This document shows positions 1 to 64,000 of a DNA stretch of 64,000 nt, piece after piece. Position 1 is the stretch's first letter; every line of letters starts with the position of its first letter. The notes under the pieces are model-generated. The model was not told the DNA's origin. It was given only the letters and a program-made list of their open reading frames with translations, and did not search any database. The translations under genes and the position numbers were made by a program. The DNA comes from Candidatus Hermodarchaeota archaeon (GTDB lineage Archaea > Asgardarchaeota > Lokiarchaeia > Sigyniarchaeales > SOKP01). The stretch covers positions 7,982 through 71,981 of the forward strand of contig JBHLLP010000005.1 in assembly GCA_048885525.1 (NCBI GenBank). The letters are read 5' to 3'.

Positions 1-863
1 CTATAACTTCCTTTACGTTTTAATTCTTTGACTTTTTTTCCGTCATAAATGGTAAAGCTAATATTAAACTTATTCTGCATTTCAAATTGCCATTGTTTAA
101 CTAAAGATGCAGGAACGATTATTAATATGCGTTCCGCTAAATCTCTAGCCATCATTTCCTTGATGTAGATACCTGCTTCAATCGTTTTTCCAAGACCAAC
201 TTCATCCGCCAAAATTATCCTTGGAAAATGTTCTTCAGATAAACGATGTGTAACATTTATTTGGTGTGGCATTAACGATAAACGGGAATTTGTTATACAT
301 TTAATTTGATATGATTTGTAGTAAGAATAAAAGAGATTTGCCCAATATTTTACCAAAAAGTTCTTAGTAGGATCGAGTAACTGTTTTGAAATCAAACTTT
401 TTATGGGTGTCTCATATTTAGAATAAATCTCATTTTCAAAAATTTGAGAAACCTTTCCATTTTCCATTAAAAATTCATAGGAAATTACTCCATCTTTAAC
501 AAGAAAGTCCTTAGTATTAATATAACCTATTCCATGTTTAGTTACAATTTTATCATTAAGTTCAAAAATAAAATGGATAAGATCAACGGGATGAATTATT
601 TTTGTTATCTTATTTCTAAAAGATACTTTATATTTAGTGATAAAATGAGTATCTTCTTCATCTAAAGATTTTGATGTGGGGATTTCTATTTTTTTTATTA
701 TTCGCCCTACTCCCAAATCTGGATTTAACCTATATATTACTTGATTGCCTACATTAAACTTTTGTCCTTGACAATAGATATTGAAACATTTAGAAAACTT
801 TGACTCTAAATCCTTTCCGCAGAAACTGCAAGTATACTTAGGAGGATTTATCTCTAAAACCAT
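1..863 (-). CDS. SNF2-family (RapA/HepA-like) helicase, N-terminal part; gene runs off the left window edge
   Basis: Absent from the ORF track because it is open-ended. Manual reverse-strand translation from the ATG (complement of 861-863) is stop-free to position 1. It reads MVLEINPPKYTCSFCGKDL...LMPHQINVTHRLSEEHFPRIILADEVGLGKTIEAGIYIKEMM...IIVPASLVKQWQFEM, which gives SNF2 motifs I/Ia. A Cys-rich zinc-ribbon-like N-terminus is present. Confidence 0.8.
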   Translation of the reverse strand, partial: MVLEINPPKYTCSFCGKDLESKFSKCFNIYCQGQKFNVGNQVIYRLNPDLGVGRIIKKIEIPTSKSLDEEDTHFITKYKVSFRNKITKIIHPVDLIHFIFELNDKIVTKHGIGYINTKDFLVKDGVISYEFLMENGKVSQIFENEIYSKYETPIKSLISKQLLDPTKNFLVKYWANLFYSYYKSYQIKCITNSRLSLMPHQINVTHRLSEEHFPRIILADEVGLGKTIEAGIYIKEMMARDLAERILIIVPASLVKQWQFEMQNKFNISFTIYDGKKVKELKRKGSY

Positions 864-930
864 TATCTTTATATTTTATTTAATATAAAACCAACTAAAA
901 ATTTTAGCATTTAAATTCTGTGAGGATGAT

Positions 931-1797
931 TTGATGTCTGAAAAAAAAATAGAACCAACTTATATTGGTGAAAATAAAAGTCTAGTATTTGTAAATCCAA
1001 CGGAACTTTTTACAATGTTTTCTTCGAGAAGGGTGAAAGCAGATTCTGAAAATTCGGAATTATTAAATAAGTATGTAAAAAGTACTATTGAAGGATTACA
1101 GAATGGTATAAAAACAAAATATGGAAACGAAAATAACACAGAAACTCAAACATCACCTGATTTTTGGGATGAATTTGAAAAAAAAGTAAGAGACTTTGGA
1201 ATAGACTTTATTGGATATACTTCTGTAATTGAAAACTTTATTTTCTATAAGCTCACTATTTACGGTAAAAATGCTATTGTCCTTGGTATGGAACTTAAAA
1301 GTGATGGTATAAAAACCGCTCCGAATATTCTAAGCGCTATTGAATCCTTTAGAGTTTATAAGGAATTGGGTGAAAAGACTATTGAATTAACCAATTATTT
1401 AAAAAGCAAAGGATTTAAAAGTGAAGCACATCATCCCTTCGGCGGAAAACTTTTATATCCTCCTCATGCTGTTGAGGCAGGATTGGGAATAAAGGGGAGA
1501 AATGGTCTGGTATGTACGCCTGAATTCGGAATAAGACAACGTTGGTCCATGATTACTACTGATGCAGTGATTCCGAACACTATCAAAAGAAATTTTACCG
1601 AATTGGAAAATTTTTGCCAAGACTGTGGAGAATGTATAAGCAACTGCTTAGGTGAAGCCGCTTATAAGGAACCTATTGAAAAGGTGAAAGGCTCAGGAGT
1701 TATTACACATATAGAACGTTCAAAATGCACGCAAAGTATGTTAAATAATAATTATTGTAGCGTATGTTTAAAAGCATGTCCACAAGGACATCTTTAA
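931..1797 (+). CDS. QueG / reductive-dehalogenase-like Fe-S protein (epoxyqueuosine reductase family); likely ATG start at 934
   Basis: AGLGIKGRNGLVCTPEFGIRQRWSMITTD resembles the QueG/RdhA core. Cluster motifs are CQDCGECISNC and CSVCLKACP. GAGGA lies just upstream of the ATG. Confidence 0.55.
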   Translation: MMSEKKIEPTYIGENKSLVFVNPTELFTMFSSRRVKADSENSELLNKYVKSTIEGLQNGIKTKYGNENNTETQTSPDFWDEFEKKVRDFGIDFIGYTSVIENFIFYKLTIYGKNAIVLGMELKSDGIKTAPNILSAIESFRVYKELGEKTIELTNYLKSKGFKSEAHHPFGGKLLYPPHAVEAGLGIKGRNGLVCTPEFGIRQRWSMITTDAVIPNTIKRNFTELENFCQDCGECISNCLGEAAYKEPIEKVKGSGVITHIERSKCTQSMLNNNYCSVCLKACPQGHL

Positions 1798-1900
1798 AAA
1801 TATCTAATATAATTTTTCGATAAACAAAATATAATAGTTATATTCAAATTAGAACAATTTTTTTTATAAACTATAAAAAATCTAATTTTCTTAAATCGAA

Positions 1901-4663
1901 ATGACTGAATCTGATAAAAAAGCAGCTGGTGATAAAATCAAGGGAACAACTTCAATAGAGTTGCTTAAAAAAGTAAATACTGCTGCTAACTATTGTTATA
2001 ATTGTAATCGTTGTAATAATGTATGCCCAACCGCTTTTCTTGATATATTTTATCCTCGTAGCCTAATTACTGATTTAACTTTTCTCACACCAGAAGAGGC
2101 ATTACAGAATAATGATATTTGGAAATGTCTTACCTGTGGTTTATGTTCCATTTATTGTCCTATGACTAAAGAAAATACTGGAGTCAATTTCAATCAAATC
2201 ATTAAGGATCTCCGCTCCCTTGCTTCAGAGTATAAACCATTACAAGATGGATTGTTAAGCTGTAATCATGAAAGAGTGTATTCGAGTTTACCAAAATTAA
2301 TGGCTGAAGATAAAATCAAATTTACGAATAAAATAGGATTTCTAAAGGGAACAGGATTAAAGACAGCCGAAAAAGGAGAAATTGGTTATTTTATGGGATG
2401 TGTACCATTCTTATCAGGGACTGCTCCCTGTGTCGTTGGATGTCCTGCTGGAGTTGACGTCCAAGGTTATGTATCATTAATAGCAGAGGGTAAATACCAA
2501 GAAGCTTTAGATCTTATAAGAGAAACAAATCCATTGCCCTATTTATGTGGAAGAATTTGTACAGCTCAATGCGCATTAAATTGTAATCGTCAGCATTTAG
2601 ATGATCCAATAGCTATCCGTGAACTTAAACGTTTTGTTTGCGATTGGGAATCTAACCATCCAAATCAGAGTAAAATAAAACCAGTACCCCAAACTAAAGA
2701 AAAAGTTGCTATAATTGGAGCTGGGCCAGGTGGATTATCAGCAGCGTATTTTCTCGCAAGAATGGGATATAAACCAACAGTTTTCGAAAAAGGTGATAAA
2801 ACTGGAGGAGTGGTAAGATATGGAGTTCCACAATATAGGCTTTCTGATGAGGCTCTTGATTATGATGTAGAATTTATAAAAAGTATGGGAGTAGAAATTG
2901 TTTTAAAGAAAGAATTTGGACCAGATTTCACCTTGGAAGACATTTGGGAGCAAGGATTCAAAGCCGTCTTTTTAGCAGTAGGATTATATGTCCCGAAAAC
3001 TTTAAGACTTGAAGGGGAAGATTTGCCTAACGTCGATGTGGGATTAGATTTTCTTTTAGAACGAAAATATAAATGTTCAGAAAACCCAGAAGAATTTAAA
3101 GGTAAAACATTTGGTATTTTAGGAGGTGGTGCTGTTGCTGTGGATGTTGGAGAAACTGTTCTTCGATTAGGCGCAACTAAAGCTCATCTTGTAGATATAT
3201 TATCTGAAGAAGCTTTAAAAAATGTACTTAAAGACATACATGAAGCTGAAAAAGAAGTAATGCAGTATCATTTTGAGACATCAACAGTAAAAATAACTAA
3301 AGAACCAGATGGAAGATTAGCCTTAAATTGTCATAAAATTGAATGGGGTAAGCCTGATCCCAAAACTGGAAGACGACCCCTCAATAAAATCGAAGGTTCA
3401 GAGTTTAAAATTGTTGTTGACCGTGTTGTAATAGCTATAGGTCAGGCGCTTGATCCAGAACCACTCCTTGCCGCAACGGATAACCAATTAAAAGTTGAAA
3501 GGGGTAAAATTGTAGTTGATGATTTAACTTACGAAACGGGTATTCCAGGATTTTTTGCTGGCGGTGATATTATTTATAGTTCATTAATGTGTGCTGTTGA
3601 TGCTATTGGAGATGGTAGAGAAGCAGCTTATACAATTGATCGTTATCTTCGAGGTCTCGATTTAAAAGAAGGAAGAATAAGAAAGAATGATCTAAAAAGG
3701 TCCACTATTCCTAAAAAATATATCCTCACTCAATCATGTCAAGACATGAATTTCATGCCTAGTTCTGAGAGATTAGTCTGCTTTGACGAGATGGAATTAG
3801 GTTTTACTGAAGAACAAGCCAAAAAAGAAGCTAATCGATGTTTAAACTGTAATTGTTGTTGTAATACTGACCAGATACCTGAAGATTTTGAAAAAGCACT
3901 AGACGATTCAGATGTTATGGTATGCGATTATGGAAGTCAAGATACTTGGTCCTCAATAAATGCACCTAATTATTATGAGATACCCAAGAGTGTAATTGGT
4001 CTATTAAATCAAAATGATATAATTCCAGTTGTTCTACCACAAGAAAAATGCTGTGGACATGATAGTGTTTGGCAAGGAGATGTAGGTACATTTAAAGCTT
4101 TAGCAGAATATAATATAAAATTATTTAAAGATGCTGGAGTCAAAACTATAATCTTTAGTTGCGCTGAAGGATATTATACATGGAAAAATGATTATAAAAA
4201 GCTATTTGAAGGTAATAATGAGTTTGATTTTGAGATTTATCATATTACTGAATATATTCTTAAAAAAAATCTCTTAGAAAATATAACATTTCCAACTTTT
4301 GACAAAATCAAAGCGACTTACCATGATCCATGTAGACTTGGGAGATTGAGCAATATTTTCGATGCACCACGCGATGTATTGAAACTTATACCTTCTGTTG
4401 AATTAGTTGAAATGGAAGATTCTAAGCAAGATGCAGATTGTTGTGGCGTTTCTGCATATATTTCTTGCAATCAAGATTCAAAAAAATTCCAGGAGAATAA
4501 GATTTTGCAGGCGATAGAAACTGGAGCAGAATACCTTATTACCGCATGCCCTAAATGTATTACCCATTTAAATTGTTATCTGAATGAAAATAGAGAATTA
4601 AAAAATAAAATAAAAGTCACAGATATTTTAAGTTTCATTGGAAAATTACTCTTTCTACTTTAA
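1901..4663 (+). CDS. Fusion oxidoreductase: HdrC-like 2x[4Fe-4S] + GltD/NfnB-like FAD/NAD(P)H module + HdrB-like CCG domains
   Basis: HdrC-like motifs: CYNCNRCNNVCP and CLTCGLCSIYCP. GltD-type motifs: CVVGCPAGVDVQGY...LCGRICTAQCALNCNR, KVAIIGAGPGGLSAAYFLA, GILGGGAVAVD, FFAGGDI. CCG-type motifs: EKCCGHDS, DPCRLGR, DCCGVSAY, ACPKC. Confidence 0.75.
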   Translation: MTESDKKAAGDKIKGTTSIELLKKVNTAANYCYNCNRCNNVCPTAFLDIFYPRSLITDLTFLTPEEALQNNDIWKCLTCGLCSIYCPMTKENTGVNFNQIIKDLRSLASEYKPLQDGLLSCNHERVYSSLPKLMAEDKIKFTNKIGFLKGTGLKTAEKGEIGYFMGCVPFLSGTAPCVVGCPAGVDVQGYVSLIAEGKYQEALDLIRETNPLPYLCGRICTAQCALNCNRQHLDDPIAIRELKRFVCDWESNHPNQSKIKPVPQTKEKVAIIGAGPGGLSAAYFLARMGYKPTVFEKGDKTGGVVRYGVPQYRLSDEALDYDVEFIKSMGVEIVLKKEFGPDFTLEDIWEQGFKAVFLAVGLYVPKTLRLEGEDLPNVDVGLDFLLERKYKCSENPEEFKGKTFGILGGGAVAVDVGETVLRLGATKAHLVDILSEEALKNVLKDIHEAEKEVMQYHFETSTVKITKEPDGRLALNCHKIEWGKPDPKTGRRPLNKIEGSEFKIVVDRVVIAIGQALDPEPLLAATDNQLKVERGKIVVDDLTYETGIPGFFAGGDIIYSSLMCAVDAIGDGREAAYTIDRYLRGLDLKEGRIRKNDLKRSTIPKKYILTQSCQDMNFMPSSERLVCFDEMELGFTEEQAKKEANRCLNCNCCCNTDQIPEDFEKALDDSDVMVCDYGSQDTWSSINAPNYYEIPKSVIGLLNQNDIIPVVLPQEKCCGHDSVWQGDVGTFKALAEYNIKLFKDAGVKTIIFSCAEGYYTWKNDYKKLFEGNNEFDFEIYHITEYILKKNLLENITFPTFDKIKATYHDPCRLGRLSNIFDAPRDVLKLIPSVELVEMEDSKQDADCCGVSAYISCNQDSKKFQENKILQAIETGAEYLITACPKCITHLNCYLNENRELKNKIKVTDILSFIGKLLFLL

Positions 4664-4668
4664 ATTAT
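4622..4668 (+). repeat. Direct repeat copy A1: last 13 codons + stop of the 1901..4663 gene plus start of the 3' flank
   Basis: Hand alignment with 6575..6621 gives about 36 of 47 nt identical. Encodes DILSFIGKLLFLL*, compared with DLVSFIGKLLFLV* in the other copy. Confidence 0.8.
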
Positions 4669-4771
4669 TACTATTTCAATATTTTTAGTACTAATATTTT
4701 TAACTTTATATATAAACTTAAAAAGAATAATAACTTAAAGTAATGTCAAAGGGTAATTTTCAAAAAAATTA

Positions 4772-6565
4772 TTGATAATTATGAGTGAAAACGAAATAGC
4801 ATGGGATTTAAGCGAAATATTTTCAAGTTGTGACGACCCTAAAATTTCAAGTACTATGAGTACACTTTTGGAACAAGCAGATGAACTTGCTAATGAATTT
4901 AAAGGAAAAATGAACTTACCCTCGTTTTCAGCACAAAATTTAAATGTTCTCTTAGAAAAACAAGAAAAAATTCTAGCTTGTGTTGAAGAAATTGAAACTT
5001 TTTCATTCAACTCATTCTATGCTAATATGATGTTGCCTGAAACTAAGGCTTTGTATAATAAATTTATTGATTTTAAAGGTACGATAACCAAGAAATTAGC
5101 ATTCCTCGAATTAGAAATCGGTAAGCTTCTTAGCAACAATCCGCAGATGCTAGAGGAGGAAATATTAAGTAATTATAGAAATTATCTTAGAAAAATAATG
5201 AGAAAGTTTCCTTATAAGCTGACGGAAACAGAAGAACAGTTAATTCTAGAAAAAGATCAGTATGGGGTCAAGGCATGGCAGCAATTAAGAGATTCTTGGA
5301 TAAGTGGGCAAAAATTTAAAGTTATTGTTGAGGGGAAGGAAGAAATAATATCTCCTAGTGAAGTATTTTCATTAATGCGACATCCCGATAGACAAACTAG
5401 AACGTCCGTCTTCCATGCAAATTGTGAATTCTTGAAAGACAATGAAAGAGTATATTCAACAGCATTACGTAGTATCTGTGGTGATTGGGTAAAAACTTCA
5501 AATCATAGACATTATGATAGTCCAATCCATCAAAGTCTTATTGAAAATGAGACTACTCGAAAAATCATTGACAGTATGATGAAATCAGTCGAGGAAAGCA
5601 TTGATTTATGGCAAAGGTTCTTAAAAATCAAAAAAAACCTGTTCGATCTACCAAAACTGGGTGGTGTAGATACATGGGCGCGTTTACCTTCAAAGAAAAA
5701 ATATTCATGGGAGGAAGCAAAGGAATTCATAATTCAAGTATATAATACGTTTGATCTTTCATTCGGAGAAATTGTAAGAGATATTTTCAACAGAAATCAT
5801 ATAGATGCTAGTGCTCGAGAAGGGAAAGCAAGCATGATTTACTGTCAAGAATGGTATAATGGAAAATCAGCTTTTATTTTAACCACCTTTAAAGGAACTC
5901 TAGGAGACATTGTTCCACTTGCTCACGAGTTAGGACATGGAATTCATTTTTATTTATCTTCTCGAAATCAATCATTTATAAATTATTTTCCAACCTTAAC
6001 AGTGATGGAGACCGCTTCAATTTTTGGTGAATTATTAATGACAGACTTCTTACTTAAAAACACTCAGTTAACCAGTGAAAAAGTAGCATTGCTTTATAAT
6101 CAACTAAATTGGGTTGGAATTACTATTTTCCTACTAAGTGCAAGAATGTGGTTTGAACAGAGTATTTATGATGCAATTATGAATGGAGAATTTTTAGATG
6201 GAGAATTGATTTCAAAGTATTGGTGTATTGCCAGAGATAAGATTTATGGAGATTCTGTAGAGTGGTTTGATGAGATGAAATGGGAATGGGCTGCTGTGAC
6301 GCATTATTTCCTAACAGATAGAAGATTCTACAATTATCCATATGTTTATGCCCAGCTTTTTGTTTATGCATTATACCAAACTTACAAAAAAGAAGGCGAA
6401 GCATTCGTTCCAAAATTTAAAAAACTTTTAAGCGCTGGGAGCAGTTTATCTCCCGATGAGCTAGGTAAGATCGTGGGTTTGGATGTAACTAAACCTGATT
6501 TTTGGAAACATGGAATGAAACAATATAAGCAATTTGTAGATGAGTTAGAAAAACTTACAAAATAA
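4772..6565 (+). CDS. pepF: Oligoendopeptidase F (M3B metallopeptidase); likely ATG start at 4781
   Basis: HELGHGIH zinc motif. Length of about 595 aa and overall M3B-like sequence pattern. Confidence 0.85.
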   Translation: MIIMSENEIAWDLSEIFSSCDDPKISSTMSTLLEQADELANEFKGKMNLPSFSAQNLNVLLEKQEKILACVEEIETFSFNSFYANMMLPETKALYNKFIDFKGTITKKLAFLELEIGKLLSNNPQMLEEEILSNYRNYLRKIMRKFPYKLTETEEQLILEKDQYGVKAWQQLRDSWISGQKFKVIVEGKEEIISPSEVFSLMRHPDRQTRTSVFHANCEFLKDNERVYSTALRSICGDWVKTSNHRHYDSPIHQSLIENETTRKIIDSMMKSVEESIDLWQRFLKIKKNLFDLPKLGGVDTWARLPSKKKYSWEEAKEFIIQVYNTFDLSFGEIVRDIFNRNHIDASAREGKASMIYCQEWYNGKSAFILTTFKGTLGDIVPLAHELGHGIHFYLSSRNQSFINYFPTLTVMETASIFGELLMTDFLLKNTQLTSEKVALLYNQLNWVGITIFLLSARMWFEQSIYDAIMNGEFLDGELISKYWCIARDKIYGDSVEWFDEMKWEWAAVTHYFLTDRRFYNYPYVYAQLFVYALYQTYKKEGEAFVPKFKKLLSAGSSLSPDELGKIVGLDVTKPDFWKHGMKQYKQFVDELEKLTK

Positions 6566-6574
6566 CTGATAATC

Positions 6575-6621
6575 GATCTTGTTAGCTTTATCGGAAAACT
6601 ACTCTTTTTAGTTTAATTTAT
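6575..6621 (+). repeat. Direct repeat copy B1: orphan duplicate of the 3' end of the 1901..4663 gene
   Basis: gat ctt gtt agc ttt atc gga aaa cta ctc ttt tta gtt taa encodes DLVSFIGKLLFLV*. It starts 9 nt after the pepF stop and is in the pepF frame. Confidence 0.8.
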
Positions 6622-6805
6622 CTATATAATATATTTTATTTACAAATTTGTAAATTCATTGACTTCAAATTACTCTTTATTCTCTATGTTTTATGTTTAG
6701 ATATTTTAAACAGAGACTTTTTTGGACTTAAGAAGAAACCTAATAAATATTGATACTTTATTTTTTCATAATTATTTTCTATCAAAAAATAACTCATAAA
6801 TAATA

Positions 6806-8743
6806 GTGAATTTTGAAATGAGTAAAACTAAGGAAATAGCAGTTCCTGATAAAGTAAAAGGTTTTACCCAAGTTCGACTTGACGTTGATCTAACAGATGG
6901 AAAAATTAGCAAAAGCGCATTATCTAATGAATTCTGTCGCGATTGGATTGGCGGTTACGGTTTCGGTGCAAAAATTCTTTGGGATGAATGTCCTGCTGGT
7001 GTAGACCCATTAAGCCCTGATAATGTTTTCGTTTATGCACAAGGGCCCTTTCCAGGAACAATCTTACCTACTTCTAGTAAATATGGAGTATTTGCTAAGT
7101 CCCCCTTAACAGGAATGTTTGGGATGGCAATCTCTTCTGGATCTGTTGCTGCTCAAGCTAGACGTGCTGGAATTAATACGATTGTGGTTAAAGGTAAAGC
7201 ATCAGAACCTGTTTATATGGTTGTTGATGATGATGATTATTATTTAGTACAATGTAAAGATACATTATGGGGGAAAGGATGCTGGGAAACAGAAGAAATT
7301 CTGAGAGATGAATTTCAGGATCATCGTCTTGGAATACTGACTATTGGTCCAGGAGGAGAACGCGGAGGTCATATGGGATGTATTACTAATGATCGCAATA
7401 GACAAGCTGGAAGAACTGGAATGGGTGCAATTATGGGCTCAAAGAATCTTAAAGCGATATGTTTTAGAGGAACCAAAGGGATTAGTGTTGCTCGTCCTGT
7501 TGAATTCTTTAAATTAGCAAAAAAGTTAATAAAAGTAGCAAATGGACCTGCTACTGCTAAATATCGTGATTTAGGCACACCTGCCGGTATAACCAGTTAT
7601 AACAAGCTTGGAATGATGCCCACTTTTAATCATCGTGAAGGCACATGGGACAAAGTTGACGATGGAACCTTTACAGGTGATACACTTAATCAAGATTGGG
7701 TTGTAAAGAAAGTTGCGTGTTCTCAATGTTCTATAGCTTGTGATCACATAACGAAGATACCAAAAGATCATCCACATTGGCCTAATCTCTATTCAAGTAT
7801 CGATCAAGAATTATGTTATAGTTTTGGATCTGCATGTGGAAACTATGATTGGCCAACTGTATTCAAATGTGTGTCATTAACTGATGATTTAGGTGTTGAT
7901 GCAATAAGTGCGGGAGTAACAGCCGCAATGGCATGTGAATGCTATGAAGAAGGGATTATAACAAAAGATGATTTAGGTTATGAATTACCTTTTGGATCTA
8001 CAGTTAATCTCGTAAGATTCACAGAAGAGATGATTCTTGGTAAGGGATTTGCAGGTAAGATTTTTGGAGATGGAACACGTGAAGCGGGAAAACGTTTAGA
8101 AGAAATGGGTAGAAAAAATGCAAGCTACTATGGTATGCATATTAAAGGCTTGGAAATACCCGCTTTTGATGTTCATGGTATGAATAGTTTTGCAGTTGGA
8201 ATGAGTGTATCTATTCGCGGTGCATGTCATCTAAGGAATGGTTCTTATGGACTTGATGCTAAAGGTAATTTTGACCGGTTCGGTTATGACAAACCTGTTG
8301 AAAGAGGTAAAGCAATTAAAGATTTAGAGGATATCTATGCCATTATTGATTCTTATATAGTGTGTAAATTTACTCGAGGTATTTATGAAAATGACGCTGA
8401 AATGGCTAAAGTATTTGAATTAGTTACAGGAATCCCCGTAACTGATAAATTTATAGCACATAGAGGAGACGCAATTGTTACACTTTCGAAGTGCTTTAAT
8501 ATTCGAGAAGGATGGACTAGAGACGATGATAAACCTCCCGAGCGATTCTTCAAGCAACCACATACAAAGGGACCAGCTAAGGGAGTTACTTTAAAGGAAG
8601 ATGGCTATCAGAAACTTTTGAGTGGTTATTATGAAGCTCGAGGCTGGGACACTAAGACAGGGATTCCAACTGATGCAACTTTGAAATCTCTTGGATTAGA
8701 TTTTGTAATTGGTAAATTAAATGTCGCGGGAGGGAAGAAATAA
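6806..8743 (+). CDS. aor: Aldehyde:ferredoxin oxidoreductase family (tungstopterin enzyme)
   Basis: Typical AOR N-terminus (VRLDVDLTDGKI...DWIGGYGFGAKILWDE), about 640 aa, AOR-like sequence throughout. Start is GTG at 6806 or ATG at 6818. Confidence 0.9.
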   Translation: MNFEMSKTKEIAVPDKVKGFTQVRLDVDLTDGKISKSALSNEFCRDWIGGYGFGAKILWDECPAGVDPLSPDNVFVYAQGPFPGTILPTSSKYGVFAKSPLTGMFGMAISSGSVAAQARRAGINTIVVKGKASEPVYMVVDDDDYYLVQCKDTLWGKGCWETEEILRDEFQDHRLGILTIGPGGERGGHMGCITNDRNRQAGRTGMGAIMGSKNLKAICFRGTKGISVARPVEFFKLAKKLIKVANGPATAKYRDLGTPAGITSYNKLGMMPTFNHREGTWDKVDDGTFTGDTLNQDWVVKKVACSQCSIACDHITKIPKDHPHWPNLYSSIDQELCYSFGSACGNYDWPTVFKCVSLTDDLGVDAISAGVTAAMACECYEEGIITKDDLGYELPFGSTVNLVRFTEEMILGKGFAGKIFGDGTREAGKRLEEMGRKNASYYGMHIKGLEIPAFDVHGMNSFAVGMSVSIRGACHLRNGSYGLDAKGNFDRFGYDKPVERGKAIKDLEDIYAIIDSYIVCKFTRGIYENDAEMAKVFELVTGIPVTDKFIAHRGDAIVTLSKCFNIREGWTRDDDKPPERFFKQPHTKGPAKGVTLKEDGYQKLLSGYYEARGWDTKTGIPTDATLKSLGLDFVIGKLNVAGGKK

Positions 8744-9304
8744 ATGTCAAAAGCCAAAACAACTAAAAAAAGAGGTGGGGTAGTTCACCAATTTATCATT
8801 GTCGATCCAAATTTGTGCACTGGTTGCGAAACTTGTGAATCAGTGTGTTCATTTGTTCATGATGGAGAGTTTAACCCTATTAATACGAGAATTCACAGAG
8901 TAAGAATTGAACCCATCTTAAATGTAGCATTAGCATGTCAGAAGTGCGATGATGCTCCATGTGTTCGAAGTTGTCCAGAAAAAGCCTTAGAACAAGATAA
9001 AGAAACAGGTTCAATTATCGTTGATGATGACAAATGTAATGGATGTGCTTTTTGTATTCGTGCGTGTGATTTTGGTGTTCTAAGCTTACATATTCAATCT
9101 CAGAAGGCTCTAATTTGTGATCTTTGTGAAACAATGAAGGATGATTATATAGATCCTGAAAGGGGTGAAAAATATCCTGCTTGTATCGATGTCTGTCCAA
9201 AAGAAGCTATCTCATTAAAAGATGTAGAACAAATTGGTGAAGAGAAACGAATTGATGCGGTAAAACGACTTTTTGGAGATATTCTAAAAGAAACTGAAGG
9301 TTAA
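8744..9304 (+). CDS. 4Fe-4S dicluster ferredoxin-type subunit, translationally coupled to aor
   Basis: Motifs CTGCETCESVC, CQKCDDAPCVRSCP, CNGCAFCIRAC, CDLCE...CIDVCP. The start abuts the aor stop. Confidence 0.8.
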   Translation: MSKAKTTKKRGGVVHQFIIVDPNLCTGCETCESVCSFVHDGEFNPINTRIHRVRIEPILNVALACQKCDDAPCVRSCPEKALEQDKETGSIIVDDDKCNGCAFCIRACDFGVLSLHIQSQKALICDLCETMKDDYIDPERGEKYPACIDVCPKEAISLKDVEQIGEEKRIDAVKRLFGDILKETEG

Positions 9305-9335
9305 ATAATATCTTTTTATTCTTTATTTTTTTATA
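9279..9335 (+). repeat. Direct repeat copy A3: 3' end of the 8744..9304 gene plus 3' flank
   Basis: atatt..aaagaaactgaagGttaaat...tttttatt..tttat..ttttttt recurs at 9851..9905. Confidence 0.7.
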
Positions 9336-9528
9336 GATTTAATATGAAAGACTTTAAGATTATTTTATCGATAAAATGTATAGAACTATATCAAGATTAA
9401 TCTAATTATGTAAATGAGTCTTGGTACTTCAAGATTCTTGATTGTTTAACCAGAACATTTATATATTGAAATAAGTTCTTATACTTTTGAAAAATTTAAA
9501 AAAATATTTTTTGAAGGACAGTTAAACT

Positions 9529-9840
9529 ATGGACCCAGGTCTCATTGGGCTTATTGTTGGCATCGTAGGTTCAGCTATCGGAGTGTTAGGGGGCGTTATT
9601 GGAATTTATCTATCTATTAAACGCACAAAAACCACCGCTGAGCGAAAATTTGTAATTAAATGCACTCTGGCTGCGTGGATAGCGGTCACTCTGTTAATAA
9701 TTTTACCACTTTTACTTTCTCTTGCTGGATTAATTCCACAATGGATTTATTGGATAGCATCAATCTTGTTTTATATCTTGCTTATATCATCAATCTTCTG
9801 GGCAAATAAGTATCAAGCGACACTACGAGAGCAACACTAA
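9529..9840 (+). CDS. Small integral membrane protein (3 predicted TM helices), unknown function
   Basis: 103-aa ORF with three long hydrophobic segments. No family recognised. Confidence 0.5.
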   Translation: MDPGLIGLIVGIVGSAIGVLGGVIGIYLSIKRTKTTAERKFVIKCTLAAWIAVTLLIILPLLLSLAGLIPQWIYWIASILFYILLISSIFWANKYQATLREQH

Positions 9841-9850
9841 GTCTCAGTCA

Positions 9851-9905
9851 ATATTAAAGAAACTGAAGCTTAAATTGAAATTTTTATTATTTATATTTTT
9901 TTTCT
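9851..9905 (+). repeat. Direct repeat copy B3: orphan duplicate of the 3' end of the 8744..9304 gene
   Basis: aat att aaa gaa act gaa gct taa encodes NIKETEA*, compared with ILKETEG* in the gene. It begins 9 nt after the stop of 9529..9840 and is in that gene's frame. Confidence 0.7.
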
Positions 9906-10019
9906 TAATCTTACTGTTTATAAAAAAATCATATTTTGGAATCTCGAATTTAAACATTAACTTCAGGTTTTTTTAGAATAATTGGATAAAAAAAAAAATA
10001 AAAAAAAAGGGATAATATA

Positions 10020-11312
10020 TTATTCATAATCTGGCGTCTTTCCTTCAGCGACTTCTTTTTTATACCATTCATCATATGGTTCATATTCAGGTGGCGTGTA
10101 CTCAATATCGGCCAAATTTTCAGCAATTGGATATTTTCCATAAATCCTTACAGCATTTATAAAAGTGTGTACATTTAAAGGAGGAGTATCAATTGGGACT
10201 TGGGTTAGACTGAAGCACATGCTTCCTTCTCGGCCAAGATTATCAATAATTTTTTTAACGTAATTGATAATATCTTGAGGGGAAGCATCCCTTATGAAAC
10301 TAGCACTACAACCAACAAATATTGGTGGTCTCCATTTTTTTGTAATGTTTTCTTCAATATATTCCCTCATCAAATCAATAGGCCAGAGTTGAGTTTGGCC
10401 CATACCCATGATTAAAGCAGGTTTACCAATATATGACATTGCCATATTATGCCAACAATATTTCATGAGTTCGGGATCAAATCGATCTGGATTTTCTTCA
10501 CAATAATCTCCACCACCTGCTGCAACTACTCTTAGTTTTTTCTTCTTAGCTTGTTTAGCAAAGTATTTATAATATGGATTAACAAATTCCTCAATTATCA
10601 TCTTATTAGTATTTGGTACTACTGCCCATGCATCAGGAGCGATGAAACTTTTGATTCCCGTTTCCTTCTTGAGAAACTCCATGAAAGGTAATAATACCTC
10701 ATCAATACTCCAGGTCAGAAGTCTGTGAATGAACTCTGGATTCTTCCTAATATTTCGTATCACTCTGATATATGAGTGGATACCACAAATGAAGCTAAAA
10801 GGCGCTGTGACTATGCCAGGTCCTTTAGATCCTGTAAATTCTTCAATTGCTTTATGGCAATCTATAACAAAGGGATTGCTCCCGGAATCCTTTTCTGATA
10901 TCCTCTGGATATCAACCTTTTCGATATCATCTGGATTTTTAATTAATGGATCCGATTGATCTATTGAGGGCATGTGAACACGACTCTTGAGGACCTTTCC
11001 CCCTAATGCTTCAACTTCATAATTATAGTTTGCAGGGGGAAATAACATAGGTTGTTCGAAACCATACCACTTCTGCATGGATATCTGTACACCAGTGCAA
11101 TATCGGCCATCCGTATAGATGAACCTCTCTGGATCGGCTTTAGCCACCAACATCGAATGAACATGCATCTGGGCAGAGAGTGATGGGGCATAATCTGGTT
11201 TTCCAAACATTGAAGCTACAGCTCTACTTCCAGGAGTAAGTTTGATGAATTTCAACCCCTTCGTATATAGGATTCCCTTCAATGCTTCTACTATAGTTGG
11301 GGACATACTCAT
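10020..11312 (-). CDS. URO-D superfamily methyltransferase (MtaA/MtbA-like or O-demethylase-type corrinoid methyltransferase)
   Basis: General URO-D/MtaA-like pattern. Overlaps by 4 nt with the upstream corrinoid-protein gene, which suggests an operon. Confidence 0.55.
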   Translation of the reverse strand: MSMSPTIVEALKGILYTKGLKFIKLTPGSRAVASMFGKPDYAPSLSAQMHVHSMLVAKADPERFIYTDGRYCTGVQISMQKWYGFEQPMLFPPANYNYEVEALGGKVLKSRVHMPSIDQSDPLIKNPDDIEKVDIQRISEKDSGSNPFVIDCHKAIEEFTGSKGPGIVTAPFSFICGIHSYIRVIRNIRKNPEFIHRLLTWSIDEVLLPFMEFLKKETGIKSFIAPDAWAVVPNTNKMIIEEFVNPYYKYFAKQAKKKKLRVVAAGGGDYCEENPDRFDPELMKYCWHNMAMSYIGKPALIMGMGQTQLWPIDLMREYIEENITKKWRPPIFVGCSASFIRDASPQDIINYVKKIIDNLGREGSMCFSLTQVPIDTPPLNVHTFINAVRIYGKYPIAENLADIEYTPPEYEPYDEWYKKEVAEGKTPDYE

Positions 11313-11941
11313 CTCTCACCCCCCATGAGTTTTACAGCATTTTCAGCAGCATGAACCCCATCTCTTCCCCATCCATCAGCACCAACTTCTTTCGCATACT
11401 GCTCGCTTATCCTGACGCCTCCAATCATCACTTTTAAACTAGATCTTAAACCTTCATTTTCAAGAATTTGTATGTAATCTTTAATTGTTGCAGCAGTGGT
11501 ACTCATGTAAGCACCTAACCCAACGATATCAGGTCGGACCTCCTTAACCTTTTCAATGAACTTTGTAATGGGAACATCCACACCTAAATCATGTATCTCG
11601 AATCCTGATGCCTTGAGCATAGAACTTACAATTTCCTTACCAAGGTCATGAATATCTCCTTCAACCGAACAAATGAGAAACTTTCCTATTTTATCTCCAC
11701 CAGGCTCAGTTTGATCTTTTTCAAGTATAGCCATTGCAGATTTGAAGGCCTCAGAACTCAAAATCATATCTGGAAGAAAGTATACACCTTGCTTCCAAAG
11801 TTTTCCTGCTTCAAGAATGCCTGGAATTACTGCATCCTTAATAATCTTCAAATTATTAATTCCTGATTCTAGAATGTTTTTAGCTAATTCTTCAGCTAAT
11901 TCTGGATCTCCTTCTAAAATTGATTTTTTTAATTCCTCCAT
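11309..11941 (-). CDS. Corrinoid (B12-binding) methyltransferase-associated protein
   Basis: DxHxxG motif (EGDIHDLGKEIV). N-terminal helical cap plus Rossmann-like B12 domain (DIVGLGAYMSTT...KVMIGG). Confidence 0.85.
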   Translation of the reverse strand: MEELKKSILEGDPELAEELAKNILESGINNLKIIKDAVIPGILEAGKLWKQGVYFLPDMILSSEAFKSAMAILEKDQTEPGGDKIGKFLICSVEGDIHDLGKEIVSSMLKASGFEIHDLGVDVPITKFIEKVKEVRPDIVGLGAYMSTTAATIKDYIQILENEGLRSSLKVMIGGVRISEQYAKEVGADGWGRDGVHAAENAVKLMGGER

Positions 11942-12223
11942 AAGATCACGTATAAAATATTTATCTAAAATTTATAACTAGTAATATTTTGATATTTGTG
12001 TATATAAATTTTAGTTCCTATTGATATAATATAGGCATAAAACTTAATTTATTTACACTCGAGACATGTGAATCTGTTTGTTCCTTATTATTTCTATTTT
12101 ATTTTTAATTTCAGCATTTATTTAAGTAGTTATTTTAAGAGGTAAATATTCCTTTTCTGATTAGACAAAATATTAGTGATATTATCATAATTAATGTGAA
12201 GGATTAAATATTTTTCAACTTAG

Positions 12224-12700
12224 ATGATAGTTATGTACTCACTAAGAAAAGCAAATCTCAATGATATAGATAAATTGATAGATTTTCGAGTTGAGTTTTT
12301 AAAAAAAGTTCAAGATTTTCCCTCCAATAATGAAATTGAAGAATTCCGCAAAACTTTAAAGGAATATTTTTTGGAGAAAATGAAATCCAATGAATTTGTA
12401 GCTTGGATGGCAGAAATTAATAATGAGATCATCGCTACAAGCGGGTTATCTTTTCTACAAAAACCACCTCATTTTATTAATATGACGGGAAAATTTGCTT
12501 ATATTATGAATATGTATACTAAACCTGAATGGCGTAGGAAAGGGATTGGAGCTGCGCTTCTTAAGAAATTATTTGAAGAAATAAGGAAAAAGGGGATACA
12601 ATCAGTAGTTCTTCATTCTACTCCTACTGGAAGACCATTATATGAAAAATATGGTTTTAAAGAAAATGATGGTGATAAAGAAATGATCTTAAAATTATAA
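12224..12700 (+). CDS. GNAT family N-acetyltransferase
   Basis: Acetyl-CoA motif RRKGIGAALLKKL; 158 aa. Confidence 0.8.
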   Translation: MIVMYSLRKANLNDIDKLIDFRVEFLKKVQDFPSNNEIEEFRKTLKEYFLEKMKSNEFVAWMAEINNEIIATSGLSFLQKPPHFINMTGKFAYIMNMYTKPEWRRKGIGAALLKKLFEEIRKKGIQSVVLHSTPTGRPLYEKYGFKENDGDKEMILKL

Positions 12701-12857
12701 ATAAAGAAATTTAACAATTTATATCATTTTTAAGAATATTTGATGAGTGTAATTTTACTAGTATATATATTTAATATATTGATCGAAAATGATACATTTT
12801 CAATATGAAATGTTTGGAAATGTTAAATTTATAAGATTTTTTTTACGAAATTCGCCA

Positions 12858-12875
12858 GTTTCAATTAATTGAAAC
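12858..12875. promoter_or_regulatory. Perfect 18-nt palindrome GTTTCAATTAATTGAAAC between the GNAT gene and hdrA
   Basis: Read directly from the sequence. About 195 nt upstream of the hdrA start and about 160 nt downstream of the GNAT stop. Could be an operator or a terminator hairpin. Confidence 0.35.
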
Positions 12876-13070
12876 CGTTGGATAAAAATTTCAAGTATTA
12901 ACTCATCCTATATTACTGAAAGAGAATTGATTTGTTATAATAATTTAATTTTAATAATATAGACTATTTACAATATCATAATATATTTCTTAGAAATATT
13001 CTAAGAACTAAAAGATAACATCGTTAATCTTTACAATTCAGGAGGTTAGGATTAACAAAGGTGAAAAATA

Positions 13071-15047
13071 TTGTCTGATAAACAGACCAATGAAAGTGTT
13101 AACGAAGATCAACCAAGAATAGGTGTGTTCGTATGCCATTGAGGTATCAATATCGCAGGGATCTTAGATATTCCTAAAATTGTTGAAGAAATAGACAAAT
13201 TAGAAAATGTTTGGGCTTATCCTTATTTATCTTTGTGTACTGAAGGTGGATCCACGGAAATTAAAGAGAAACACGAAGATCGAAAATTTGATAGAATTTT
13301 AGTAGCAGCTTGCACCCCAAAGACTCATCAACCCGTTTTCCATGCAATATTAAAAGAAATGGGATTGCCTCCAAGATACTTAGAATTTGTAAACATTCGA
13401 GAGCATTGTTCCTTTGTACATCAAGCTCCAGAAGTACGCGAAAGAGCTACATTAAAAGCCATTGAATTAATCAAAGCCGGGATCGCTCGAGCAAGATTAT
13501 TGGAAGATGTACCTACTAAAACTGTACCAGTAGAACCTGCAGCTCTAGTTGTAGGTGGAGGAATTGCTGGCTTATCTGCTGCTATCGATTTAGGTGATGC
13601 TGGATATAAGGTATATTTAGTTGAAAAAAATACTACAATTGGTGGACGTATGTCTCAACTTGATAGAACATTTCCTACCGATGATTGTTCTATATGAATC
13701 TTGGGCCCAAAAATGCTTGAAGCCAATCGACATCCAAACATAGAGATCTTATCTTATAGCGATGTTGATGTTATAGATGGCTATATCGGTAATTTTGAAG
13801 TCAAAGTACGAAGAAAAGCACGATTCGTTGATGAAACAAAATGTACTGGATGTGGTACATGTAGAGATGTGTGTCCAGTTTACACGAGTAATTATTTTGA
13901 TGAACATCTATCTGCAAGAAAAGTTATTGATATTGCTTTTGCTCAAGCGGTACCAGCAGTTTCGCAACTTGAGAGAAAAGTATGCATTGAATGCTTTGCA
14001 TGCGTTGATGCGTGTGAACAAGAGGCAATTGATTTTAGTCAGCAGGATAAAATTGAAGCACTTAAAGTTGGTACAATAATAGTTGCTACGGGTTGGGACC
14101 TCTATCAAGGCGATGACTATGGATATGGTATATATGAAAATGTCATTAACCAAATAGAATTAGAACGAATCCTTGCTCCAAATGGTCCTACTTATGGACA
14201 TTTAAAGCGCCCATCTGATGGAAAACGTCCTACAAAAGTGCTGTTCATTAATTGCGTTGGTTCACGAGATATTAATAAAAATGCTCATTGTAGTGTTATA
14301 TGTTGTAATCTTTCACTTAAAAATTCCAAACTAATAAAATCAGAGTATCCTGATTCACAAATCCTTTGTACATATATAGATATGCGATGTGCTGGAAAAG
14401 ATTATGAAGAATACTATAGAAGATCTCGTGATGCTGGTATAATTTTTGTTAAAGGATTAGTAGGGAAAATTGAAGAAGATCCACTAACAAAAAATCTTAA
14501 AGTACAATTTGAACCAGTTGGGACAGATACTGTAGTTTCTATGGAATTCCACATGGTTGTGTTGTCGCCTGCTTCATTACCATCTCAAGGTACAATTGAA
14601 ATTGCGAGAGTGTTAAACATGGAGAAAAGTCCTGATGGGTTCTTAAAAGAATACCACGCTCGATTAGATCCAATTAGCACAAAAGTACCCGGAATTTATA
14701 TTTGCGGTTCTGCTCAAGGGCAAAAAGAAATTGATAAATCGGTAAGTCAAGCGAGAGGAGCAGCATCAGTAGCAGGTATTCCAATGGGGAAGGGAGAATA
14801 TACGATGGAATTAATCAGAGCTTCTCCCTCAGATGAACGATGTGCTAAATGCTATAAATGTATAGAAGCTTGTCCATACACAGCAATTTCAGTAAATGAA
14901 AAAGGAAATATTGTAGTTGACCTAATAAATTGTCGCGGTTGTGGAACATGTGCGGGTCTATGTCCTTCAAAGGCAATTGAATTAACATACTTTAGAGATG
15001 ATCAATATATGGCATTAGTAGATGAATTATTACCAATAGAGGAATAG
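13071..15047 (+). CDS. hdrA: Heterodisulfide reductase subunit A selenoprotein; two in-frame UGA (Sec) codons at 13140-13142 and 13695-13697
   Basis: One frame is open from TTG 13071 to 15047 apart from two TGA codons. Both sit where HdrA normally has Cys: PRIGVFVCH-U-GINIAG and FPTDDCSI-U-ILGPKM. Other motifs: FAD motif VVGGGIAGLSAA; ferredoxin motifs CTGCGTCRDVCP and CRGCGTCAGLCP. The ORF track splits this gene into 13233..13697 and 13701..15047. Confidence 0.85.
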
Positions 15048-15060
15048 AGAGGTAGATAAA

Positions 15061-15519
15061 ATGGCAGAAGCAAATGATATTAAAATAATTGTTTATGCTT
15101 GCTGGAAATGAGGTTATGGTTCTGCTGATATGGCTGGTACTATTAGAGCACAATATCCAGATTCGATTAGAAATGTTTTAGTACCATGCTCGGGACGTGT
15201 AGGATCAGACTTAATAATGCGAGCATTTGGAAGAGGTGCAGATGGAGTAGTAATTAATGCTTGATATCCAGGTGAATGTGATTATGAAACAGGAAATTAC
15301 CACGCATATAGACAAGTTGAATACGTTAAAGAAATTTTAAGAGTTGTTGGTATGAGTCCAGAGAGAATTAAGATAATCTACTGTACTGCTGCTGAAGGTC
15401 AAAAATTCCAAAATGAAGCTATAGAAATTGATAAAATAATCAGGAAATTAGGACCAAGTCCTCTACGTACAAAAGGCACACCTAAAAAAGAAAAAGCTAA
15501 GGCGAAAGCTAAAGCTTAA
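15061..15519 (+). CDS. mvhD: MvhD/VhuD-type hydrogenase delta subunit selenoprotein; in-frame UGA at 15109-15111 and 15262-15264
   Basis: Manual translation: MAEANDIKIIVYACWK-U-GYGSADMAGT...VPCSGRVGSDLIMRAFGRGADGVVINA-U-YPGECDYETGNYHA. This matches the MvhD pattern (CxWCxYxGADxAG ... GCHPGDCHY) with Sec at Cys positions. It starts 13 nt after the hdrA stop. It is not in the ORF track because of the TGA codons. Confidence 0.8.
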
Positions 15520-15527
15520 AAAATTTA

Positions 15528-15600
15528 ATGTGTTGACTGATGAAGCTGAGTTAAAAAAAACGAGAGCTCAGTTGAAGAAATGGGTGCACCATATAACACA
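15528..15600 (+). promoter_or_regulatory. Candidate SECIS element in the 3' UTR of mvhD
   Basis: A 7-bp helix pairs AGCUGAG (15544-15550) with CUCAGUU (15567-15573). It closes an A-rich 16-nt loop (UUAAAAAAAACGAGAG). The helix is flanked by AUGA (15540-15543) and GA (15574-15575), which can form tandem sheared G.A pairs. An outer AUGUGUU (15528-15534) / AACACAU (15595-15601) complement is possible. This is the only GC-containing structure in the 190-nt spacer. Confidence 0.55.
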
Positions 15601-15708
15601 TAAAAATGGTTTGATAAAATTTAATATAAATATTTATAATTTATTTTAAAAAATTTGGGAAATTTAAGAAAATATAAAAGTATTGTAAATAGTTAGAGTT
15701 GGAATTAC

Positions 15709-16848
15709 ATGGAAGCAATGGCAGAATATTTGATAAAGATTGAAGATTTCCCCAAAATCTTGGCAATTTTACTAAAAGAGAAAACGGTAGACAAAATTAT
15801 CGGTGCTGAATTGAGAGTTGATAAGAAATCTGGTAATATAGATAGATTTACTGTTCAGCCTAAGTTAGCAGAAAAAGAGGAAGATCTAAAGGATTTTCCA
15901 TTAACTCCTTTAATTGCATTTGGATATGCTAGAACTGATTCTGCTTCAAAATTTTTACATAAATCCGTGGAGGGTGCAATGAAGGAGAAAGTAGGTCTTA
16001 TTGCACGGCCATGTGATACAAGAGCATTAATTGAGCTTGCTAAAATAAAACAGGTAAATCTTGATAATCTTTTTATAATTGGTATTGAAGATAGAGGGAT
16101 GCTTCCTAAAGCAGGAAGAGAGATGAGATCTATTAAAGATGTTGATCCTATTAAAATCCTTAAAGAAAAAGTTGGAGATAAAGGTCTTATTGTCAAGATG
16201 GAAGATGGAACAACTAAAGAGTTAGAGCTTACTGTTGCTGAGAATTGTTTGAGATGCTATCGAAAAATTCCAGTTATAGCGGATTTAACTGTTAGCGATC
16301 TTGGTATTCCAGTTGATTCAGACGAGATAATTTTAAAGGTATATTCAGATAAAGGAAGTGAGATTCTAGAAAAATCAGGTGTAAAAGCAAAAACACTACC
16401 AGATAAAGAAAAGAAAGCTCATCTAGCAAAATATACTGAAATAATCGATAAAGCAAAAGAAAAGCGAACAAAGGATTTAGAAGAATGGGAGAAGCTTTCA
16501 CAAGAAGAAAAAATAGCAGAACTTCTTAAATGCACGATGTGCAACACTTGTATAAGAGGATGCCCAGTTTGCTACTGTGTGGATTGTATTTTGCAGAAAA
16601 AGAGAAAGGCCAAAAACATTGATAAAGCAACATATCAATTAACGCGTATAGCACATGATGCTGATAGATGCGTAGAATGTGGAAACTGTGATAATAACTG
16701 TCCTCAGAATCTACCTTTATCACTATATTTTCAATCATTAAATGAAGCCTTTAAGAAGAAGTTTAAATACGAGGCAGGCATGTCTCTTGAGGATATTCCG
16801 TTTCGATCTGGAAAAGCAATTTCCCAGATGGAATTAGAAAAAACATAA
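15709..16848 (+). CDS. Fe-S protein, FrhB/FdhB- or AsrA-like N-terminal domain plus 2x[4Fe-4S] C-terminal domain; probable partner of HdrA/MvhD
   Basis: ARPCDTRALIEL-type motif; CTMCNTCIRGCPVCYC and CVECGNCDNNCP. Position immediately downstream of hdrA-mvhD. Confidence 0.45.
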   Translation: MEAMAEYLIKIEDFPKILAILLKEKTVDKIIGAELRVDKKSGNIDRFTVQPKLAEKEEDLKDFPLTPLIAFGYARTDSASKFLHKSVEGAMKEKVGLIARPCDTRALIELAKIKQVNLDNLFIIGIEDRGMLPKAGREMRSIKDVDPIKILKEKVGDKGLIVKMEDGTTKELELTVAENCLRCYRKIPVIADLTVSDLGIPVDSDEIILKVYSDKGSEILEKSGVKAKTLPDKEKKAHLAKYTEIIDKAKEKRTKDLEEWEKLSQEEKIAELLKCTMCNTCIRGCPVCYCVDCILQKKRKAKNIDKATYQLTRIAHDADRCVECGNCDNNCPQNLPLSLYFQSLNEAFKKKFKYEAGMSLEDIPFRSGKAISQMELEKT

Positions 16849-16866
16849 ATAATAACTTATTTTTTA
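16807..16866 (+). repeat. Direct repeat copy A2: last 13 codons + stop of the 15709..16848 gene plus 3' flank
   Basis: tctggaaaagcaatttcccagatggaattagaaaaaa aligned with 20540-20576 gives 34 of 37 nt identical. Looser similarity continues into the T-rich flank. Confidence 0.85.
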
Positions 16867-16940
16867 ATTTTCTTTTTTATAGATTTAGGTTTTTAAGTTC
16901 CTAAAGAACTTTAGATTTTCACTTTTTTATTATAATTTTT

Positions 16941-18212
16941 TTATATGTATGAACTAAAGAGACTTATTATTTTTGGAAACATAGTCTCAATTAGAGATTT
17001 TGATGTATTATTTACTATAGCATCTTTAATAATGTGATTTATCTCATCAATAGTCCTATCTCCCAATAGTAGTTTAAATAAAAGTGCTCCAGGAATCATG
17101 AGGTCAGTAGTTCTAGGATTTGGATATTCTTTTTTAATTTCAATTTTCTCGATTTTTCCGTTATTAAAAGTTAATACAATAGTTTCATTATAATTGCTAA
17201 TTCTTATAGTTTTAGTTAGTCCTTTAAATTCAGAATGATTTAGTCTCCTTTCAATTAAATTTTTTACAAAGTGAAAAAACTTTTTTAAATTTGGAATTTT
17301 TACTTGCCATCCATAGGTTGAAACTGGTTTTCCCCCTAATGATTTGATATAATCAAACAATGGTGAATGTTCACTAACACTAAATGTGATTACATCATTT
17401 GCTTTATACTTTCCCATCTTTTTAATAAATTGAAGCAAGCTTATCATCTCGTTTTTAGATAAATTAGGAGTAGTTATTTCATAATTTTGATTATCATAAC
17501 TCATTCCAACAGAAAAATAATTTGTGGGGATACTAAGTTCATTAAAAATGTAAGTGGATCGAACTTCTGAATTAAATATATCATTTAAGTATTTAAATTT
17601 AAAAGATTCTGGTTCAAACCTGTTAAAGATATAGAAACGCTTATGGAATTGATTATATTTTGTTTTAATAAAAGAAAGGTCCTTAGAATTAGCTTTTCTT
17701 ATGTTAAGGTTCTCATATTTTTTATTAGGGATTTTGGATGCTGGAATCGCTATTCTTTCATCGAGAGATGAAACATATTCATATCCTAACTTACGATAAA
17801 AATAGGGGATACCTCTTATAACTGAAAGAATATAACCATTTTGGTCAATTATTTTTTCATAAAGCTTGTTTAAAAGTTTAACGAAGCCTTTTTCTCTATA
17901 TTCTTCAAGAGTTCCAACAAATTCCATTTCACATATTGGTAATGGAATGTCTTCAATTTGCCATTCTATAGGAGATAGACATATCAAAGAGATTAGTTTA
18001 TTTAATTTATCATCCTTGATATATAACCACAAAATCTCATTTCTTCCCGGATGTTCTAAAAAAATATTTGGAATATAAGTCTTTAATACCTCTTCTTGAT
18101 GAACTTCCATACTAAAATTAACTATAGATTTTAATTCGTCTTCGCTATCAGCAGCAATGTGAATACTGTAGCGATCATCGATTTTCGCAATATAACCTTT
18201 TCGAAATTCCAT
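16941..18212 (-). CDS. Eis-like GNAT acetyltransferase (GNAT + SCP2-like C-terminal architecture)
   Basis: EYREKGFVKLLNKLYEKI acetyl-CoA motif region. The length of about 420 aa is typical of Eis-type enzymes. Confidence 0.55.
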   Translation of the reverse strand: MEFRKGYIAKIDDRYSIHIAADSEDELKSIVNFSMEVHQEEVLKTYIPNIFLEHPGRNEILWLYIKDDKLNKLISLICLSPIEWQIEDIPLPICEMEFVGTLEEYREKGFVKLLNKLYEKIIDQNGYILSVIRGIPYFYRKLGYEYVSSLDERIAIPASKIPNKKYENLNIRKANSKDLSFIKTKYNQFHKRFYIFNRFEPESFKFKYLNDIFNSEVRSTYIFNELSIPTNYFSVGMSYDNQNYEITTPNLSKNEMISLLQFIKKMGKYKANDVITFSVSEHSPLFDYIKSLGGKPVSTYGWQVKIPNLKKFFHFVKNLIERRLNHSEFKGLTKTIRISNYNETIVLTFNNGKIEKIEIKKEYPNPRTTDLMIPGALLFKLLLGDRTIDEINHIIKDAIVNNTSKSLIETMFPKIISLFSSYI

Positions 18213-18405
18213 AATTTTGAAAATAGTTAGCTCTTTTTCAATCTATTTAATTCCTAAGTTGCTGGTAGTTGTAAATCTTTGGAAAAATTCCGTTATTTTG
18301 ATTTGAAAAATAGATATGAAAAGTGTGTTTATAAATTATCCATATATCTTAATATATATAATTAATTATCAATTTAAGGTAAAATCCCAAATTTATAGTT
18401 TTATC

Positions 18406-18576
18406 ATGAATGAAGAAAATATACAAAACGAGTTAAAAGAAATTGGTCAAAAACTTGATAGAATCGGGAAGCTTAATAATAACATACTAACTACACTCAC
18501 GATATTAGTTATTATATTAATTATTCTCGTTTTTATGTGTTTCATATATTTCTCAGGTCATTTCCCTCCAATATAG
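18406..18576 (+). CDS. Small tail-anchored membrane protein (hypothetical); the ORF-track start at 18316 is probably too early
   Basis: MNEENIQNELKEIGQKLDRIG... followed by one TM helix (LTILVIILIILVFMCFIYF). Confidence 0.35.
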   Translation: MNEENIQNELKEIGQKLDRIGKLNNNILTTLTILVIILIILVFMCFIYFSGHFPPI

Positions 18577-18656
18577 TAATTTAAGTTTTTGAAATTGGAT
18601 TATCTAATTTGAGATTTAAGTTCTCAATTTGATTCTGTTTTATTTATAAATAGAAT

Positions 18657-20435
18657 TCACTTCTTTGGAGTCTTAATATCATTTTCCGATGATATCTCAA
18701 TCCCTTCTTCCTTTTCATAAGGTTTAATCGGTTTAGAGGGATTAATAGGAGTATTACAACCCCAACAAAGATTTTCTAAATCTATCAGCGTCTTGGCACA
18801 ATTCTGACAGTAAATTGTATTACATTCTGGACAAATATAGATATTAAACCTCTCGATATCTCCCTTACAAACCAAACATACCTTTCTTTCTTTATGAACT
18901 GAAATTTTTTCAATAGTCATATGTGTTATGAATGACATCCGATTATGCAACATCCCTTGGATTTGGTCTTCTATATGGGCAAGTTTCATGCGTTCAGTTA
19001 AGGGTGCATTTGATTCTTTTAATTTTTCCCATACGTCTAATTGTTTGAGTAATTTTTCCTGCTCATTTGAAACTTTCATTGCCAACAGTTTATAATTATG
19101 CCTTTCGGCTATTTGTTGAGCTTGGGTCAAGAATCGTCTAGCTTCTTTTATATTCAAAACTATTAACGATAGTCTGGCTTGTAATAGGTAAGTTTCGGCT
19201 AGTAACAAGTGTGAACGGCTTTTCTCAGCTATATCCAATAGTTGAGTAATAAAAGATTGTAACTCCTCTAATATTTCAAGATCACTGGTAATGCGTAAAT
19301 CAATTAAGAGTAAATCGCAAAGATTAAGCAGCGTAAAAGTCAAGAAATCAAAATCAAAAGTTTCTTTAAGACAGTGTTTGAGTATTTTTTCGGCTCTCCC
19401 CCGATTAATAGCTCTTAGGTTAGTTTTCAACATTATTGCCTTATTCATGCGATACACCAGTTTTGATAATTCGCTAATTCCTTGATCTTTGATTTGCTTC
19501 AAACGCATTAAGTATTGCCGCGCTTGTTCAAGATCGTTCATATCTAAAGCTACGTGAAATAGTGAATCGAGTACTTTCCATGGGGAAGAAGTAATGCTTT
19601 CCCAAATTTCTAAGCTTCGCTTTAGGTATTCTTGTGCATGAAATAAGTCGCCTTTTTGTTGATATATTCCCCCAATATTATTAAGAAATCCCGCAATATC
19701 CCTTTTAGAATTCAATTTTTCCGCAATTACTAAACCCTGTTTATTATAATCTAGAGCATTATCTAAATCTCCTTTATATAAGTAAATTGTCCCTATTGTT
19801 GCATAACTTCGCGAAATATTCCGATTGAAATGGTCTTCTTCAAGTGCCAAACCTCGTTTAGCGTATTCTAAAGCACGATCTAGATCACCTTTAAGAGCTA
19901 TAATAAATCCACAACGATTAAGGCACCGCGCAATATTTCGCTCTAATCCATATTCCTCTCCTATTTTCAAGCTATGCTTAAGGTGATCCATGGAGGTATC
20001 TAATTCACCTTTACTTTCATATATAAGACCTTTTATAAAAGAAATAGCCACTTTCTTTCGCGCAAGTTCTTTTGATGATAAATCTATCATTTCAAAGAGC
20101 ACATCTTCATTATTAGAAAGTACTTCTAACGCTTTTTCCTCTTGATTCAGCCATACTAAAGATTCAGCCATAATAAGGGAAGCATCAAGCAATTGAAGAC
20201 GGTTTTTCAATTTTTTACTCTCTTGATATACTTGTTCTGCTAATTTAAGCGCTTCTTGGTCTTGACCTAATCTACTTAAGCTGATACTTTTGAGGAGGTC
20301 GTAAGAAACTTGCTCTTGAGTGGTGAGAATTGTGTTTTCACTCAAATTATTTAGAGTTTGGAGGGCTTCGTAAAATTTTCCTTTCTCTTGGAGCTGTTTT
20401 GCTTGAATTAGTTCCTTAATTTCTGAATTTTGCAT
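18657..20435 (-). CDS. TPR-repeat protein with C-terminal 8-Cys RING/treble-clef-like zinc finger
   Basis: Many TPR-like units (GDLDxALxYxKxGL repeated). C-terminus reads CLVCKGDIERFNIYICPECNTIYCQNCAKTLIDLENLCWGCNTPI. Confidence 0.75.
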   Translation of the reverse strand: MQNSEIKELIQAKQLQEKGKFYEALQTLNNLSENTILTTQEQVSYDLLKSISLSRLGQDQEALKLAEQVYQESKKLKNRLQLLDASLIMAESLVWLNQEEKALEVLSNNEDVLFEMIDLSSKELARKKVAISFIKGLIYESKGELDTSMDHLKHSLKIGEEYGLERNIARCLNRCGFIIALKGDLDRALEYAKRGLALEEDHFNRNISRSYATIGTIYLYKGDLDNALDYNKQGLVIAEKLNSKRDIAGFLNNIGGIYQQKGDLFHAQEYLKRSLEIWESITSSPWKVLDSLFHVALDMNDLEQARQYLMRLKQIKDQGISELSKLVYRMNKAIMLKTNLRAINRGRAEKILKHCLKETFDFDFLTFTLLNLCDLLLIDLRITSDLEILEELQSFITQLLDIAEKSRSHLLLAETYLLQARLSLIVLNIKEARRFLTQAQQIAERHNYKLLAMKVSNEQEKLLKQLDVWEKLKESNAPLTERMKLAHIEDQIQGMLHNRMSFITHMTIEKISVHKERKVCLVCKGDIERFNIYICPECNTIYCQNCAKTLIDLENLCWGCNTPINPSKPIKPYEKEEGIEISSENDIKTPKK

Positions 20436-20539
20436 TTAATTATCTCAATAGAATAAATATTACAAACTTGTCCAAAACGTTTTAAATACAATTAATAAAG
20501 TAAGTTAGTTTTCAATTTAAATGTAATTTATAATTTCAG

Positions 20540-20597
20540 TCTGAAAAAGCAATTGCCAAGATGGAATTAGAAAAAATTTAATTACTTTTTTTAAAAT
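20540..20597 (+). repeat. Direct repeat copy B2: orphan duplicate of the 3' end of the 15709..16848 gene
   Basis: tct gaa aaa gca att gcc aag atg gaa tta gaa aaa att taa encodes SEKAIAKMELEKI*, compared with SGKAISQMELEKT* in the gene. It lies in the spacer between two minus-strand genes. Confidence 0.85.
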
Positions 20598-20614
20598 TCT
20601 AGAGTTTTATTATT

Positions 20615-21862
20615 TCAAATTTGATGTTCAGCTTTTCCTATATGGTCAAGCTTATGAATATCAGTGAATATCCATATTAATATTGTAACAGCAATTCCAA
20701 TAATAATACTGAAGAGATATAGATTTTTAATGCCGAGCAATACCGCAAGTGGTCCCGATAAAAATGACCCAATAGGCATTATAGCAAAAGTCAACGAGTG
20801 GTCAAGTGAAACAATTCTTCCTACTTTATCAGAAGGAACAGAGCTTTGTAGTAGAGTTGCATAGTTTACAATTATGAAATTAAAAGACATTCCTTGAATA
20901 AATAATCCAATTCCCATAACAATAAAATGTCCTATTGGTGCGATTATTAAAAAAGAGTATCCTAAAAAGATCATCAATGTACCAAACATCATTATGAAGG
21001 TTTTATGCCAATATTCTTTTTTAAATGAATTAATTATCCCGCCAGTGATATTGGCTACTGACATGAACATTGAGACAAATGCTAAATTGATTGGATTGCC
21101 ATTATGGATTTCTTTAATAAAATAAGGTAATAAAACAGAAAACGGTCTCCAAAGAAAGTTTATAACCATAGCAAAGAATATTAGACTTAATAACCCAGGA
21201 ACAGCTTTAACTGTTTTTAATCCCAATTTAAACTCGTGAAAAAATGAAGTCTTTCCTTCTTCTTTAGTAACTTGGCTCACCGAAGGAATTGTAATGAAAA
21301 GCAATGGGATAAGCGCAATTATAAACGTAATAATATCAATCATAAAAATTAGTTCAATGGGTAGAATTAACAAAAGAATTCCTCCCAAAATTGGTCCAAT
21401 AATAAATATGAAACTATTGAATACATTATTTATTGCATTAACTCTATTCAATCTATCTTTTGGCACCATTGAAGGTATGATAGCGTTAAAAGCCGGTAAA
21501 TGAAATGCCTGAAGTATACTGCGAATAGTATTAACTGAAAGAACTAGCCAAACATTTGTAAGACCAAAAAAAAATAAAAGAGACAATCCGAAAGTTACAC
21601 ACGCTTGAATAGCATCTATAGAAATTATAATATATTTTCGATTTAATCTATCTACTAATACTCCCGCAATCGGCGCAATAAAAATTTGAGGTACAATATA
21701 TAGAACTGATGATAAAGAAAGATAAATAGGATTATCAGCGATCCACCAACTTATTACAAAATAAACAATTGAGGAACCGAGTAAAGAAAATTCTTGTCCG
21801 AATAGGAAATAAAAGAAGTTTTTGTAGTACTTTTTTGATGAATTTTCTTCCAATAATATCAA
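20615..21862 (-). CDS. MFS transporter
   Basis: About 12 hydrophobic helices; GVLVDRLNRKYIII loop motif typical of MFS. Confidence 0.8.
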   Translation of the reverse strand: MILLEENSSKKYYKNFFYFLFGQEFSLLGSSIVYFVISWWIADNPIYLSLSSVLYIVPQIFIAPIAGVLVDRLNRKYIIISIDAIQACVTFGLSLLFFFGLTNVWLVLSVNTIRSILQAFHLPAFNAIIPSMVPKDRLNRVNAINNVFNSFIFIIGPILGGILLLILPIELIFMIDIITFIIALIPLLFITIPSVSQVTKEEGKTSFFHEFKLGLKTVKAVPGLLSLIFFAMVINFLWRPFSVLLPYFIKEIHNGNPINLAFVSMFMSVANITGGIINSFKKEYWHKTFIMMFGTLMIFLGYSFLIIAPIGHFIVMGIGLFIQGMSFNFIIVNYATLLQSSVPSDKVGRIVSLDHSLTFAIMPIGSFLSGPLAVLLGIKNLYLFSIIIGIAVTILIWIFTDIHKLDHIGKAEHQI

Positions 21863-22047
21863 CTGCCAATTAATTTAAAAATTAAATGTTTCTTGAGTTT
21901 TTAATTCTATGATTTCTTGTTATTTTAAGTCGAAATATGTAGGTTTAGAAAGAAATACTAATTTTTTTAAATGTTATTTTTTTAGCTTAAATAAGCTTCT
22001 TGGTAAAATACATTTAAGAATTATAAAAGTCTTGATGAAGAGATAAT

Positions 22048-23994
22048 TTGCGTTATTCAGATTATAAAATCCATCCAATTCCCCTCTCTCAGGTAAGAAT
22101 TGAAGATAAATTCTGGTCTTCTAAAATTGAAGTTAATAATCTAATAACAATTCCTCATGCCTTTAAAAATTTAGAAAATACTGGAAGTATTGACAATTTT
22201 TTTAGAGCTGCGGCATTTTTAAGAGATGGAAAAGCACCGACATTTCCTTTTGATGATTCTGATGTCTATAAAGTTATTGAAGGAGCAGCATATTCACTAA
22301 TTTTAATTCCGAATCTTAAACTCGAAAAATATCTTGATAATTTAATTGAAAAAATAGCAGCAGCTCAAGAAGATGATGGATACATATATACTACTCGTAC
22401 AATAAACCCTGATAAACCTCATATATGGGCAGGGAAAAAAAGATGGGAATTAGTTTCAGTTTTAAGTCATGAATTATATAATATAGGTCATCTTATTGAA
22501 GCTGCTATCGCTTACTATCAAGCTACAGGTAAAAAAAAGTTGTTAAATGTAGCGATCAAGAGTGGAGACTTAGTGGAGATGGATTTTGGGCCGGGGAAAA
22601 TCGAAAAAATTCCAGGACATCAAGAGATTGAATTAGCGTTAGTAAAATTATTTAAAACGACTAATAATGACAAATATCTGCGCTTAGCTAAGTATTTTCT
22701 TGATATTCGTGGTTCTACTAATGTATTTGAGCATCAAAATTCGTTTAAACAATTAAAAAATGATAACCCTCTTATACAGAATACAAATGCCCGAGAATAT
22801 AACCAAAGCCATAAAAGAATTATTGAACAGGATGAAGTAGTTGGGCATGCTGTTAGAGCAATGTATATGTATTCTGCCATTACAGACATATCAGCCCTTT
22901 ATAACGATATAAAATATCGATCTGCTATAACTAGACTTTGGGATAATATAATTTCAAAAAAAATATATATTACAGGTGGAATTGGGTCGAGATCACATGA
23001 ATATGGGGAAAGTTTCTGGGATGATTATAAATTACCTAATTTTGAAGCATATAATGAAACTTGTGCAGCTATCGGAAATATGTTTTGGAATTACCGACTT
23101 TTTTTATTACAGGAAGATGCTAAATATATTGATGTTCTAGAGCGAATATTATATAACAGTTTCCTCTCAGGAATCTCTATTGATGGGAAGAAATTTTTTT
23201 ATTCTAATCCGCTTGCTTCAAAGGGAAATGCTAGAAGGAGATCTTGGTGGAAGGTAGCTTGTTGTCCTACGAACTTCGTGCGATTTATTCCCCAGATTTC
23301 GAGTTATATTTATGCTAATGCGAATAATTGTATTTTTGTTAATCTTTTTGTTGGAAGTAGTGCATCAATTAATCTTCAAGACACAGAAGTGTCATTATTT
23401 CAAGAAACAAATTACCCATGGGATGGAGCTGTGAAAATTACACTCTTCCTTACTCAAAAGAAACAATTTGTAATTGCAATTCGAATTCCTGGATGGACTC
23501 AGAATAAACCCATGCCAAGTGATTTATATCGCTACTTAACAGTGAATAATCAGAAAACAAAGTTAAAAGTTAACAATGAAATAATGGAATTTGAAATAAA
23601 AAATGGATTTGCTAGAATTCAAAGAACTTGGAAAGATAATGACACCATTGAGTTAAACCTACCAATGCCTATTAGAAGGGTAATAAGTGATCCAAAGCTT
23701 AAAGAAAATAACAATAGAGTAGCAATTGAGCGAGGTCCAATTGTTTATTGTATTGAAAGCATTGATAACGAAGGTGAATCAATATTTAACATCAAATTAA
23801 ACGATAATGATTCACTTCAAGAGAAATATCAGAGTAGTCTACTTAAAGGAATTGTCACCATTACAAATTATGTTAAAAGAAAGAATAAGAACCTGGAGAA
23901 AATATTTGCGATTCCTTATTATGCGTGGGCTAATCGAGGTAAAAGTAAAATGACAGTATGGATATGTCGAGACTCTCAAGTAGCTCTTTCTTAA
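22048..23994 (+). CDS. Glycoside hydrolase family 127 (DUF1680, beta-L-arabinofuranosidase-like); TTG start
   Basis: HELYNIGHLIEAAIAYY, NETCAAIGN and ACCPTN motifs, corresponding to the GH127 Glu/Cys zinc and nucleophile sites. Confidence 0.85.
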   Translation: MRYSDYKIHPIPLSQVRIEDKFWSSKIEVNNLITIPHAFKNLENTGSIDNFFRAAAFLRDGKAPTFPFDDSDVYKVIEGAAYSLILIPNLKLEKYLDNLIEKIAAAQEDDGYIYTTRTINPDKPHIWAGKKRWELVSVLSHELYNIGHLIEAAIAYYQATGKKKLLNVAIKSGDLVEMDFGPGKIEKIPGHQEIELALVKLFKTTNNDKYLRLAKYFLDIRGSTNVFEHQNSFKQLKNDNPLIQNTNAREYNQSHKRIIEQDEVVGHAVRAMYMYSAITDISALYNDIKYRSAITRLWDNIISKKIYITGGIGSRSHEYGESFWDDYKLPNFEAYNETCAAIGNMFWNYRLFLLQEDAKYIDVLERILYNSFLSGISIDGKKFFYSNPLASKGNARRRSWWKVACCPTNFVRFIPQISSYIYANANNCIFVNLFVGSSASINLQDTEVSLFQETNYPWDGAVKITLFLTQKKQFVIAIRIPGWTQNKPMPSDLYRYLTVNNQKTKLKVNNEIMEFEIKNGFARIQRTWKDNDTIELNLPMPIRRVISDPKLKENNNRVAIERGPIVYCIESIDNEGESIFNIKLNDNDSLQEKYQSSLLKGIVTITNYVKRKNKNLEKIFAIPYYAWANRGKSKMTVWICRDSQVALS

Positions 23995-24083
23995 TGTTAA
24001 TATTACGAATTGGGTTAAGTTTTAATGAAAAAAAAGATTTATTAAGAGTAATAGATCAATGAATAAGAATATCTCAAAATTAT

Positions 24084-24749
24084 ATGACAAATTTTAAATC
24101 TGTTGTCAGTAAACTACAAAAACACTATCCTGATGCATCGGATGTAGTTATTGTGAGCAATAACGGTAAAATTCTTTATTCAACAAGTAAATGGGATGTT
24201 AAAAATGATATTAATAGTTTTTTAAGTAGCTGGGAAAGTGGTACCGCGCAATTTGTAACTCTAAATGGGATTAGATATTCAATACTTCAAATGGAGCCTG
24301 AACGCTTTATTGGGACTAATCGCCAAAAAAAGGGACATCTTATCGGTGCCGCATCTCCAGATGGAGAAAAATATATGGTAGCTCATATTAAACCAAAAGC
24401 AAAAGGCTGGTTCCATATGGCTTATCCTGCTGTAGCAAGAGCCGCAGCTATGTTGAAAAAAGGCATAAAATCTGAATTTATTGGATCTAAAATTGATTTA
24501 TCTAGTGAAACTAAGCAAGAGAGCGTGTACGAGAGCTCATCAAGGCAAACTGTAGCCTACCAACCTGCTCCAACTGAACCTACAATTGATCCTTATCTTA
24601 AAGCAGAAGTTGAAGGCTTTTTACAATGGATAAATAACCCATCAGGATTAGCTGGTTATATTTCTTATGTTTTACAACAAAACGACCAATATCGAATTTC
24701 TAGACTTGCTGAACTTTATAATGAATTATATCACTTATTTTTTGATTAG
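24084..24749 (+). CDS. Asgard-type profilin homologue with a roughly 95-aa C-terminal extension
   Basis: The core VVIVSNNGKILYSTSKWDV...LNGIRYSILQMEPERFIGTNRQKKGHLIGAASPDGEKYMVAHI...AVARAAAML follows the profilin / Loki-profilin pattern. It is followed by an S/T/Q/P-rich linker and a helical tail. Confidence 0.6.
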   Translation: MTNFKSVVSKLQKHYPDASDVVIVSNNGKILYSTSKWDVKNDINSFLSSWESGTAQFVTLNGIRYSILQMEPERFIGTNRQKKGHLIGAASPDGEKYMVAHIKPKAKGWFHMAYPAVARAAAMLKKGIKSEFIGSKIDLSSETKQESVYESSSRQTVAYQPAPTEPTIDPYLKAEVEGFLQWINNPSGLAGYISYVLQQNDQYRISRLAELYNELYHLFFD

Positions 24750-24936
24750 GAGATCCCGCTTAATAATCATCTTTTTAATTTAAGTTATATTCTACACTAA
24801 AGTTTAAATTCGCTTAGTCAATTAATTTAAACTTTAAATATTCATTACACTGAAACGATATTCTTAATTGAAACGTTTATTATCTTATATGAATTATAAA
24901 TAATTAATCTAAAATTCATAACGAATAAGAGAAAAA

Positions 24937-25710
24937 ATGAGTCTACCGTCAAAAAAAGCTATTCAAGTGGATGAGAATACAGTAGATTATGAGTACAAGA
25001 TGTTAAATCATGTTATGCAACTAAGATACCACGAAGATAAATGCGTCGAATGTGGATTTTGTCATCGTGTTTGCCCCGTTACTGTCTCTATTTATGATGA
25101 ACCTCTAAAAAAGACAGCTATAGGAACCCCAAAAGATATGAAAATTGAATCAAACAAAAAAATCGTAGTCGATACTGAAAAATGCGTCTGGTGCGGGTGT
25201 TGTACATGGATCTGTCCTGGTTATACATTAGAGCTTTTCATTAATGGTGAGAAAAAACTAAATGTAGTTGAAAATGGTTCACTTCCCGAATTTGAAGAAG
25301 AGGTAAGAACATTAGAGAATGGACAAAAAGTACGTAAGGTTGTAGAAGGGTCTATAACAATTAATTGCAATGAGAAGGATACAAAGGTTTTAGATGCTTT
25401 TTGTGATGAATGCGCTGTAAGTGCCATGGAAAGAAAGGATAAAGAAATTGAAGCAGATCGAGATAAATGTATTTTATGCTTTAAATGTACTGAAGCTGCA
25501 GATAATTATGATAATATTAGCGTTGAGATTCATCGCGATAGATTTAAAAATATAAAAGGAGAACCTTCTTCTGTGTGGAATGGCATCATGTTGAGAGTTC
25601 TTGGAAAAGAAGGTAAAATTAAAGGAATTATGAGCCGAAGTCAAAACAAACTTGCTGATGCCGTGATGCGATTAATGGGAAAAGAATTTAAAGAAGAAGA
25701 GGAAGCCTAA
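24937..25710 (+). CDS. Polyferredoxin-like 4Fe-4S protein
   Basis: CVECGFCHRVCP, CVWCGCCTWICP, CDECAVSAM, CILCFKCTEA. Confidence 0.6.
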   Translation: MSLPSKKAIQVDENTVDYEYKMLNHVMQLRYHEDKCVECGFCHRVCPVTVSIYDEPLKKTAIGTPKDMKIESNKKIVVDTEKCVWCGCCTWICPGYTLELFINGEKKLNVVENGSLPEFEEEVRTLENGQKVRKVVEGSITINCNEKDTKVLDAFCDECAVSAMERKDKEIEADRDKCILCFKCTEAADNYDNISVEIHRDRFKNIKGEPSSVWNGIMLRVLGKEGKIKGIMSRSQNKLADAVMRLMGKEFKEEEEA

Positions 25711-25736
25711 ATCTCCACTTTTTTATATTATTTTTA

Positions 25737-26633
25737 TTATTTACTCCCTAGTATTTTTTGTTTGTATAATTTATTCTGGTCGAATGCTTGTATAATATCA
25801 TTCATACGATTTTTAATATTTCTCTTATACATTAGATCTGTATGGGATAATATATAAAATGCATCATCTTTTATTGCTTGAAATATAATCTCACCTGCTT
25901 GATTGGGTGAAAGACCCGCTTCAAACATTCGACGAAGCATTTCGAACGTTTTTTTAGATTCTGGATAGTTCTTAATCACTTTTTCTGTAGCAGACATATA
26001 ATCTGGACCACGATATTCATCAGGACGATTTCGTTCACAATCCATTATCGTTGTATTTACAAATGATGGGCAAAAAACAGAAACCTTTATTTTTGAATTT
26101 GCTTGTTCAAGCTCCCCTGCTAAAGCTTCAGAGAGAGCAACAACACCATGTTTTGTAGCAGCATAAATCCCAGTTCCCGTTTCACCTGACATGAGACCAG
26201 CAAGAGATGCTGTGTTTACGATATGACACTCATTATCTTGTTTAAGCATGATTGGGACAAAATTACGAATGCCATGGATTACACCCCAAAAGTTCACATT
26301 AATAATCCATTTCCAATCGAGTAGAGAATGTTCCCACATAGGTCCAGGCAAGACAACCCCAGCATTATTACATAATAAATTTACTTCACCGAAAGTATCT
26401 ATTGTTTTTTGCGCTAAATTTTCAACATGTTCCGCTTTTGTAACATCTGTTAATACAGATAACACCGCTACTCCCGCTGCTTTTAATTCATCTTCAGCTT
26501 TAGATAATGCATCTGCTTCAAGATCGGCAAGTACAATCTTCATCCCTTCCTTTGCAGCTATGTTAGCAATTCCACGCCCAATACCATTTGCGCCACCAGT
26601 GATAACCGCTACTTTATCTTTAAAATCTTTCAT
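25737..26633 (-). CDS. Short-chain dehydrogenase/reductase (SDR)
   Basis: TGGANGIGRG, NNAG and YAATK motifs. Confidence 0.85.
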   Translation of the reverse strand: MKDFKDKVAVITGGANGIGRGIANIAAKEGMKIVLADLEADALSKAEDELKAAGVAVLSVLTDVTKAEHVENLAQKTIDTFGEVNLLCNNAGVVLPGPMWEHSLLDWKWIINVNFWGVIHGIRNFVPIMLKQDNECHIVNTASLAGLMSGETGTGIYAATKHGVVALSEALAGELEQANSKIKVSVFCPSFVNTTIMDCERNRPDEYRGPDYMSATEKVIKNYPESKKTFEMLRRMFEAGLSPNQAGEIIFQAIKDDAFYILSHTDLMYKRNIKNRMNDIIQAFDQNKLYKQKILGSK

Positions 26634-26866
26634 ATATATCTCACTCTAATTTTTCTTTTTTAAAACCAACATTGGATATTTATAAAAGATAATAAGATTA
26701 TTTATAACATTTATTAAAAAAAAAGCAAAATTAAATTATTTCACATTTATATCTCCTTTAAATTTCCTACATATCGTTCTTATATGTGGAAAAATATAAA
26801 ACTAAAAAATTAAAAAACTATCTACCACATATTTAGATTGTCATTTCTAAATTAAATATAAAAAAA

Positions 26867-27883
26867 GTGATAATGATGGCAAAAAGAGTCGCAATTAATG
26901 GTTTTGGTAGAATCGGTCGATTATTTTTTAGAGCAGTATACGATAATTTCTGGAATGACATTGATGTTGTTTCAATTAACGATCTGTTTGAACCCAAATA
27001 TTTAGCATATGCCTTAAAATATGATACCGTCTTTGGAAGATTTAAAGGAAAAGTAGAATCAACTGAAAATTCATTGATTATCGATGGTAAAAATATACCA
27101 ATCACTGCTGAGAGAGATCCTGCGAATTTACCACATGCTAATAATAATATTGATGTTGCTGCTGAATGTACCGGTCGATTTGTTAATAGAGAAGGAGCTA
27201 GCAAACATTTAACTGCTGGCGCAAAAAGAGTCCTAATTAGTGCTCCAGCAACGGATCCAGATATTACTGTTGTATTGGGATGTAATGATGATAAAATTTC
27301 ATATGAGCATAAGATTATTTCGAATGCTTCCTGTACAACTAACTGTCTAGCACCTGTAGTTAAAGTTCTGCAAGATAATTTCAAAATCAAATACGGTTTA
27401 ATGACAACTATCCACTCATATACAAATGATCAAACTACAGGAGATATCGCAAGAGCAGGTAGTCCAGATAAAATGATTCGTGGAAGATCTGCTGCTCAAA
27501 ATATGATTCCTACATCTACAGGTGCAGCTAAAGCAATTGGATTAGTTTTTCCTGAATTAAAGGGGAAACTAGATGGTATTGCTGTAAGAGTACCAACAAT
27601 CGACGGTAGTGTAGTAGATTTAAAAGCTATTCTAGAAACTAGATGTAATGCTGAAGATATTAATTCTAAAATGAAGGAAGCCTCCAATAACAGTTTAAGG
27701 GGTATCTTAGAATATACTGAAGACCCAATTGTAAGTAGTGATATTATAGGGAACCCACACAGCTCAATATTCAATAGTCTTTGGACTAAAGTTATTGAGG
27801 ATCAAGTTTTTGTGTTGAGCTGGTATGATAATGAATGGGGTTTCTCTAACCGAATGGCTGAATTGATTATTAAAAGATTATAA
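26867..27883 (+). CDS. gap: Glyceraldehyde-3-phosphate dehydrogenase, class I (bacterial/eukaryotic type); likely ATG start at 26873/26876
   Basis: INGFGRIGR, active site SNASCTTNCLAP, WYDNEWGFSNR. Confidence 0.95.
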   Translation: MIMMAKRVAINGFGRIGRLFFRAVYDNFWNDIDVVSINDLFEPKYLAYALKYDTVFGRFKGKVESTENSLIIDGKNIPITAERDPANLPHANNNIDVAAECTGRFVNREGASKHLTAGAKRVLISAPATDPDITVVLGCNDDKISYEHKIISNASCTTNCLAPVVKVLQDNFKIKYGLMTTIHSYTNDQTTGDIARAGSPDKMIRGRSAAQNMIPTSTGAAKAIGLVFPELKGKLDGIAVRVPTIDGSVVDLKAILETRCNAEDINSKMKEASNNSLRGILEYTEDPIVSSDIIGNPHSSIFNSLWTKVIEDQVFVLSWYDNEWGFSNRMAELIIKRL

Positions 27884-27919
27884 ATGTAAAATTTATTCAA
27901 TCCTTTTTTTATTTTTTTC

Positions 27920-28474
27920 CTATAATATAAGATTTAGAAGTGTAATTATAGTTATTAAGAAACTACTTAATAGAATTATAAAAAGATTAGAACTCTGCGT
28001 TTTAATTCTTCTTCTTATAAGCATGAATTTAAATCCTACAGCAATGTGTAATATTATACAAATTGCTAGAAAGTAATCATAATAGATATGCACTTCAAAA
28101 GGAATTACAATTCCTATAGTTCCTTGATACCAATCAAAATATCCTAGACCTGATAAAACAACCAAAGCGGCTAAAATGATTATTACTCTATTTGTAATTA
28201 GTTGTATCAACCTTAATATGTATATGGGGCGAGCTCTTTCATTTTTTAGCCCTTTAAAGATTCGAGGAAACCAAAGTTTCAAGTATTTTTGTGAAAGAAT
28301 GCAGTGGATAATAAGTAATCCCATTAAAGTCCATTCGACAACCATGTGAAGAATGGGATAGAAATCATAAATTTCCAGAAATTCATGTGAACTCACTATA
28401 GCAAGCACAAATAATGAAAAAACTGCAACTAACCAAGATATATTCCTGTGTAATTTTAATCCGTTTATTTTCAT
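27920..28474 (-). CDS. Integral membrane protein, His-rich helices (possibly DUF4405/cytochrome-b-like)
   Basis: Four to five hydrophobic helices with conserved His residues. Abuts the upstream methyltransferase gene. Confidence 0.4.
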   Translation of the reverse strand: MKINGLKLHRNISWLVAVFSLFVLAIVSSHEFLEIYDFYPILHMVVEWTLMGLLIIHCILSQKYLKLWFPRIFKGLKNERARPIYILRLIQLITNRVIIILAALVVLSGLGYFDWYQGTIGIVIPFEVHIYYDYFLAICIILHIAVGFKFMLIRRRIKTQSSNLFIILLSSFLITIITLLNLIL

Positions 28475-28476
28475 AA

Positions 28477-29139
28477 TTACATTTCCTTTTTCTTAAAATT
28501 CAATTGATATACAAACCAATTTCCAAATTGATCATCTAATTCAAAACCAGCTTCATCTGCCCACTTTTTTTCTGTTTTGCGCCTCGGGTAATCAGGATCA
28601 GGAATCATTTCACTTAACGATATTAACCCATTAGGTTTTAAAACTCTTTTAATTTCTTTAAGAGCTCGTATAGGTTCTGGAATTTCGGGAAGACAAGCAA
28701 TCATTAGAATACGATCAATGCTTTCATCTTCAAACGAGAGATTATACACATCTTCTATTTTAGGGATAATATTAATAATATTCTCTTTTTCTATTCTTTT
28801 TTTTAACCTATTTATTACTGATTCTTGGATATCTATAGCAAACACTTTTCCTTTCGGTAAAACATTTTTTGCGATTGCTTTTGTATAGCTCCCTTTTCCT
28901 GGTCCAATTTCAACTACTATCATACCAGATTCGAGATTCATCCTTTCAGCTATCTTTTTAGGTTTTTGTATAAATTTCCTTCTAATAGGATTGTCTATTA
29001 GAAGTGTCATAAAACCAGGGATCGGAAATTTATGATATCTTCGAATTATTCTTAATATGATAAATACAATAAAGAATAAAGTTCCCAGGATTATAAGAAA
29101 TGTCAAAAAAATGATTCTTAAGATAAGCCAAATATCCAT
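28477..29139 (-). CDS. Membrane-anchored class I SAM-dependent methyltransferase
   Basis: N-terminal TM helix; motif I VVEIGPGKGSYT. Confidence 0.75.
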   Translation of the reverse strand: MDIWLILRIIFLTFLIILGTLFFIVFIILRIIRRYHKFPIPGFMTLLIDNPIRRKFIQKPKKIAERMNLESGMIVVEIGPGKGSYTKAIAKNVLPKGKVFAIDIQESVINRLKKRIEKENIINIIPKIEDVYNLSFEDESIDRILMIACLPEIPEPIRALKEIKRVLKPNGLISLSEMIPDPDYPRRKTEKKWADEAGFELDDQFGNWFVYQLNFKKKEM

Positions 29140-29230
29140 TGATATTAAACTCTTGAAATTCTACGAAGTTTGTTTAATTAACTAAATAAAAGAATAATCC
29201 TTTTAAAGTTCTTTAAATAATAAAATAACC

Positions 29231-30160
29231 ATGGATCTTAGCACGGGAAAACCAATTGAATTATCAGATAAAAGTCTATTCGATGAATATTTTAGCAAAT
29301 ATCCCCCAGAAAGTTCTGAATTTACATTTACTAACTTGTTTATGTGGAGGAATTATTATAATTTCTTATTTATGGAATTTGAGGGGCATTTAATCCTACA
29401 TTCTAAAGATTATTTAAGAAACAGAAAAAAACCGATTAATGCAGACTCTAATAATTATATTTACTTCTTTCCTCCAATAGGTCTTTATCCAGAAAAAATC
29501 ATTATTAAATTATTTGAAAATTTTGAGAATATAGAAATACATAGGGTTCCAGAAGAAATATGTGAAAAATTAGCTCAAAATGAGAATTTTACTAAATTAA
29601 ATTTAGGTTGCATTGAAGATAGGAATAATTGGGATTATGTATATAACAAAGAAGAAATTCTCAATTTAGCTGGAAACAAGTATAGGCAAAATCGAAGGTG
29701 GTTACAAAAATTCCTAACCAATTACAATCACGATTTTAAGTTAATAACGGAAAAAGATATTGAAAAGTGTAAAGAACTTCAATTGGAATGGTGTATAATG
29801 AGAGCTTGCACTGAAGATGAGAGTTTAGAGGCTGAACAAGCGGCGATTTATGAAGCCTTGAACAATTTTAACGCTCTAAAATTTAAGGGGGGAATACTAT
29901 GTGTTGATGATAAATGTGCTGCTTATACTTTTGGTGAAATGTTAAATACTAAAACTTTAGTAATTCATATTGAAAAGGCTCACATGGAATATGAAGGATC
30001 CTATCAAGCCATCAATAACTTCTTCTTAAAAAACTGTTGTGTAGATGCTATATGTGTTAATCGGGAACAAGATTTAGGGATAGAGGGCTTAAGAAGGGCA
30101 AAAGAGTCGTATAAGCCAATTAAAATGAATAAAAAAAGTATTGTCTATAAAATAGTGTAA
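29231..30160 (+). CDS. DUF2156 family protein (GNAT-fold, lysyl-PG synthase C-terminal-domain-like)
   Basis: FTFTNLFMWRNYYNF and overall DUF2156-like pattern. Confidence 0.55.
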   Translation: MDLSTGKPIELSDKSLFDEYFSKYPPESSEFTFTNLFMWRNYYNFLFMEFEGHLILHSKDYLRNRKKPINADSNNYIYFFPPIGLYPEKIIIKLFENFENIEIHRVPEEICEKLAQNENFTKLNLGCIEDRNNWDYVYNKEEILNLAGNKYRQNRRWLQKFLTNYNHDFKLITEKDIEKCKELQLEWCIMRACTEDESLEAEQAAIYEALNNFNALKFKGGILCVDDKCAAYTFGEMLNTKTLVIHIEKAHMEYEGSYQAINNFFLKNCCVDAICVNREQDLGIEGLRRAKESYKPIKMNKKSIVYKIV

Positions 30161-30165
30161 TTTAG

Positions 30166-30975
30166 TTATTGTTTATCTCTAATTTTTTCCTTTTTAAAAG
30201 CATATAAAGCTTTTAACGGTAAGGTTGTAAGAAATGCTATATATTCGCGTTCCTTTACTTCAGGATCGTTATTTTGTGCTGTTAATAATTCAATATTCTT
30301 TTTAACAAAATCTAGCTCTGCTTTCTTATATTGCTCATAATATTTTTCACTGAAATAGCTATAACCAATAGAAGGTGCCAATTTCGATTCAAAGCTAAAA
30401 TATTTGTCATATATTTTTTTTGCATTTGGGAGATCATCAAGGTGTAATTCAAAACTATTTAATAATGGCTTTAATAAGTCTAATAGTTTTTTAAAACTAT
30501 GAATTGCAACTCTACAAAGATCTATTTCTTTTCTGTAGAATTCAACTAATTTTTTTGGATCTGCTGGTGATTCGTGACTAATCGGACTATATTCAAGTAC
30601 TTGTAGTACTTTTTTATTTAGTTGATATAATTTTGGAGGGATTTTTCCTTTTTGATGCTTCTCAGCTTTTCGTGAAATAATCATACCGTCTTCTTCCATA
30701 CTTTTAAGATGTCTAGCTACTGTAGATTTACTTTGTTCAACCATGTGACTAATTTGGGTTATATTCAATTCACCAAATACTGATAAAATGCTCATAAGAT
30801 CAAATCGTATATTATATTTACCCAATAGATGAAACCAGTTTTCAATTGTTTTGATTTCTTTATCATTCAATTTTACTTCAATTTTTTCTCCATTTGGTAA
30901 GGTTATAGTGAATTTTTGTTCCTTATCCACTTTCAGCTTTTCCGGTACAATTTCACGGAATTCTTCTTTAGACAT
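30166..30975 (-). CDS. ArsR/TrmB-like winged-helix regulator with long C-terminal helical domain (cassette 1)
   Basis: LNITQISHMVEQSKSTVARHLKSMEEDGMIISRK. Confidence 0.65.
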   Translation of the reverse strand: MSKEEFREIVPEKLKVDKEQKFTITLPNGEKIEVKLNDKEIKTIENWFHLLGKYNIRFDLMSILSVFGELNITQISHMVEQSKSTVARHLKSMEEDGMIISRKAEKHQKGKIPPKLYQLNKKVLQVLEYSPISHESPADPKKLVEFYRKEIDLCRVAIHSFKKLLDLLKPLLNSFELHLDDLPNAKKIYDKYFSFESKLAPSIGYSYFSEKYYEQYKKAELDFVKKNIELLTAQNNDPEVKEREYIAFLTTLPLKALYAFKKEKIRDKQ

Positions 30976-31242
30976 TTTTTAAATCATCACTCTAAAATTC
31001 ATTAATTTTTTTCATATCGTGTTAGTTTCAGTTTTTTTCTTTAATAATAATATAGCGTATTATTTTTTTAATTTTTTGGTTTGACAGTCCGTTTCATAAA
31101 TTTATACATTTTAGTATTTGAGATTGTTTTTTCTCGATTTAATAGTTCTATTCAATATCATACCAATGATAAGATTTAAATATGAAACGTCCCAATATTA
31201 TAATGCCATATTGAAAATTAATTTAAAAATAAAAAATAAGAT

Positions 31243-31950
31243 TTGATGAAAAAAATATTTGAGGTGAAAATGATAGTGAAAAAGAAATCAAATGTGACTA
31301 AAGGACTGATCGTCGCAACACTTTTAATAACGATCATTACACTTCTTACAACAGTGAACGCTTGTGCCTCTAATCGCGTCTATTTCATGGCAATAGGAGA
31401 TGATCTAGATCTCGCTAGAACTAATAATTTTATCATAGGTAATATTAAACTCGGTGAAGACGGTGAGCCTGAATCGGCAGGAGTATTTTTCTATTCAAAA
31501 ATCTATGATGAATCAGGTCAATATGCAATGATAGGAATGACCACAAATGGGATTCTGGTAACCGACCAATTAACATTTTATTGCCCAGTCTTTAGTGTCT
31601 GGTTCACTAATGTGTGGGCTTTCGTGGGTGAGGGATTGTTTAGAACTACTGATACCAATATCGACTTAGTTTTTCGAAGAACATTTCCAATAACCATGCC
31701 AAATACCGAAGGTCAATGGGTCCCAGCTTCCATTTTTATATGGCTAAGCCCTACAGGTGAATATTATGAAGGTGATCCCGAAGATCCCAATTATCCCCCT
31801 CAACCGATAGGCGAAGTTCAAATTATGGAACCAGGATGGGCCCTTGCTGGGGTTTTTTGGAATGTTAGCATCCCAATGGATGTGGGGTTTGGATTAGGTA
31901 TATTACCGATCGGTCCGATATCCTATTTGACATCATACATAGAAATATGA
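31243..31950 (+). CDS. Secreted or membrane-anchored protein, unknown function; probable start at ATG 31270 after GAGGTG
   Basis: N-terminal signal or anchor (GLIVATLLITIITLLTTVNACAS). No recognised family. Confidence 0.5.
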   Translation: MMKKIFEVKMIVKKKSNVTKGLIVATLLITIITLLTTVNACASNRVYFMAIGDDLDLARTNNFIIGNIKLGEDGEPESAGVFFYSKIYDESGQYAMIGMTTNGILVTDQLTFYCPVFSVWFTNVWAFVGEGLFRTTDTNIDLVFRRTFPITMPNTEGQWVPASIFIWLSPTGEYYEGDPEDPNYPPQPIGEVQIMEPGWALAGVFWNVSIPMDVGFGLGILPIGPISYLTSYIEI

Positions 31951-32074
31951 GTCCCATAACGCTAAGTCATTTGTAACAGATAAAAAATATATTCTAAAAT
32001 CTTTTTTTTTTAAACCGCTTTAACCATCAATTTGATGATAATATCAAAATAAAAAAAAATGAATTGATAAAAAA

Positions 32075-32464
32075 ATGACCGAAATTAAAAAACTTACAAA
32101 AATTGCTCTTATAGTGGATGCTGTTATTTTTATTATATTTGGAACCATGCTTATCTTTCTATATGATGCGACGTTGAATACGGAGGGTTGGACAAATCCA
32201 TTATTTCCAAGAGGTTTTGGGGGTCTTATCTATGTCGCTGCTCTTTACGCAGTTATAATGCTTCGCAAAAAGGAATGGGAAGAGATTAAATTGGCATATT
32301 TATTTTTGTTTAGCTTGTGTATACCAGTAATAATTATTGAAGCTACAGTATTAGGAGTGCTTGGGTCAACTTTTAAGGTTGTAACTGTCTCTCAGATGAT
32401 CTTCGACTTGATTATGATTAGTGCAAAGGTAGCTCTTGGCTTTGTCGCTTATTTCCGACAGTGA
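32075..32464 (+). CDS. 4-TM small membrane protein, paralogue of 33712..34116
   Basis: MTEIKKLTKI... The first 10 aa are identical to the paralogue. Hydrophobicity pattern and the KKEWEE/KKDWEWE loop are shared. Confidence 0.6.
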   Translation: MTEIKKLTKIALIVDAVIFIIFGTMLIFLYDATLNTEGWTNPLFPRGFGGLIYVAALYAVIMLRKKEWEEIKLAYLFLFSLCIPVIIIEATVLGVLGSTFKVVTVSQMIFDLIMISAKVALGFVAYFRQ

Positions 32465-32544
32465 GGATAAACGCAAAAAATGAATAATTTTTAAATTAAA
32501 TTTTTTTTCTTTTTATTTTTTCTATATATATTCAGGAACTAATG

Positions 32545-33246
32545 CTATTTTTTATTGATAAATTTTTTTAACTCCATTTCTTCAAATAGAATTTTAACCG
32601 GTATACCCGCGTGAAACCAATAAATGTATTTTTCTTGATTAGGGTTTTCCTTTTGTTCCTTGATACACTGTTCTTCAAATTCTATAATAAATTTATAAAG
32701 TAGTTTCTGCAATCTCTTCCATTGATTCTCAGTAAAAAAGAACCTGCCCCCAAAAAAATGACTAATATCGAGTTTTGTGTAATTTACCGTTTTATAAATT
32801 TCTTTATAAATTTCTACTATATCGTCAGAATCAGTTTCTTCTAGATATTCACAGAATTTAATACATTTATCTAAAATTCTTCTATTATACAATACTGAAG
32901 ATTTTGTTGATTTAGCAATTTTTTGAACCAGTTCTTTATTAAACCCATGTGAAAGATCATAAGCAGCTATTAAGGTTATTTCATCAGCATCAGGAGTTAG
33001 AGAATAATAATGGGCTTCTATATTAGCCCGAACATGTTCTTTTTTAGAAATTTCAACAATTCCAAGCTCGATCAATTTTTGCAAATGAGGATGTATTGTA
33101 GATTTTGACTTTCCTAATTTTTTCGCTAGTTCAGTAAAACTTAATTCAGGATATACGTTTAATAGACCCCATATTCTAAATCGTATTCCTGTTAAATCTG
33201 AAATATCTATTGTTGATTTTATTTCATTCTCTTCCAAATCACCCAC
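32545..33246 (-). CDS. ArsR/TrmB-like winged-helix regulator with C-terminal helical domain (cassette 2)
   Basis: LSFTELAKKLGKSKSTIHPHLQKLIELGIVEISKK. Confidence 0.65.
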   Translation of the reverse strand: MGDLEENEIKSTIDISDLTGIRFRIWGLLNVYPELSFTELAKKLGKSKSTIHPHLQKLIELGIVEISKKEHVRANIEAHYYSLTPDADEITLIAAYDLSHGFNKELVQKIAKSTKSSVLYNRRILDKCIKFCEYLEETDSDDIVEIYKEIYKTVNYTKLDISHFFGGRFFFTENQWKRLQKLLYKFIIEFEEQCIKEQKENPNQEKYIYWFHAGIPVKILFEEMELKKFINKK

Positions 33247-33430
33247 CTTTAAGACAATTTAATGAATCTTAAAAAACAAGTTTTTTCTATTAATTACTTC
33301 ACTTTATATCTCTTCTTTATTTGTTTTAATAGAATCAATTCAAGTTTATAAGTATTATTAATAATACGAATAATAAATAATCGAATATATAAATAATCTT
33401 ATTATTTTAATATTATATTGTCGGATTATG

Positions 33431-33442
33431 TCGAATCGATTC
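33431..33442. promoter_or_regulatory. Palindromic motif TCGAATCGATTC (candidate operator)
   Basis: A CG-containing palindrome in an otherwise extremely AT-rich 465-nt divergent intergenic region. A second copy is at 33626-33637. Confidence 0.3.
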
Positions 33443-33625
33443 ATACAAATTCATGTTTTTATTATAAATTTATAAAGTGTTTTTTAAAAATTTTGATTTC
33501 TATTATTCGAAGTATATCGAAATATTTAAATATGAATGTGATCTAATTTATTAATAAAGCCGAATAATGAAAGGTTCACTATTCTTTAGTATATAATGGT
33601 CTTATAAAAGTATACTAAGATTGGG

Positions 33626-33637
33626 CGAATCGATTCG
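33626..33637. promoter_or_regulatory. Perfect 12-nt palindrome CGAATCGATTCG (candidate operator)
   Basis: Same core as 33431-33442. About 75 nt upstream of the 33712 start. Confidence 0.3.
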
Positions 33638-33711
33638 GAGAATCTAACAAAAATCAAATAACGAAATCTAACGCCAAATTAAAAATAAAAAAAAAGAGTC
33701 TATAACAAAAA

Positions 33712-34116
33712 ATGACTGAAATTAAAAAACTTACAAAAATTTCACTTTTAGCAGTTGGTATCGTTAATATCTTATATGGGCCTATGTTATTATTTCTTCC
33801 TAATCTTTTTATAAACCTAGGTGTTATAACTCCTACGACAAATCCTTATATTCTGAGATTTGGTGGTGCAACTTTATTAGGAATGGCAATTTTCGCATTT
33901 GTAATTTTAATCAAAAAGGATTGGGAATGGGAAAAGGTAAAATTGGCATATGCATTTCTATATTATCTGTTAATTGCGAACATAATCCTGGAACCTACAA
34001 AGCTAGTATTTTCAATACCCACTAATATGATGATTTCTCAGACGATCATGGATTTAATCATAATGTCTGTACTTCTTGTTCTTGGTGTTTACTCTTACAT
34101 CAAACAGAGAGAATAA
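33712..34116 (+). CDS. 4-TM small membrane protein, paralogue of 32075..32464
   Basis: MTEIKKLTKI... shared N-terminus and topology. Confidence 0.6.
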   Translation: MTEIKKLTKISLLAVGIVNILYGPMLLFLPNLFINLGVITPTTNPYILRFGGATLLGMAIFAFVILIKKDWEWEKVKLAYAFLYYLLIANIILEPTKLVFSIPTNMMISQTIMDLIIMSVLLVLGVYSYIKQRE

Positions 34117-34173
34117 ATAGAAAAATTAAAAATATAATTAATTAAAAATGATAAATCAAATCAAAAAGAAGAG

Positions 34174-34683
34174 TTGAGCAAAATTAATAGATCTAAATTA
34201 ATACCGAAAGTATTAGTAGGTTTAGTTGTTTTAGCAACAATCTTGGGCTTAACAACAGCAGCTAGAGCAGGTGTCCCTCCATTCATATGGGTTTACATGT
34301 CAGAATACAATCAGATTAGCAGTTTAGAAGGCGATGTAGAAGCTCCTCATGATGAGCCATGTTTATGGGGAGTTATGTCTGCTTGTAGTGAAGATGAAAT
34401 AGGATACTTTCCTCAACATCCCTATGATCATAAATTGTTTATTGATGGAGAAAAAATAGCTTTACTCAGGTTTGTGTGGATTGATAGGGATGGGTTGTTT
34501 GGATATCCAGACCTTAAATGGTGGGTTTATTATCAAGTTTTTGAAGCAGGTTATTTTGATGTAGGTTTGCATGAAATTAAGCATGAAATGTGGGTTCAAA
34601 AACCTTATTTTGGAAGCGAAATGTATGGATGGAGAATCTTTATAACTCTGACTTACACTTTAAATATTACTGAAAACGTATAA
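34174..34683 (+). CDS. Secreted protein, unknown function (TTG start)
   Basis: Signal or anchor VLVGLVVLATILGLTTAARAG. Trp/Tyr-rich mature part. Confidence 0.5.
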   Translation: MSKINRSKLIPKVLVGLVVLATILGLTTAARAGVPPFIWVYMSEYNQISSLEGDVEAPHDEPCLWGVMSACSEDEIGYFPQHPYDHKLFIDGEKIALLRFVWIDRDGLFGYPDLKWWVYYQVFEAGYFDVGLHEIKHEMWVQKPYFGSEMYGWRIFITLTYTLNITENV

Positions 34684-34919
34684 GAAATAATAATGAGGGT
34701 GAAGAAGGGCAATTTTAATTTTAAATCAGGATATAGAAAATGGAGGAGTTGGGTTAGATAAAATACTTCCTAATAAAGCTACTACTAAACCAACAATCCT
34801 CCATTCTATATTTCTTTTTTTTATATTTAAAGTTTGATATGTAATCCGAGAAAAAAATACATAAAAAAATTAATTTTCTAAAATTAAAAAAAGGGAAAAA
34901 ATTTATGGAATAAAAAGTA

Positions 34920-35438
34920 ATGAAGGGAGAAATTGATAAAAAGTTTGATGAAGCACTTAAACAATTTGAAGAGATATTTCCTAAACTAGATCCTACTGAA
35001 GGTGGCTGTGCGGAAGGCACAATGACAGGTATTTTAAATATACTAGGAATCCAAGATGGATTAATCAATAACATAATGATTCCTTTATCTGGTGGACTAG
35101 GTGGTTATAAGTCTGAAAAAGACTGGTATGGCCCATGTGGGGCGGTAGTTGGAGGGTGTGCTGCAATAGGAGCAATTTTAGGAGGAAAAGGAAGAGAAAA
35201 GATGTCTAATGATTTAATTCCTGTTGCTTATATGAAATCGGCACAATTTGCGAAAGAATTTGAGAAGGAATTTGGTTCAGTAATTTGCCCAAATTTATCT
35301 GGATATGATTTCAGTGAGCCAAATGCATTGACGAAATACATCGAAGATGGTACATGGGGAAAAAAGTGTTATAAGTACGTTCTATGGGCGATCGACAACA
35401 TAAGAAAATTAATGCAGGAAGAATTAGTAAAATTTTAA
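34920..35438 (+). CDS. C_GCAxxG_C_C family redox-active protein
   Basis: GGCAEGTMTG..., GGLGG...GPCGAVVGGCAAIG, then the later Cys residues (ICPNL, KKCYKY). Confidence 0.7.
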   Translation: MKGEIDKKFDEALKQFEEIFPKLDPTEGGCAEGTMTGILNILGIQDGLINNIMIPLSGGLGGYKSEKDWYGPCGAVVGGCAAIGAILGGKGREKMSNDLIPVAYMKSAQFAKEFEKEFGSVICPNLSGYDFSEPNALTKYIEDGTWGKKCYKYVLWAIDNIRKLMQEELVKF

Positions 35439-35624
35439 TAATAAATACTAATTTTTTTTTTTAATTTCTTGAATATTTTTAGTAATTTGGTAAATCTACT
35501 TAAGATATTTAATTATCAAGGAATTAAGAATTAGAAATCAAATTTTAATAAGAATTAAAAATTGAAATCGCTTAGATTTATATTTTTAAAATTTCTAAGA
35601 TCATTATAACTTATATTAATTTAT

Positions 35625-37292
35625 GTGGTATTAATGACAGAAGAAGGTTCACTAGAAGAAAAACCAGTAGGTAGATTAACTGGAAAAACGACAACACATA
35701 CAGTAACAGCGGTGTTTGAGGTTCCTTCAGTTGAAAGAAATAATTATTTAGTGGTTTATGGGGAAAAAGATAAAGAAGGAAGAAGATTATATTATGTGCT
35801 CTACATTATTGAAATGTGGACCGATGAGAAGGGGCGTCAAGCAAAATTAGGAGTCCTGGGAGAAAGACCGACAAAACCTTTTGAAATTGGAGCAGATATC
35901 TTCATGGCAAAACAAGAACAAATTTCAAAAATTTTAGGAATCTTCAACCCACCAGGCGAATCCCTCTCATTAGGAAAACTTATAGGTTATCCATATGAAG
36001 TGTATCTATTAATTAAAAATTTTGGCAGAATTTTCATTACTGGAAAATCTGGTTCCGGTAAATCTTATACTATGGGAGTTTTATGCGAGGAATTTCTTAA
36101 AAAGGGTATTCCTGTTGTCATTTTAGACAGACATGGGGAATATGGAAGTCTTAAGGTAGCTGGTGAGGATTTACCGGAAGGAGAGAGTGAATTTGTCGAT
36201 AAGATAGTAGAATTTTCTGATTTGAAGAAGAATAAGGGTGGTGATGTCGATATTGAATATTTATTTTCATTAAAACCCTTGGATATTGTTGCTCCAAATT
36301 TATGTACTGTTGTAAATCTAAATGGTCTGGCTTTAGAAGTTCAGGAAGCTATAGCAGGTAAATTACTAAAAAAATTATATGATGCAAGTACAACAAGAAG
36401 TATACCTCCTTTCTACTTGTTTTTAGATGAGGCTCATTTATTTGCTGGAAAGAAACAAACAGAAACATGTGAAGTAGTTAAATTATTTGCACAGGAAGGT
36501 AGAAAATTTGGTGCTAATATTGTTATAGGCACACAACGTCCTCAATTATTAGATACTACCATCAGAGCTCAAGCTGGTACTTGGGTAGTTCATAATTTAT
36601 CAGATATAAGAGATATCGGAATTACAATTTCAAGTGCGGAAGATTTAAGTAATGAAAATAAATCAGATATTTCAGGGTTAGATAAAGGACAGGCAATAGT
36701 CTGTGGAGAAGCTGTTAAAGGGATTCCTTTATTTGTTAAAATAAGATCACGACGAACCAAGCATGGTGGAGTTAGTTTTAATCCTTTAGATTTTCTTTCA
36801 GAAAGCACTGTAGAAGAGTTACAAAAAAGAAAGGAGAGACTTTTAGGAGGGAAATCCGCTGATGAATTAGAAACTGGAAAGTCAATGTTTGAAGAAATGT
36901 TGGAACCAAAAAAAGCAGCCGATTATTTGGATGAAATTGCTGCGTTAAAAGTCAGAATTCAGGAATTGGAAGATGAAGTTAATCGATTAAAACAAAAAGT
37001 AGCTGATGTGAAAGAAGGAAAAGAAATTCCGCTTATTGCTACTGATGAAACTATAGAAGAATTACAAACCGAAATAAATGTATGGAAGGAGAAATATAAC
37101 TTTTTAAAAGAAATGGCAGAAAAAGGTGGAGAAGATATGGTCCCCTTAGATGAAGGCAGCGAAATGGTATTAGATTTGAATAATAGAATAATAGAATTAG
37201 ATGCTCAAGTTAAAAAATATAAATCAAAGTATGATGATGCAATAATTTTAGCTGAAAAATCAATAGCTGAACTGAAAAAGCGAAAAAAGTAA
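35625..37292 (+). CDS. HerA/DUF87-type P-loop ATPase with C-terminal coiled coil
   Basis: Walker A ITGKSGSGKSYT, LDRHGEYGSL, Walker B FYLFLDEAHLF, EGRKFGANIVIGTQRP. The C-terminal 150 aa or so are heptad-rich. Confidence 0.85.
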   Translation: MVLMTEEGSLEEKPVGRLTGKTTTHTVTAVFEVPSVERNNYLVVYGEKDKEGRRLYYVLYIIEMWTDEKGRQAKLGVLGERPTKPFEIGADIFMAKQEQISKILGIFNPPGESLSLGKLIGYPYEVYLLIKNFGRIFITGKSGSGKSYTMGVLCEEFLKKGIPVVILDRHGEYGSLKVAGEDLPEGESEFVDKIVEFSDLKKNKGGDVDIEYLFSLKPLDIVAPNLCTVVNLNGLALEVQEAIAGKLLKKLYDASTTRSIPPFYLFLDEAHLFAGKKQTETCEVVKLFAQEGRKFGANIVIGTQRPQLLDTTIRAQAGTWVVHNLSDIRDIGITISSAEDLSNENKSDISGLDKGQAIVCGEAVKGIPLFVKIRSRRTKHGGVSFNPLDFLSESTVEELQKRKERLLGGKSADELETGKSMFEEMLEPKKAADYLDEIAALKVRIQELEDEVNRLKQKVADVKEGKEIPLIATDETIEELQTEINVWKEKYNFLKEMAEKGGEDMVPLDEGSEMVLDLNNRIIELDAQVKKYKSKYDDAIILAEKSIAELKKRKK

Positions 37293-37449
37293 TTTATTTT
37301 ATAATCTTTTTTGTTAATTCTCGTAGATCATTTTCTCTAAGGAAATTGGTTATTTTAGTTAATTTTTTTTAATTTTCTTAAACTATTTATGTGAATTATT
37401 AATTGCATAATTATTATTATAGTAGAATTTTACCAGGAGTAGTATTATA

Positions 37450-37617
37450 GTGAATATTGAAAGTATTAAAGAGTTACAACAAAAATTATCATCTTTACTT
37501 GGTGTATCTGTTCCATGTAGATATATCCACTCACCAAATTCCTTATTAAAACTTGAGGATATTTATAAGACTATTCAGCTGATTGAAGCTTTTATACGAA
37601 ATCCTGCTAATGTATAA
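37450..37617 (+). pseudogene. Remnant of the C-terminus of an M42-family (FrvX-like) aminopeptidase
   Basis: Translates to VNIESIKELQQKLSSLLGVSVPCRYIHSPNSLLKLEDIYKTIQLIEAFIRNPANV*. The PxRYxHSP ... C-terminal helix is typical of M42 enzymes. There is no upstream body, so only about 55 codons remain. Confidence 0.6.
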
Positions 37618-39075
37618 TTATTCCTCAAAGAATAATTCTTCTTCTGAAATTTCAGGGCTTATAACTGGTTTATGGATAAATTTTTCATTCAGCTTAATTC
37701 TTTTGAGAAAAAATAAACTAAATAAGTAAAAAATTCCCATTGAAGCTAATGTAAGTGTAATAATTGTAGAATTTTCTGCATTATGCCCAGTAAGAATTAA
37801 TCCTATTACGAAAGAAGCCAGCGATTGGCCCGCTGCCATAATGAAAGAGCTTAAACCGAAATAAGCTCCAGATATGTTTGACACAGCTTCATGAAAATCA
37901 GGTTTTTTAGCCCTATCAGCTGCTTCATAAACTAAAACGCTCGCTAAAGGAGGATTAAATAATCCTAATCCATACATAGAACCTAATATAGTACCCATAG
38001 TTAATATAAATAAAATAATTTCAAATCCAGTAGATAACACTTTAATCAAGAAAAACAATTCTAAAAAACACGCAATAATCGAAGATAATATACAAACCAT
38101 ATATGTTTTAAGTATTGAATTCTTTTTAAGCAGTCTTCGCCAGATATAGAAACCAATCATCTTACTTATTACCGAGACTACAACATAAATATAAAATTTA
38201 CTTGCGGTAAACAGGAGTGTATAAGTGAGAAAAGGAATTACTATAATTCCTAATATTTTCCCGGATATACTGTTAAAAAGTATTACACTTAGATACTTTC
38301 TGTATTTTTTATCCCATAATGGAGCTCGCATTTGGCTGACAAAAGACTTTAAGCTGGTTTTACTTCTACTTTTTTCTACTTTGGTAGTTTTATGAAAGCT
38401 TTCATCAACAGAAAAAAAGGTTATTATAATAGTGATTAAACCAAAAATTGTGAATGCAATTCCAATCCATGGCATAAATGTAAGAATTATTGTTCCAGAA
38501 TATTCCCACCATTTTACATTTTCTGGTTCTGGTAATAAGCTCTCTACCATTAAAGGAAGCATTAGTGCTAAAACTGATGCAATTATGTGAAAAAATGTAG
38601 TAACTGCCGCGATTTTTTCTCTATTTTTATGAGTTTGTGATTGTTCTGTCAACATGGAAAGATGGACAGTCATAATCGATGAACTACTGATAGATTTAAT
38701 AATTAACGTACTCCACAGAAATATTGCTGTAGGCATAAATAAGGCATTATTTTGAGGGCATCTCGGAGGTAACCAAACGATAATACTAGTTAAAATCCAT
38801 ATTGGTAACCCATATAAAAGAAAAGGTTTACGTTTTCCAAGTTTAGTCGGTTTTTTATTGTCAGCGACTATTCCAAAAATGATAGAAGAAATTGCGGAGA
38901 CTATGAGTTGTATGGAAATCCCAACAGATGTCAGAATTGAATCCAGATTAATCGTATAAACATAAAATTGAAAGATAAATGTGCCTACAAACATATTGGA
39001 CATAATCATGCCGAAGTTGCCTATGGCATATCCAATAAGTCGCTTTCCATGTAACTCACGTTGAACCTCAACCAT
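37618..39075 (-). CDS. MFS/GPH-family (glycoside-pentoside-hexuronide-like) transporter
   Basis: GYAIGNFGMIMSNMF N-terminus; about 12 TM helices. Confidence 0.7.
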   Translation of the reverse strand: MVEVQRELHGKRLIGYAIGNFGMIMSNMFVGTFIFQFYVYTINLDSILTSVGISIQLIVSAISSIIFGIVADNKKPTKLGKRKPFLLYGLPIWILTSIIVWLPPRCPQNNALFMPTAIFLWSTLIIKSISSSSIMTVHLSMLTEQSQTHKNREKIAAVTTFFHIIASVLALMLPLMVESLLPEPENVKWWEYSGTIILTFMPWIGIAFTIFGLITIIITFFSVDESFHKTTKVEKSRSKTSLKSFVSQMRAPLWDKKYRKYLSVILFNSISGKILGIIVIPFLTYTLLFTASKFYIYVVVSVISKMIGFYIWRRLLKKNSILKTYMVCILSSIIACFLELFFLIKVLSTGFEIILFILTMGTILGSMYGLGLFNPPLASVLVYEAADRAKKPDFHEAVSNISGAYFGLSSFIMAAGQSLASFVIGLILTGHNAENSTIITLTLASMGIFYLFSLFFLKRIKLNEKFIHKPVISPEISEEELFFEE

Positions 39076-39164
39076 GATATTATAATTAATATATAAAAGA
39101 TTAAGTTTTCGATTTTAAAAGGAGAAGAGTCATATTTGTCAAGAAATAAGTTTAAAAAAATATT

Positions 39165-40046
39165 TTATTTATCTGTTTTTTCCTTTTTCCTCTTTTCAAC
39201 TTTCTTTTGTTGTTCTACAATTACATTACTAATAAATTGGGTAGTAGAATATGCCGATTCCGCTTCGCCGAGACTTAACCCTTCTAATTCTTCCATTTCA
39301 GCTTCATCCTCACTGAATCCCATTTCTTTCATGGCATATTCCTTAGCACTCATTTTATGTCTTTTAGTTCTTAATTCAGCTCTCTGTAAATAATAATGGC
39401 TGGTCATATGAAGAACAGTTCCATCACCATGATCAAATGTAATAACTATTGGAGGTTCACCATATTTTTCTTGCATTTCTTTACTTACGATTAAAAGTTT
39501 AACTCGAGTTTTATCTAATATTTGAATTGGATACGAAGAACTCTCTAACCACCAAATTGGATCAGCTTTTTCATCAAATAATCCTTCTAAAAACTTGTTG
39601 CTTTTGTCTAATACTTCTACTTTAACACAATCATCTGCGGTTGGTCTCTGATTGTATTTTAAATAAAGGGGAAATATTTTTTCAAGAATATTTAGCAGAA
39701 CCCAATCAGTAGTAAAGAGAAATCCTCCTTTCTTGACAAATTCTTTTATTTTTGTTAAAGCATCATCGTTTACATTTCCAGGACAATTAATAATTAAGAT
39801 TTGATCTGATCTTAATTCAATTTGACTCACTTCATGAGGTTGAATTAAAATATATGGAACTTTTATCAGATCTAATACCAACTCAATTTTATCATAAGAC
39901 CCAGCAACTATTATTATTGATGATTCTTTCACTTTTCTCAATATATCGAGATCCATTGGTCGTTCTTTTGCCATTCTTCTTTCTAATATCTTGGAGGAAG
40001 CTTTATAAGCTTGTTCCATCTTTTTAAAATCTCCCATTTGAATCAC
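39165..40046 (-). CDS. Hypothetical protein, possibly class-I glutamine-amidotransferase-like (ThuA/DUF4159-like) fold, with an acidic-then-basic C-terminal tail
   Basis: The pattern LIINCPGN...KEFVKKGGFLFTTDW...VITFDHGDGTVLHMTSH is weakly reminiscent of ThuA-like proteins. The assignment is tentative. Confidence 0.3.
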   Translation of the reverse strand: MIQMGDFKKMEQAYKASSKILERRMAKERPMDLDILRKVKESSIIIVAGSYDKIELVLDLIKVPYILIQPHEVSQIELRSDQILIINCPGNVNDDALTKIKEFVKKGGFLFTTDWVLLNILEKIFPLYLKYNQRPTADDCVKVEVLDKSNKFLEGLFDEKADPIWWLESSSYPIQILDKTRVKLLIVSKEMQEKYGEPPIVITFDHGDGTVLHMTSHYYLQRAELRTKRHKMSAKEYAMKEMGFSEDEAEMEELEGLSLGEAESAYSTTQFISNVIVEQQKKVEKRKKEKTDK

Positions 40047-40198
40047 ATTTTAATATTTCTTTTAAAAAATTATGACAATTGATATCTTTAAACTTTTTCT
40101 AGATTTTATCTATACCAAAAAAATTAATAATTAATAAATTATAAAATCAAATAATTTAACCATTAAAATTTGGTACAAACAATTAGGATTTAACAAAA

Positions 40199-41896
40199 AT
40201 GAGCAAAATTGAAATATCTAAAAAGAGAATAATTCTACTGAGTCTTTTTTTAACTATTTTCGTGATAGGGACAGTTTTAATATTCGTAATACCCATAAGT
40301 GTCAAAGCAACTTATAATCAAACAGCTCAAACTACAGATGGAGTAACAATTTCATTCAATGTCTTTGAGCCTTCAACTAGCGGAATGAATAAACCAGCAT
40401 TCATACTCGGGCATGGCTCTATGGCAAATAAAGAAATGATGAAGGGGTATGCTATAGAGCTGGCAGCAGCAGGTTTTGTAGCAATTCCATTTGATTTTAG
40501 AGGACATGGGCAAAGTACATCAGGAAATACTAGTGCCATGTTTAATGATGTTATAGCAATCAAAGAATACCTTAATACTAGAGCTGATATTGATATGAAT
40601 TCATTAGGATATATTGGATATAGTATGGGAGGATTAGGTCAAAGTGTAGTTCATGTTGACCCTTCATTCAAATGTTTTATTGGTGTAGGTACATGGTTAT
40701 ATCCCACCCTCCGAACAGGTAATTTAACTAACCCTTTAAATGTCCTTATGATCCAAGCGTTATTTGATGAGGCAATAGAGCTTGGTGAATTAAAAGAGAG
40801 CTTGGCAACTCGCGTTGGTATTTCTGTTTCTGCTGTTGATGCAAATAAAATGTATGGATCTTTTGAACAAGAAAATGCATCGATGATTTATTTAGATGAT
40901 GATAGTAATCATTTGAAAGTAGCTTGGGACCAAGATTTCATAAGAGAAGCAAGAAATTGGGCAATAAATGCATTTGATATTGATGTGTTAGATGAAAATT
41001 TTTATGTCAATATAAGAGCAATCATTTTGTTGATACAAGTAATTGGTGGCATAGGATTTTTCTTTTTAGTTGTTGAACCTTTTTCTAAATTGATACTTCT
41101 ATCAAAAGAAGAGAGGGAAAGAGACGCAGAATTAGAAATTTATAAAATTGATATACCAGAAATTTCAATTAAAAAATTATCAATTAAAGTACTAATCTAT
41201 TCATTATTACTTGGTATTCCCGGGATTATTATTTTTATCCCAATTTTATTAATCCTGCCGTTTGCTATTGCCGGATTTGTTGTTACTATCTTATTTGGTC
41301 AAACCTTCGGATTAATAATTTTATTATGGAGGATTAGTAAACGTTTAGAATTATCATTTAAAGAAATATTAAAGAAACCATTTCAAGGAAGAACTAAATT
41401 TTTAAGACAATTAGCACTAGGAACGATCTTATCAATAATATTATTTTTAATTTCATATTCTTCAGTAGGTTTAAACTATTTTGGATTAGTTCCTGCAGTA
41501 ATTAAAATTTGGGGATTAGCTATCTTTCTAGTTATTTGTTTTTTTATTAATGTCATCTATTCTCTCCTAATGCAAGTGATCATACAAAACAAATTTACTG
41601 ATACACTTAAGGATACTTTGAAAATGGTATTTTTAGGTTTTATTTTCCCATTCTTATATTATTCTATATATCTGTTAATACTCAGTGGACTTACAAGAAG
41701 TCTTTTTTACTTTGGGAATTTTATTCCTCTTTCTTTAATAATGTTTACATTAAATTCTTCTGTTTCAATAATAGCATATAAGAAAACAGGAAATATAGCA
41801 ACAGGCGCTATAATATATGCTGTATTACTAACATTTCTAATTGTTACAGCATCTACTCCATCAACTGGTTTATCTTTTATATCAAGATTTTTCTAA
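40199..41896 (+). CDS. Alpha/beta-hydrolase ectodomain fused to a polytopic membrane domain
   Basis: N-terminal anchor; HG motif ILGHGS; nucleophile elbow GYSMGG; then about 8 TM helices. Confidence 0.7.
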   Translation: MSKIEISKKRIILLSLFLTIFVIGTVLIFVIPISVKATYNQTAQTTDGVTISFNVFEPSTSGMNKPAFILGHGSMANKEMMKGYAIELAAAGFVAIPFDFRGHGQSTSGNTSAMFNDVIAIKEYLNTRADIDMNSLGYIGYSMGGLGQSVVHVDPSFKCFIGVGTWLYPTLRTGNLTNPLNVLMIQALFDEAIELGELKESLATRVGISVSAVDANKMYGSFEQENASMIYLDDDSNHLKVAWDQDFIREARNWAINAFDIDVLDENFYVNIRAIILLIQVIGGIGFFFLVVEPFSKLILLSKEERERDAELEIYKIDIPEISIKKLSIKVLIYSLLLGIPGIIIFIPILLILPFAIAGFVVTILFGQTFGLIILLWRISKRLELSFKEILKKPFQGRTKFLRQLALGTILSIILFLISYSSVGLNYFGLVPAVIKIWGLAIFLVICFFINVIYSLLMQVIIQNKFTDTLKDTLKMVFLGFIFPFLYYSIYLLILSGLTRSLFYFGNFIPLSLIMFTLNSSVSIIAYKKTGNIATGAIIYAVLLTFLIVTASTPSTGLSFISRFF

Positions 41897-42002
41897 AACT
41901 CTAAATATTCTTTTTTTTTTTAATTTTATAGAGTACAAAAACATTATTCAACCATATTATAATTAAAAATTTTAAATTGGAAATAATCTTATTTCTTCAA
42001 TA

Positions 42003-43040
42003 ATGACGCAAAACCAGATTTTATGTATTACTTATTTTGACCAAGTAATCGGTCCTAGCACTTTATATTCAAGTGAACCATTAGTTAAAAGCATAGATAC
42101 ACCTGATATAAATCGAATTCTTGAATTCAACGATGAGGAAGGCACTTTCATTTTTGCTTATAGAAAGTTTCAAACAGTTAATCATATCTTTCACATTGAA
42201 TCAGAATTAGCTCGGGGGGGCAAAGATTTAATGATGATTACTTATATGATCAAAACAGCGATTTTCAAGGATGAAATCGTAGATGTGTTCAAATATTTAG
42301 ATTCTAAAGCACCAGTTTTAGAAGAATTTGCTTCTGAGATTAGTAAATTAAATGAATTAACAACAATTCTACACACAAAGAAGAGTGCTATTACTGGTGA
42401 ATACACTTTAGAATTAGCTAATGAGGAACTAAAACGTAATTTTTTGGACATATTCAATAAGTATTTTGAAAAATTAGCCCCTAAATACCGATTAGAAACC
42501 CCTATAAGGGATAAACGTCTTATAAAGAAAATTTTTATAATTGGGGCTCCTAGAGCTGGTAAAACAACATTTTTAAAGAATATTGAATTAATACAATTTT
42601 TAAATATTAAAAGAAATGATTTACCAAGTAGGATTTATGAAGTTGTTATTGAAAATCTCGAAATTTTACAATATGACGATGAGATGAGAGAATTCGAATG
42701 TAAAGATTTTGAGAATTTAGAGAATTGTGTTAACTTCGCGCAGGGATTTATCATACTTTTTAATTTATCAGATAAAAATTCAATTATTCTCACAAAGGAA
42801 ATTTTCAAAATAGTTGATAATACACGATTAAAAATTGAGACTGAATTGGCACCAATTTTAATTATAGGAAACAAGTTTCATGATAAGGAGGATTTTGACC
42901 AAGAATTTATTAATGAAACATTTGAAATTAATGAATTAAGGGAACTTGGTATCAAGATAAAATATTTTCCTATAAACATTTTAAAGGAAGACGAAAAAGT
43001 TATGAAAGCTATACGCTGGTTAATACGAAAAATTGTGTAA
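42003..43040 (+). CDS. Divergent small-GTPase-like P-loop domain fused to an N-terminal domain of about 175 aa with unknown fold
   Basis: G1 motif IIGAPRAGKTTF. G4-like IIGNKFHD. No clear DxxG (the expected position reads QYDDEM). Length and beta/alpha alternation resemble Ras/Arf-like proteins. Confidence 0.6.
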   Translation: MTQNQILCITYFDQVIGPSTLYSSEPLVKSIDTPDINRILEFNDEEGTFIFAYRKFQTVNHIFHIESELARGGKDLMMITYMIKTAIFKDEIVDVFKYLDSKAPVLEEFASEISKLNELTTILHTKKSAITGEYTLELANEELKRNFLDIFNKYFEKLAPKYRLETPIRDKRLIKKIFIIGAPRAGKTTFLKNIELIQFLNIKRNDLPSRIYEVVIENLEILQYDDEMREFECKDFENLENCVNFAQGFIILFNLSDKNSIILTKEIFKIVDNTRLKIETELAPILIIGNKFHDKEDFDQEFINETFEINELRELGIKIKYFPINILKEDEKVMKAIRWLIRKIV

Positions 43041-43181
43041 TATTAGACTAAAGAAAAATAGTAATAGTTAAGATTTCTTTTCATTAAATTAAACCTCCAG
43101 CAAATCTTTTAAATTATCATAAATATAATAAATAAAAATAGAATCATATTCAATCTTAAATAACAATTTGAATTCTTAAAA

Positions 43182-43535
43182 ATGGCATTTAAAGGCATAG
43201 CATGGGGAATTGTTTTCTTTTTAACAGCAGTTATATATTCTACAATTCCCACTTATTTAATTATTAGGTTTTGGGTGTGGTTAAACAGTTTTCCCGTTTA
43301 TACTTTATCATTATTTATGCTATTTTTATGGATTGTTGCTATAATTGTAGTACTAATCTATATTGTAGCAATGATAAGAGCTTTTATTCAAAGAAAAAAT
43401 GAAGAAGGTCTTGGTATTCCAAAAGGTGTGAAAGGTTTTGGATTAGTGTCAACAATCATAGTAATTGTATTCATGGTGATCTGGTATATTCTGTTTGGTA
43501 AAATTGCTTTTTTTACTATGATTCCTCCAATTTAA
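43182..43535 (+). CDS. Small membrane protein (4 TM), unknown function
   Basis: Hydrophobic ORF of 117 aa. Confidence 0.45.
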   Translation: MAFKGIAWGIVFFLTAVIYSTIPTYLIIRFWVWLNSFPVYTLSLFMLFLWIVAIIVVLIYIVAMIRAFIQRKNEEGLGIPKGVKGFGLVSTIIVIVFMVIWYILFGKIAFFTMIPPI

Positions 43536-44740
43536 TATAAAATAACTCGAATTACCTTAAAGAGGATTTGAGGATTTTTTATTAGAAATTTAATTAAAAA
43601 AAATAGAAACAGTGGATTTTTGATTATTTTGAATATTGTAGCTCGAGGAAAGTCCATATCACCATAAATAGATATTAATGTTTCAATTTCGCTTTTTTTT
43701 ATTATTCTGAATATCTTTTCAAAATCTTTCTTAGTACACTTCTCTAAAAAGGCTCGAATTAAATAATGAATTTTTAATTCTCTTCCAATTTTAATTCTAC
43801 ATGGAGTTTCATAATTCCTCTTGATTATTCTCCGTGTGAATTTTTTATATTTAAAACATTTTTTAATGCATTCAGCTGCATATTTCCCTGCTGTTAATAA
43901 CATTATGATCCCACCTCCAGTAGTAGCTTTAACTTGACAGGCTGAATCTCCTACTAGTAAAACATTATTAAAAGCAAGTTTGTTCATTAATCCATACGGT
44001 ATTAAACCGCCTTGTTGATCAATCTTTTGGTCAGGATTAATTTTTAGTCTATTTAGGAAAGTTCGGAAATTTTTTCCTATATTTTTAGAGCTTGCTATTC
44101 CAATACGATAGATATTGTTGCCTTCTGGGACGATCCAGCCAAATAATTCTCTCCATCGGCGATCAAAAAACAGCAGTGCTTCATTTTCATTAAATTGACC
44201 TTTAATACGGATCTGAGTAGCAAATAAATTATCATTTTTTATTCCTAATATCTTTCCTACAGAAGTTAAAGGTCCATCGCATCCAACCAATATATTAGCT
44301 TTAATTTTTCTTTTATTAGTTTCAATTAATACTAGTTTTTCTTGATTTTGTTTTATAATTTGAAAATTTCTAAATTTCTCTCCAAAACTATACTGAATAT
44401 TCTCATTATATTTAATTTTTTCATAGAATAAGCGGTCTAACCCCACTCTGTCAATTATGTATGGCTTTTCATTTCCTGCTAGTTTAATAAAGACTCCTGA
44501 GGGTGCTACAATTTTAGCTGTATCTACACGATTTAAAATTATTTCAGGAGGTAATTCGATTAAATTACTTAGTTTTTGAGAAACAATACCAGCACATTGA
44601 AGAGGCAGTCCTATTTGTTCATGTTCTTCGATAACTAATATTTTTAAATTAGTTTTGGATAATAAATAGCTTAAATAATTACCTGTAAGGCTTCCCCCAA
44701 TGATACAAACATCACAATCTGCAATTTTAATCTCCTTCAT
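43532..44740 (-). CDS. Geranylgeranyl reductase family flavoprotein (archaeal lipid saturation)
   Basis: DVCIIGGSLTGNYLS (FAD) and LLVGDSACQVKATTGGGI. Confidence 0.8.
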   Translation of the reverse strand: MKEIKIADCDVCIIGGSLTGNYLSYLLSKTNLKILVIEEHEQIGLPLQCAGIVSQKLSNLIELPPEIILNRVDTAKIVAPSGVFIKLAGNEKPYIIDRVGLDRLFYEKIKYNENIQYSFGEKFRNFQIIKQNQEKLVLIETNKRKIKANILVGCDGPLTSVGKILGIKNDNLFATQIRIKGQFNENEALLFFDRRWRELFGWIVPEGNNIYRIGIASSKNIGKNFRTFLNRLKINPDQKIDQQGGLIPYGLMNKLAFNNVLLVGDSACQVKATTGGGIIMLLTAGKYAAECIKKCFKYKKFTRRIIKRNYETPCRIKIGRELKIHYLIRAFLEKCTKKDFEKIFRIIKKSEIETLISIYGDMDFPRATIFKIIKNPLFLFFLIKFLIKNPQILFKVIRVILY

Positions 44741-44826
44741 GAGTTTTTAGAATATTACGATTTATAGTTATGAAAATTACAAATATATTGAAAAAATATC
44801 AAAAATTTTGTATATCGAAATTATCT

Positions 44827-45861
44827 TTAAGAATAATATTTTTTAACATAAATTAATTCATCGGGTGGAATCTCTCGATAACCTAATGATGTCATCATTC
44901 CATAGACTATTCCTAAAGTTACATTAGAAAAGATAGAATTAGTCTTAACAGTTAGATCTGTCCTTGATGTTAGAATTGGAGTAATTTTATCAACTAGAAA
45001 TTTTGTTCTAGGATTTTCTTCATATAATTTTATTATTGCATCTTTAAATGTTTTCATAAAATTCTCATGTTCTGAAATGATTTCATGAACATTGTTTTTC
45101 CCATTAACTATTCCAAAATGGCCAAAACCGGCTTTTAAAGGGAATAATTTTTTCAGATTACCTAAGGTTTCCATATACTTATTATGATTGTAGTAAATAG
45201 GCATAGATGATGGCATTGTTACTAACTTTGAAGTATGATAGAGGGTTCCAACACCTTCTCCAAAAAATATAAAATCTATTTTCCCATCTTTGATGAAGAG
45301 AGGCATCTGGTGATCTGGGGTGTGTCCAGGTGTTTTTAATATAGCTAATTTAACTTCTGATTCATTAGTAGTGAAAATATCAATGATATCAATTTTTTTG
45401 GGATCTTGATTAAAATTGGCACTTGGATCAATTATTTTAAAAGCAGTTTCTGGAATAGGTCTCATCTCACCTATTAAATTACCGTATGTGCGCTTACCCC
45501 GATTCAAATGAAGTTCAAAATCAATTAATAGTTCTTTAGTTATTTGATTTGTGAGAATTTTTACATCTGGGTTATACTTTTTTAATTTTGCATAAAGCTT
45601 CCACATTCCACCATTATGATCAAAATGATGATGGGAGGTTATTAAATATTTAAATGATGATAATGAGATATTCTGTTTTTTAAAATACCTTAATCCTTTT
45701 TTGATATCTAATGAAGATCCACAGTCAAATAAAACAGAGCAATCATCAAATTCTCCAAGAAAAATAGATAGCATTCTTGTTGTTCCATAACCTCTCATAT
45801 CAATATGATGGAGATATTCGTTGATCTTCCCCGTTTTTAAAGTTATTACCTCATTATCCAT
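44827..45861 (-). CDS. MBL-fold metallo-hydrolase
   Basis: TSHHHFDHNGG (HxHxDH); a later His (TPGHTPDH). Confidence 0.8.
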   Translation of the reverse strand: MDNEVITLKTGKINEYLHHIDMRGYGTTRMLSIFLGEFDDCSVLFDCGSSLDIKKGLRYFKKQNISLSSFKYLITSHHHFDHNGGMWKLYAKLKKYNPDVKILTNQITKELLIDFELHLNRGKRTYGNLIGEMRPIPETAFKIIDPSANFNQDPKKIDIIDIFTTNESEVKLAILKTPGHTPDHQMPLFIKDGKIDFIFFGEGVGTLYHTSKLVTMPSSMPIYYNHNKYMETLGNLKKLFPLKAGFGHFGIVNGKNNVHEIISEHENFMKTFKDAIIKLYEENPRTKFLVDKITPILTSRTDLTVKTNSIFSNVTLGIVYGMMTSLGYREIPPDELIYVKKYYS

Positions 45862-45959
45862 AGAAAAGGTAATTAAAAATACAATAAGAAGTATTTTATT
45901 ATAAAAAATTAAAAATTTGTGAGATTTAAAAGGTAAAAGTTATAAAAAGGATTTTTTTC

Positions 45960-48167
45960 TTAAAGATTTAGTTTTTGTTTCCAGATTTTCATTGAAAGTC
46001 TCAATTCCTCTCTTTCAGGATGGCTTAACACCTCTGATTTATCTTTAAGCTCTGTACCAGTACTATGAATAGTTTTTAATATACTATTATATCCCTCTGT
46101 CTTAACAAATTCATTTTGAAATCTTTCTAATGCTGCTGAAATTTCTTTTCCAGTCATTTTTTCTAGATTATTTAAAATATCATGGAACTGTTTTGATAAG
46201 AAAGTATCTTTTGGGATTTCGGCTACTTCTGTCTCTACCATTTTAGGTTCTTCCAATGGGGGTGTAATTACAGGTTTAGTAATGATGGGTTCTTCTTTTA
46301 GAGGTTCTTCTAATTTGGGTTGTGTTTCTAATGAAATTGGCTTTTTAATTGTACGCAAAATTTCCTTACGTGCTCCAACCCAAGCATCTTCAAGGATAGG
46401 TACAAATATTTTAATATGTTCTTCAATTATACTCCCAATACCTGCGATTTCAGTTAGATATTCTCCTCTAAATTCTGTTTTTGAAAGAACACATAGTATT
46501 ACTTCTTCATAATCTTTGTTAATTCCCCAAAGATTTTGTAGTGCTCGATTTCGATAATCTACGTTATCCATATTATCCATCTCTCGCATAATAGCCTCAT
46601 GTTCTGGGATAGTTGGATCTATATAAGTTGCAATTCTAAAGTTTATGCGTGAAGGTCGGGCTTTAATTGTCTCAATGTCAATGTCAGAAAGATTGGGTGC
46701 TACAATCAAGACTCTCATTTTAGCATTTAATATTTCTTCATTTATATGAGCTCTAGCCGCTTCTGGAGACCTAATAAACCATATATCCTTCATTGTAAAG
46801 CCACGTTGGCTTTTGGCTTGATCCCAAAATTCTCGAGTAGTAACTTCACTAACTTCCAATCTTTTTAAAATATCTGATAATGTATTATCTAGAGTGTCAA
46901 CAATACCCTTTCCAAAGATATCTTTTATATTACCAAATGATTCAAAAATACCTCCAGAAAGACCATCAATTCGTTGTTCCGCTAACTTTACAGCTTTATT
47001 AAAATTTTCAGAAATATCAGCAAATATTCTTTCTTTATCTTCTCCAGATTTGGAAGTAATTGATTCAATATTCTTTGCGGCATCTTCAAGTGAATCCTTA
47101 AGTTTTGAAATAATTTCTGTGTTAATTCCTTGTGTTGCTTTTTTCAATTCATCAGCAAATACAGTCTGACTGACGCTTAATTGCACGTTTAAATTGTCAG
47201 TAATATCTTTTAAACGTGTAGCAATAACTTTATCGATTACATCACTAACTGCTTGTTGAATTACCCCTAAGCGTAATTTTTGTAAATTTTCAGTAATAGT
47301 TGTTTTGATATCACCAAATTGATCTCGTAGATCATCAACTTGATTTTTAATAATCTGGGATGTTCTTACATTAAGATTTTCAAATTGCTTTGATAAAGAA
47401 CTAATTTGATCATCAGACAAAGACTTTGTTAAATCTCCGAGATGAGATATATCATCTGTAATTGTTCTAATTTGATCGATTGCTGAAATCGTCTGATCGA
47501 ATTCTTTCTTTTGAGCATGGATTTGAGAAAGCATTTTTTCTTTTAAATCTGACATTACTACACTAGAATCTTTCATTTTTTCCATATCCTTTGCCTCAGT
47601 TTCAAGTTGAGAAAATGATTTATCTAATTGCTTAGGGATAGTAGATTTTATATCATATATATAAGCATAAAATTTCTTCAATTGTGCGATTAAAGCAGCA
47701 TAAGGCGGTAAAGCCTGATAATGAGGAGTTGCACCGATAATCTCTTTAAATAATCCTTTTTCTACAAATTTATCAGCAATTTCTTTACATTTTTCTTTTG
47801 GTTTGCCAATTAGAATTGACATTTCCCCAATAGATATTGCTTCTCGACCTGTGGTTCGAAAATATAGATCTATTTCTTCATCCGATAGATCAATCTCACT
47901 TAATACTTGCTTTGTTAATTCTTTGGAATATGCAACATCTTTTTCTTTTTCTATAACATCTTTTATTTCAAAATTCTCTACTTCTAAATGTTGATTGATA
48001 AAAATTATTAATTTATGAGCAGGGTCGCCGTGAACATTTTCTTTTTTAATTGGAAACTTTTTAATTTCTTTATACTCATCTACAGAAATTGGAAATTTAA
48101 TATCTTTTAAACAAATCTTACATTTAATAGGGACTTCAACAATATCTTTATCTTTAAATAGATACAT
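45960..48167 (-). CDS. TrmB-architecture protein with an expanded coiled-coil insert of about 300 aa, an extra N-terminal domain and a P/E-rich C-terminal extension
   Basis: TrmB-like wHTH: LSDEEIDLYFRTTGREAISIGEMSILIGKPKEKCKEIADKFVEKGLFKEIIGATPHYQALPP. Long heptad region. TrmB_C/PLD-like segment: IWFIRSPEAARAHINEEILNAKMRVLIVAPNLSDIDIE. Then PKLEEPLKEEPIITKPVITPPLEEP. Confidence 0.55.
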   Translation of the reverse strand: MYLFKDKDIVEVPIKCKICLKDIKFPISVDEYKEIKKFPIKKENVHGDPAHKLIIFINQHLEVENFEIKDVIEKEKDVAYSKELTKQVLSEIDLSDEEIDLYFRTTGREAISIGEMSILIGKPKEKCKEIADKFVEKGLFKEIIGATPHYQALPPYAALIAQLKKFYAYIYDIKSTIPKQLDKSFSQLETEAKDMEKMKDSSVVMSDLKEKMLSQIHAQKKEFDQTISAIDQIRTITDDISHLGDLTKSLSDDQISSLSKQFENLNVRTSQIIKNQVDDLRDQFGDIKTTITENLQKLRLGVIQQAVSDVIDKVIATRLKDITDNLNVQLSVSQTVFADELKKATQGINTEIISKLKDSLEDAAKNIESITSKSGEDKERIFADISENFNKAVKLAEQRIDGLSGGIFESFGNIKDIFGKGIVDTLDNTLSDILKRLEVSEVTTREFWDQAKSQRGFTMKDIWFIRSPEAARAHINEEILNAKMRVLIVAPNLSDIDIETIKARPSRINFRIATYIDPTIPEHEAIMREMDNMDNVDYRNRALQNLWGINKDYEEVILCVLSKTEFRGEYLTEIAGIGSIIEEHIKIFVPILEDAWVGARKEILRTIKKPISLETQPKLEEPLKEEPIITKPVITPPLEEPKMVETEVAEIPKDTFLSKQFHDILNNLEKMTGKEISAALERFQNEFVKTEGYNSILKTIHSTGTELKDKSEVLSHPEREELRLSMKIWKQKLNL

Positions 48168-48200
48168 TATTCTAAATCATCTCATATTAATTATTATACT

Positions 48201-49454
48201 TTAAAATATTACTTTCTCTGGATATGTAATTTCTAATAAGCTAAGAGCTTTTCTAGCGATTTCATAAGTAATTGCACCATCAGTATCTTGATCTTTATAA
48301 GCTGCTCTTATTTTAGGGAGAAGATATTCTGGAAATATAATCAATGGTTTAATATCAGTTAATAGACATATCCATTTTCTGTCAGTCTCATCTGTAACTT
48401 CTGTAATTATATTTAATTTCTTTAGATCTTCTAATAAAATCTCAGTTACAGCGAACTCGGAAAAAATTTTTGGAATTTTATCCATTGGATAATGATTATG
48501 TCTCATTAAGACAAAAAAATCATAAACATCAGGATTGAGAAGAATTGATGCCAATTTTTTCGTATCTTCAATTGGTTGAGTATAAGGATCGTAATTTGAA
48601 AAGAAATCAACAACTTTTTGTCTATATAAAGGTAATAATTCATTTTTAGTCTCTTTAAAGTGGTTTAATAAGTTTTCATTTGGAACACGAGCAAACATTA
48701 AATCTTTAACTAGAAATAGATATTCTCCTTGATGGGTTAGTGTACCTGTTTTTTTGTCTTTTTCACCTTTTATCCAATCCCGACGTATAATATTTAACTC
48801 TAAAAAAGGTTGTAAGAGGATATCTACATTTACATTAGATGACATCTTTTCTAATATTGCCTTCATTTCCTTCTTTGAGATTGGTCTTTCTCTCAAAAGT
48901 TCTAAAATTTTCAAACGTTCATTACTATTATAGATCAAAGCGACTTTCTGAAGTTTATCTAAGTTTGATAAACGGTCCACTTGAAAAATAGTAAACTTTA
49001 ATTCATTTTTTAACCTGATATTAATATTCTCGATAAGAGAAAGTTGTTTCGAATTCCTTGCTCTTGTTAATTTATCAAAAATGACATCTAATCTTTTTCC
49101 CATTTCTTTAATTAGAGCTTCAAAAATGTCAATTTCATCATCTAATTCGAATACTGAGATGGCCAAATACTGCGTTCCATCAGCGACTTGTTTAAAATAA
49201 GATAATATCTGATAAGGAGTGTCTTTTGATCTTCCCTCATAAAAATTACTATAACTATACTTGACTCCAAAAAGTCCTGTAGTGTGCTGATAAAAAATCG
49301 CAAAAATATCATTTTGAGAAATTAATTCTGAAAAATGATCCTCATCATACTCATCTTCCCGGAAGATTAATTGAATTGGTTCAAACTCTGGTTCTATTTC
49401 ACCACTTTCTTTTTGATTAATCTTGAACTGAAATGTTAAAATACCTTGGATCAA
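48201..49454 (-). CDS. Hypothetical protein: N-terminal alpha/beta domain, central ArsR-like wHTH, C-terminal domain; co-oriented with 45960..48167
   Basis: NERLKILELLRERPISKKEMKAILEK. No family recognised. There is a 33-nt gap to the downstream gene. Confidence 0.5.
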   Translation of the reverse strand: MIQGILTFQFKINQKESGEIEPEFEPIQLIFREDEYDEDHFSELISQNDIFAIFYQHTTGLFGVKYSYSNFYEGRSKDTPYQILSYFKQVADGTQYLAISVFELDDEIDIFEALIKEMGKRLDVIFDKLTRARNSKQLSLIENINIRLKNELKFTIFQVDRLSNLDKLQKVALIYNSNERLKILELLRERPISKKEMKAILEKMSSNVNVDILLQPFLELNIIRRDWIKGEKDKKTGTLTHQGEYLFLVKDLMFARVPNENLLNHFKETKNELLPLYRQKVVDFFSNYDPYTQPIEDTKKLASILLNPDVYDFFVLMRHNHYPMDKIPKIFSEFAVTEILLEDLKKLNIITEVTDETDRKWICLLTDIKPLIIFPEYLLPKIRAAYKDQDTDGAITYEIARKALSLLEITYPEKVIF

Positions 49455-49754
49455 TTATATCACTTTACAGATTTGATAAATAAGTTTTTTAAATTAATAT
49501 TATAATATTACTTCTTAAGTATTATTTATTATTATAGTTTAATTAAACTTTATTCAAATTAATTAAGATTAGACATTTAGTATTTCTAAATAATTGATAA
49601 TACGTTGTAATTTATATATTATGATATCCTAAAGAAAAACATCTAAGAATATATTTCAAAGGTTTTAAGATATATTGGCAAATTATTTATTAAATAATTT
49701 AGTATAATACCTTAACAAAAATTTTTTAATTAAAAGAGCAAAGAATACCTAATT

Positions 49755-52700
49755 ATGATTTTGAGAAATGGGAAAAAGAAGAGCTTTCTAATTTTTAGTT
49801 TTATTTTTTTAATTTCATTCTCATCTATTTTTATATTTTCTATAAATCAAAATACTAGTTCAATCTTAAACAAGAAATTTGGAGGATCTGAAAAGAATAA
49901 TCTAAAAAATCCTAAATTAGCAGCTCAAGAAACGCTTACGGCTGTATGGTTTGAAAACCCTACTTTTGAAGATCCAATAGGCCCAACTTGGTATCATTTA
50001 TATGGAGAATTAGGAGATAATTCAGATATAAAAGCAACTTCAGGTTCAGATCAAGCAAACTTTATAATAATAGGGGATAGCTATGAGGAACAGATCCTCC
50101 TTGATGATACAACTTACACAAATTGGGAAGCGTTCAATAAAACAGAGCTAGTTGTCGTTCCTCAACGCTCATCTGTTCCCTATTATGGGATTGATAGTGA
50201 TGGAGCTTGGTGCAGTCATCGTTGGGATGAAGGAGAGACTGGAGGGCAACCCAAAAATACTCCTGTTATGCATTGGAGAACAAATGTTAGTCTAAATGTC
50301 GACATGTCTGATTATATTATTACATCGGTAGATTTTAACGCAATAATTAATGGTAGCGTAGATATATATATTGATACGCCTGGTGATACACTGGCTAGAG
50401 CAGGAGTTTCCATCAATCAATATGAAACTTATGATTATGCTCAATTTTATGTTGAAATTACCACTTTAGATATTAATGAGCTAAATACTTACAGGATTGC
50501 CTTTAATCAAACAATCTGGTTAGGAAATGAAGCCCGTTTATTATATGATATAGAAGGATTAATAGGAGCTTATGAAGAACAAGCAATAATTAATGCGTTA
50601 AATAATGTCTTAGCAGTGGATCCAGGTCATAATAATTTCACAATTGTTTTGGGAATATATTTGTATTGTGAAGACAATAATTCGGGCACTGATCTCGACG
50701 ATTGGACTGAATTACGATTCAAATTTCTGAATTTGACGTTTTCTTATGAAAAAAAAATAGATCAATTTACTTCTGCCTCATGGAATCAGGATGGAGATAA
50801 AGTAAGTGATATTAGTAATGATACAATTATAATAAATGAAGCAAAACTTAATTTTAACTATAAAACGGATAGTAATTGGACTGATGCTTCTCCTAATTCT
50901 GAAATCAGAATTTTTATTAATAACAATAAACTCACAGAAACAATTAAACTAAGTACAGCTACCACAAGTTTTCAAATCGCTAAAATAGGTGGTTATGATG
51001 TCACTTCATTAATTCCATATAATGTTTTTATCAATTTTTCAATTCAAGTTTATTTAGCAGATGAATTTTCATTAAGTAAAAATATCACTTTTTCAATAGA
51101 TAATCTTTATCTCAATATTACATATACTGTACTATTTCCTGATTATCAGACAAATTTACAAATATTTTTCAACGGTGTGAACAAGACTTCTCTTCCATTT
51201 TATGATCATCCTGTAGGTAATGATTTAAATATAACTGTAAAGTATCCTGATGATACAGGTACTCATATTCCAGGAGCTGTAGTACAGTTATCTGGAAATC
51301 TCACAGGAACTTTACAAGAAGATCCATCGTATGAACAATATACTATTATTATAGACGCAAATGATTTTAATGCAGGTACTTACGATTTAAAAATTGTCGC
51401 GCATAAGGTAAATTATAAGCTAAGTACCATCAGCCGTGTTTTAACTGTAAGTCCAACTAGTTCGCAAGATCTTCAATTATTCTTAAATGGTGAAAATAAG
51501 ACTTTAGACCCTTCATTTGAAATTTCACTCGATAAATTATTAAATATCACAATAAAATACAATACTTTCTTAGGAACACCGGTAACAGGAGCTTCAGTAA
51601 CTTTATCTGGAGAAGGAATTTTAGAAAATCTGAATGAAAGCGTGAGTTTAAATCAATATTCTACAATCATAAATACTACATTAAATCTTAAATATGGGAC
51701 TAATCTCTTAGAAATTGAAGCAAAAAAATTAAATCATGAAACAAAATTTGAATATCCAAGGATAAATATAAGGAAAATTAATGCAATGATTACTCCTGTA
51801 AATAATACTAATACAATAAGTACTAAACCAGGAGGAGACGCTACAATACAAGTATATATAAATAACACAGATTTTAATGAAATAGTCAAAGGAGCATATG
51901 TTACTTATTCTTGGGATTTTGATGATGGCATTCTTTATGATCTTGATAATGATGGGATATATGAGGTGAATATAACAGATGTTCCTGCAGGAACTCATTC
52001 AATAAATATTAATGCTTTTGGAAGTGATAAATACAATTTTATCAGTCTTGAAATCATAATAGCTGCTGTAAAACCTATAGATTCATCGTTTCTCTTTCGA
52101 GCTTTATTAATAGCAGCAATTATTGTTTCCATTGGATTAACGAGTTATCTTTATGCATATCAAACATATCTAAAATATCCTAAACAAGTTAGAAAAATCC
52201 GAAAATATCGAAAAACTCTAAGAAAAGCAAAAGATCCACATATTCCTATTATAAAACGTAAAAAAGCATTTAATCGTTCATATCAAGAAGAATTGGATAA
52301 AACGTCAATAAATTTAAAAAGTAAACCAAAAGGAGAAAAAGAACTGCAGGAAAGGATGGTTAAAGAATCTCCAGAAAATTCTGGAGTCGAATTACCTAAT
52401 GGAACTATAAAACAAAGCACAAATTCTCATTTTACAAATAAAGATAAAACCAATAGAAAAAATAAAAATAGGACTCATCGAAAGTGGTTTAAGTTTAGTT
52501 TGAAAAAAAAGTGGGGAGGATCTCTTAATATTAAAAACAACAGAAAATTTCTTTATTTAATTTTTATTTTAGCAAGCTTAATTCTGTACTCCTTGATAAT
52601 CTGTCCATTTATTAGTCAAAATTCCACTATATTCTCCAATGATTCAGTTAACAATGTATTTAATGAAAATGTTGGCAAACTTGGAATTTCAGCTCAAGAG

Positions 52701-55250
52701 TCTTTTACAAAACAATGGCTTGATAATTATAACCTTACAACTCCAATAGAACCAACTTGGTTCCCTTCATATGGAGAATTAGGAGACAGTTCAGATGTAA
52801 AGGCAACTTCAGGTTCAGATCAAGCAAATTTTATAATAATAGGGGATACCTATGAGGAACAGGTCCTCCTTGATGATACAACTTTTTCGAACTGGGAAGC
52901 CTTCAATAAGTCTGAACTGGTCGTCGTTCCTCAACGCTCATCTGTCCCCTATTATGGAATTGATAGTGATGGAGCTTGGTGTAGTCATCGTTGGTGGGAA
53001 GGAGAGTCAGGGGGTCAACCTAAAAATACTCCTGTTATGCATTGGAGAACAAATGTGAGTCTATCAGTCGACATGTCTGATTATGTTATCACATCTGTAG
53101 ACTTCAATGCGATAATAAATGCTAGTGTAGATATGTATATTGATACTCCTGGTGATACTCTAGCTAGAGCAGGAGTTTCCATCAATCAATATGAGACTTA
53201 TGATTATGCCCGATTTTATGTTGAAATTACCACATTAGATGTTGATGAGTTAAATACTTACAGGATTGCCTTTAATCAAACACGATTATTAGGAAACGAA
53301 TTTCTTTCATTATATGATATAGAAGGATTTATAGGAGCTTATGAAGAAAAGGCGATAATTGATGCGTTAACTAATGTTTTAGCAGTAGATCCAGGTCATA
53401 ATAATTTCACCATTGTTTTAGGAATCTATTTATACTGTGAAGATAATAATTCTGGCACTGATCTTGACGATTGGACCGAATTACGTTTTAAATTTCTGAA
53501 TTTGACGTTTTCTTATGAAAAAAAAATAGATCAATTTACTTCCGTTTCATGGAATCAAGATGGAGATAAAATAAGTGATATTAGTAATTATACAGTGGTA
53601 GTTGATCAAGCATTCCTTAATTTCAAATATAAAATCAATGATACTTGGCCTAGCACATCACCAAATTCCGAAATTAGGGTTTTAATTAATGATAACTTAC
53701 ATCCTGAAACAGTAAAATTAACAACCGCTAATGCATCATTCCAATTAGCAAAAACAGGAGGTTTTGATGTAACTCCTCTAATTATAGAAGATGTGAACCT
53801 TTCAATTCAAGTATATGTTGCTGATGAATTTAGTTTAGATAGGAATATTGAAATTTCAATAGATGATGTTACACTAAATATATCTTATACAATAATACTT
53901 CCTGACGAGAAAACTGATCTGCATTTATTTTTAGATAATGTAAATAAAACTGACGATCCTGAGATTGATATATTTATTGGTGATTCTCTAAATGTTACGG
54001 TAAAATATCTTAATTCAACTGGAGAGCATATAACTAATGCTACAGTTCAACTATTAGGAAGTTTTGCTGGAGAATTAGAGGAAGATGATGGATTGGGACA
54101 ATATACTCGAATTATAAATACAGATATATCTGATGCTGGTACACATTTTTTAACAATTATTGCACGAGCAGAAGATCATGAAACACGGGAAATAATTTTT
54201 AGAGTAGATATTAATAAATTTGAGAGTGATAATTTACAAGTTCTATTAAATAATCAAAATCGCACTCAAGATCCTTATATTCAATTAACTGTAAGTCAGA
54301 TCTTAAATATAACTATTAAGTATACCAATCTTATAGGAACCCATATTTCAGGAGCAAATGTGCTACTCACATCTGAAACGTACTCTTCATATTTAAATGA
54401 AAGTATTAGTTTTGAACATTATTCAATAATTATTAATACAACTGAAAGATTAAAAATTGGAGCAAATTATTTAACAATTGAAGCACAAGCACCAACATTT
54501 CAAACCCAATTCCTAGATATAACAATCTCTATTAGAAAGATTAATCTTGATATTATAACTATAACTGGTTCAAATTCTATAGAGGCTAAAAAAGGAGACA
54601 ATATCAGGTTACAGGTAAGATTAAATAATACAGATTTTGGTGGATTTGTAAAGGGGGCATTTTTAACATATACATGGCAAGAGGGAGATGGCATTCTTAC
54701 TGATGATAACAATGATGGGATTTATGAAGCTACGATCTCAAATTTTCCAGAGGGTACATATTCAATAGAATTATTCGCATTTGTGGGTGATGATTATAAT
54801 ATTGATATGTATCAAATTTTTGTATCAGCAACGAGTGAAGAGGAGGAGGAAAATATTATTTTTCCAATACTGTTTTCAATTTTTCTTGTATTAATATCTG
54901 GTTTAGCAATTTATCTTTATGCCTATCAAACATATTTAAAATATCCTAAACAAGTTAGAAAAGTTCGAAAATATAGAAAATCCCTAAATCGTAAGGAAGC
55001 TCCTAAAGTACAAATTATAGGCAGAGAGACTGCCTTCAAATCATACTATAACGAAAATTTAGGAAAGGATACTAGCAATTTAAAATTGAAACGCCATCCA
55101 GGAATAACAAAATCAATGGAACAAAAAATAAGTGTTGATAAAGCACCTGATAAATCTCTAGAAAAAAAAATGGACCAAGATCAATTAACTAGAAAAGTTA
55201 TTGAAAAGAAGGAAGAATTGGATGAATTAATTAAAGATTCTTCAAAATAA
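49755..55250 (+). CDS. Giant 4-TM surface protein made of two in-frame tandem paralogous modules. Each module is: signal anchor, conserved domain of about 330 aa, Ig-like repeats, TM helix, basic tail.
   Basis: Uninterrupted 1831-codon ORF. Hydrophobic segments lie at aa ~10-30, ~780-800, ~932-953 and ~1702-1725. There are many NxS/T sequons. Internal repeat offset is 2769 nt. Confidence 0.8.
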   Translation: MILRNGKKKSFLIFSFIFLISFSSIFIFSINQNTSSILNKKFGGSEKNNLKNPKLAAQETLTAVWFENPTFEDPIGPTWYHLYGELGDNSDIKATSGSDQANFIIIGDSYEEQILLDDTTYTNWEAFNKTELVVVPQRSSVPYYGIDSDGAWCSHRWDEGETGGQPKNTPVMHWRTNVSLNVDMSDYIITSVDFNAIINGSVDIYIDTPGDTLARAGVSINQYETYDYAQFYVEITTLDINELNTYRIAFNQTIWLGNEARLLYDIEGLIGAYEEQAIINALNNVLAVDPGHNNFTIVLGIYLYCEDNNSGTDLDDWTELRFKFLNLTFSYEKKIDQFTSASWNQDGDKVSDISNDTIIINEAKLNFNYKTDSNWTDASPNSEIRIFINNNKLTETIKLSTATTSFQIAKIGGYDVTSLIPYNVFINFSIQVYLADEFSLSKNITFSIDNLYLNITYTVLFPDYQTNLQIFFNGVNKTSLPFYDHPVGNDLNITVKYPDDTGTHIPGAVVQLSGNLTGTLQEDPSYEQYTIIIDANDFNAGTYDLKIVAHKVNYKLSTISRVLTVSPTSSQDLQLFLNGENKTLDPSFEISLDKLLNITIKYNTFLGTPVTGASVTLSGEGILENLNESVSLNQYSTIINTTLNLKYGTNLLEIEAKKLNHETKFEYPRINIRKINAMITPVNNTNTISTKPGGDATIQVYINNTDFNEIVKGAYVTYSWDFDDGILYDLDNDGIYEVNITDVPAGTHSININAFGSDKYNFISLEIIIAAVKPIDSSFLFRALLIAAIIVSIGLTSYLYAYQTYLKYPKQVRKIRKYRKTLRKAKDPHIPIIKRKKAFNRSYQEELDKTSINLKSKPKGEKELQERMVKESPENSGVELPNGTIKQSTNSHFTNKDKTNRKNKNRTHRKWFKFSLKKKWGGSLNIKNNRKFLYLIFILASLILYSLIICPFISQNSTIFSNDSVNNVFNENVGKLGISAQESFTKQWLDNYNLTTPIEPTWFPSYGELGDSSDVKATSGSDQANFIIIGDTYEEQVLLDDTTFSNWEAFNKSELVVVPQRSSVPYYGIDSDGAWCSHRWWEGESGGQPKNTPVMHWRTNVSLSVDMSDYVITSVDFNAIINASVDMYIDTPGDTLARAGVSINQYETYDYARFYVEITTLDVDELNTYRIAFNQTRLLGNEFLSLYDIEGFIGAYEEKAIIDALTNVLAVDPGHNNFTIVLGIYLYCEDNNSGTDLDDWTELRFKFLNLTFSYEKKIDQFTSVSWNQDGDKISDISNYTVVVDQAFLNFKYKINDTWPSTSPNSEIRVLINDNLHPETVKLTTANASFQLAKTGGFDVTPLIIEDVNLSIQVYVADEFSLDRNIEISIDDVTLNISYTIILPDEKTDLHLFLDNVNKTDDPEIDIFIGDSLNVTVKYLNSTGEHITNATVQLLGSFAGELEEDDGLGQYTRIINTDISDAGTHFLTIIARAEDHETREIIFRVDINKFESDNLQVLLNNQNRTQDPYIQLTVSQILNITIKYTNLIGTHISGANVLLTSETYSSYLNESISFEHYSIIINTTERLKIGANYLTIEAQAPTFQTQFLDITISIRKINLDIITITGSNSIEAKKGDNIRLQVRLNNTDFGGFVKGAFLTYTWQEGDGILTDDNNDGIYEATISNFPEGTYSIELFAFVGDDYNIDMYQIFVSATSEEEEENIIFPILFSIFLVLISGLAIYLYAYQTYLKYPKQVRKVRKYRKSLNRKEAPKVQIIGRETAFKSYYNENLGKDTSNLKLKRHPGITKSMEQKISVDKAPDKSLEKKMDQDQLTRKVIEKKEELDELIKDSSK
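49921..52328 (+). repeat. Tandem duplication unit 1 within the giant ORF
   Basis: Aligns codon-for-codon with 52690..55094. Very high identity over about the first 800 nt (GELGD.SD.KATSGSDQANFIIIGD...NLTFSYEKKIDQFTS) and again at the TM/tail. The Ig-like middle is much more diverged. Confidence 0.9.
52690..55094 (+). repeat. Tandem duplication unit 2 within the giant ORF
   Basis: See unit 1. The offset is 2769 nt at the N-terminal domain and 2766 nt at the tail. Confidence 0.9.
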
Positions 55251-55557
55251 ACTAAAATTTAATATCAGCTTTTTTAACTTAATTATTTTTATTTTTAAGC
55301 GAATTAGTAATGAAGCTAAAATAATAACTCAACTATTTTAAAATTTATATATCAAAAAAAGGGGTAATTTATCTTATATATAATAATGTCTTAAGTAACT
55401 TAAACGATAGGTAGAAAAAGCACTTATATACTGTTTAAACTTGTTTTTTGAAAGTGAATTATTTATTAGGAACTTTTACCCATTAACTTTAGTTAATAAT
55501 ATAAACCAAATTGAGTTTAAATAAATTATAAAAATCATCATATTTAGGCGAAAAATT

Positions 55558-58500
55558 TTGATTAAAAATAGAAGAATTAGACAAAGGTCAAGATCTATAG
55601 GATTATTATCTATTCTATTATGCATTTTTGTTAGTTTTGTTTTATTAAATTCTGATAGAGAACATATTTTATCTATGGAAAATAATGAGAACAATTTAGA
55701 GAATGTAATTCAAAATAATTTATTAAAAACTTCAAGCCTTTCTTTGAATAATATTTTTAGTGGAATTGGAGAACCGTGGAATGCAACCCATTATGCAAAT
55801 CGAACCGATTATAATTTACCAGTTAATTTTGGAAATGGTACATACGATACAGCAGAAATTCCATTAGGAATTGATTGGATTGGGTATCAATTAAATGCAT
55901 CAATAGACAATCTTTATGATACTAGAAATTGGAATAATGGTACGTTCGATTTTGGAGATGATGATGGAACGTATGCTGCGGCTGAGGATGATACAAGTGA
56001 TATAATAAATCCATATCAAAATTGGACCTTTAATTTACTAGACGGTGCTACAAATAATGATATGAGTGGAAATTATTTAGATAGCGGATATGGTCCATCT
56101 GATGGGCATAACTGTTTAGAATTAAGAATGGATGGAAACCCTAACGTATTAGTTGGATACCGAAACTATAATGAAAATGATAGATGTTGGTGGAATAGTA
56201 CGTTTGTTATCCCAAGGGGAACCATAATAAGCAGTACTTTAGAATTTGATGTTAATCCAAATTATTTAGCAAATTTTAACTCATGGGATTTTGGGATTTT
56301 AATTAATAGTCAACAAATTTATAGTATTGGTACTTATTCACTTAAACAGCTTGGTGAGGGATCTTGGCATAGTTTTAGTATTCCAAGTTCTGTTTGGATC
56401 AATCAGTCTAACGTTTTCAATTCACCAGTTAATGGGACTAGTATATCTATCGAATTTAGTTTAGAATATGTAGCAACATCCGCGAGTTATTCAAATGGAT
56501 TTACAAATATAGAATATCAACAAATATTTGTAGACAATATTAAATTAGTAAGTAAAGCAGAAGTAAAACCTAGTCAACTTCTATTGAAAATAAATAATAC
56601 CGATGTAAATGATGTAGATTGGGGAAAAGGCTACTTAGAACTAAAGGGTAATTGGCAATCTTCAAAAGTTTATGCTAATTTTAGCAGCGATGATACATGG
56701 AGTCTTAGTAATTTTGATATAGAATTAGACACAGATTTGAGTTTATATGCTCTTAAAAATATTCCTGAGACTAGCTATGAAACGAATATTTTTTCAGAAG
56801 GCGTAAAGTTTTCAGTTGAAAACAATAGTTTAGTTAGTTGGGAGAGTTATAGTTATTTTGCCGTTCCTACCGGGTATGAAGAGAGTACTATGAGGCTTGA
56901 ATTTCCAACAGATATAGATATAAAATGGGTATCTGAACCACAACAACCAAGTGTTAATAGACTAACTCAATGTGATAATTCTACAACGGGATTATTATTA
57001 ATTCCAGTAAACTCAATATCAACCACTCCTGATGGTTTCTGGAGATTTGAAGGTAAATCGCCTAATTATTGTGAAGAGTTGCAGATTTTTAAAAATACAA
57101 CCAGTATACCTACTGGAAATGATTGGATTCAGGAAACTGAATTTTTTAGTGGAGATTATATTAATATAACTACAAAAATAACAGATTCTTCTTTAGTTTC
57201 AAGTTATATTCAACAAACTAAAGCAAAACTGCAGATTAGATTTCCAAATGGTTCAATTTGGACAGAAGTATATCAATTACAATCTCCAGACTCGAATGGT
57301 AATGTAGATTTCAATTATTTTCAAATACCAAAAACACCACCAAATTATGAAGTTGGAGAATATGAAGCAATAATTACTTGGAATAACTCTTATTCAATAT
57401 TCGGATTAAATGAAACAGGTATTATAACAAAAAAGTTTACTGTAAAGCATTTCTCAACACTTACACCTGATCAGAGCTATTACGCTAATATTCTTGAGGG
57501 CGATACAATCAATCTTTTAGCATCTTTTACTGATAAAGAGAATGGAGATGCAATTGAGGATGCTTTAGTCTATATCGATAACTTCTTGGGAGGTAGAGAA
57601 TATTTTAATGAAATTAGTCCCGGATTTTATGTTTTATTAGACTTTAATACATCAGGAGGAGTTGCTGGTGATAACATACTTACTATATATGCAAATTCAT
57701 CTTTATATCAAAATAATACAAACCAGATAACTATAAATCTAGTACTCAAGACAACACTTACAGCTCAAGAATTTCCATATTTGCAAGTTTCGTGGAATGA
57801 AAATTTTACGATTCACTTGAATTACACGGAAACTACAACTGGAAATGGGATAATCACGTCTCCGACAAGTAATTGGCTAGGAGAATATTCTATAAATATG
57901 ACTTCACCAGGAATCTACAATATGGAGTTTAATAGTTCCTTATATGAAGTAAATAAAATCCATTCACTAATAATCAATGTAAACGAAGCTAACTATGAAT
58001 CTCAGAATGTTCTAATTAAAATCGAAATAATCGAAAGAGAAACATATATTGATAATGTTTTTCTTAATGGCATTGAAAAAGTAACAGATAAGAGTATAAC
58101 TCTTACTTCTGGACAACTTTTAAACATAACAATTAGTTATAAAGATCAAATTTCTGGTGATTTTCTAAGTGGGGCAACTGTTAGAGTTGTTGGTGGAGGA
58201 CTTTCTGAGTTTTTAAACGAGAGTTTAATTTATCCACAATATGAACTAGTATTTAATACATCACTTTTGGATGTTGGGGCCACATTTCTCACGGTCTCTG
58301 CGCAATTACAAAATTACAGCTCGTCAGCTATAGTATTGACACTTTATCTTGATGTTAGGGGAACTTCGATGGTTGTTTTATTAAATGGAGCTATATATCC
58401 AAATAATTATATAACTGTTGAAGTTACGGAAAAAATTAATATAACAGTCATCTATACCGATTTCATAAGTGGGTCTTATTTATATAACGCTACAATAGAA

Positions 58501-59616
58501 TTATTAGGATATGGATTTTTTGATGAAAATCCTTCCTTAGAACAATATAATTACACTATAGATGCAGGTATTTTGGGTCAAGGAATTGATATTTTGAATA
58601 TTATTGCAACTAAGAGTAATTATCAATCTCAACCAGCTCAAGTAACTGTAGAGATTACTGAAAAAAATACAAACCTTCAATTATTTTTTAATGGTGATAA
58701 TAAAACTGCAGATCCATTTTTAGAATTACCCATCGGATCATCATTAAATATTACTGTGAAATATTCAGATTTACTTGGTAATTTTATTGACAGTGCTGAT
58801 GTAATACTTCTTGGTGAAGGTTTATCTGACTCTTTAAATCAAAGTATCAGTTTTGAACAATATTCAATTTTATTAGATACACGTCAATTGGATATAGGAG
58901 TAAGATTATTAACAATAGTAGCACAAAGAAATAATTACCAACTAAAGAAAATTAATATTAGATTAGATATATTACGCATTAGAACTAATATTACAACCTT
59001 ATCGGGTATTAATGTGATTAATATCATTGCTGGTCAATCTGTTGATTTGAAAATCAAACTAAATGATTTAGATTTTGGAGGTTTAATTTTGAATGCAACT
59101 GTATCTTATCGATGGCAAAATGGACAAGGAATTTTAACAGATAATGATAATGATGGTATATATGAAGCAACTATTCCCAATATACCAAAAGGCTCGTTTA
59201 TTATTACAATAACCGCATTTGCAGGAGATGATTATGATTTTGAGAGGTTTGAGATTTTTATAACTGCAATAACCGAACCTGGAGAGGATTCACTTTTGTG
59301 GTTAGGATTATTTATTGGCGTTTCAATAGCAGCTGGAATTTTGATATCCTATCTTGTAGTCTATACACGTATTTTGAGATTTCCTAAACCTGTCAGAAGA
59401 GTACGAAAATTCAGAAAAAGTTTGAAGCGCAAAACTGTACCTAGTATAAGTGTAACTGGTCGTCAAAAAGCTTTTGATTCCCTTTATAGTGAGGAATTAG
59501 CTAAAACATCTGGTATAATAAAATTTAAGCCACTAGTAAGTAAAAAGAAATCGATACAAGAAAAAGAAGCTCAAATACCAGTATCAATTAAAGAAAAACC
59601 TGAAACTTTAGACTAA
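55558..59616 (+). CDS. Giant type-II-anchored surface protein with at least 6 Ig-like repeats, C-terminal TM helix and the same conserved basic tail (TTG start)
   Basis: N-terminal anchor IGLLSILLCIFVSFVLL. Repeats carry LNIT[VI].Y and DNDGIYEATIPN motifs shared with 49755..55250. C-terminal LLWLGLFIGVSIAAGILISYLVVY is followed by RILRFPKPVRRVRKFRKSL. Confidence 0.8.
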   Translation: MIKNRRIRQRSRSIGLLSILLCIFVSFVLLNSDREHILSMENNENNLENVIQNNLLKTSSLSLNNIFSGIGEPWNATHYANRTDYNLPVNFGNGTYDTAEIPLGIDWIGYQLNASIDNLYDTRNWNNGTFDFGDDDGTYAAAEDDTSDIINPYQNWTFNLLDGATNNDMSGNYLDSGYGPSDGHNCLELRMDGNPNVLVGYRNYNENDRCWWNSTFVIPRGTIISSTLEFDVNPNYLANFNSWDFGILINSQQIYSIGTYSLKQLGEGSWHSFSIPSSVWINQSNVFNSPVNGTSISIEFSLEYVATSASYSNGFTNIEYQQIFVDNIKLVSKAEVKPSQLLLKINNTDVNDVDWGKGYLELKGNWQSSKVYANFSSDDTWSLSNFDIELDTDLSLYALKNIPETSYETNIFSEGVKFSVENNSLVSWESYSYFAVPTGYEESTMRLEFPTDIDIKWVSEPQQPSVNRLTQCDNSTTGLLLIPVNSISTTPDGFWRFEGKSPNYCEELQIFKNTTSIPTGNDWIQETEFFSGDYINITTKITDSSLVSSYIQQTKAKLQIRFPNGSIWTEVYQLQSPDSNGNVDFNYFQIPKTPPNYEVGEYEAIITWNNSYSIFGLNETGIITKKFTVKHFSTLTPDQSYYANILEGDTINLLASFTDKENGDAIEDALVYIDNFLGGREYFNEISPGFYVLLDFNTSGGVAGDNILTIYANSSLYQNNTNQITINLVLKTTLTAQEFPYLQVSWNENFTIHLNYTETTTGNGIITSPTSNWLGEYSINMTSPGIYNMEFNSSLYEVNKIHSLIINVNEANYESQNVLIKIEIIERETYIDNVFLNGIEKVTDKSITLTSGQLLNITISYKDQISGDFLSGATVRVVGGGLSEFLNESLIYPQYELVFNTSLLDVGATFLTVSAQLQNYSSSAIVLTLYLDVRGTSMVVLLNGAIYPNNYITVEVTEKINITVIYTDFISGSYLYNATIELLGYGFFDENPSLEQYNYTIDAGILGQGIDILNIIATKSNYQSQPAQVTVEITEKNTNLQLFFNGDNKTADPFLELPIGSSLNITVKYSDLLGNFIDSADVILLGEGLSDSLNQSISFEQYSILLDTRQLDIGVRLLTIVAQRNNYQLKKINIRLDILRIRTNITTLSGINVINIIAGQSVDLKIKLNDLDFGGLILNATVSYRWQNGQGILTDNDNDGIYEATIPNIPKGSFIITITAFAGDDYDFERFEIFITAITEPGEDSLLWLGLFIGVSIAAGILISYLVVYTRILRFPKPVRRVRKFRKSLKRKTVPSISVTGRQKAFDSLYSEELAKTSGIIKFKPLVSKKKSIQEKEAQIPVSIKEKPETLD

Positions 59617-59640
59617 TCGAAAATATTAGAAGATTTAATC

Positions 59641-60198
59641 TTAAACTCCATTATTTTTTATACAAGCTAATATTATAGCGTCATGAAATTTCCCTTGAAA
59701 ATTCAAATACTGCCTTAATGTGCCTTCTATTTTGAATCCACATTTTTCAAAAAGAAAGATAGATCTTTTGTTTTCTAATGCGATGTATGCTTCAAGTCGG
59801 TTAATTTTGAGATGATTAAATCCAATAATTTTAATTAAGTTTATAGATTTTTCACCCAAACCCTTACTCCAAAAAGAAGGTGTTATCCAAATCCCAACTT
59901 GAGCCCTATAATGCTTCCAGTTAATATTCCATAGACTAATCGAGCCGATTTTCACTTTATTAACGTTGTGTAATTCGATTATGTAATTAAATTGAAGATA
60001 ATTATCCCAATACTTTGAATAATTTTTTATTAATCTTTTTGCATCTTCTATTGTTTTTAAAGGACCTAAGGATAAATATAAATTTAATTCATTTTCATTT
60101 AGGCTATTAAATACAAATTCTGCGTCTTCTTTAGTTATTTTTCTAAAGACGAGATTTCCATCATTAATTTCTTCAACAAATTCAGAGTTTCTAATCAT
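59641..60198 (-). CDS. RimJ/RimL-type GNAT N-acetyltransferase
   Basis: WSKGLGEKSINLI...NKRSIFLFEKCGFKIEGTLRQ. Confidence 0.8.
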   Translation of the reverse strand: MIRNSEFVEEINDGNLVFRKITKEDAEFVFNSLNENELNLYLSLGPLKTIEDAKRLIKNYSKYWDNYLQFNYIIELHNVNKVKIGSISLWNINWKHYRAQVGIWITPSFWSKGLGEKSINLIKIIGFNHLKINRLEAYIALENKRSIFLFEKCGFKIEGTLRQYLNFQGKFHDAIILACIKNNGV

Positions 60199-60304
60199 AT
60201 TACAAAATTAAAAGATCTTAGTTCATTGAATAAAAAATGTTTTTATAAATATATCAAAAAAAAGGGTTAAAAAATGTATTGAAAAAACTAGGATATGTGA
60301 GAGT

Positions 60305-61135
60305 TTATATTCCACCAGTGAATTTTGGTTCTCTTTTTTGTAGAAAAGCCTGGATGCCTTCATTAACATCTTTAGATCCAGCATTAACTCCAAAACCGAA
60401 CATTTCGAATATATTTCCAATTTCTATAGGTACTTGAGTTCCAAATTTAACTGCTTTCTTAATTACTAACAGAGCGGTAGTAGGGCCACTTCCTAGCCAT
60501 GAAGCTTTTTCATGAATAAGGTTTTCAAACGCTTCACCATCATCACAAAGATAACTTACATGCCCCCATTCATGCATTTTCTCTGCTGATACTCGTTCTC
60601 CAAAATAAATCATATTTAATGCTCGATTCACCCCAATACGTCTTGCCATTCTTTGAGTACCTCCATTTCCAGGAAAGATACCTCTAGCTATTTCTGGAAA
60701 TCCAAAAAATGATCTTTTAGTTGCAATTATAATATCACAGACAAGAGTTAATTCACATCCCCCTCCAAACGCATACCCATCAACTGCTCCAATTACTGGT
60801 TTTGGGAATTGCTCAATTAAAGTATAATATTTATGCTTTTGCTGCATGGAAATTGTCCAATGAACAGGAATATTTGGTTTTAATCCTTTTCCCATAGGAG
60901 AAGATAAATCTGCTCCAGCAGAAAATGCAGGTTTTTTAGTAACATTTTTAGTACCTCTAAGGACAATACATCTTACACTAGGTTCAAGTTCAAATTGCTC
61001 CATTGCTTCATAAATTTCTCTTAATGTTTGTGTTGTGAGTGCATTTAACTTATCTGGTCTATTAATGGAAATAACTGCATAATTCCCTTCTTCATTTTTT
61101 TCTACTATTACATGTTCAAAATTCTTTTCTGACAT
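60305..61135 (-). CDS. Enoyl-CoA hydratase/isomerase (crotonase) family
   Basis: FSAGADLS and GYAFGGGCELTLVCDIIIA motifs. Confidence 0.85.
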   Translation of the reverse strand: MSEKNFEHVIVEKNEEGNYAVISINRPDKLNALTTQTLREIYEAMEQFELEPSVRCIVLRGTKNVTKKPAFSAGADLSSPMGKGLKPNIPVHWTISMQQKHKYYTLIEQFPKPVIGAVDGYAFGGGCELTLVCDIIIATKRSFFGFPEIARGIFPGNGGTQRMARRIGVNRALNMIYFGERVSAEKMHEWGHVSYLCDDGEAFENLIHEKASWLGSGPTTALLVIKKAVKFGTQVPIEIGNIFEMFGFGVNAGSKDVNEGIQAFLQKREPKFTGGI

Positions 61136-61306
61136 TTAATCAAACCTCTTTTAAATTATTTTTAACAACAATTTCTAATTTGATTTAAAGATAATTAGTA
61201 TTATTTTTTTTAAAATTAAAAATTTTCAAATTGAAATTCAAATTTTCATTAGGAAATTCGTATAATATCAAAAATATAAAAAAAAGGAAAAAAAATTAAT
61301 AAAATT

Positions 61307-62479
61307 TTATTTCATATCAACCCATTTACCAGATTTTAATAAATCACATGGTTTAAAATATTCTATTCCTGTAAGTTCAACAAGTTCATTTAGGACTTCA
61401 ACTTGTTTATCCCATGTATTTACGTTTGGAGCCATAGGTCCCGGCATATTCATCCCTGCCATTACTGTTTTATCAATCACTTCCCAACTATTTGTAACTC
61501 CTTCCTCTAAAAGCCTGCATGCTTCATTTAACATAATAGCAATTGGATATTTCATTTTATAAATTCTTGCTTTTCCAGCACTCTTATCTGGTTCAGGTCT
61601 CCCTTTGGACCAGTCGCGGAATCCTTGACCAGTTTTCATACCAAGTTTACCTTCATTAAATAGTTTAGTTATTACCTTGCCAGGAGCAAAATCAGGAGAA
61701 AGGGTTTCAGCGTAATACTTTTGACCATGGTATAAAACATCTATACCTACATAATCAGCTAGTACAGTTATTGACATAGGTCCAGTTCGAGCATCATTAT
61801 CAAGTTGATCCCATGAAATTCCTTCTTCAGCACATTTATCAAAAACGTAGTTTTGATAAATTTGAGGGGGTGCAGTAACTCGGTTGCAAATAAATCCAGG
61901 TCTATCCTTCAGTACTTTTGCGATATATCTTTCACCTCTAAGACAAGGAATAGATTTTGCAAATTCCATTCCTATATTTATACTTTCATCAGAAGAATGC
62001 ACGCTATAAATAACCTCAATCAACCTCATTAGAGGTACCGGATTAAAAAAGTGCATTCCTATACATTTATCTGGTCTCCCCGATTCTTTACCAATATCAG
62101 TAATACTCATTGTAGACGTATTTGACGCAAGAATACAGTGAGGTGGTGCATTTTCTCCACAAGTTTTAAAAACTTGTTGTTTAACATCCATTTTTTCGAT
62201 AACTGCTTCAATCATTATATCAGCATCCTTTACTGCTGATGCTAAATCTGTTGATTTTTTACAATTTGCCATAAAATCAGCAGCTGTTTTACCTTCTGGT
62301 AAGGATCCCTTCGCTTCGAGTTTTTTCATCCCTTCCTCTATTTTATTCCAACCTTTATCAACGAACTCGTCTTTTATATCAACCATTGTAACATTGTATC
62401 CTGCCATCAGTGCCATTTGACCAATTCCATGGCCCATTTGCCCGGCACCGACCACTATTAAATTCTTAATTTCAGCCAT
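61307..62479 (-). CDS. 3-hydroxyacyl-CoA dehydrogenase
   Basis: VVGAGQMGHGIGQ NAD fold, ASNTSTMSI, HFFNPVPLMRLIEV. Confidence 0.85.
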   Translation of the reverse strand: MAEIKNLIVVGAGQMGHGIGQMALMAGYNVTMVDIKDEFVDKGWNKIEEGMKKLEAKGSLPEGKTAADFMANCKKSTDLASAVKDADIMIEAVIEKMDVKQQVFKTCGENAPPHCILASNTSTMSITDIGKESGRPDKCIGMHFFNPVPLMRLIEVIYSVHSSDESINIGMEFAKSIPCLRGERYIAKVLKDRPGFICNRVTAPPQIYQNYVFDKCAEEGISWDQLDNDARTGPMSITVLADYVGIDVLYHGQKYYAETLSPDFAPGKVITKLFNEGKLGMKTGQGFRDWSKGRPEPDKSAGKARIYKMKYPIAIMLNEACRLLEEGVTNSWEVIDKTVMAGMNMPGPMAPNVNTWDKQVEVLNELVELTGIEYFKPCDLLKSGKWVDMK

Positions 62480-62855
62480 TTGTTTTTTTCAACCTCTTAA
62501 TATTAAATTGGAAATTTTATTTTTGCTATCTAAAATTCAACATATATTATAATTTTTTTTTAATTTTTGACTTTGTGTAATTTAAAACTAAATTTATATG
62601 TTAGAAATTAATAGTTTTTATTATCATTTTCAAAAGATTCATTTCTAAAAATTTATTAAATTTGAGTTTGATATCATAAAATTTTGTACTTTTTAAATAT
62701 AAGGTATTCTAAAATTCTCTTCTCAGATATAAATACTTCTAAAAATTCTATTTCTCTTAATAATCAATAGGAATTTAATATTGAATTTTTATAATTTGAT
62801 CAGAAATCGTTGTTTTTGAATTAATCAATCTGAAAGGAATTTGTGAGGTTTAATT

Positions 62856-63968
62856 GTGAAAATAGCAAATATTAAAATTAAATTGAATTTGTCAACACTA
62901 ATAATAGTAGTTTTAGTTGGTTTTTATGCAACAAGTTTCTATGCCTCGATTGTGCAAAACGCACCATTACTTGAACTTTTAATTGTTGGCTTAATCAATG
63001 GAATAATTATCTTACTTTCGATATTAACCCATGAGTTATCTCATTCAATAGTTGCTCAAAAATTTGGACTAGGAGTTTCTGAAATTGAACTTTATTTGTT
63101 TGGGGGTGTTTCTAAAATAGAAGAAGAACCCAAAACACCTAAATCGGAACTATTAATCGCCATTGTTGGTCCTTTGTCGAGTCTTTTAATAGGAATGTTT
63201 TTACTCATACTATCATTTTTGCCAATAACCTTGCCGACTATTTTATCGGTTACATTATTTTACTCAGGAATTTCTAATGTAGGATTAGGAATCTTTAATT
63301 TACTTCCAGCTTTTCCCATTGATGGTGGGCGATTATTAAGAGCTTTCTTATGGAAACGTCGTGATAATTTATTATCAGCCACGAAATCAGCTTCAAAGGT
63401 GGGTGTTGCTTTTGGTTATGGTTTGATGATATATGGAGTGTTTCAGATATTTACTTTTGGATTCTTTAATGGTCTCTGGTTAATTCTAATAGGGTCATTT
63501 CTAAGAAACACCGCAAGGCAATCCTATAATCAGACTTTAAATGAAGTAGCTCTTTCAAACATAAGTGTTAAGGAACTCTTAAGTTTCCCTATTCAAATTC
63601 CCTTTGACATGATTTTATCAGATGCAATAAGAGAATATTTTTTAACATACAAAAGGGATTATTTCCCCGTTGTCCAAGGACAAAAAATAGTAGGAATTAT
63701 TCACATAGCAGATGTTAGAAGAATCCCAATTCATCAGAGGACTAATTATATTATAGGATACGTAATGAGGAAAATCTCAGAATTTCCTTACATTGATAGT
63801 AATCAAAGTGGCAAAGAAGCAATAAAAAAATTAAATCAATTAAGTGGACAAACACCTATTATAATAGTTCGAGAAGTAGATAATAATGAATTACTTGGAT
63901 TCATTGGAAAGGAAGAATTAGCCTCTTCTTTGAAATATTGGACGCTCCATACGCAAGATTATAACTAG
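62856..63968 (+). CDS. M50 site-2 protease with C-terminal CBS pair
   Basis: HELSHS (HExxH), NLLPAFPIDGGRLL, then CBS-like repeats. Confidence 0.85.
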   Translation: MKIANIKIKLNLSTLIIVVLVGFYATSFYASIVQNAPLLELLIVGLINGIIILLSILTHELSHSIVAQKFGLGVSEIELYLFGGVSKIEEEPKTPKSELLIAIVGPLSSLLIGMFLLILSFLPITLPTILSVTLFYSGISNVGLGIFNLLPAFPIDGGRLLRAFLWKRRDNLLSATKSASKVGVAFGYGLMIYGVFQIFTFGFFNGLWLILIGSFLRNTARQSYNQTLNEVALSNISVKELLSFPIQIPFDMILSDAIREYFLTYKRDYFPVVQGQKIVGIIHIADVRRIPIHQRTNYIIGYVMRKISEFPYIDSNQSGKEAIKKLNQLSGQTPIIIVREVDNNELLGFIGKEELASSLKYWTLHTQDYN

Positions 63969-64000
63969 GGCTAATGGTCTAGATTATTGGATTTTTTTTA

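Follow-up and report, generated by a model that had tools for sequence, protein, structure and literature searches.

The window analysed here is a 64,000-nt stretch of DNA from a Candidatus Hermodarchaeota archaeon (GCA_048885525.1, JBHLLP010000005.1, positions 7,982-71,981, forward), and the locus studied occupies its positions 42,003-59,616 (17.6 kb). All eight open reading frames (ORFs) named in the original prediction were found where it had placed them (Table 1). Two genes for tail-bearing surface proteins lie on one strand. On the other strand lies the gene of a 417-aa protein with a predicted longin domain and winged helices (longin-wH), 33 nt downstream of which starts the gene of a 735-aa TrmB-like protein, followed on the same strand by an MBL-fold hydrolase gene and a geranylgeranyl-reductase (GGR) family gene after gaps of 98 and 86 nt. 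The locus contains a conserved, to all appearances so far undescribed Asgard cassette of surface proteins and two dedicated cytoplasmic proteins.

Table 1. Features of the locus (nucleotide positions are those of the window; positions within a protein are marked aa).
Feature	Position	Strand	Assignment	Evidence
345-aa protein, degenerate Arf-like GTPase domain	42003-43040	+	non-core neighbour	Pfam Arf, fold, synteny
117-aa membrane protein	43182-43535	+	non-core neighbour	
GGR family protein	43532-44740	-	non-core neighbour	TIGR02032 E=6e-44
MBL-fold hydrolase	44827-45861	-	non-core neighbour	Pfam
TrmB-like long-helical protein, 735 aa	45960-48167	-	core	
735 aa: CxxC...HGDPxH segment	aa 1-75			
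735 aa: TrmB wHTH	aa ~85-160			
735 aa: amphipathic helical region	aa ~160-445			
735 aa: globular domain	aa ~450-605			
735 aa: Pro-rich linker, then C-terminal helical domain				
Longin-wH protein, 417 aa	48201-49454	-	core; divergent from surface genes	
TCTTAAGTA copy 1, just 3' of TATA-like box	49513-49521	+	candidate promoter-proximal element/operator	
Two-module surface protein, 1831 aa	49755-55250	+	core	
1831 aa: signal/anchor, then ectodomain 1	aa 9-31 (signal/anchor)			
1831 aa: TM	52074-52160			
1831 aa: tail 1, then linker	52161-52349 (tail)			
1831 aa: TM, then ectodomain 2	52542-52622 (TM)			
1831 aa: TM	54846-54929			
1831 aa: tail 2	54930-55115			
TCTTAAGTA copy 2, context TATATAATAATG-TCTTAAGTA-ACTTAA	55389-55397	+		
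Single-module surface protein, 1352 aa	55558-59616	+	core	
1352 aa: distinct N-terminal ectodomain, C-terminal Ig-like repeats, then TM	59287-59376 (TM)			
1352 aa: tail 3	59377-59553			

The locus had been proposed to encode three paralogous giant ectodomain modules. Three units of TM and tail are indeed present, but not as separate proteins, because two of the modules are fused in the 1831-aa ORF, which has four TM or hydrophobic segments (aa 9-31, 774-802, 930-956 and 1698-1725) and comprises two ectodomains and two cytoplasmic tails. Its gene carries an internal DNA duplication (300 nt at 83%, with 89 nt of tail-coding DNA at 88%), and the single-ORF, two-tail architecture is kept in four further genomes (L006, L007, L008 and L010). 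Only weak PKD/aRib matches were returned by Pfam for this protein. As for paralogy, the 1352-aa protein resembles the other two modules only over ~400 aa at its C-terminus, where identity is 39% across Ig-like repeats, TM and tail; its N-terminal ectodomain is different. Orthologues of this protein in L011 and L007 are 74-86% identical, and in L014 and L101 an ectodomain of the same type carries the other tail subtype. Against a crude expectation, N-glycosylation sequons are about 2-fold enriched in both proteins (50 versus ~25 in the 1831-aa protein, 37 versus ~22 in the second).

Six-frame translation of the 64-kb window contains exactly three copies of the motif [YF]PKxVR[KR][VI]RK[YF]RK (nt 52176, 54942 and 59380), all of which come straight after a TM helix. 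The tails had been taken for one and the same 56-aa sequence; a basic tail is shared, but the three copies are not identical (41-49% identity over 90 aa, 27 invariant columns). A profile built from the three TM and tail segments of the window, searched against 1.84 billion proteins at E<=1e-3, recovered a family of 224 representative clusters in which the tail is almost always C-terminal, an occurrence far beyond chance. The tail core is near-invariant among clusters less than 50% identical, in proteins of 70-2009 aa, and follows the consensus YQxx[LF]K[YF]PxxVRK[VI]RK[YL][RK]K with a subtype-specific distal block. The charge of the tails is +14 to +16 per 61 aa, and a basic juxtamembrane segment of this kind could instead serve lipid head group binding or topogenesis. 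With their C-terminal TM and basic residues on glycoprotein-like surface proteins, these segments resemble PGF-CTERM/archaeosortase sorting signals. This assignment was rejected: the tails are 60-130 aa long, carry their own motif after the TM and not before it, and occur internally as well in the two-module proteins, while neither a PGF-type motif before the TM nor an NCBIfam sorting-domain match was found for them.

The 417-aa protein had been described as a three-domain wHTH protein. Its AF2 model (pLDDT 83, pTM 0.76) instead predicts a longin domain, a helical hairpin and two winged helices. More specifically, aa ~1-135 are modelled with strands at 3-13, 19-30, 70-74, 80-88 and 94-102 and helices at 37-58 and 107-133, that is, in the longin arrangement (beta2-alpha-beta3-alpha2). 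The top Foldseek matches of the model are longin domains, namely the Lokiarchaeota Roadblock-Longin protein 8yqg_A (probability 1.00, TM 0.52 on target), Lst4 (0.99), TRAPPII (0.93) and Nprl2 (0.90), with modest E-values (3.6e-3 at best), and the remainder of the model matches ArsR/MarR-type winged helices. The N-terminal domain has the same fold (probability 0.9-1.0) as Asgard longin/roadblock proteins (8yqg) and the eukaryotic longin platforms NPRL2/NPRL3 of GATOR1, FLCN/Lst7-Lst4, TRAPP Bet5/Trs23 and AP sigma. NPRL2/3 also resemble the 417-aa protein in that winged-helix-type domains lie C-terminal to the longin domain. Longin domains serve as protein-protein platforms at membranes, and we propose such a role here. 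In contrast to the known platforms, the 417-aa protein has no sequence-level membership (no match to Pfam, NCBIfam or PDB HMMs), and the conserved core of the cassette encodes no GTPase partner. All of its 961 relatives are Asgard MAG proteins without a name. Longins of the GAP type (FLCN/NPRL2/SMCR8 class) are marked by a GP motif and an arginine finger in the beta4-beta5 loop (PMC12290439); on inspection of two family alignments, the GP motif after beta1 is absent from the 417-aa family and loop 89-93 has no Arg, and a GAP-type assignment was rejected.

In the 735-aa protein, a TrmB-type wHTH is identified by Pfam TrmB (PF01978), which matches 4/4 aligned homologues (best E=1.3e-10; the window copy by itself, E=0.14) and is also precomputed on homologues, and by the family profile, which matches residues 9-99 of PDB 3qph, the wHTH of TrmB (E=0.007). 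The 300-aa coiled coil of the original prediction corresponds to a somewhat shorter helical stretch, in which a coiled coil is a plausible prediction. It follows the wHTH directly, as does the dimerising amphipathic helix of TrmB, and shows a strong hydrophobic periodicity of 3.5-3.67 residues from aa ~150 on for ~280 aa, with one Pro in 290 aa.

A close precedent is TrmB of P. furiosus/T. litoralis, which has the same N-terminal order of wHTH and helix, is encoded within the trehalose/maltose ABC-transporter cluster that it represses, and binds an operator downstream of TATA (PMC4158304). The 735-aa gene likewise lies inside or next to a membrane or surface gene cluster, with a candidate operator carrying a TACT/AGTA-like half-site, TCTTAAGTA, just 3' of TATA. 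Unlike TrmB, in which there is one helix, the 735-aa protein has a helical region grown to ~280 aa and extra C-terminal domains; Pfam, NCBIfam and PDB-sequence searches outside the wHTH detected no TrmB_C-type sugar/effector-binding domain; and one type, that of the window, has an N-terminal CxxC/HxxxxH segment (CxxC...HGDPxH). Furthermore, a longin-wH protein invariably accompanies it, and its putative targets are tailed surface proteins rather than a transporter.

Using the surface-protein C-terminus as anchor, we found the 417/735 pair beside a tail gene in 10 of 12 GTDB species loci, the remaining two being cut by contig ends, and in 23/23 informative metagenome loci. A second cassette type is a tight operon: each of nine longin-wH genes is directly preceded by a tail-bearing gene on the same strand, at gaps of -8 to +46 nt, and seven of the nine are followed by a TrmB-like gene. 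The co-localisation with tails anticipated by the original prediction is thus borne out for the 417-aa and 735-aa families. The core of the cassette is a trio of one to five tail-bearing surface genes, a longin-wH gene (375-417 aa) and a gene for a TrmB-wHTH protein of 650-735 aa with the ~280-aa helical region. The surface proteins form a variable set of glycoprotein-like type-I proteins in which nothing but the TM helix and the basic tail behind it is invariant.

The two types differ in the order, orientation and flanks of their genes, in the promoter element and in the subtype of tail, and between them the longin-wH proteins are ~32% and the TrmB-like proteins ~30% identical. Both types coexist in single MAGs, as deduced from the locus-tag prefix common to KGD58_06765 (P0022, 375 type) and KGD58_12785 (P0227, beside the 734+417 cassette in L099) and from a second pair with neighbouring accessions. 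Irrespective of ectodomain type, all 'PKxVRKVRKY...P..R..AF..Y..EL.KT' tails accompany 417/735 and all 'PPxVRKIRKLRKK' tails accompany 375/650. The three gene families are therefore obligately linked, and this linkage survived duplication into two paralogous types with altered flanks and order, while the subtypes of tail, longin-wH and TrmB-like protein and the promoter element change together. The co-variation is drawn from two types only, in MAGs of one phylum throughout (Promethearchaeota/Asgard), and could stem from post-duplication divergence and gene conversion within arrays. The longin-wH protein is the tightest and best-conserved partner of the surface genes: between the window and L099 its identity is 83% (83-90% overall), compared with 61% for the GTPase, 62% for GGR, 64% for MBL and ~58% for the surface proteins (head only). 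In L101 the unit of surface genes and longin-wH is duplicated (surface-surface-374-surface-375-667), and in L103 another surface gene follows the 375-aa gene. Coincidental juxtaposition of unrelated genes is effectively refuted by a linkage kept in two paralogous types despite changed order, orientation and flanks, with operon-like spacing in one.

The original prediction had also counted the pseudo-GTPase, GGR and MBL genes as members of the module. Pfam Arf matches aa 176-343 of the 345-aa protein (E=9.6e-6; 25.6 bits against a cut-off of 22.3), and its model has a generic Ras/Sar/Arf fold at aa 176-345 and pLDDT<50 at the N-terminus. Across 38 homologues, the P-loop GxxxxGKT (G181, G186, K187, T189) and N290-K291 of G4 are conserved, while neither a DxxG (G3) nor the G4 Asp is. 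The protein is thus indeed a degenerate small-GTPase fusion; a canonical Arf-family GTPase fits the fold but not the missing catalytic motifs, and was rejected. In its N-terminal domain GP and LARG motifs are conserved (G17-P18 and A70-R71-G72 invariant), and hhalign against an FLCN sequence aligned only 27 residues at 15% probability. In MK-D1, 26/74 GTPases are fusions with longin or roadblock domains (PMC10933270). The 345-aa protein resembles these in joining an N-terminal non-GTPase domain to a Ras-superfamily (Arf-like) domain, and differs in its lost motifs and in lying outside the conserved cassette.

A module spanning the full 17.6 kb, with GTPase, GGR and MBL as switch and lipid-remodelling arms, is already disfavoured and in our judgement very improbable. 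In window-type loci the neighbours do keep their place beside 417/735 even where GTPase identity is as low as ~60%. Conservation of the GTPase family is good, with 292 relatives that keep a constant length of 345 aa, and MBL and GGR are closely spaced behind the 735-aa gene. However, all three are absent, as is the gene of the 117-aa membrane protein, from every second-type locus compared (L014-L019), no GTPase occurs in the upstream sequence available for L008 and L010, and the synteny extends to evidently unrelated genes (MFS transporter, HerA, LPG-synthase, alpha/beta-hydrolase, GNAT, ECH and HCDH), with URO-D inserted among the neighbour genes in L099 and L100. Since they accompany only one of the cassette types, as part of a syntenic block that is far longer, these genes are lineage-specific neighbours and not core.

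Both surface genes of the window are preceded by the TCTTAAGTA element, which lies 242 nt 5' of the 1831-aa gene (59 nt from the 417-aa start) and 169 nt 5' of the 1352-aa gene. Copy 1 is invariant among eight aligned intergenic regions. Over 853 kb of window-type loci, 50/51 copies are oriented along the surface-gene strand and 38/51 are followed by a tail-bearing ORF within 400 nt, an enrichment of ~60-fold; a median of 155 nt separates a copy from the next long ORF. The element is absent from promoters of the second cassette type. We therefore regard TCTTAAGTA as a candidate TATA-proximal operator of 9 bp.

The reading we favour, tentatively and at a confidence somewhat short of even, is a self-contained three-part cassette in which the longin-wH protein docks on the tail and acts with the TrmB-like protein. 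The acidic longin-wH protein would dock on the basic tail like a receptor-tail adaptor and work together with the TrmB-like long-helical protein, which would be either a submembrane scaffold or, more likely, a DNA-binding regulator of TCTTAAGTA. Tail docking would set the availability of this regulator, and surface-protein load or engagement would thereby be coupled to cassette expression. Physical coupling through the tail is what we infer; that the TrmB-like protein acts on TCTTAAGTA upstream of both surface genes is probable. The charge complementarity between the basic tails and the longin core (net charge -12 over aa 1-106) or the 735-aa protein (-21) is weak evidence for docking, because acidic cytoplasmic proteins are common. 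A search of 150 tail-bearing representatives showed no Rosetta-stone fusion joining the tail to one of the cytoplasmic families, and the conserved adjacency is just as expected if an ordinary regulator controls the genes beside it.

This plain alternative, already contained in the original prediction as regulators beside variable surface genes, is a strong rival and an appreciable possibility. Here, the TrmB-like protein, with longin-wH as co-regulator or sensor, would bind the surface-gene promoters, and the tail would have an unrelated role (anchoring, lipid binding or oligomerisation). The TrmB wHTH, the two winged helices of the 417-aa protein, the TrmB precedent and the oriented, enriched element upstream of both surface genes all speak for local control, as does the type specificity of that element together with a recognition-helix region that is not the same in the 735 and 650 types. 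Local control leaves unexplained why a ~50-aa tail with a cassette-specific distal block is kept across ectodomains of 450-2000 aa. Moreover, the best-conserved partner carries a longin domain, which is not known to have a DNA role, its gene was duplicated along with surface genes, and the effector-binding domain of TrmB was not detected. The pair might also anchor, cluster or target the surface proteins (protrusions, cytoskeleton) as a non-regulatory submembrane scaffold or sorting and biogenesis system, with wHTH and wH as protein-protein modules. The longin fold, the ~280-aa helical rod and the multivalent two-tail proteins fit this proposal, as do weak matches to BAR (BIN2), apolipoprotein and PEP_C profiles in the helical region, which are probably compositional; in cultured Lokiarchaeia, cryo-ET shows complex surface proteins and assemblies at curved membrane (PMC9834061). 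We consider it unlikely, given that both types show strong conservation of the TrmB wHTH signature, wing (G.TP.Y.ALPPY) included, which argues for a retained TrmB-like function, that there is a single gene copy per array, and that no membrane-binding motif was detected.

A more far-reaching form of the tail-docking reading is a transmembrane receptor/adaptor system, in which the tail on interchangeable adhesin-like ectodomains would be read by a longin adaptor controlling a TrmB-derived DNA-binding rod. We hold this to be possible but rather doubtful. By inference, it would be functionally analogous to integrin and cadherin tails with talin and catenins, which likewise combine variable ectodomains, an invariant short tail and dedicated cytoplasmic partners, and to the membrane sequestration of the transcription factor Mlc by PtsG in E. 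coli, one cassette partner having a DNA-binding fold; neither system is homologous to the cassette. If true, it would amount to outside-in signalling, or to an anchoring of the coat to the cytoplasm, by means of a fold that eukaryotes use for membrane traffic, and would be among the very few conserved operons that give an Asgard longin protein a partner.

An S-layer is missing from cultured Lokiarchaeia, whose surface carries many proteins that have yet to be identified and through which contacts between cells, of relevance to eukaryogenesis, are thought to be made (PMC9834061). In Asgard archaea, longin and roadblock domains have expanded to well over a hundred families. A partner is known for almost none of them, because they seldom occur in conserved operons (bioRxiv 10.1101/2020.10.19.343400; PMC10933270). 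The cassette offers a defined triad of a near-invariant 20-residue tail peptide, a 375-417-aa longin-wH protein and a TrmB-like protein, the last of these having a 9-bp candidate operator. Should docking of the tail on the longin protein prove true, archaea would have their first candidate for a receptor-tail adaptor, and an Asgard longin would gain a function; otherwise, the cassette would still comprise a dedicated regulator pair and, for the main family of variable surface proteins in these organisms, a promoter code.

All eight open reading frames (ORFs) originally predicted between 42003 and 59616 were found exactly as described, and the nearest relatives of the window are Promethearchaeota (Asgard) MAGs. 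Positions 1-41900 carry ordinary metabolic and housekeeping genes: an HdrA-like flavoprotein with CCG domains, aldehyde:ferredoxin oxidoreductase, ferredoxins, a URO-D/B12-binding methyltransferase pair, GH127, GAPDH, an SDR, MFS transporters, a HerA-like ATPase and a TPR protein. No Rfam match was obtained within 41000-60500.

Genes and sequence element in and beside the region under study (L007, L099 and L100 are loci from related genomes)
Feature	Location in the window	Remarks
345-aa protein	in 42003-59616	Arf-family match, aa 176-343
117-aa membrane protein	in 42003-59616	
Geranylgeranyl-reductase (GGR) family protein	in 42003-59616	
MBL-fold protein	in 42003-59616	
735-aa and 417-aa proteins	in 42003-59616	window copies without Pfam match
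1831-aa and 1352-aa very large proteins	in 42003-59616	
TCTTAAGTA	49513-49521 and 55389-55397	upstream of both surface genes, just 3' of a TATA-like box
293-aa protein	39165-40046 (-)	without Pfam match; 78-87% identity in L007, L099 and L100; conserved above most of its neighbours

The two very large ORFs encode surface proteins with a transmembrane (TM) helix followed by a basic cytoplasmic tail (+14 to +16 per 61 residues). More specifically, the 1831-aa ORF comprises two tandem modules with four hydrophobic segments, each module running from an N-terminal anchor through an ectodomain and TM helix to the tail, and the in-out-in-out-in topology of this protein is self-consistent; the 1352-aa ORF is one module. 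At the DNA level, the modules of the 1831-aa ORF are 83% identical across 300 nt close to their N-termini and 88% identical across the 89 nt coding for the TM end and tail core. The likeness of the 1352-aa protein to these modules is confined to its last ~400 aa (39% identity), consisting of Ig-like repeats, TM and tail. Four other genomes have a two-tail single ORF of 1812-1820 aa, which rules out misassembly as the origin of the two-module ORF. N-glycosylation sequons are enriched about 2-fold in the surface proteins, and neither the ectodomain heads nor the tail matched Pfam or NCBIfam.

In six-frame translation of the window, the motif [YF]PKxVR[KR][VI]RK[YF]RK occurs three times and nowhere else. 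With only the 113-aa TM+tail as query, word-indexed protein searching returned no matches, and the family was recovered only by exhaustive profile search: the profile of the window's three TM+tail segments retrieved, among 1.84 billion proteins, 224 representative clusters at E<=1e-3 and 149 at <=1e-10. Cluster lengths range from 70 to 2009 aa. In nearly all of them the match sits no more than ~80 aa from the C-terminus, and roughly twelve match twice. The tail core AYQ+VLKYPKxVRKx+K is near-invariant, even between clusters less than 50% identical. Among 150 tail-bearing representatives, no Rosetta-stone fusion of the tail to either cytoplasmic family was found. One 1763-aa protein (P0296) carries the tail at aa 1259-1340, followed by a ~400-aa cytoplasmic region with a GHSLGG alpha/beta-hydrolase signature, and a membrane-anchored alpha/beta-hydrolase gene also lies in the syntenic block of the window (40199-41896); P0296 could reflect a gene-fusion artefact or a real link.

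The 417-aa protein, hereafter longin-wH, has no Pfam, NCBIfam or PDB sequence-profile match. Its AF2 model (pLDDT 83, pTM 0.76, from a 39-sequence alignment) and Foldseek predict a longin fold in the first ~135 residues, with best matches to the longin domain of a Lokiarchaeota Roadblock-Longin protein (8yqg, prob 1.0), Lst4, TRAPP subunits and Nprl2; a helical hairpin and two winged-helix domains, ArsR/SmtB/MarR-like by Foldseek, follow. The longin core has a net charge of -12. At least 961 proteins belong to the family, all of them unnamed and from Asgard MAGs; they are typically 375 aa long. In the comparison of the window with L099, longin-wH is the most conserved gene of the block at 83% identity, ahead of the TrmB-like protein (68%), the GTPase, GGR and MBL (61-64%) and the surface-protein head (~58%).

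The sole Pfam/NCBIfam match of the 735-aa protein is a TrmB-type wHTH, and no TrmB effector domain was detected in it. The ~280 residues past the wHTH contain a single proline and show strong 3.5-residue periodicity, and in the C-terminal part a proline-rich linker separates a globular domain from a small helical one; the net charge is -21. At aa 1-75 (window 47943-48167), C16-x2-C19 and H46-GDP-x-H51 ('CKICLK...HGDPAH') form a segment that is found in the 735-type, is missing from the 650-type paralogues and has no family match. The CxxC/HGDPxH segment may be a zinc-binding module.

Linkage of these genes was assessed using the surface-protein C-terminus as anchor and one genome per GTDB species, which gave 12 loci. 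Homologues of both cytoplasmic proteins adjoin the surface genes in 10 of them, and the other two end at contig ends. With the tail as anchor in metagenomes, 165 relatives were found, and the 417-aa homologue is present in all 23 kept loci whose sequence extends 900 nt or more upstream from the first surface gene. These 23 loci come from a single, extensively syntenic clade and are therefore little proof by themselves.

Decisive for a meaningful linkage is a second cassette type (L014-L019, L101-L103), whose longin-wH (374-376 aa) and TrmB-like (641-667 aa) proteins are ~32% and ~30% identical to those of the window. Its genes, spaced -8 to +46 nt apart, run co-directionally and operon-like from surface gene(s) to longin-wH to TrmB-like. 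Their flanks differ from those of the window type, with SDR and Roblocked/LC7 genes upstream and DUF6786, MFS or radical-SAM genes downstream. A tail-bearing gene directly precedes the longin-wH gene in 9/9 cases, and the TrmB-like gene follows in 7/9. In L101 (4261-18486) the array reads surface(956)-surface(945)-longin-wH(374)-surface(1320)-longin-wH(375)-TrmB-like(667), so that the unit of surface genes plus longin-wH is repeated, with longin-wH copies 64% identical, ahead of one TrmB-like gene; in L103, the longin-wH gene is followed by another surface gene. The duplicated unit and the L103 order indicate that longin-wH is the closest partner of the surface proteins.

An opposite-strand Robl_LC7 (roadblock) gene and a gene for a 352-406-aa protein with a coiled-coil C-terminus recur upstream of second-type cassettes (L015 2752-4450; L017 1838-5425; L018 2758-6360; L102 3039-3500; L103 2016-4224). 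Synteny alone may account for this, or there may be an extended neighbourhood of roadblock-type proteins. The longin-like/coiled-coil 352-406-aa protein was considered as a member of the 417-aa family and showed no detectable relationship to it.

The two cassette types are paralogues inside genomes, not orthologues of distant organisms. P0022, of the second type, and P0227, the GTPase orthologue beside the 734+417 cassette of L099, have the common locus-tag prefix KGD58 (MBY8990439, MBY8991624), and a second pair has neighbouring accession numbers. Each cassette type has one tail subtype, ...YPKxVRKVRKYRKTL...P..I..R..AF...Y..EL.KT in the window type and ...YPPxVRKIRKLRKKIRK.KK.K..L..R..I in the second. 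The subtype tracks the cassette and not the ectodomain family, with 1352-aa-like ectodomains found with both tails.

The surface genes of the window type also share a candidate promoter element. TCTTAAGTA is invariant in the divergent intergenic region of eight genomes. Of its 51 copies in 853 kb of window-type loci, 50 are on the surface-gene strand, and 38 fall into the 400 nt preceding a tail-bearing ORF, a zone that covers ~4.5% of the sequence; the next long ORF is a median 155 nt away. Second-type cassette promoters lack the element. If TCTTAAGTA marks the core promoter, the surface-gene mRNAs would have 5' leaders of ~100-240 nt (49521 to 49755, 55397 to 55558), which is long for archaea; these leaders matched no Rfam family. 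The candidate element is reminiscent of TrmB operators in its position between TATA box and expected start and in its AGTA half-site (PMC4158304).

Two other motifs were rejected. The divergent intergenic region has TATCAC/GTGATA repeats, which were considered as TrmB 'TGM' sites and discarded because they match ribosome-binding sites (GGTGAT) and are only 5-11 nt away from the start codons that follow. The TATCACTTCAATATTCCAGA block upstream of second-type cassettes, TATCACT(T/C)(C/A)AATATT(C/T)CAGA, lies ~35-70 nt upstream of a TTTTTATA box (L014 ~8479, L016 ~985, L018 ~7573, with a variant in L015) and is not a general feature, since it is found in only 3-4 of 9 loci.

GTPase, 117-aa membrane protein, GGR and MBL accompany the window-type cassette only, and tblastn found no homologues of the four in second-type L014-L019. 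Window-type synteny extends further, to LPG-synthase, HerA, MFS, the 293-aa protein, alpha/beta-hydrolase, GNAT, enoyl-CoA hydratase and 3-hydroxyacyl-CoA dehydrogenase, and in some genomes a URO-D gene is inserted into the block. This type-restricted presence and long synteny mark the proximity of the four genes as ordinary synteny.

The 345-aa family is itself well conserved, with 292 relatives of constant length. Its P-loop is intact and the G4 NK is kept, with no conserved DxxG and no G4 Asp, and its GTPase domain is predicted to adopt a generic Ras/Sar/Arf fold. AF2 gave no model for aa 1-99, and PDB sequence profiles did not match the N-terminus. Within aa 1-172 (window 42003-42520), Y11-F12-D13...G17-P18 and A70-R71-G72-G73 (strings 'ILCITYFDQVIGPSTLY' and 'ELARGGK') are invariant in 38 homologues. 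These GP/LARG motifs may be folliculin-like; hhalign of the N-terminus against folliculin matched 27 residues weakly, at 15% probability. If they are, the protein would combine a GAP-longin with an Arf-like domain that is catalytically degenerate. Longin/roadblock-GTPase fusions have been described before in Asgard (PMC10933270).

No Pfam or NCBIfam model exists for the tail, the longin-wH family or the TrmB-like family past its wHTH, and literature searches turned up no paper on these three or on the cassette. The cassette is thus undescribed, though assembled from known folds. Asgard longin and roadblock genes are seldom found in conserved neighbourhoods (bioRxiv 10.1101/2020.10.19.343400; PMC10933270).

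Taken together, the longin-wH and TrmB-like proteins are very probably dedicated functionally to the tail-bearing surface proteins. We tentatively favour a mechanism in which the acidic longin-wH protein would dock on the basic tail and work with the TrmB-like protein, itself probably acting on candidate TCTTAAGTA promoters. The main rival, plain local regulation with no contact with the tail, is possible if somewhat doubtful; it would make the cassette a variant of the familiar arrangement of a regulator beside its membrane-protein targets. Four observations speak indirectly against it: the tail is long and conserved in a subtype-specific way, longin-wH has a longin fold, its gene duplicates along with surface genes, and it is unusually well conserved. 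The original prediction of a larger 17.6-kb module, joining surface proteins, coiled-coil/wHTH proteins and a pseudo-GTPase, now appears highly improbable: its association of surface proteins with the 417-aa and 735-aa proteins held in the species loci (10/12) and in the second type, while GTPase, GGR and MBL fell away for want of second-type homologues.

A purely structural scaffold is unlikely as a full account. Cryo-ET of cultured Lokiarchaeia revealed no S-layer and instead abundant unidentified surface proteins (PMC9834061), and proteomics of cultured P. syntrophicum MK-D1 placed a 'TrmB family transcriptional regulator', DSAG12_03376, in the top ten of its best-detected proteins (PMC11284389, Table 1). 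If DSAG12_03376 is an orthologue of the 650/735 family, its abundance would favour a structural over a purely regulatory role.

What the first reader, a model, noticed from the sequence alone, without database searches (positions are those of the whole stretch)
49755..55250. In-frame tandem duplication creates a two-ectodomain, four-TM giant surface protein
The 1831-codon ORF consists of two copies of a module of about 920 codons, with an offset of 2769 nt. Each copy has a signal-anchor helix and a conserved N-domain of about 330 aa. By eye, roughly nine in ten nucleotides of that N-domain are identical between copies (not computed). Three Ig-like repeats of about 95 aa, a TM helix and a basic tail complete each copy. 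The predicted topology is self-consistent: in, TM1, ectodomain 1, TM2, cytoplasmic linker, TM3, ectodomain 2, TM4, cytoplasmic tail. Conservation is mosaic. The N-domain and TM/tail are nearly identical, while the Ig-like stalk is strongly diverged. This fits gene conversion or purifying selection on the ends and diversification of the stalk. I do not recognise the N-domain (…GAWCSHRW.EGE.GGQPKNTPVMHWRTNVSL…DTPGDTLARAGVSINQYETYDY…).
Basis: seen in the sequence. Interest (0 to 1): 0.65.

Follow-up and report, generated by a model that had tools for sequence, protein, structure and literature searches.

The report
Fused two-headed Asgard surface protein
Two neighbouring, anciently duplicated genes for an uncharacterised Asgard-archaeal cell-surface protein are joined into one real, conserved 1831-codon gene that should display two head-on-stalk units on the cell surface. 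The two heads are kept alike by DNA copying between the halves.

Summary
ORF 49755-55250 (+) has 1831 codons and consists of two collinear modules. Each module has a hydrophobic leader, a jelly-roll head D1, a beta-sandwich D2, three Ig-like domains, a TM helix and a basic tail.

The junction is not an artefact. Contigs from five public runs cover it with no difference. Eight lineages, the window included, carry the same fusion. Their 75-codon linkers hold 0 stops in 450 in-frame codons, against 107 in 900 off-frame codons.

It is not a recent internal duplication. Each module has its own orthologues, at 65-81% identity in the stalk. In some relatives the modules are separate adjacent genes, with TAA where the window has CAA 52413 and ATG where it has TTG 52500.

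The near-identical heads (729/819 nt) reflect gene conversion. The sister genome has the same tract at 100% identity over 759 nt. Orthologues elsewhere carry heads only 34-42% identical.

Charge and N-glycosylation sequon distributions fit an in-out-in-out-in topology.

The family is known only from Asgard genomes and unlabelled metagenomes: 304 clusters, with no Pfam or NCBIfam model. About a tenth of its best-matching clusters are such double fusions.

Function is inferred as a surface binding protein. Whether the precursor is cleaved is unknown.

The parts
49755..55250 (+). Fused ORF, 1831 codons plus stop
   Evidence: The start matches orthologues (MILRNFKKK...).
49782..49847 (+). Leader / TM1 (aa 10-31), preceded by a +4 N-terminus. 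It is a start-transfer signal; cleavage is unknown.
49920..50759 (+). Head D1 of module 1 (aa 56-335), a large jelly-roll-like beta-sandwich
   Evidence: AlphaFold2 pLDDT 91.6. Only weak fold matches.
50001..50819 (+). Gene-conversion tract, copy 1. It pairs with 52770-53588.
   Evidence: 729/819 nt identical. dS 0.46 against about 1.0-1.5 in the other long segments. The sister genome has the same tract at 100% over 759 nt.
50769..51140 (+). Domain D2 of module 1 (aa 339-462), a beta-sandwich with the family motif FTSxSWNQ
51141..52067 (+). Stalk of module 1: three Ig-like beta-sandwich domains
   Evidence: Weak PKD hit at aa 703-755.
52086..52157 (+). TM2 (aa 778-801), stop-transfer anchor of module 1
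52146..52220 (+). Conserved juxtamembrane motif YLYAYQTYLKYPKQVRKIRKYRKTL
   Evidence: Nearly invariant in the family alignment
52158..52550 (+). Cytoplasmic basic linker (aa 802-932, net charge +28), disordered after aa 855
   Evidence: No in-frame stops in six fused lineages.
52413..52415 (+). CAA (Q887), at the position where the two-gene relatives L002/L003 have the stop TAA
52500..52502 (+). TTG (L916), at the position of the ATG start of the module-2 gene in two-gene relatives. It is a possible internal start.
52551..52616 (+). TM3 (aa 933-954), internal leader / start-transfer signal of module 2
52689..53528 (+). Head D1 of module 2 (aa 979-1258)
52770..53588 (+). Gene-conversion tract, copy 2 (probable donor)
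   Evidence: Module-2-type relative P0012 carries the same head type: 88% identical to head 2 and 86% to head 1
53538..53903 (+). Domain D2 of module 2
53904..54830 (+). Stalk of module 2: three Ig-like domains
54852..54923 (+). TM4 (aa 1700-1723)
54924..55247 (+). Cytoplasmic tail of module 2 (net +13), starting with the conserved basic motif
55558..59616 (+). Downstream paralogue (1352 aa). It has the same stalk type, TM and basic motif, but an unrelated N-terminal region.

Best explanation
The ORF is a genuine, evolutionarily maintained fusion of two old tandem paralogues. They belong to a family of membrane-anchored surface glycoproteins known only from Asgard (Promethearchaeia/Lokiarchaeia-type) genomes and unlabelled metagenomes.

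Shown here: the DNA is continuous. The fusion is shared by relatives down to about 62-68% identity over the distal stalk, TM and tail. The linker is kept open in frame. Each module has separate orthologues.

Inferred: the ribosome makes one 1831-aa precursor. Its four hydrophobic segments act alternately as start-transfer (TM1, TM3) and stop-transfer (TM2, TM4) signals. This puts both acidic, sequon-rich ectodomains outside. The 131-aa basic linker and the C-tail stay in the cytoplasm.

Shown here: the two D1 heads are similar because of gene conversion over an ~820-nt tract, not because the duplication is young. D1 also behaves as an exchangeable cassette among paralogues.

Inferred, weakly: the lectin/CBM-like beta-sandwich head on an Ig-like stalk serves as a binding (adhesion or recognition) module on a cell that has no ordered S-layer.
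For: Continuity. Logan contigs of four samples (7-22x) plus a 151-nt record from a second study cover 52420-52570 with 0 mismatches and 0 gaps. One 1846-nt unitig runs from stalk 1 into head 2.

Conservation of the fusion. Complete fused ORFs exist in L010 (1828 aa, 79% identical, same synteny) and L007 (1821 aa). The junctions of L005, L006, L008 and L009 are also fused. At the stop-homologous codon the fused forms have CAA, CAG or CTG, where L002/L003 have TAA. At the start-homologous codon they have ATA, TTA or TTG, where the split forms have ATG. Linkers hold 0 stops in 450 in-frame codons against 107 in 900 off-frame codons, and length differences are multiples of three.

Old paralogy. 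Stalk, D2 and tail of module 1 hit module-1 orthologues best. Those of module 2 hit module-2 orthologues best.

Gene conversion. Head dS is 0.46 and dN 0.05, against dS of about 1.0-1.5 in the other long segments. The window heads are each other's best match, at 90%. The sister L010 has heads 100% identical over 759 nt at the same offset of 2769. Orthologues have heads only 34-42% identical while their D2 and stalk are 64-79% identical. Short paralogues have heads 78-80% identical but D2 only about 50%.

Topology. Charge pattern and sequon enrichment: 23 and 24 sequons observed against 12.2 and 10.3 expected, reached in 0/1000 shuffles.

Fold. Confident beta-sandwich models.
Against: There is no transcript or protein evidence: no RNA run holds the locus. 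TTG 52500, conserved in the sister genome, could allow separate initiation of module 2. Cleavage of the leaders could not be predicted with the tools at hand. The h-regions are long (21-22 aa), which is more typical of anchors. However, an uncleaved TM1 or TM3 would tether the head within about 24 residues of the membrane. Fold matches for the head are weak (TM-score at most 0.27), so the binding function is only a lead. Relatives do well with two separate genes, so covalent linkage is not essential. The 100%-identical tract in L010 comes from a short-read MAG, and assembly could have exaggerated it.
Confidence: 0.8

Rival explanations
1. Artefact: there are really two genes, and a missed stop codon, a homopolymer frameshift (A8 run at 52503-52510) or a chimeric assembly across the repeated heads created the long ORF.
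For: The junction is A-rich with homopolymers. Two-gene versions of the locus exist. Two related contigs, L006 and L008, do carry frameshifts elsewhere in the gene.
Against: The junction sequence is identical in contigs from five runs of two studies, at 7-22x in four of them. Seven other lineages are fused with sense codons at the stop position. Frames +1 and +2 are closed throughout.
Confidence: 0.02
2. One reading: a recent in-frame internal tandem duplication of one gene. The ends are kept similar, and the stalk is diverging rapidly under diversifying selection.
For: There are two collinear modules at a constant offset, and similarity is mosaic.
Against: Each module's D2, stalk and tail are closer (64-81%) to a different set of orthologues than to the other module (35-50%). 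dS is saturated outside the head. The same two modules occur as separate genes in relatives.
Confidence: 0.04
3. The locus is functionally two proteins through internal initiation. Module 2 is mainly translated on its own from TTG 52500, the codon homologous to the ATG of split relatives. The read-through fusion is a minor or tolerated by-product.
For: TTG is a legitimate start codon in table 11. It sits exactly at the homologous start position and is conserved in sister L010. The downstream paralogue's longest ORF also begins with TTG.
Against: Five other fused lineages have ATA or TTA there, so they have no standard start, yet they keep module 2 intact. There is no stop for module 1, so the full-length product must be made anyway. 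No clear Shine-Dalgarno motif lies upstream of 52500; the GGAGG-like run at 52512-52519 lies downstream.
Confidence: 0.15
4. A neutral or decaying fusion: a stop codon was lost recently and module 2 or the linker is on its way to becoming a pseudogene.
For: L006 and L008 have frameshifts in stalk 1.
Against: The fusion spans lineages down to about 62% identity, with zero in-frame stops in the linkers. Head dN/dS is about 0.11. Module 2 is full-length and conserved.
Confidence: 0.03

Closest known systems
Unidentified 'complex surface proteins / unordered surface densities' on Ca. Lokiarchaeum ossiferum cells (PMC9834061; bioRxiv 10.64898/2026.02.13.705702)
   Same: A single membrane without an ordered S-layer, decorated by protruding proteins. 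The family described here occurs in Lokiarchaeia-type genomes and is predicted to be membrane-anchored, elongated (head plus 4 beta-sandwich domains) and glycosylated.
   Different: No link between this family and those densities has been shown. The window comes from an uncultured sediment organism. No hit among the top matches was labelled as coming from a cultured strain.
Viral envelope glycoprotein polyproteins with alternating internal signal and stop-transfer sequences, such as the bunyavirus Gn-Gc precursor and flavivirus prM-E (own knowledge)
   Same: One reading frame carries two ectodomains. Each follows a hydrophobic start-transfer segment and ends in a TM anchor, with a basic cytoplasmic loop between them.
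   Different: No sequence or fold relationship was found (one search gave only generic beta-sandwich hits). Signal-peptidase cleavage is not shown here. This is a cellular chromosomal gene flanked by housekeeping genes.
Tetrabrachion of Staphylothermus marinus, whose heavy and light chains come from one gene product cleaved after synthesis (review PMC5744192, citing Peters et al. 1996)
   Same: An archaeal surface protein made as a single precursor that holds what become two subunits.
   Different: Tetrabrachion is a coiled-coil S-layer protein cleaved at a defined Glu-Gly site. It has no internal TM pair, and there is no homology.
C-terminally anchored archaeal surface (S-layer-type) glycoproteins with Ig-like domains (general knowledge; review PMC5744192)
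   Same: An N-terminal leader, a sequon-rich beta-sandwich ectodomain and a C-terminal TM anchor.
   Different: There is no evidence of lattice formation. The cytoplasmic tail is long (at least 108 aa) and conserved, rather than a short end or a PGF-CTERM signal. There are two ectodomains per chain. No S-layer Pfam domain was found.
Concerted evolution and cassette exchange in surface-protein gene families, such as pilin or variable surface antigen systems (own knowledge)
   Same: A discrete ligand-exposed domain is homogenised or replaced by recombination at conserved flanks, while the scaffold evolves vertically.
   Different: There is no evidence here of silent cassettes, programmed switching or a dedicated recombinase. 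The exchange is seen only on evolutionary time scales.
Carbohydrate-binding / lectin-like beta-sandwich modules (BcsB CBD 9fmt, PNGase N-domains 7zgn, CBM 2c26, BDI_1231 4h3w)
   Same: The head model is a pair of beta-sandwich/jelly-roll domains. These are its best PDB matches.
   Different: E-values are only about 1e-5, TM-scores at most 0.27 and identity 5-12%. No binding-site residues could be compared.

Membership tests
Unnamed Asgard 'leader / D1 head / D2 / Ig-stalk / TM / basic-motif' family (304 clusters at 50% identity) | N-terminal basic n-region plus hydrophobic leader, followed by the W-x-x-N pre-head motif | tested here: met
   Present in both modules (aa 1-68 and 916-991). W65 and N68 are nearly invariant.
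Unnamed Asgard 'leader / D1 head / D2 / Ig-stalk / TM / basic-motif' family (304 clusters at 50% identity) | D1 + D2 region with the invariant core (LG...F..G...D, S-W-x-Q) | tested here: met
   phmmer of aa 56-462 gave 304 representatives at E<=1e-3 and 224 at E<=1e-30. Invariant columns are listed.
Unnamed Asgard 'leader / D1 head / D2 / Ig-stalk / TM / basic-motif' family (304 clusters at 50% identity) | C-terminal TM helix followed by K-Y-P-K-x-V-R-K-V-R-K-Y-R-K | tested here: met
   Present twice, at aa 807 and 1729. Y798, Y802, K807, P809, V812, R813, K814, R816 and K817 are nearly invariant.
Unnamed Asgard 'leader / D1 head / D2 / Ig-stalk / TM / basic-motif' family (304 clusters at 50% identity) | Restriction to Asgard archaea | tested here: inconclusive
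   Every hit with an organism label is Loki-, Prometh-, Thor-, Odin- or Hodarchaeota; two are labelled only 'marine sediment metagenome'. Most hits are unlabelled metagenome proteins.
PKD domain (PF00801) | Score above the Pfam gathering threshold | tested here: not met
   21.5 bits against a cut-off of 23.5, at aa 703-755. The fold is Ig/PKD-like in the model.
Polyprotein-type surface glycoprotein precursor (alternating topogenic signals plus signal-peptidase cleavage) | Alternating start- and stop-transfer hydrophobic segments, with positive-inside loops | tested here: met
   Four segments. Net charges are +4, -50, +28, -69 and +13. Sequons are enriched only in the ectodomains.
Polyprotein-type surface glycoprotein precursor (alternating topogenic signals plus signal-peptidase cleavage) | Proteolytic cleavage after the internal signal sequence | not testable with these tools
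   No signal-peptide predictor or proteomic data were available. By eye (own reading, not computed), a (L/I)-x-A|Q-E motif lies 24-26 residues after the h-region in most of the sequences looked at.
Archaeal S-layer protein | Forms a two-dimensional lattice, or carries known S-layer domains | not testable with these tools
   No S-layer Pfam or NCBIfam hit. Lattice formation needs experiments.
PGF-CTERM / archaeosortase substrate | PGF motif plus a TM helix at the extreme C-terminus | tested here: not met
   No NCBIfam or Pfam hit of that kind. TM2 and TM4 are followed by 131 and 108 residues.
Carbohydrate-binding module / lectin | Close structural match, including the binding site | tested here: inconclusive
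   The best Foldseek hits are of this class, but with TM-score at most 0.27.

The most novel reading that the evidence does not exclude
The fused gene encodes a cellular polyprotein. The internal leader (TM3) is cut by the archaeal Sec11-type signal peptidase, as in viral envelope polyproteins. This would release two type-I glycoproteins in strict 1:1 ratio, which pair on the surface. That would explain why lineages switch between one-gene and two-gene states at little apparent cost, and why the two heads are kept identical by conversion. The family would then supply the so far unidentified surface densities of Lokiarchaeia-type cells. It could be used as a recognition or adhesion layer towards partners, or as a target for viruses, with head-cassette exchange as the means of diversification.
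Probability: 0.3. Interest if true: 0.7.

Novelty: new variant of a known kind. Interest (0 to 1): 0.5.

Why it matters
Cultured Lokiarchaeia lack an ordered S-layer. They carry unidentified protruding surface proteins that have been proposed to mediate the cell-cell contacts discussed for eukaryogenesis (PMC9834061). This locus defines a sizeable family with a confident structural model, known so far only from Asgard genomes and not yet described. It shows that its members are recurrently fused into two-ectodomain, four-TM precursors. It also shows that the exposed head is shuffled and homogenised by recombination, as expected for a domain under selection for what it binds. That gives concrete candidates and testable predictions (topology, processing, pairing, ligand) for Asgard surface biology. 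The fusion itself is an ordinary evolutionary event, and the function remains inferred.

Tried and rejected
1. Pfam, NCBIfam and PDB sequence searches of the modules and of the two conserved upstream genes gave nothing above threshold.

2. Foldseek of the whole module matched only generic Ig/MG-domain arrays such as complement C3/C5 and was uninformative. Foldseek of the head against PDB and BFVD gave only weak beta-sandwich matches.

3. The bacterial promoter/terminator scan across the locus found no more sites than shuffled sequence. It is also not applicable to an archaeon.

4. No RNA-seq run holds the junction, so transcription could not be tested.

5. The genome-contig scan returned one locus only.

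6. The literature searches found no description of the family.

7. NJ bootstrap support for a single origin of the split forms was weak, at 46/100. With three different stop/start solutions, I do not claim a single fission event.

8. I inspected candidate signal-peptidase sites by eye only. There is no clean -3/-1 site close to either h-region, so I left cleavage open.
Full report
OBSERVATION

The window has about 30% G+C. It carries one ORF at 49755..55250 (+) of 1831 codons with a single terminal stop. At an offset of 2769 nt, 90-nt windows are 83-94% identical between about 50025 and 50830. A global alignment of residues 1-923 against 924-1831 is collinear, with only a few small gaps.

Identity along that alignment is as follows:
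- 85-97% aa for residues 81-360;
- 35-53% in most of the stalk;
- high again only in a 25-residue juxtamembrane motif;
- low in the TM helices and in the distal tails.

The exact figure for the high-identity tract, 50001-50819 against 52770-53588, is 729/819 nt and 246/273 aa. Kyte-Doolittle scanning finds four hydrophobic segments, refined to aa 10-31, 778-801, 933-954 and 1700-1723. The one exception is that the 'TM/tail' similarity is confined to the motif YLYAYQTYLKYPKQVRK[I/V]RKYRK[T/S]L.

IS THE JUNCTION REAL?

Only the ORF frame is open between 52140 and 52650; the other two frames are littered with stops.

Public runs were searched with 52100-52900. Four sediment-metagenome runs from one study hold all or nearly all of its sampled 31-mers. 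Their contigs cover 52013-52739, 51900-53051 (twice) and 52151-52744, with no substitution and no gap, at word depths of 7-22. An 1846-nt unitig runs from unique stalk-1 sequence through TM2, the linker and TM3 into head 2. A 151-nt record from a different study matches 52420-52570 exactly. This excludes a missed stop, a homopolymer frameshift or a chimeric join.

RELATIVES AND THE ONE-GENE-OR-TWO QUESTION

A search with module 1 found 613 proteins. Every hit with an organism label is an Asgard MAG (Loki-, Prometh-, Thor-, Odin- or Hodarchaeota); two are labelled only 'marine sediment metagenome'.

The syntenic locus was recovered from several genomes. Its order is 735-aa gene (-), 417-aa gene (-), surface-protein gene(s) (+), GNAT (-), enoyl-CoA hydratase (-).

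It is fused in these loci:
- L010, the sister genome, with a complete 1828-aa ORF 79% identical to the window protein;
- L007, a Promethearchaeia MAG, with a complete 1821-aa ORF;
- L005, L006, L008 and L009, where the junction is fused.

It is split into two genes in these loci:
- L002/L003/L004, with genes of 879 aa and 907/909 aa in the same frame. They are separated by a single TAA and 26 otherwise open codons, followed by ATG.
- L001, where a deletion gives an ATGA stop/start overlap at the same ATG.
- L011, with TAATAATAA, a 23-nt spacer, a different ATG and a shifted frame.

In the DNA alignment, the window's CAA 52413-52415 sits at the TAA position. The window's TTG 52500-52502 sits at the ATG position. 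The other fused lineages have CAA, CAG or CTG at the stop position and ATA, TTA or TTG at the start position.

Over 75 linker codons in six fused lineages there are 0 in-frame stops, against 33 and 74 in the two other frames. Distances between the flanking motifs differ only by multiples of three.

The fused state lies on both sides of the deepest split of the orthologue tree, where window plus L010 group in 100/100 bootstraps. The spacer of L002 still reads like the coding linker of the fused forms. I therefore infer that the fusion is ancestral to this orthologue group, and that fission happened at least once and probably more often. Monophyly of the split forms has only 46/100 support, and three different stop/start solutions exist.

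NOT A RECENT DUPLICATION, BUT GENE CONVERSION

Segment-wise BLAST was run against 120 relatives and the locus genes. The D2, stalk and tail of module 1 are closest to module-1 orthologues (P0001, P0005, P0007; stalk about 70%). Those of module 2 are closest to module-2 orthologues (P0004, the second gene of L002, P0012, P0061). The two window heads are each other's best hit at 90%.

Nei-Gojobori estimates between the modules are:
- head: dS 0.46, dN 0.05;
- D2: dS 0.99, dN 0.25;
- stalk: dS 1.47, dN 0.50.

In sister L010 the same tract, at the same 2769-nt offset, is 100% identical over 759 nt and 98.8% identical in protein. Identity drops sharply at about aa 74-85 and about aa 355.

Across orthologues whose D2 and stalk are 64-79% identical to the window's, the D1 head is only 34-42% identical. 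Short (about 600 aa) stalk-less paralogues show the reverse: heads 78-80% identical and D2 only about 50%.

D1 is thus an exchangeable cassette bounded by conserved flanks. Within the window lineage it has been copied between the two modules. The likely direction is from module 2 to module 1, because the module-2-type relative P0012 carries the same head type. One caveat applies: the perfect identity in L010 comes from a short-read MAG.

STRUCTURE AND TOPOLOGY

AlphaFold2 of module 1 used a 74-sequence alignment and gave mean pLDDT 79. It shows:
- a helix at 8-34;
- a disordered tether at 30-55;
- continuous beta structure from 56 to 771;
- a TM helix at 779-805;
- two short helices in the conserved basic region;
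- a disordered linker from 855.

The head alone (aa 56-462) gave pLDDT 91.6 and pTM 0.84. It consists of two beta-sandwich/jelly-roll domains, D1 at 56-335 and D2 at 339-462. Its best PDB matches are carbohydrate-binding or lectin-like sandwiches: BDI_1231, PNGase N-domains, the BcsB carbohydrate-binding domain, CBMs and legume lectins. These matches reach only E about 1e-5 and TM-score at most 0.27. BFVD gives equally weak phage tail or receptor-binding-type sandwiches. No Pfam or NCBIfam model covers the protein.

Net charges of the successive segments are +4 (N-terminus), -50 (ectodomain 1), +28 (linker), -69 (ectodomain 2) and +13 (tail). N-X-S/T sequons number 23 and 24 in the ectodomains, against 12.2 and 10.3 expected; no shuffle out of 1000 reached the observed values. 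The linker has 3 sequons (not significant) and the tail 0. This matches the positive-inside rule and an in-out-in-out-in arrangement.

HOW COMMON IS THE ARCHITECTURE?

An exhaustive phmmer search with aa 56-462 against 1.84 billion representative proteins found 304 clusters at E<=1e-3. At least 15 of the best 150 are double-head proteins with fused TM-linker-TM junctions. These come from several subfamilies, including ones with short, stalk-less modules. Fusion of tandem paralogues through a basic cytoplasmic linker is therefore a recurrent theme of the family, not a peculiarity of this window.

MECHANISM AND OPEN POINTS

The best-supported reading has four parts:
- one precursor is translated;
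- TM1 and TM3 start translocation, and TM2 and TM4 stop it;
- two glycosylated head-on-stalk ectodomains face outwards;
- the conserved basic motif and the linker face the cytoplasm.

Three things are not settled.

First, it is unknown whether the leaders are cleaved. Their h-regions are long, at 21-22 aa. However, an uncut leader would hold the head within about 24 residues of the membrane, although it sits on a stalk of several domains. By eye (my own reading, not computed), a (L/I)-x-A|Q-E motif precedes the first strand of D1 in most of the sequences looked at.

Second, it is unknown whether TTG 52500, conserved in the sister genome but replaced by ATA or TTA in five other fused lineages, also serves as an internal start.

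Third, the ligand of the head is unknown.

The one-gene and two-gene states interchange with little apparent cost. That would be most easily understood if the mature products were the same in both, that is, if the precursor is cut at the internal leader as in viral glycoprotein polyproteins (own knowledge). I give this 0.3. An archaeal precedent for a surface protein made as one precursor and cut into two chains is tetrabrachion (PMC5744192).

CONTEXT AND SIGNIFICANCE

The surrounding genes encode anaerobic metabolism: an Hdr-like oxidoreductase, aldehyde:ferredoxin oxidoreductase, ferredoxins, beta-oxidation enzymes and GH127. This is an ordinary chromosomal region.

Cultured Lokiarchaeia have a single membrane without an ordered S-layer, carrying unordered surface densities and complex surface proteins of unknown identity. 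These have been proposed to mediate cell-cell interactions (PMC9834061; bioRxiv 10.64898/2026.02.13.705702). This family is a plausible candidate for such structures, but no link has been shown.

VERDICT

The feature is real, conserved and now largely explained in evolutionary terms: a fusion of old tandem paralogues plus head-specific gene conversion and cassette exchange. It is a new variant of a known kind, namely a membrane-anchored surface glycoprotein with an Ig-like stalk, in a family that is not described in the libraries or papers searched. Interest is moderate, at 0.5.

Noticed in passing
window 55558-59616 (+): Immediately downstream lies a 1352-aa paralogue. It shares the stalk repeats, the TM helix and the basic FPKPVRRVRKFRK motif (39% identity over about 400 aa), but has an unrelated N-terminal region of about 800 aa. 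Relatives carry one to two other family genes at this position (1113 aa in L010; 545 + 549 aa in L002) or none (L006).
   Followed up: partly
window 45960-48167 (-) and 48201-49454 (-): Two divergently oriented genes (735 aa and 417 aa) have no Pfam or NCBIfam hit. They are syntenic with the surface-protein locus wherever the fetched contig reaches far enough upstream: L001, L003, L006, L010 and L011 have both, while L002, L004 and L007 hold the 417-aa gene and are cut at or before the second. Whether they are functionally linked or merely neighbours in closely related genomes is open.
   Followed up: partly
L006 about 7590-7630; L008 about 1440-1500: Two independent metagenome contigs of fused orthologues each carry a small deletion or frameshift within the same stretch of about 25 nt in stalk repeat 1. 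The window reads ...QLSGNLTGTLQED... there. The frameshift splits the gene call into 517 + 1304 aa in L006 and into a partial upstream call (about 515 aa) + 1286 aa in L008. This may be sequencing error, strain heterogeneity or real inactivation; it was not resolved.
   Followed up: no
P0124 (1581 aa) and P0130 (1836 aa): Some double-module family members carry a very long cytoplasmic C-terminal extension. It is made of tandem repeats of the type 'LLELDTSELLTEE(x)INxI...'. This suggests that the cytoplasmic side of the family can be elaborate.
   Followed up: no
window 51982-52063, 52679-52760, 53007-53088: Logan unitigs break at these places, and their word depth jumps from about 20 to 65-93 in at least run X1, and at 53007-53088 also in X2 and X3. 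These short segments therefore appear to be shared by several family members or strains in the same samples. They lie in stalk repeat 3, at the pre-head motif of module 2 and inside head 2.
   Followed up: no
L002 4831-4908: The 78-nt 'intergenic' spacer of the two-gene relative is in frame with both genes. Apart from the single TAA it is open, and its translation resembles the coding linker of the fused forms. This looks like a very recent nonsense mutation.
   Followed up: yes
window 52512-52519: A GGGGAGGA run, resembling a Shine-Dalgarno motif, lies just downstream of TTG 52500, inside the codons for W-G-G. No standard start codon follows at a suitable distance; ATT lies at 52530.
   Followed up: partly
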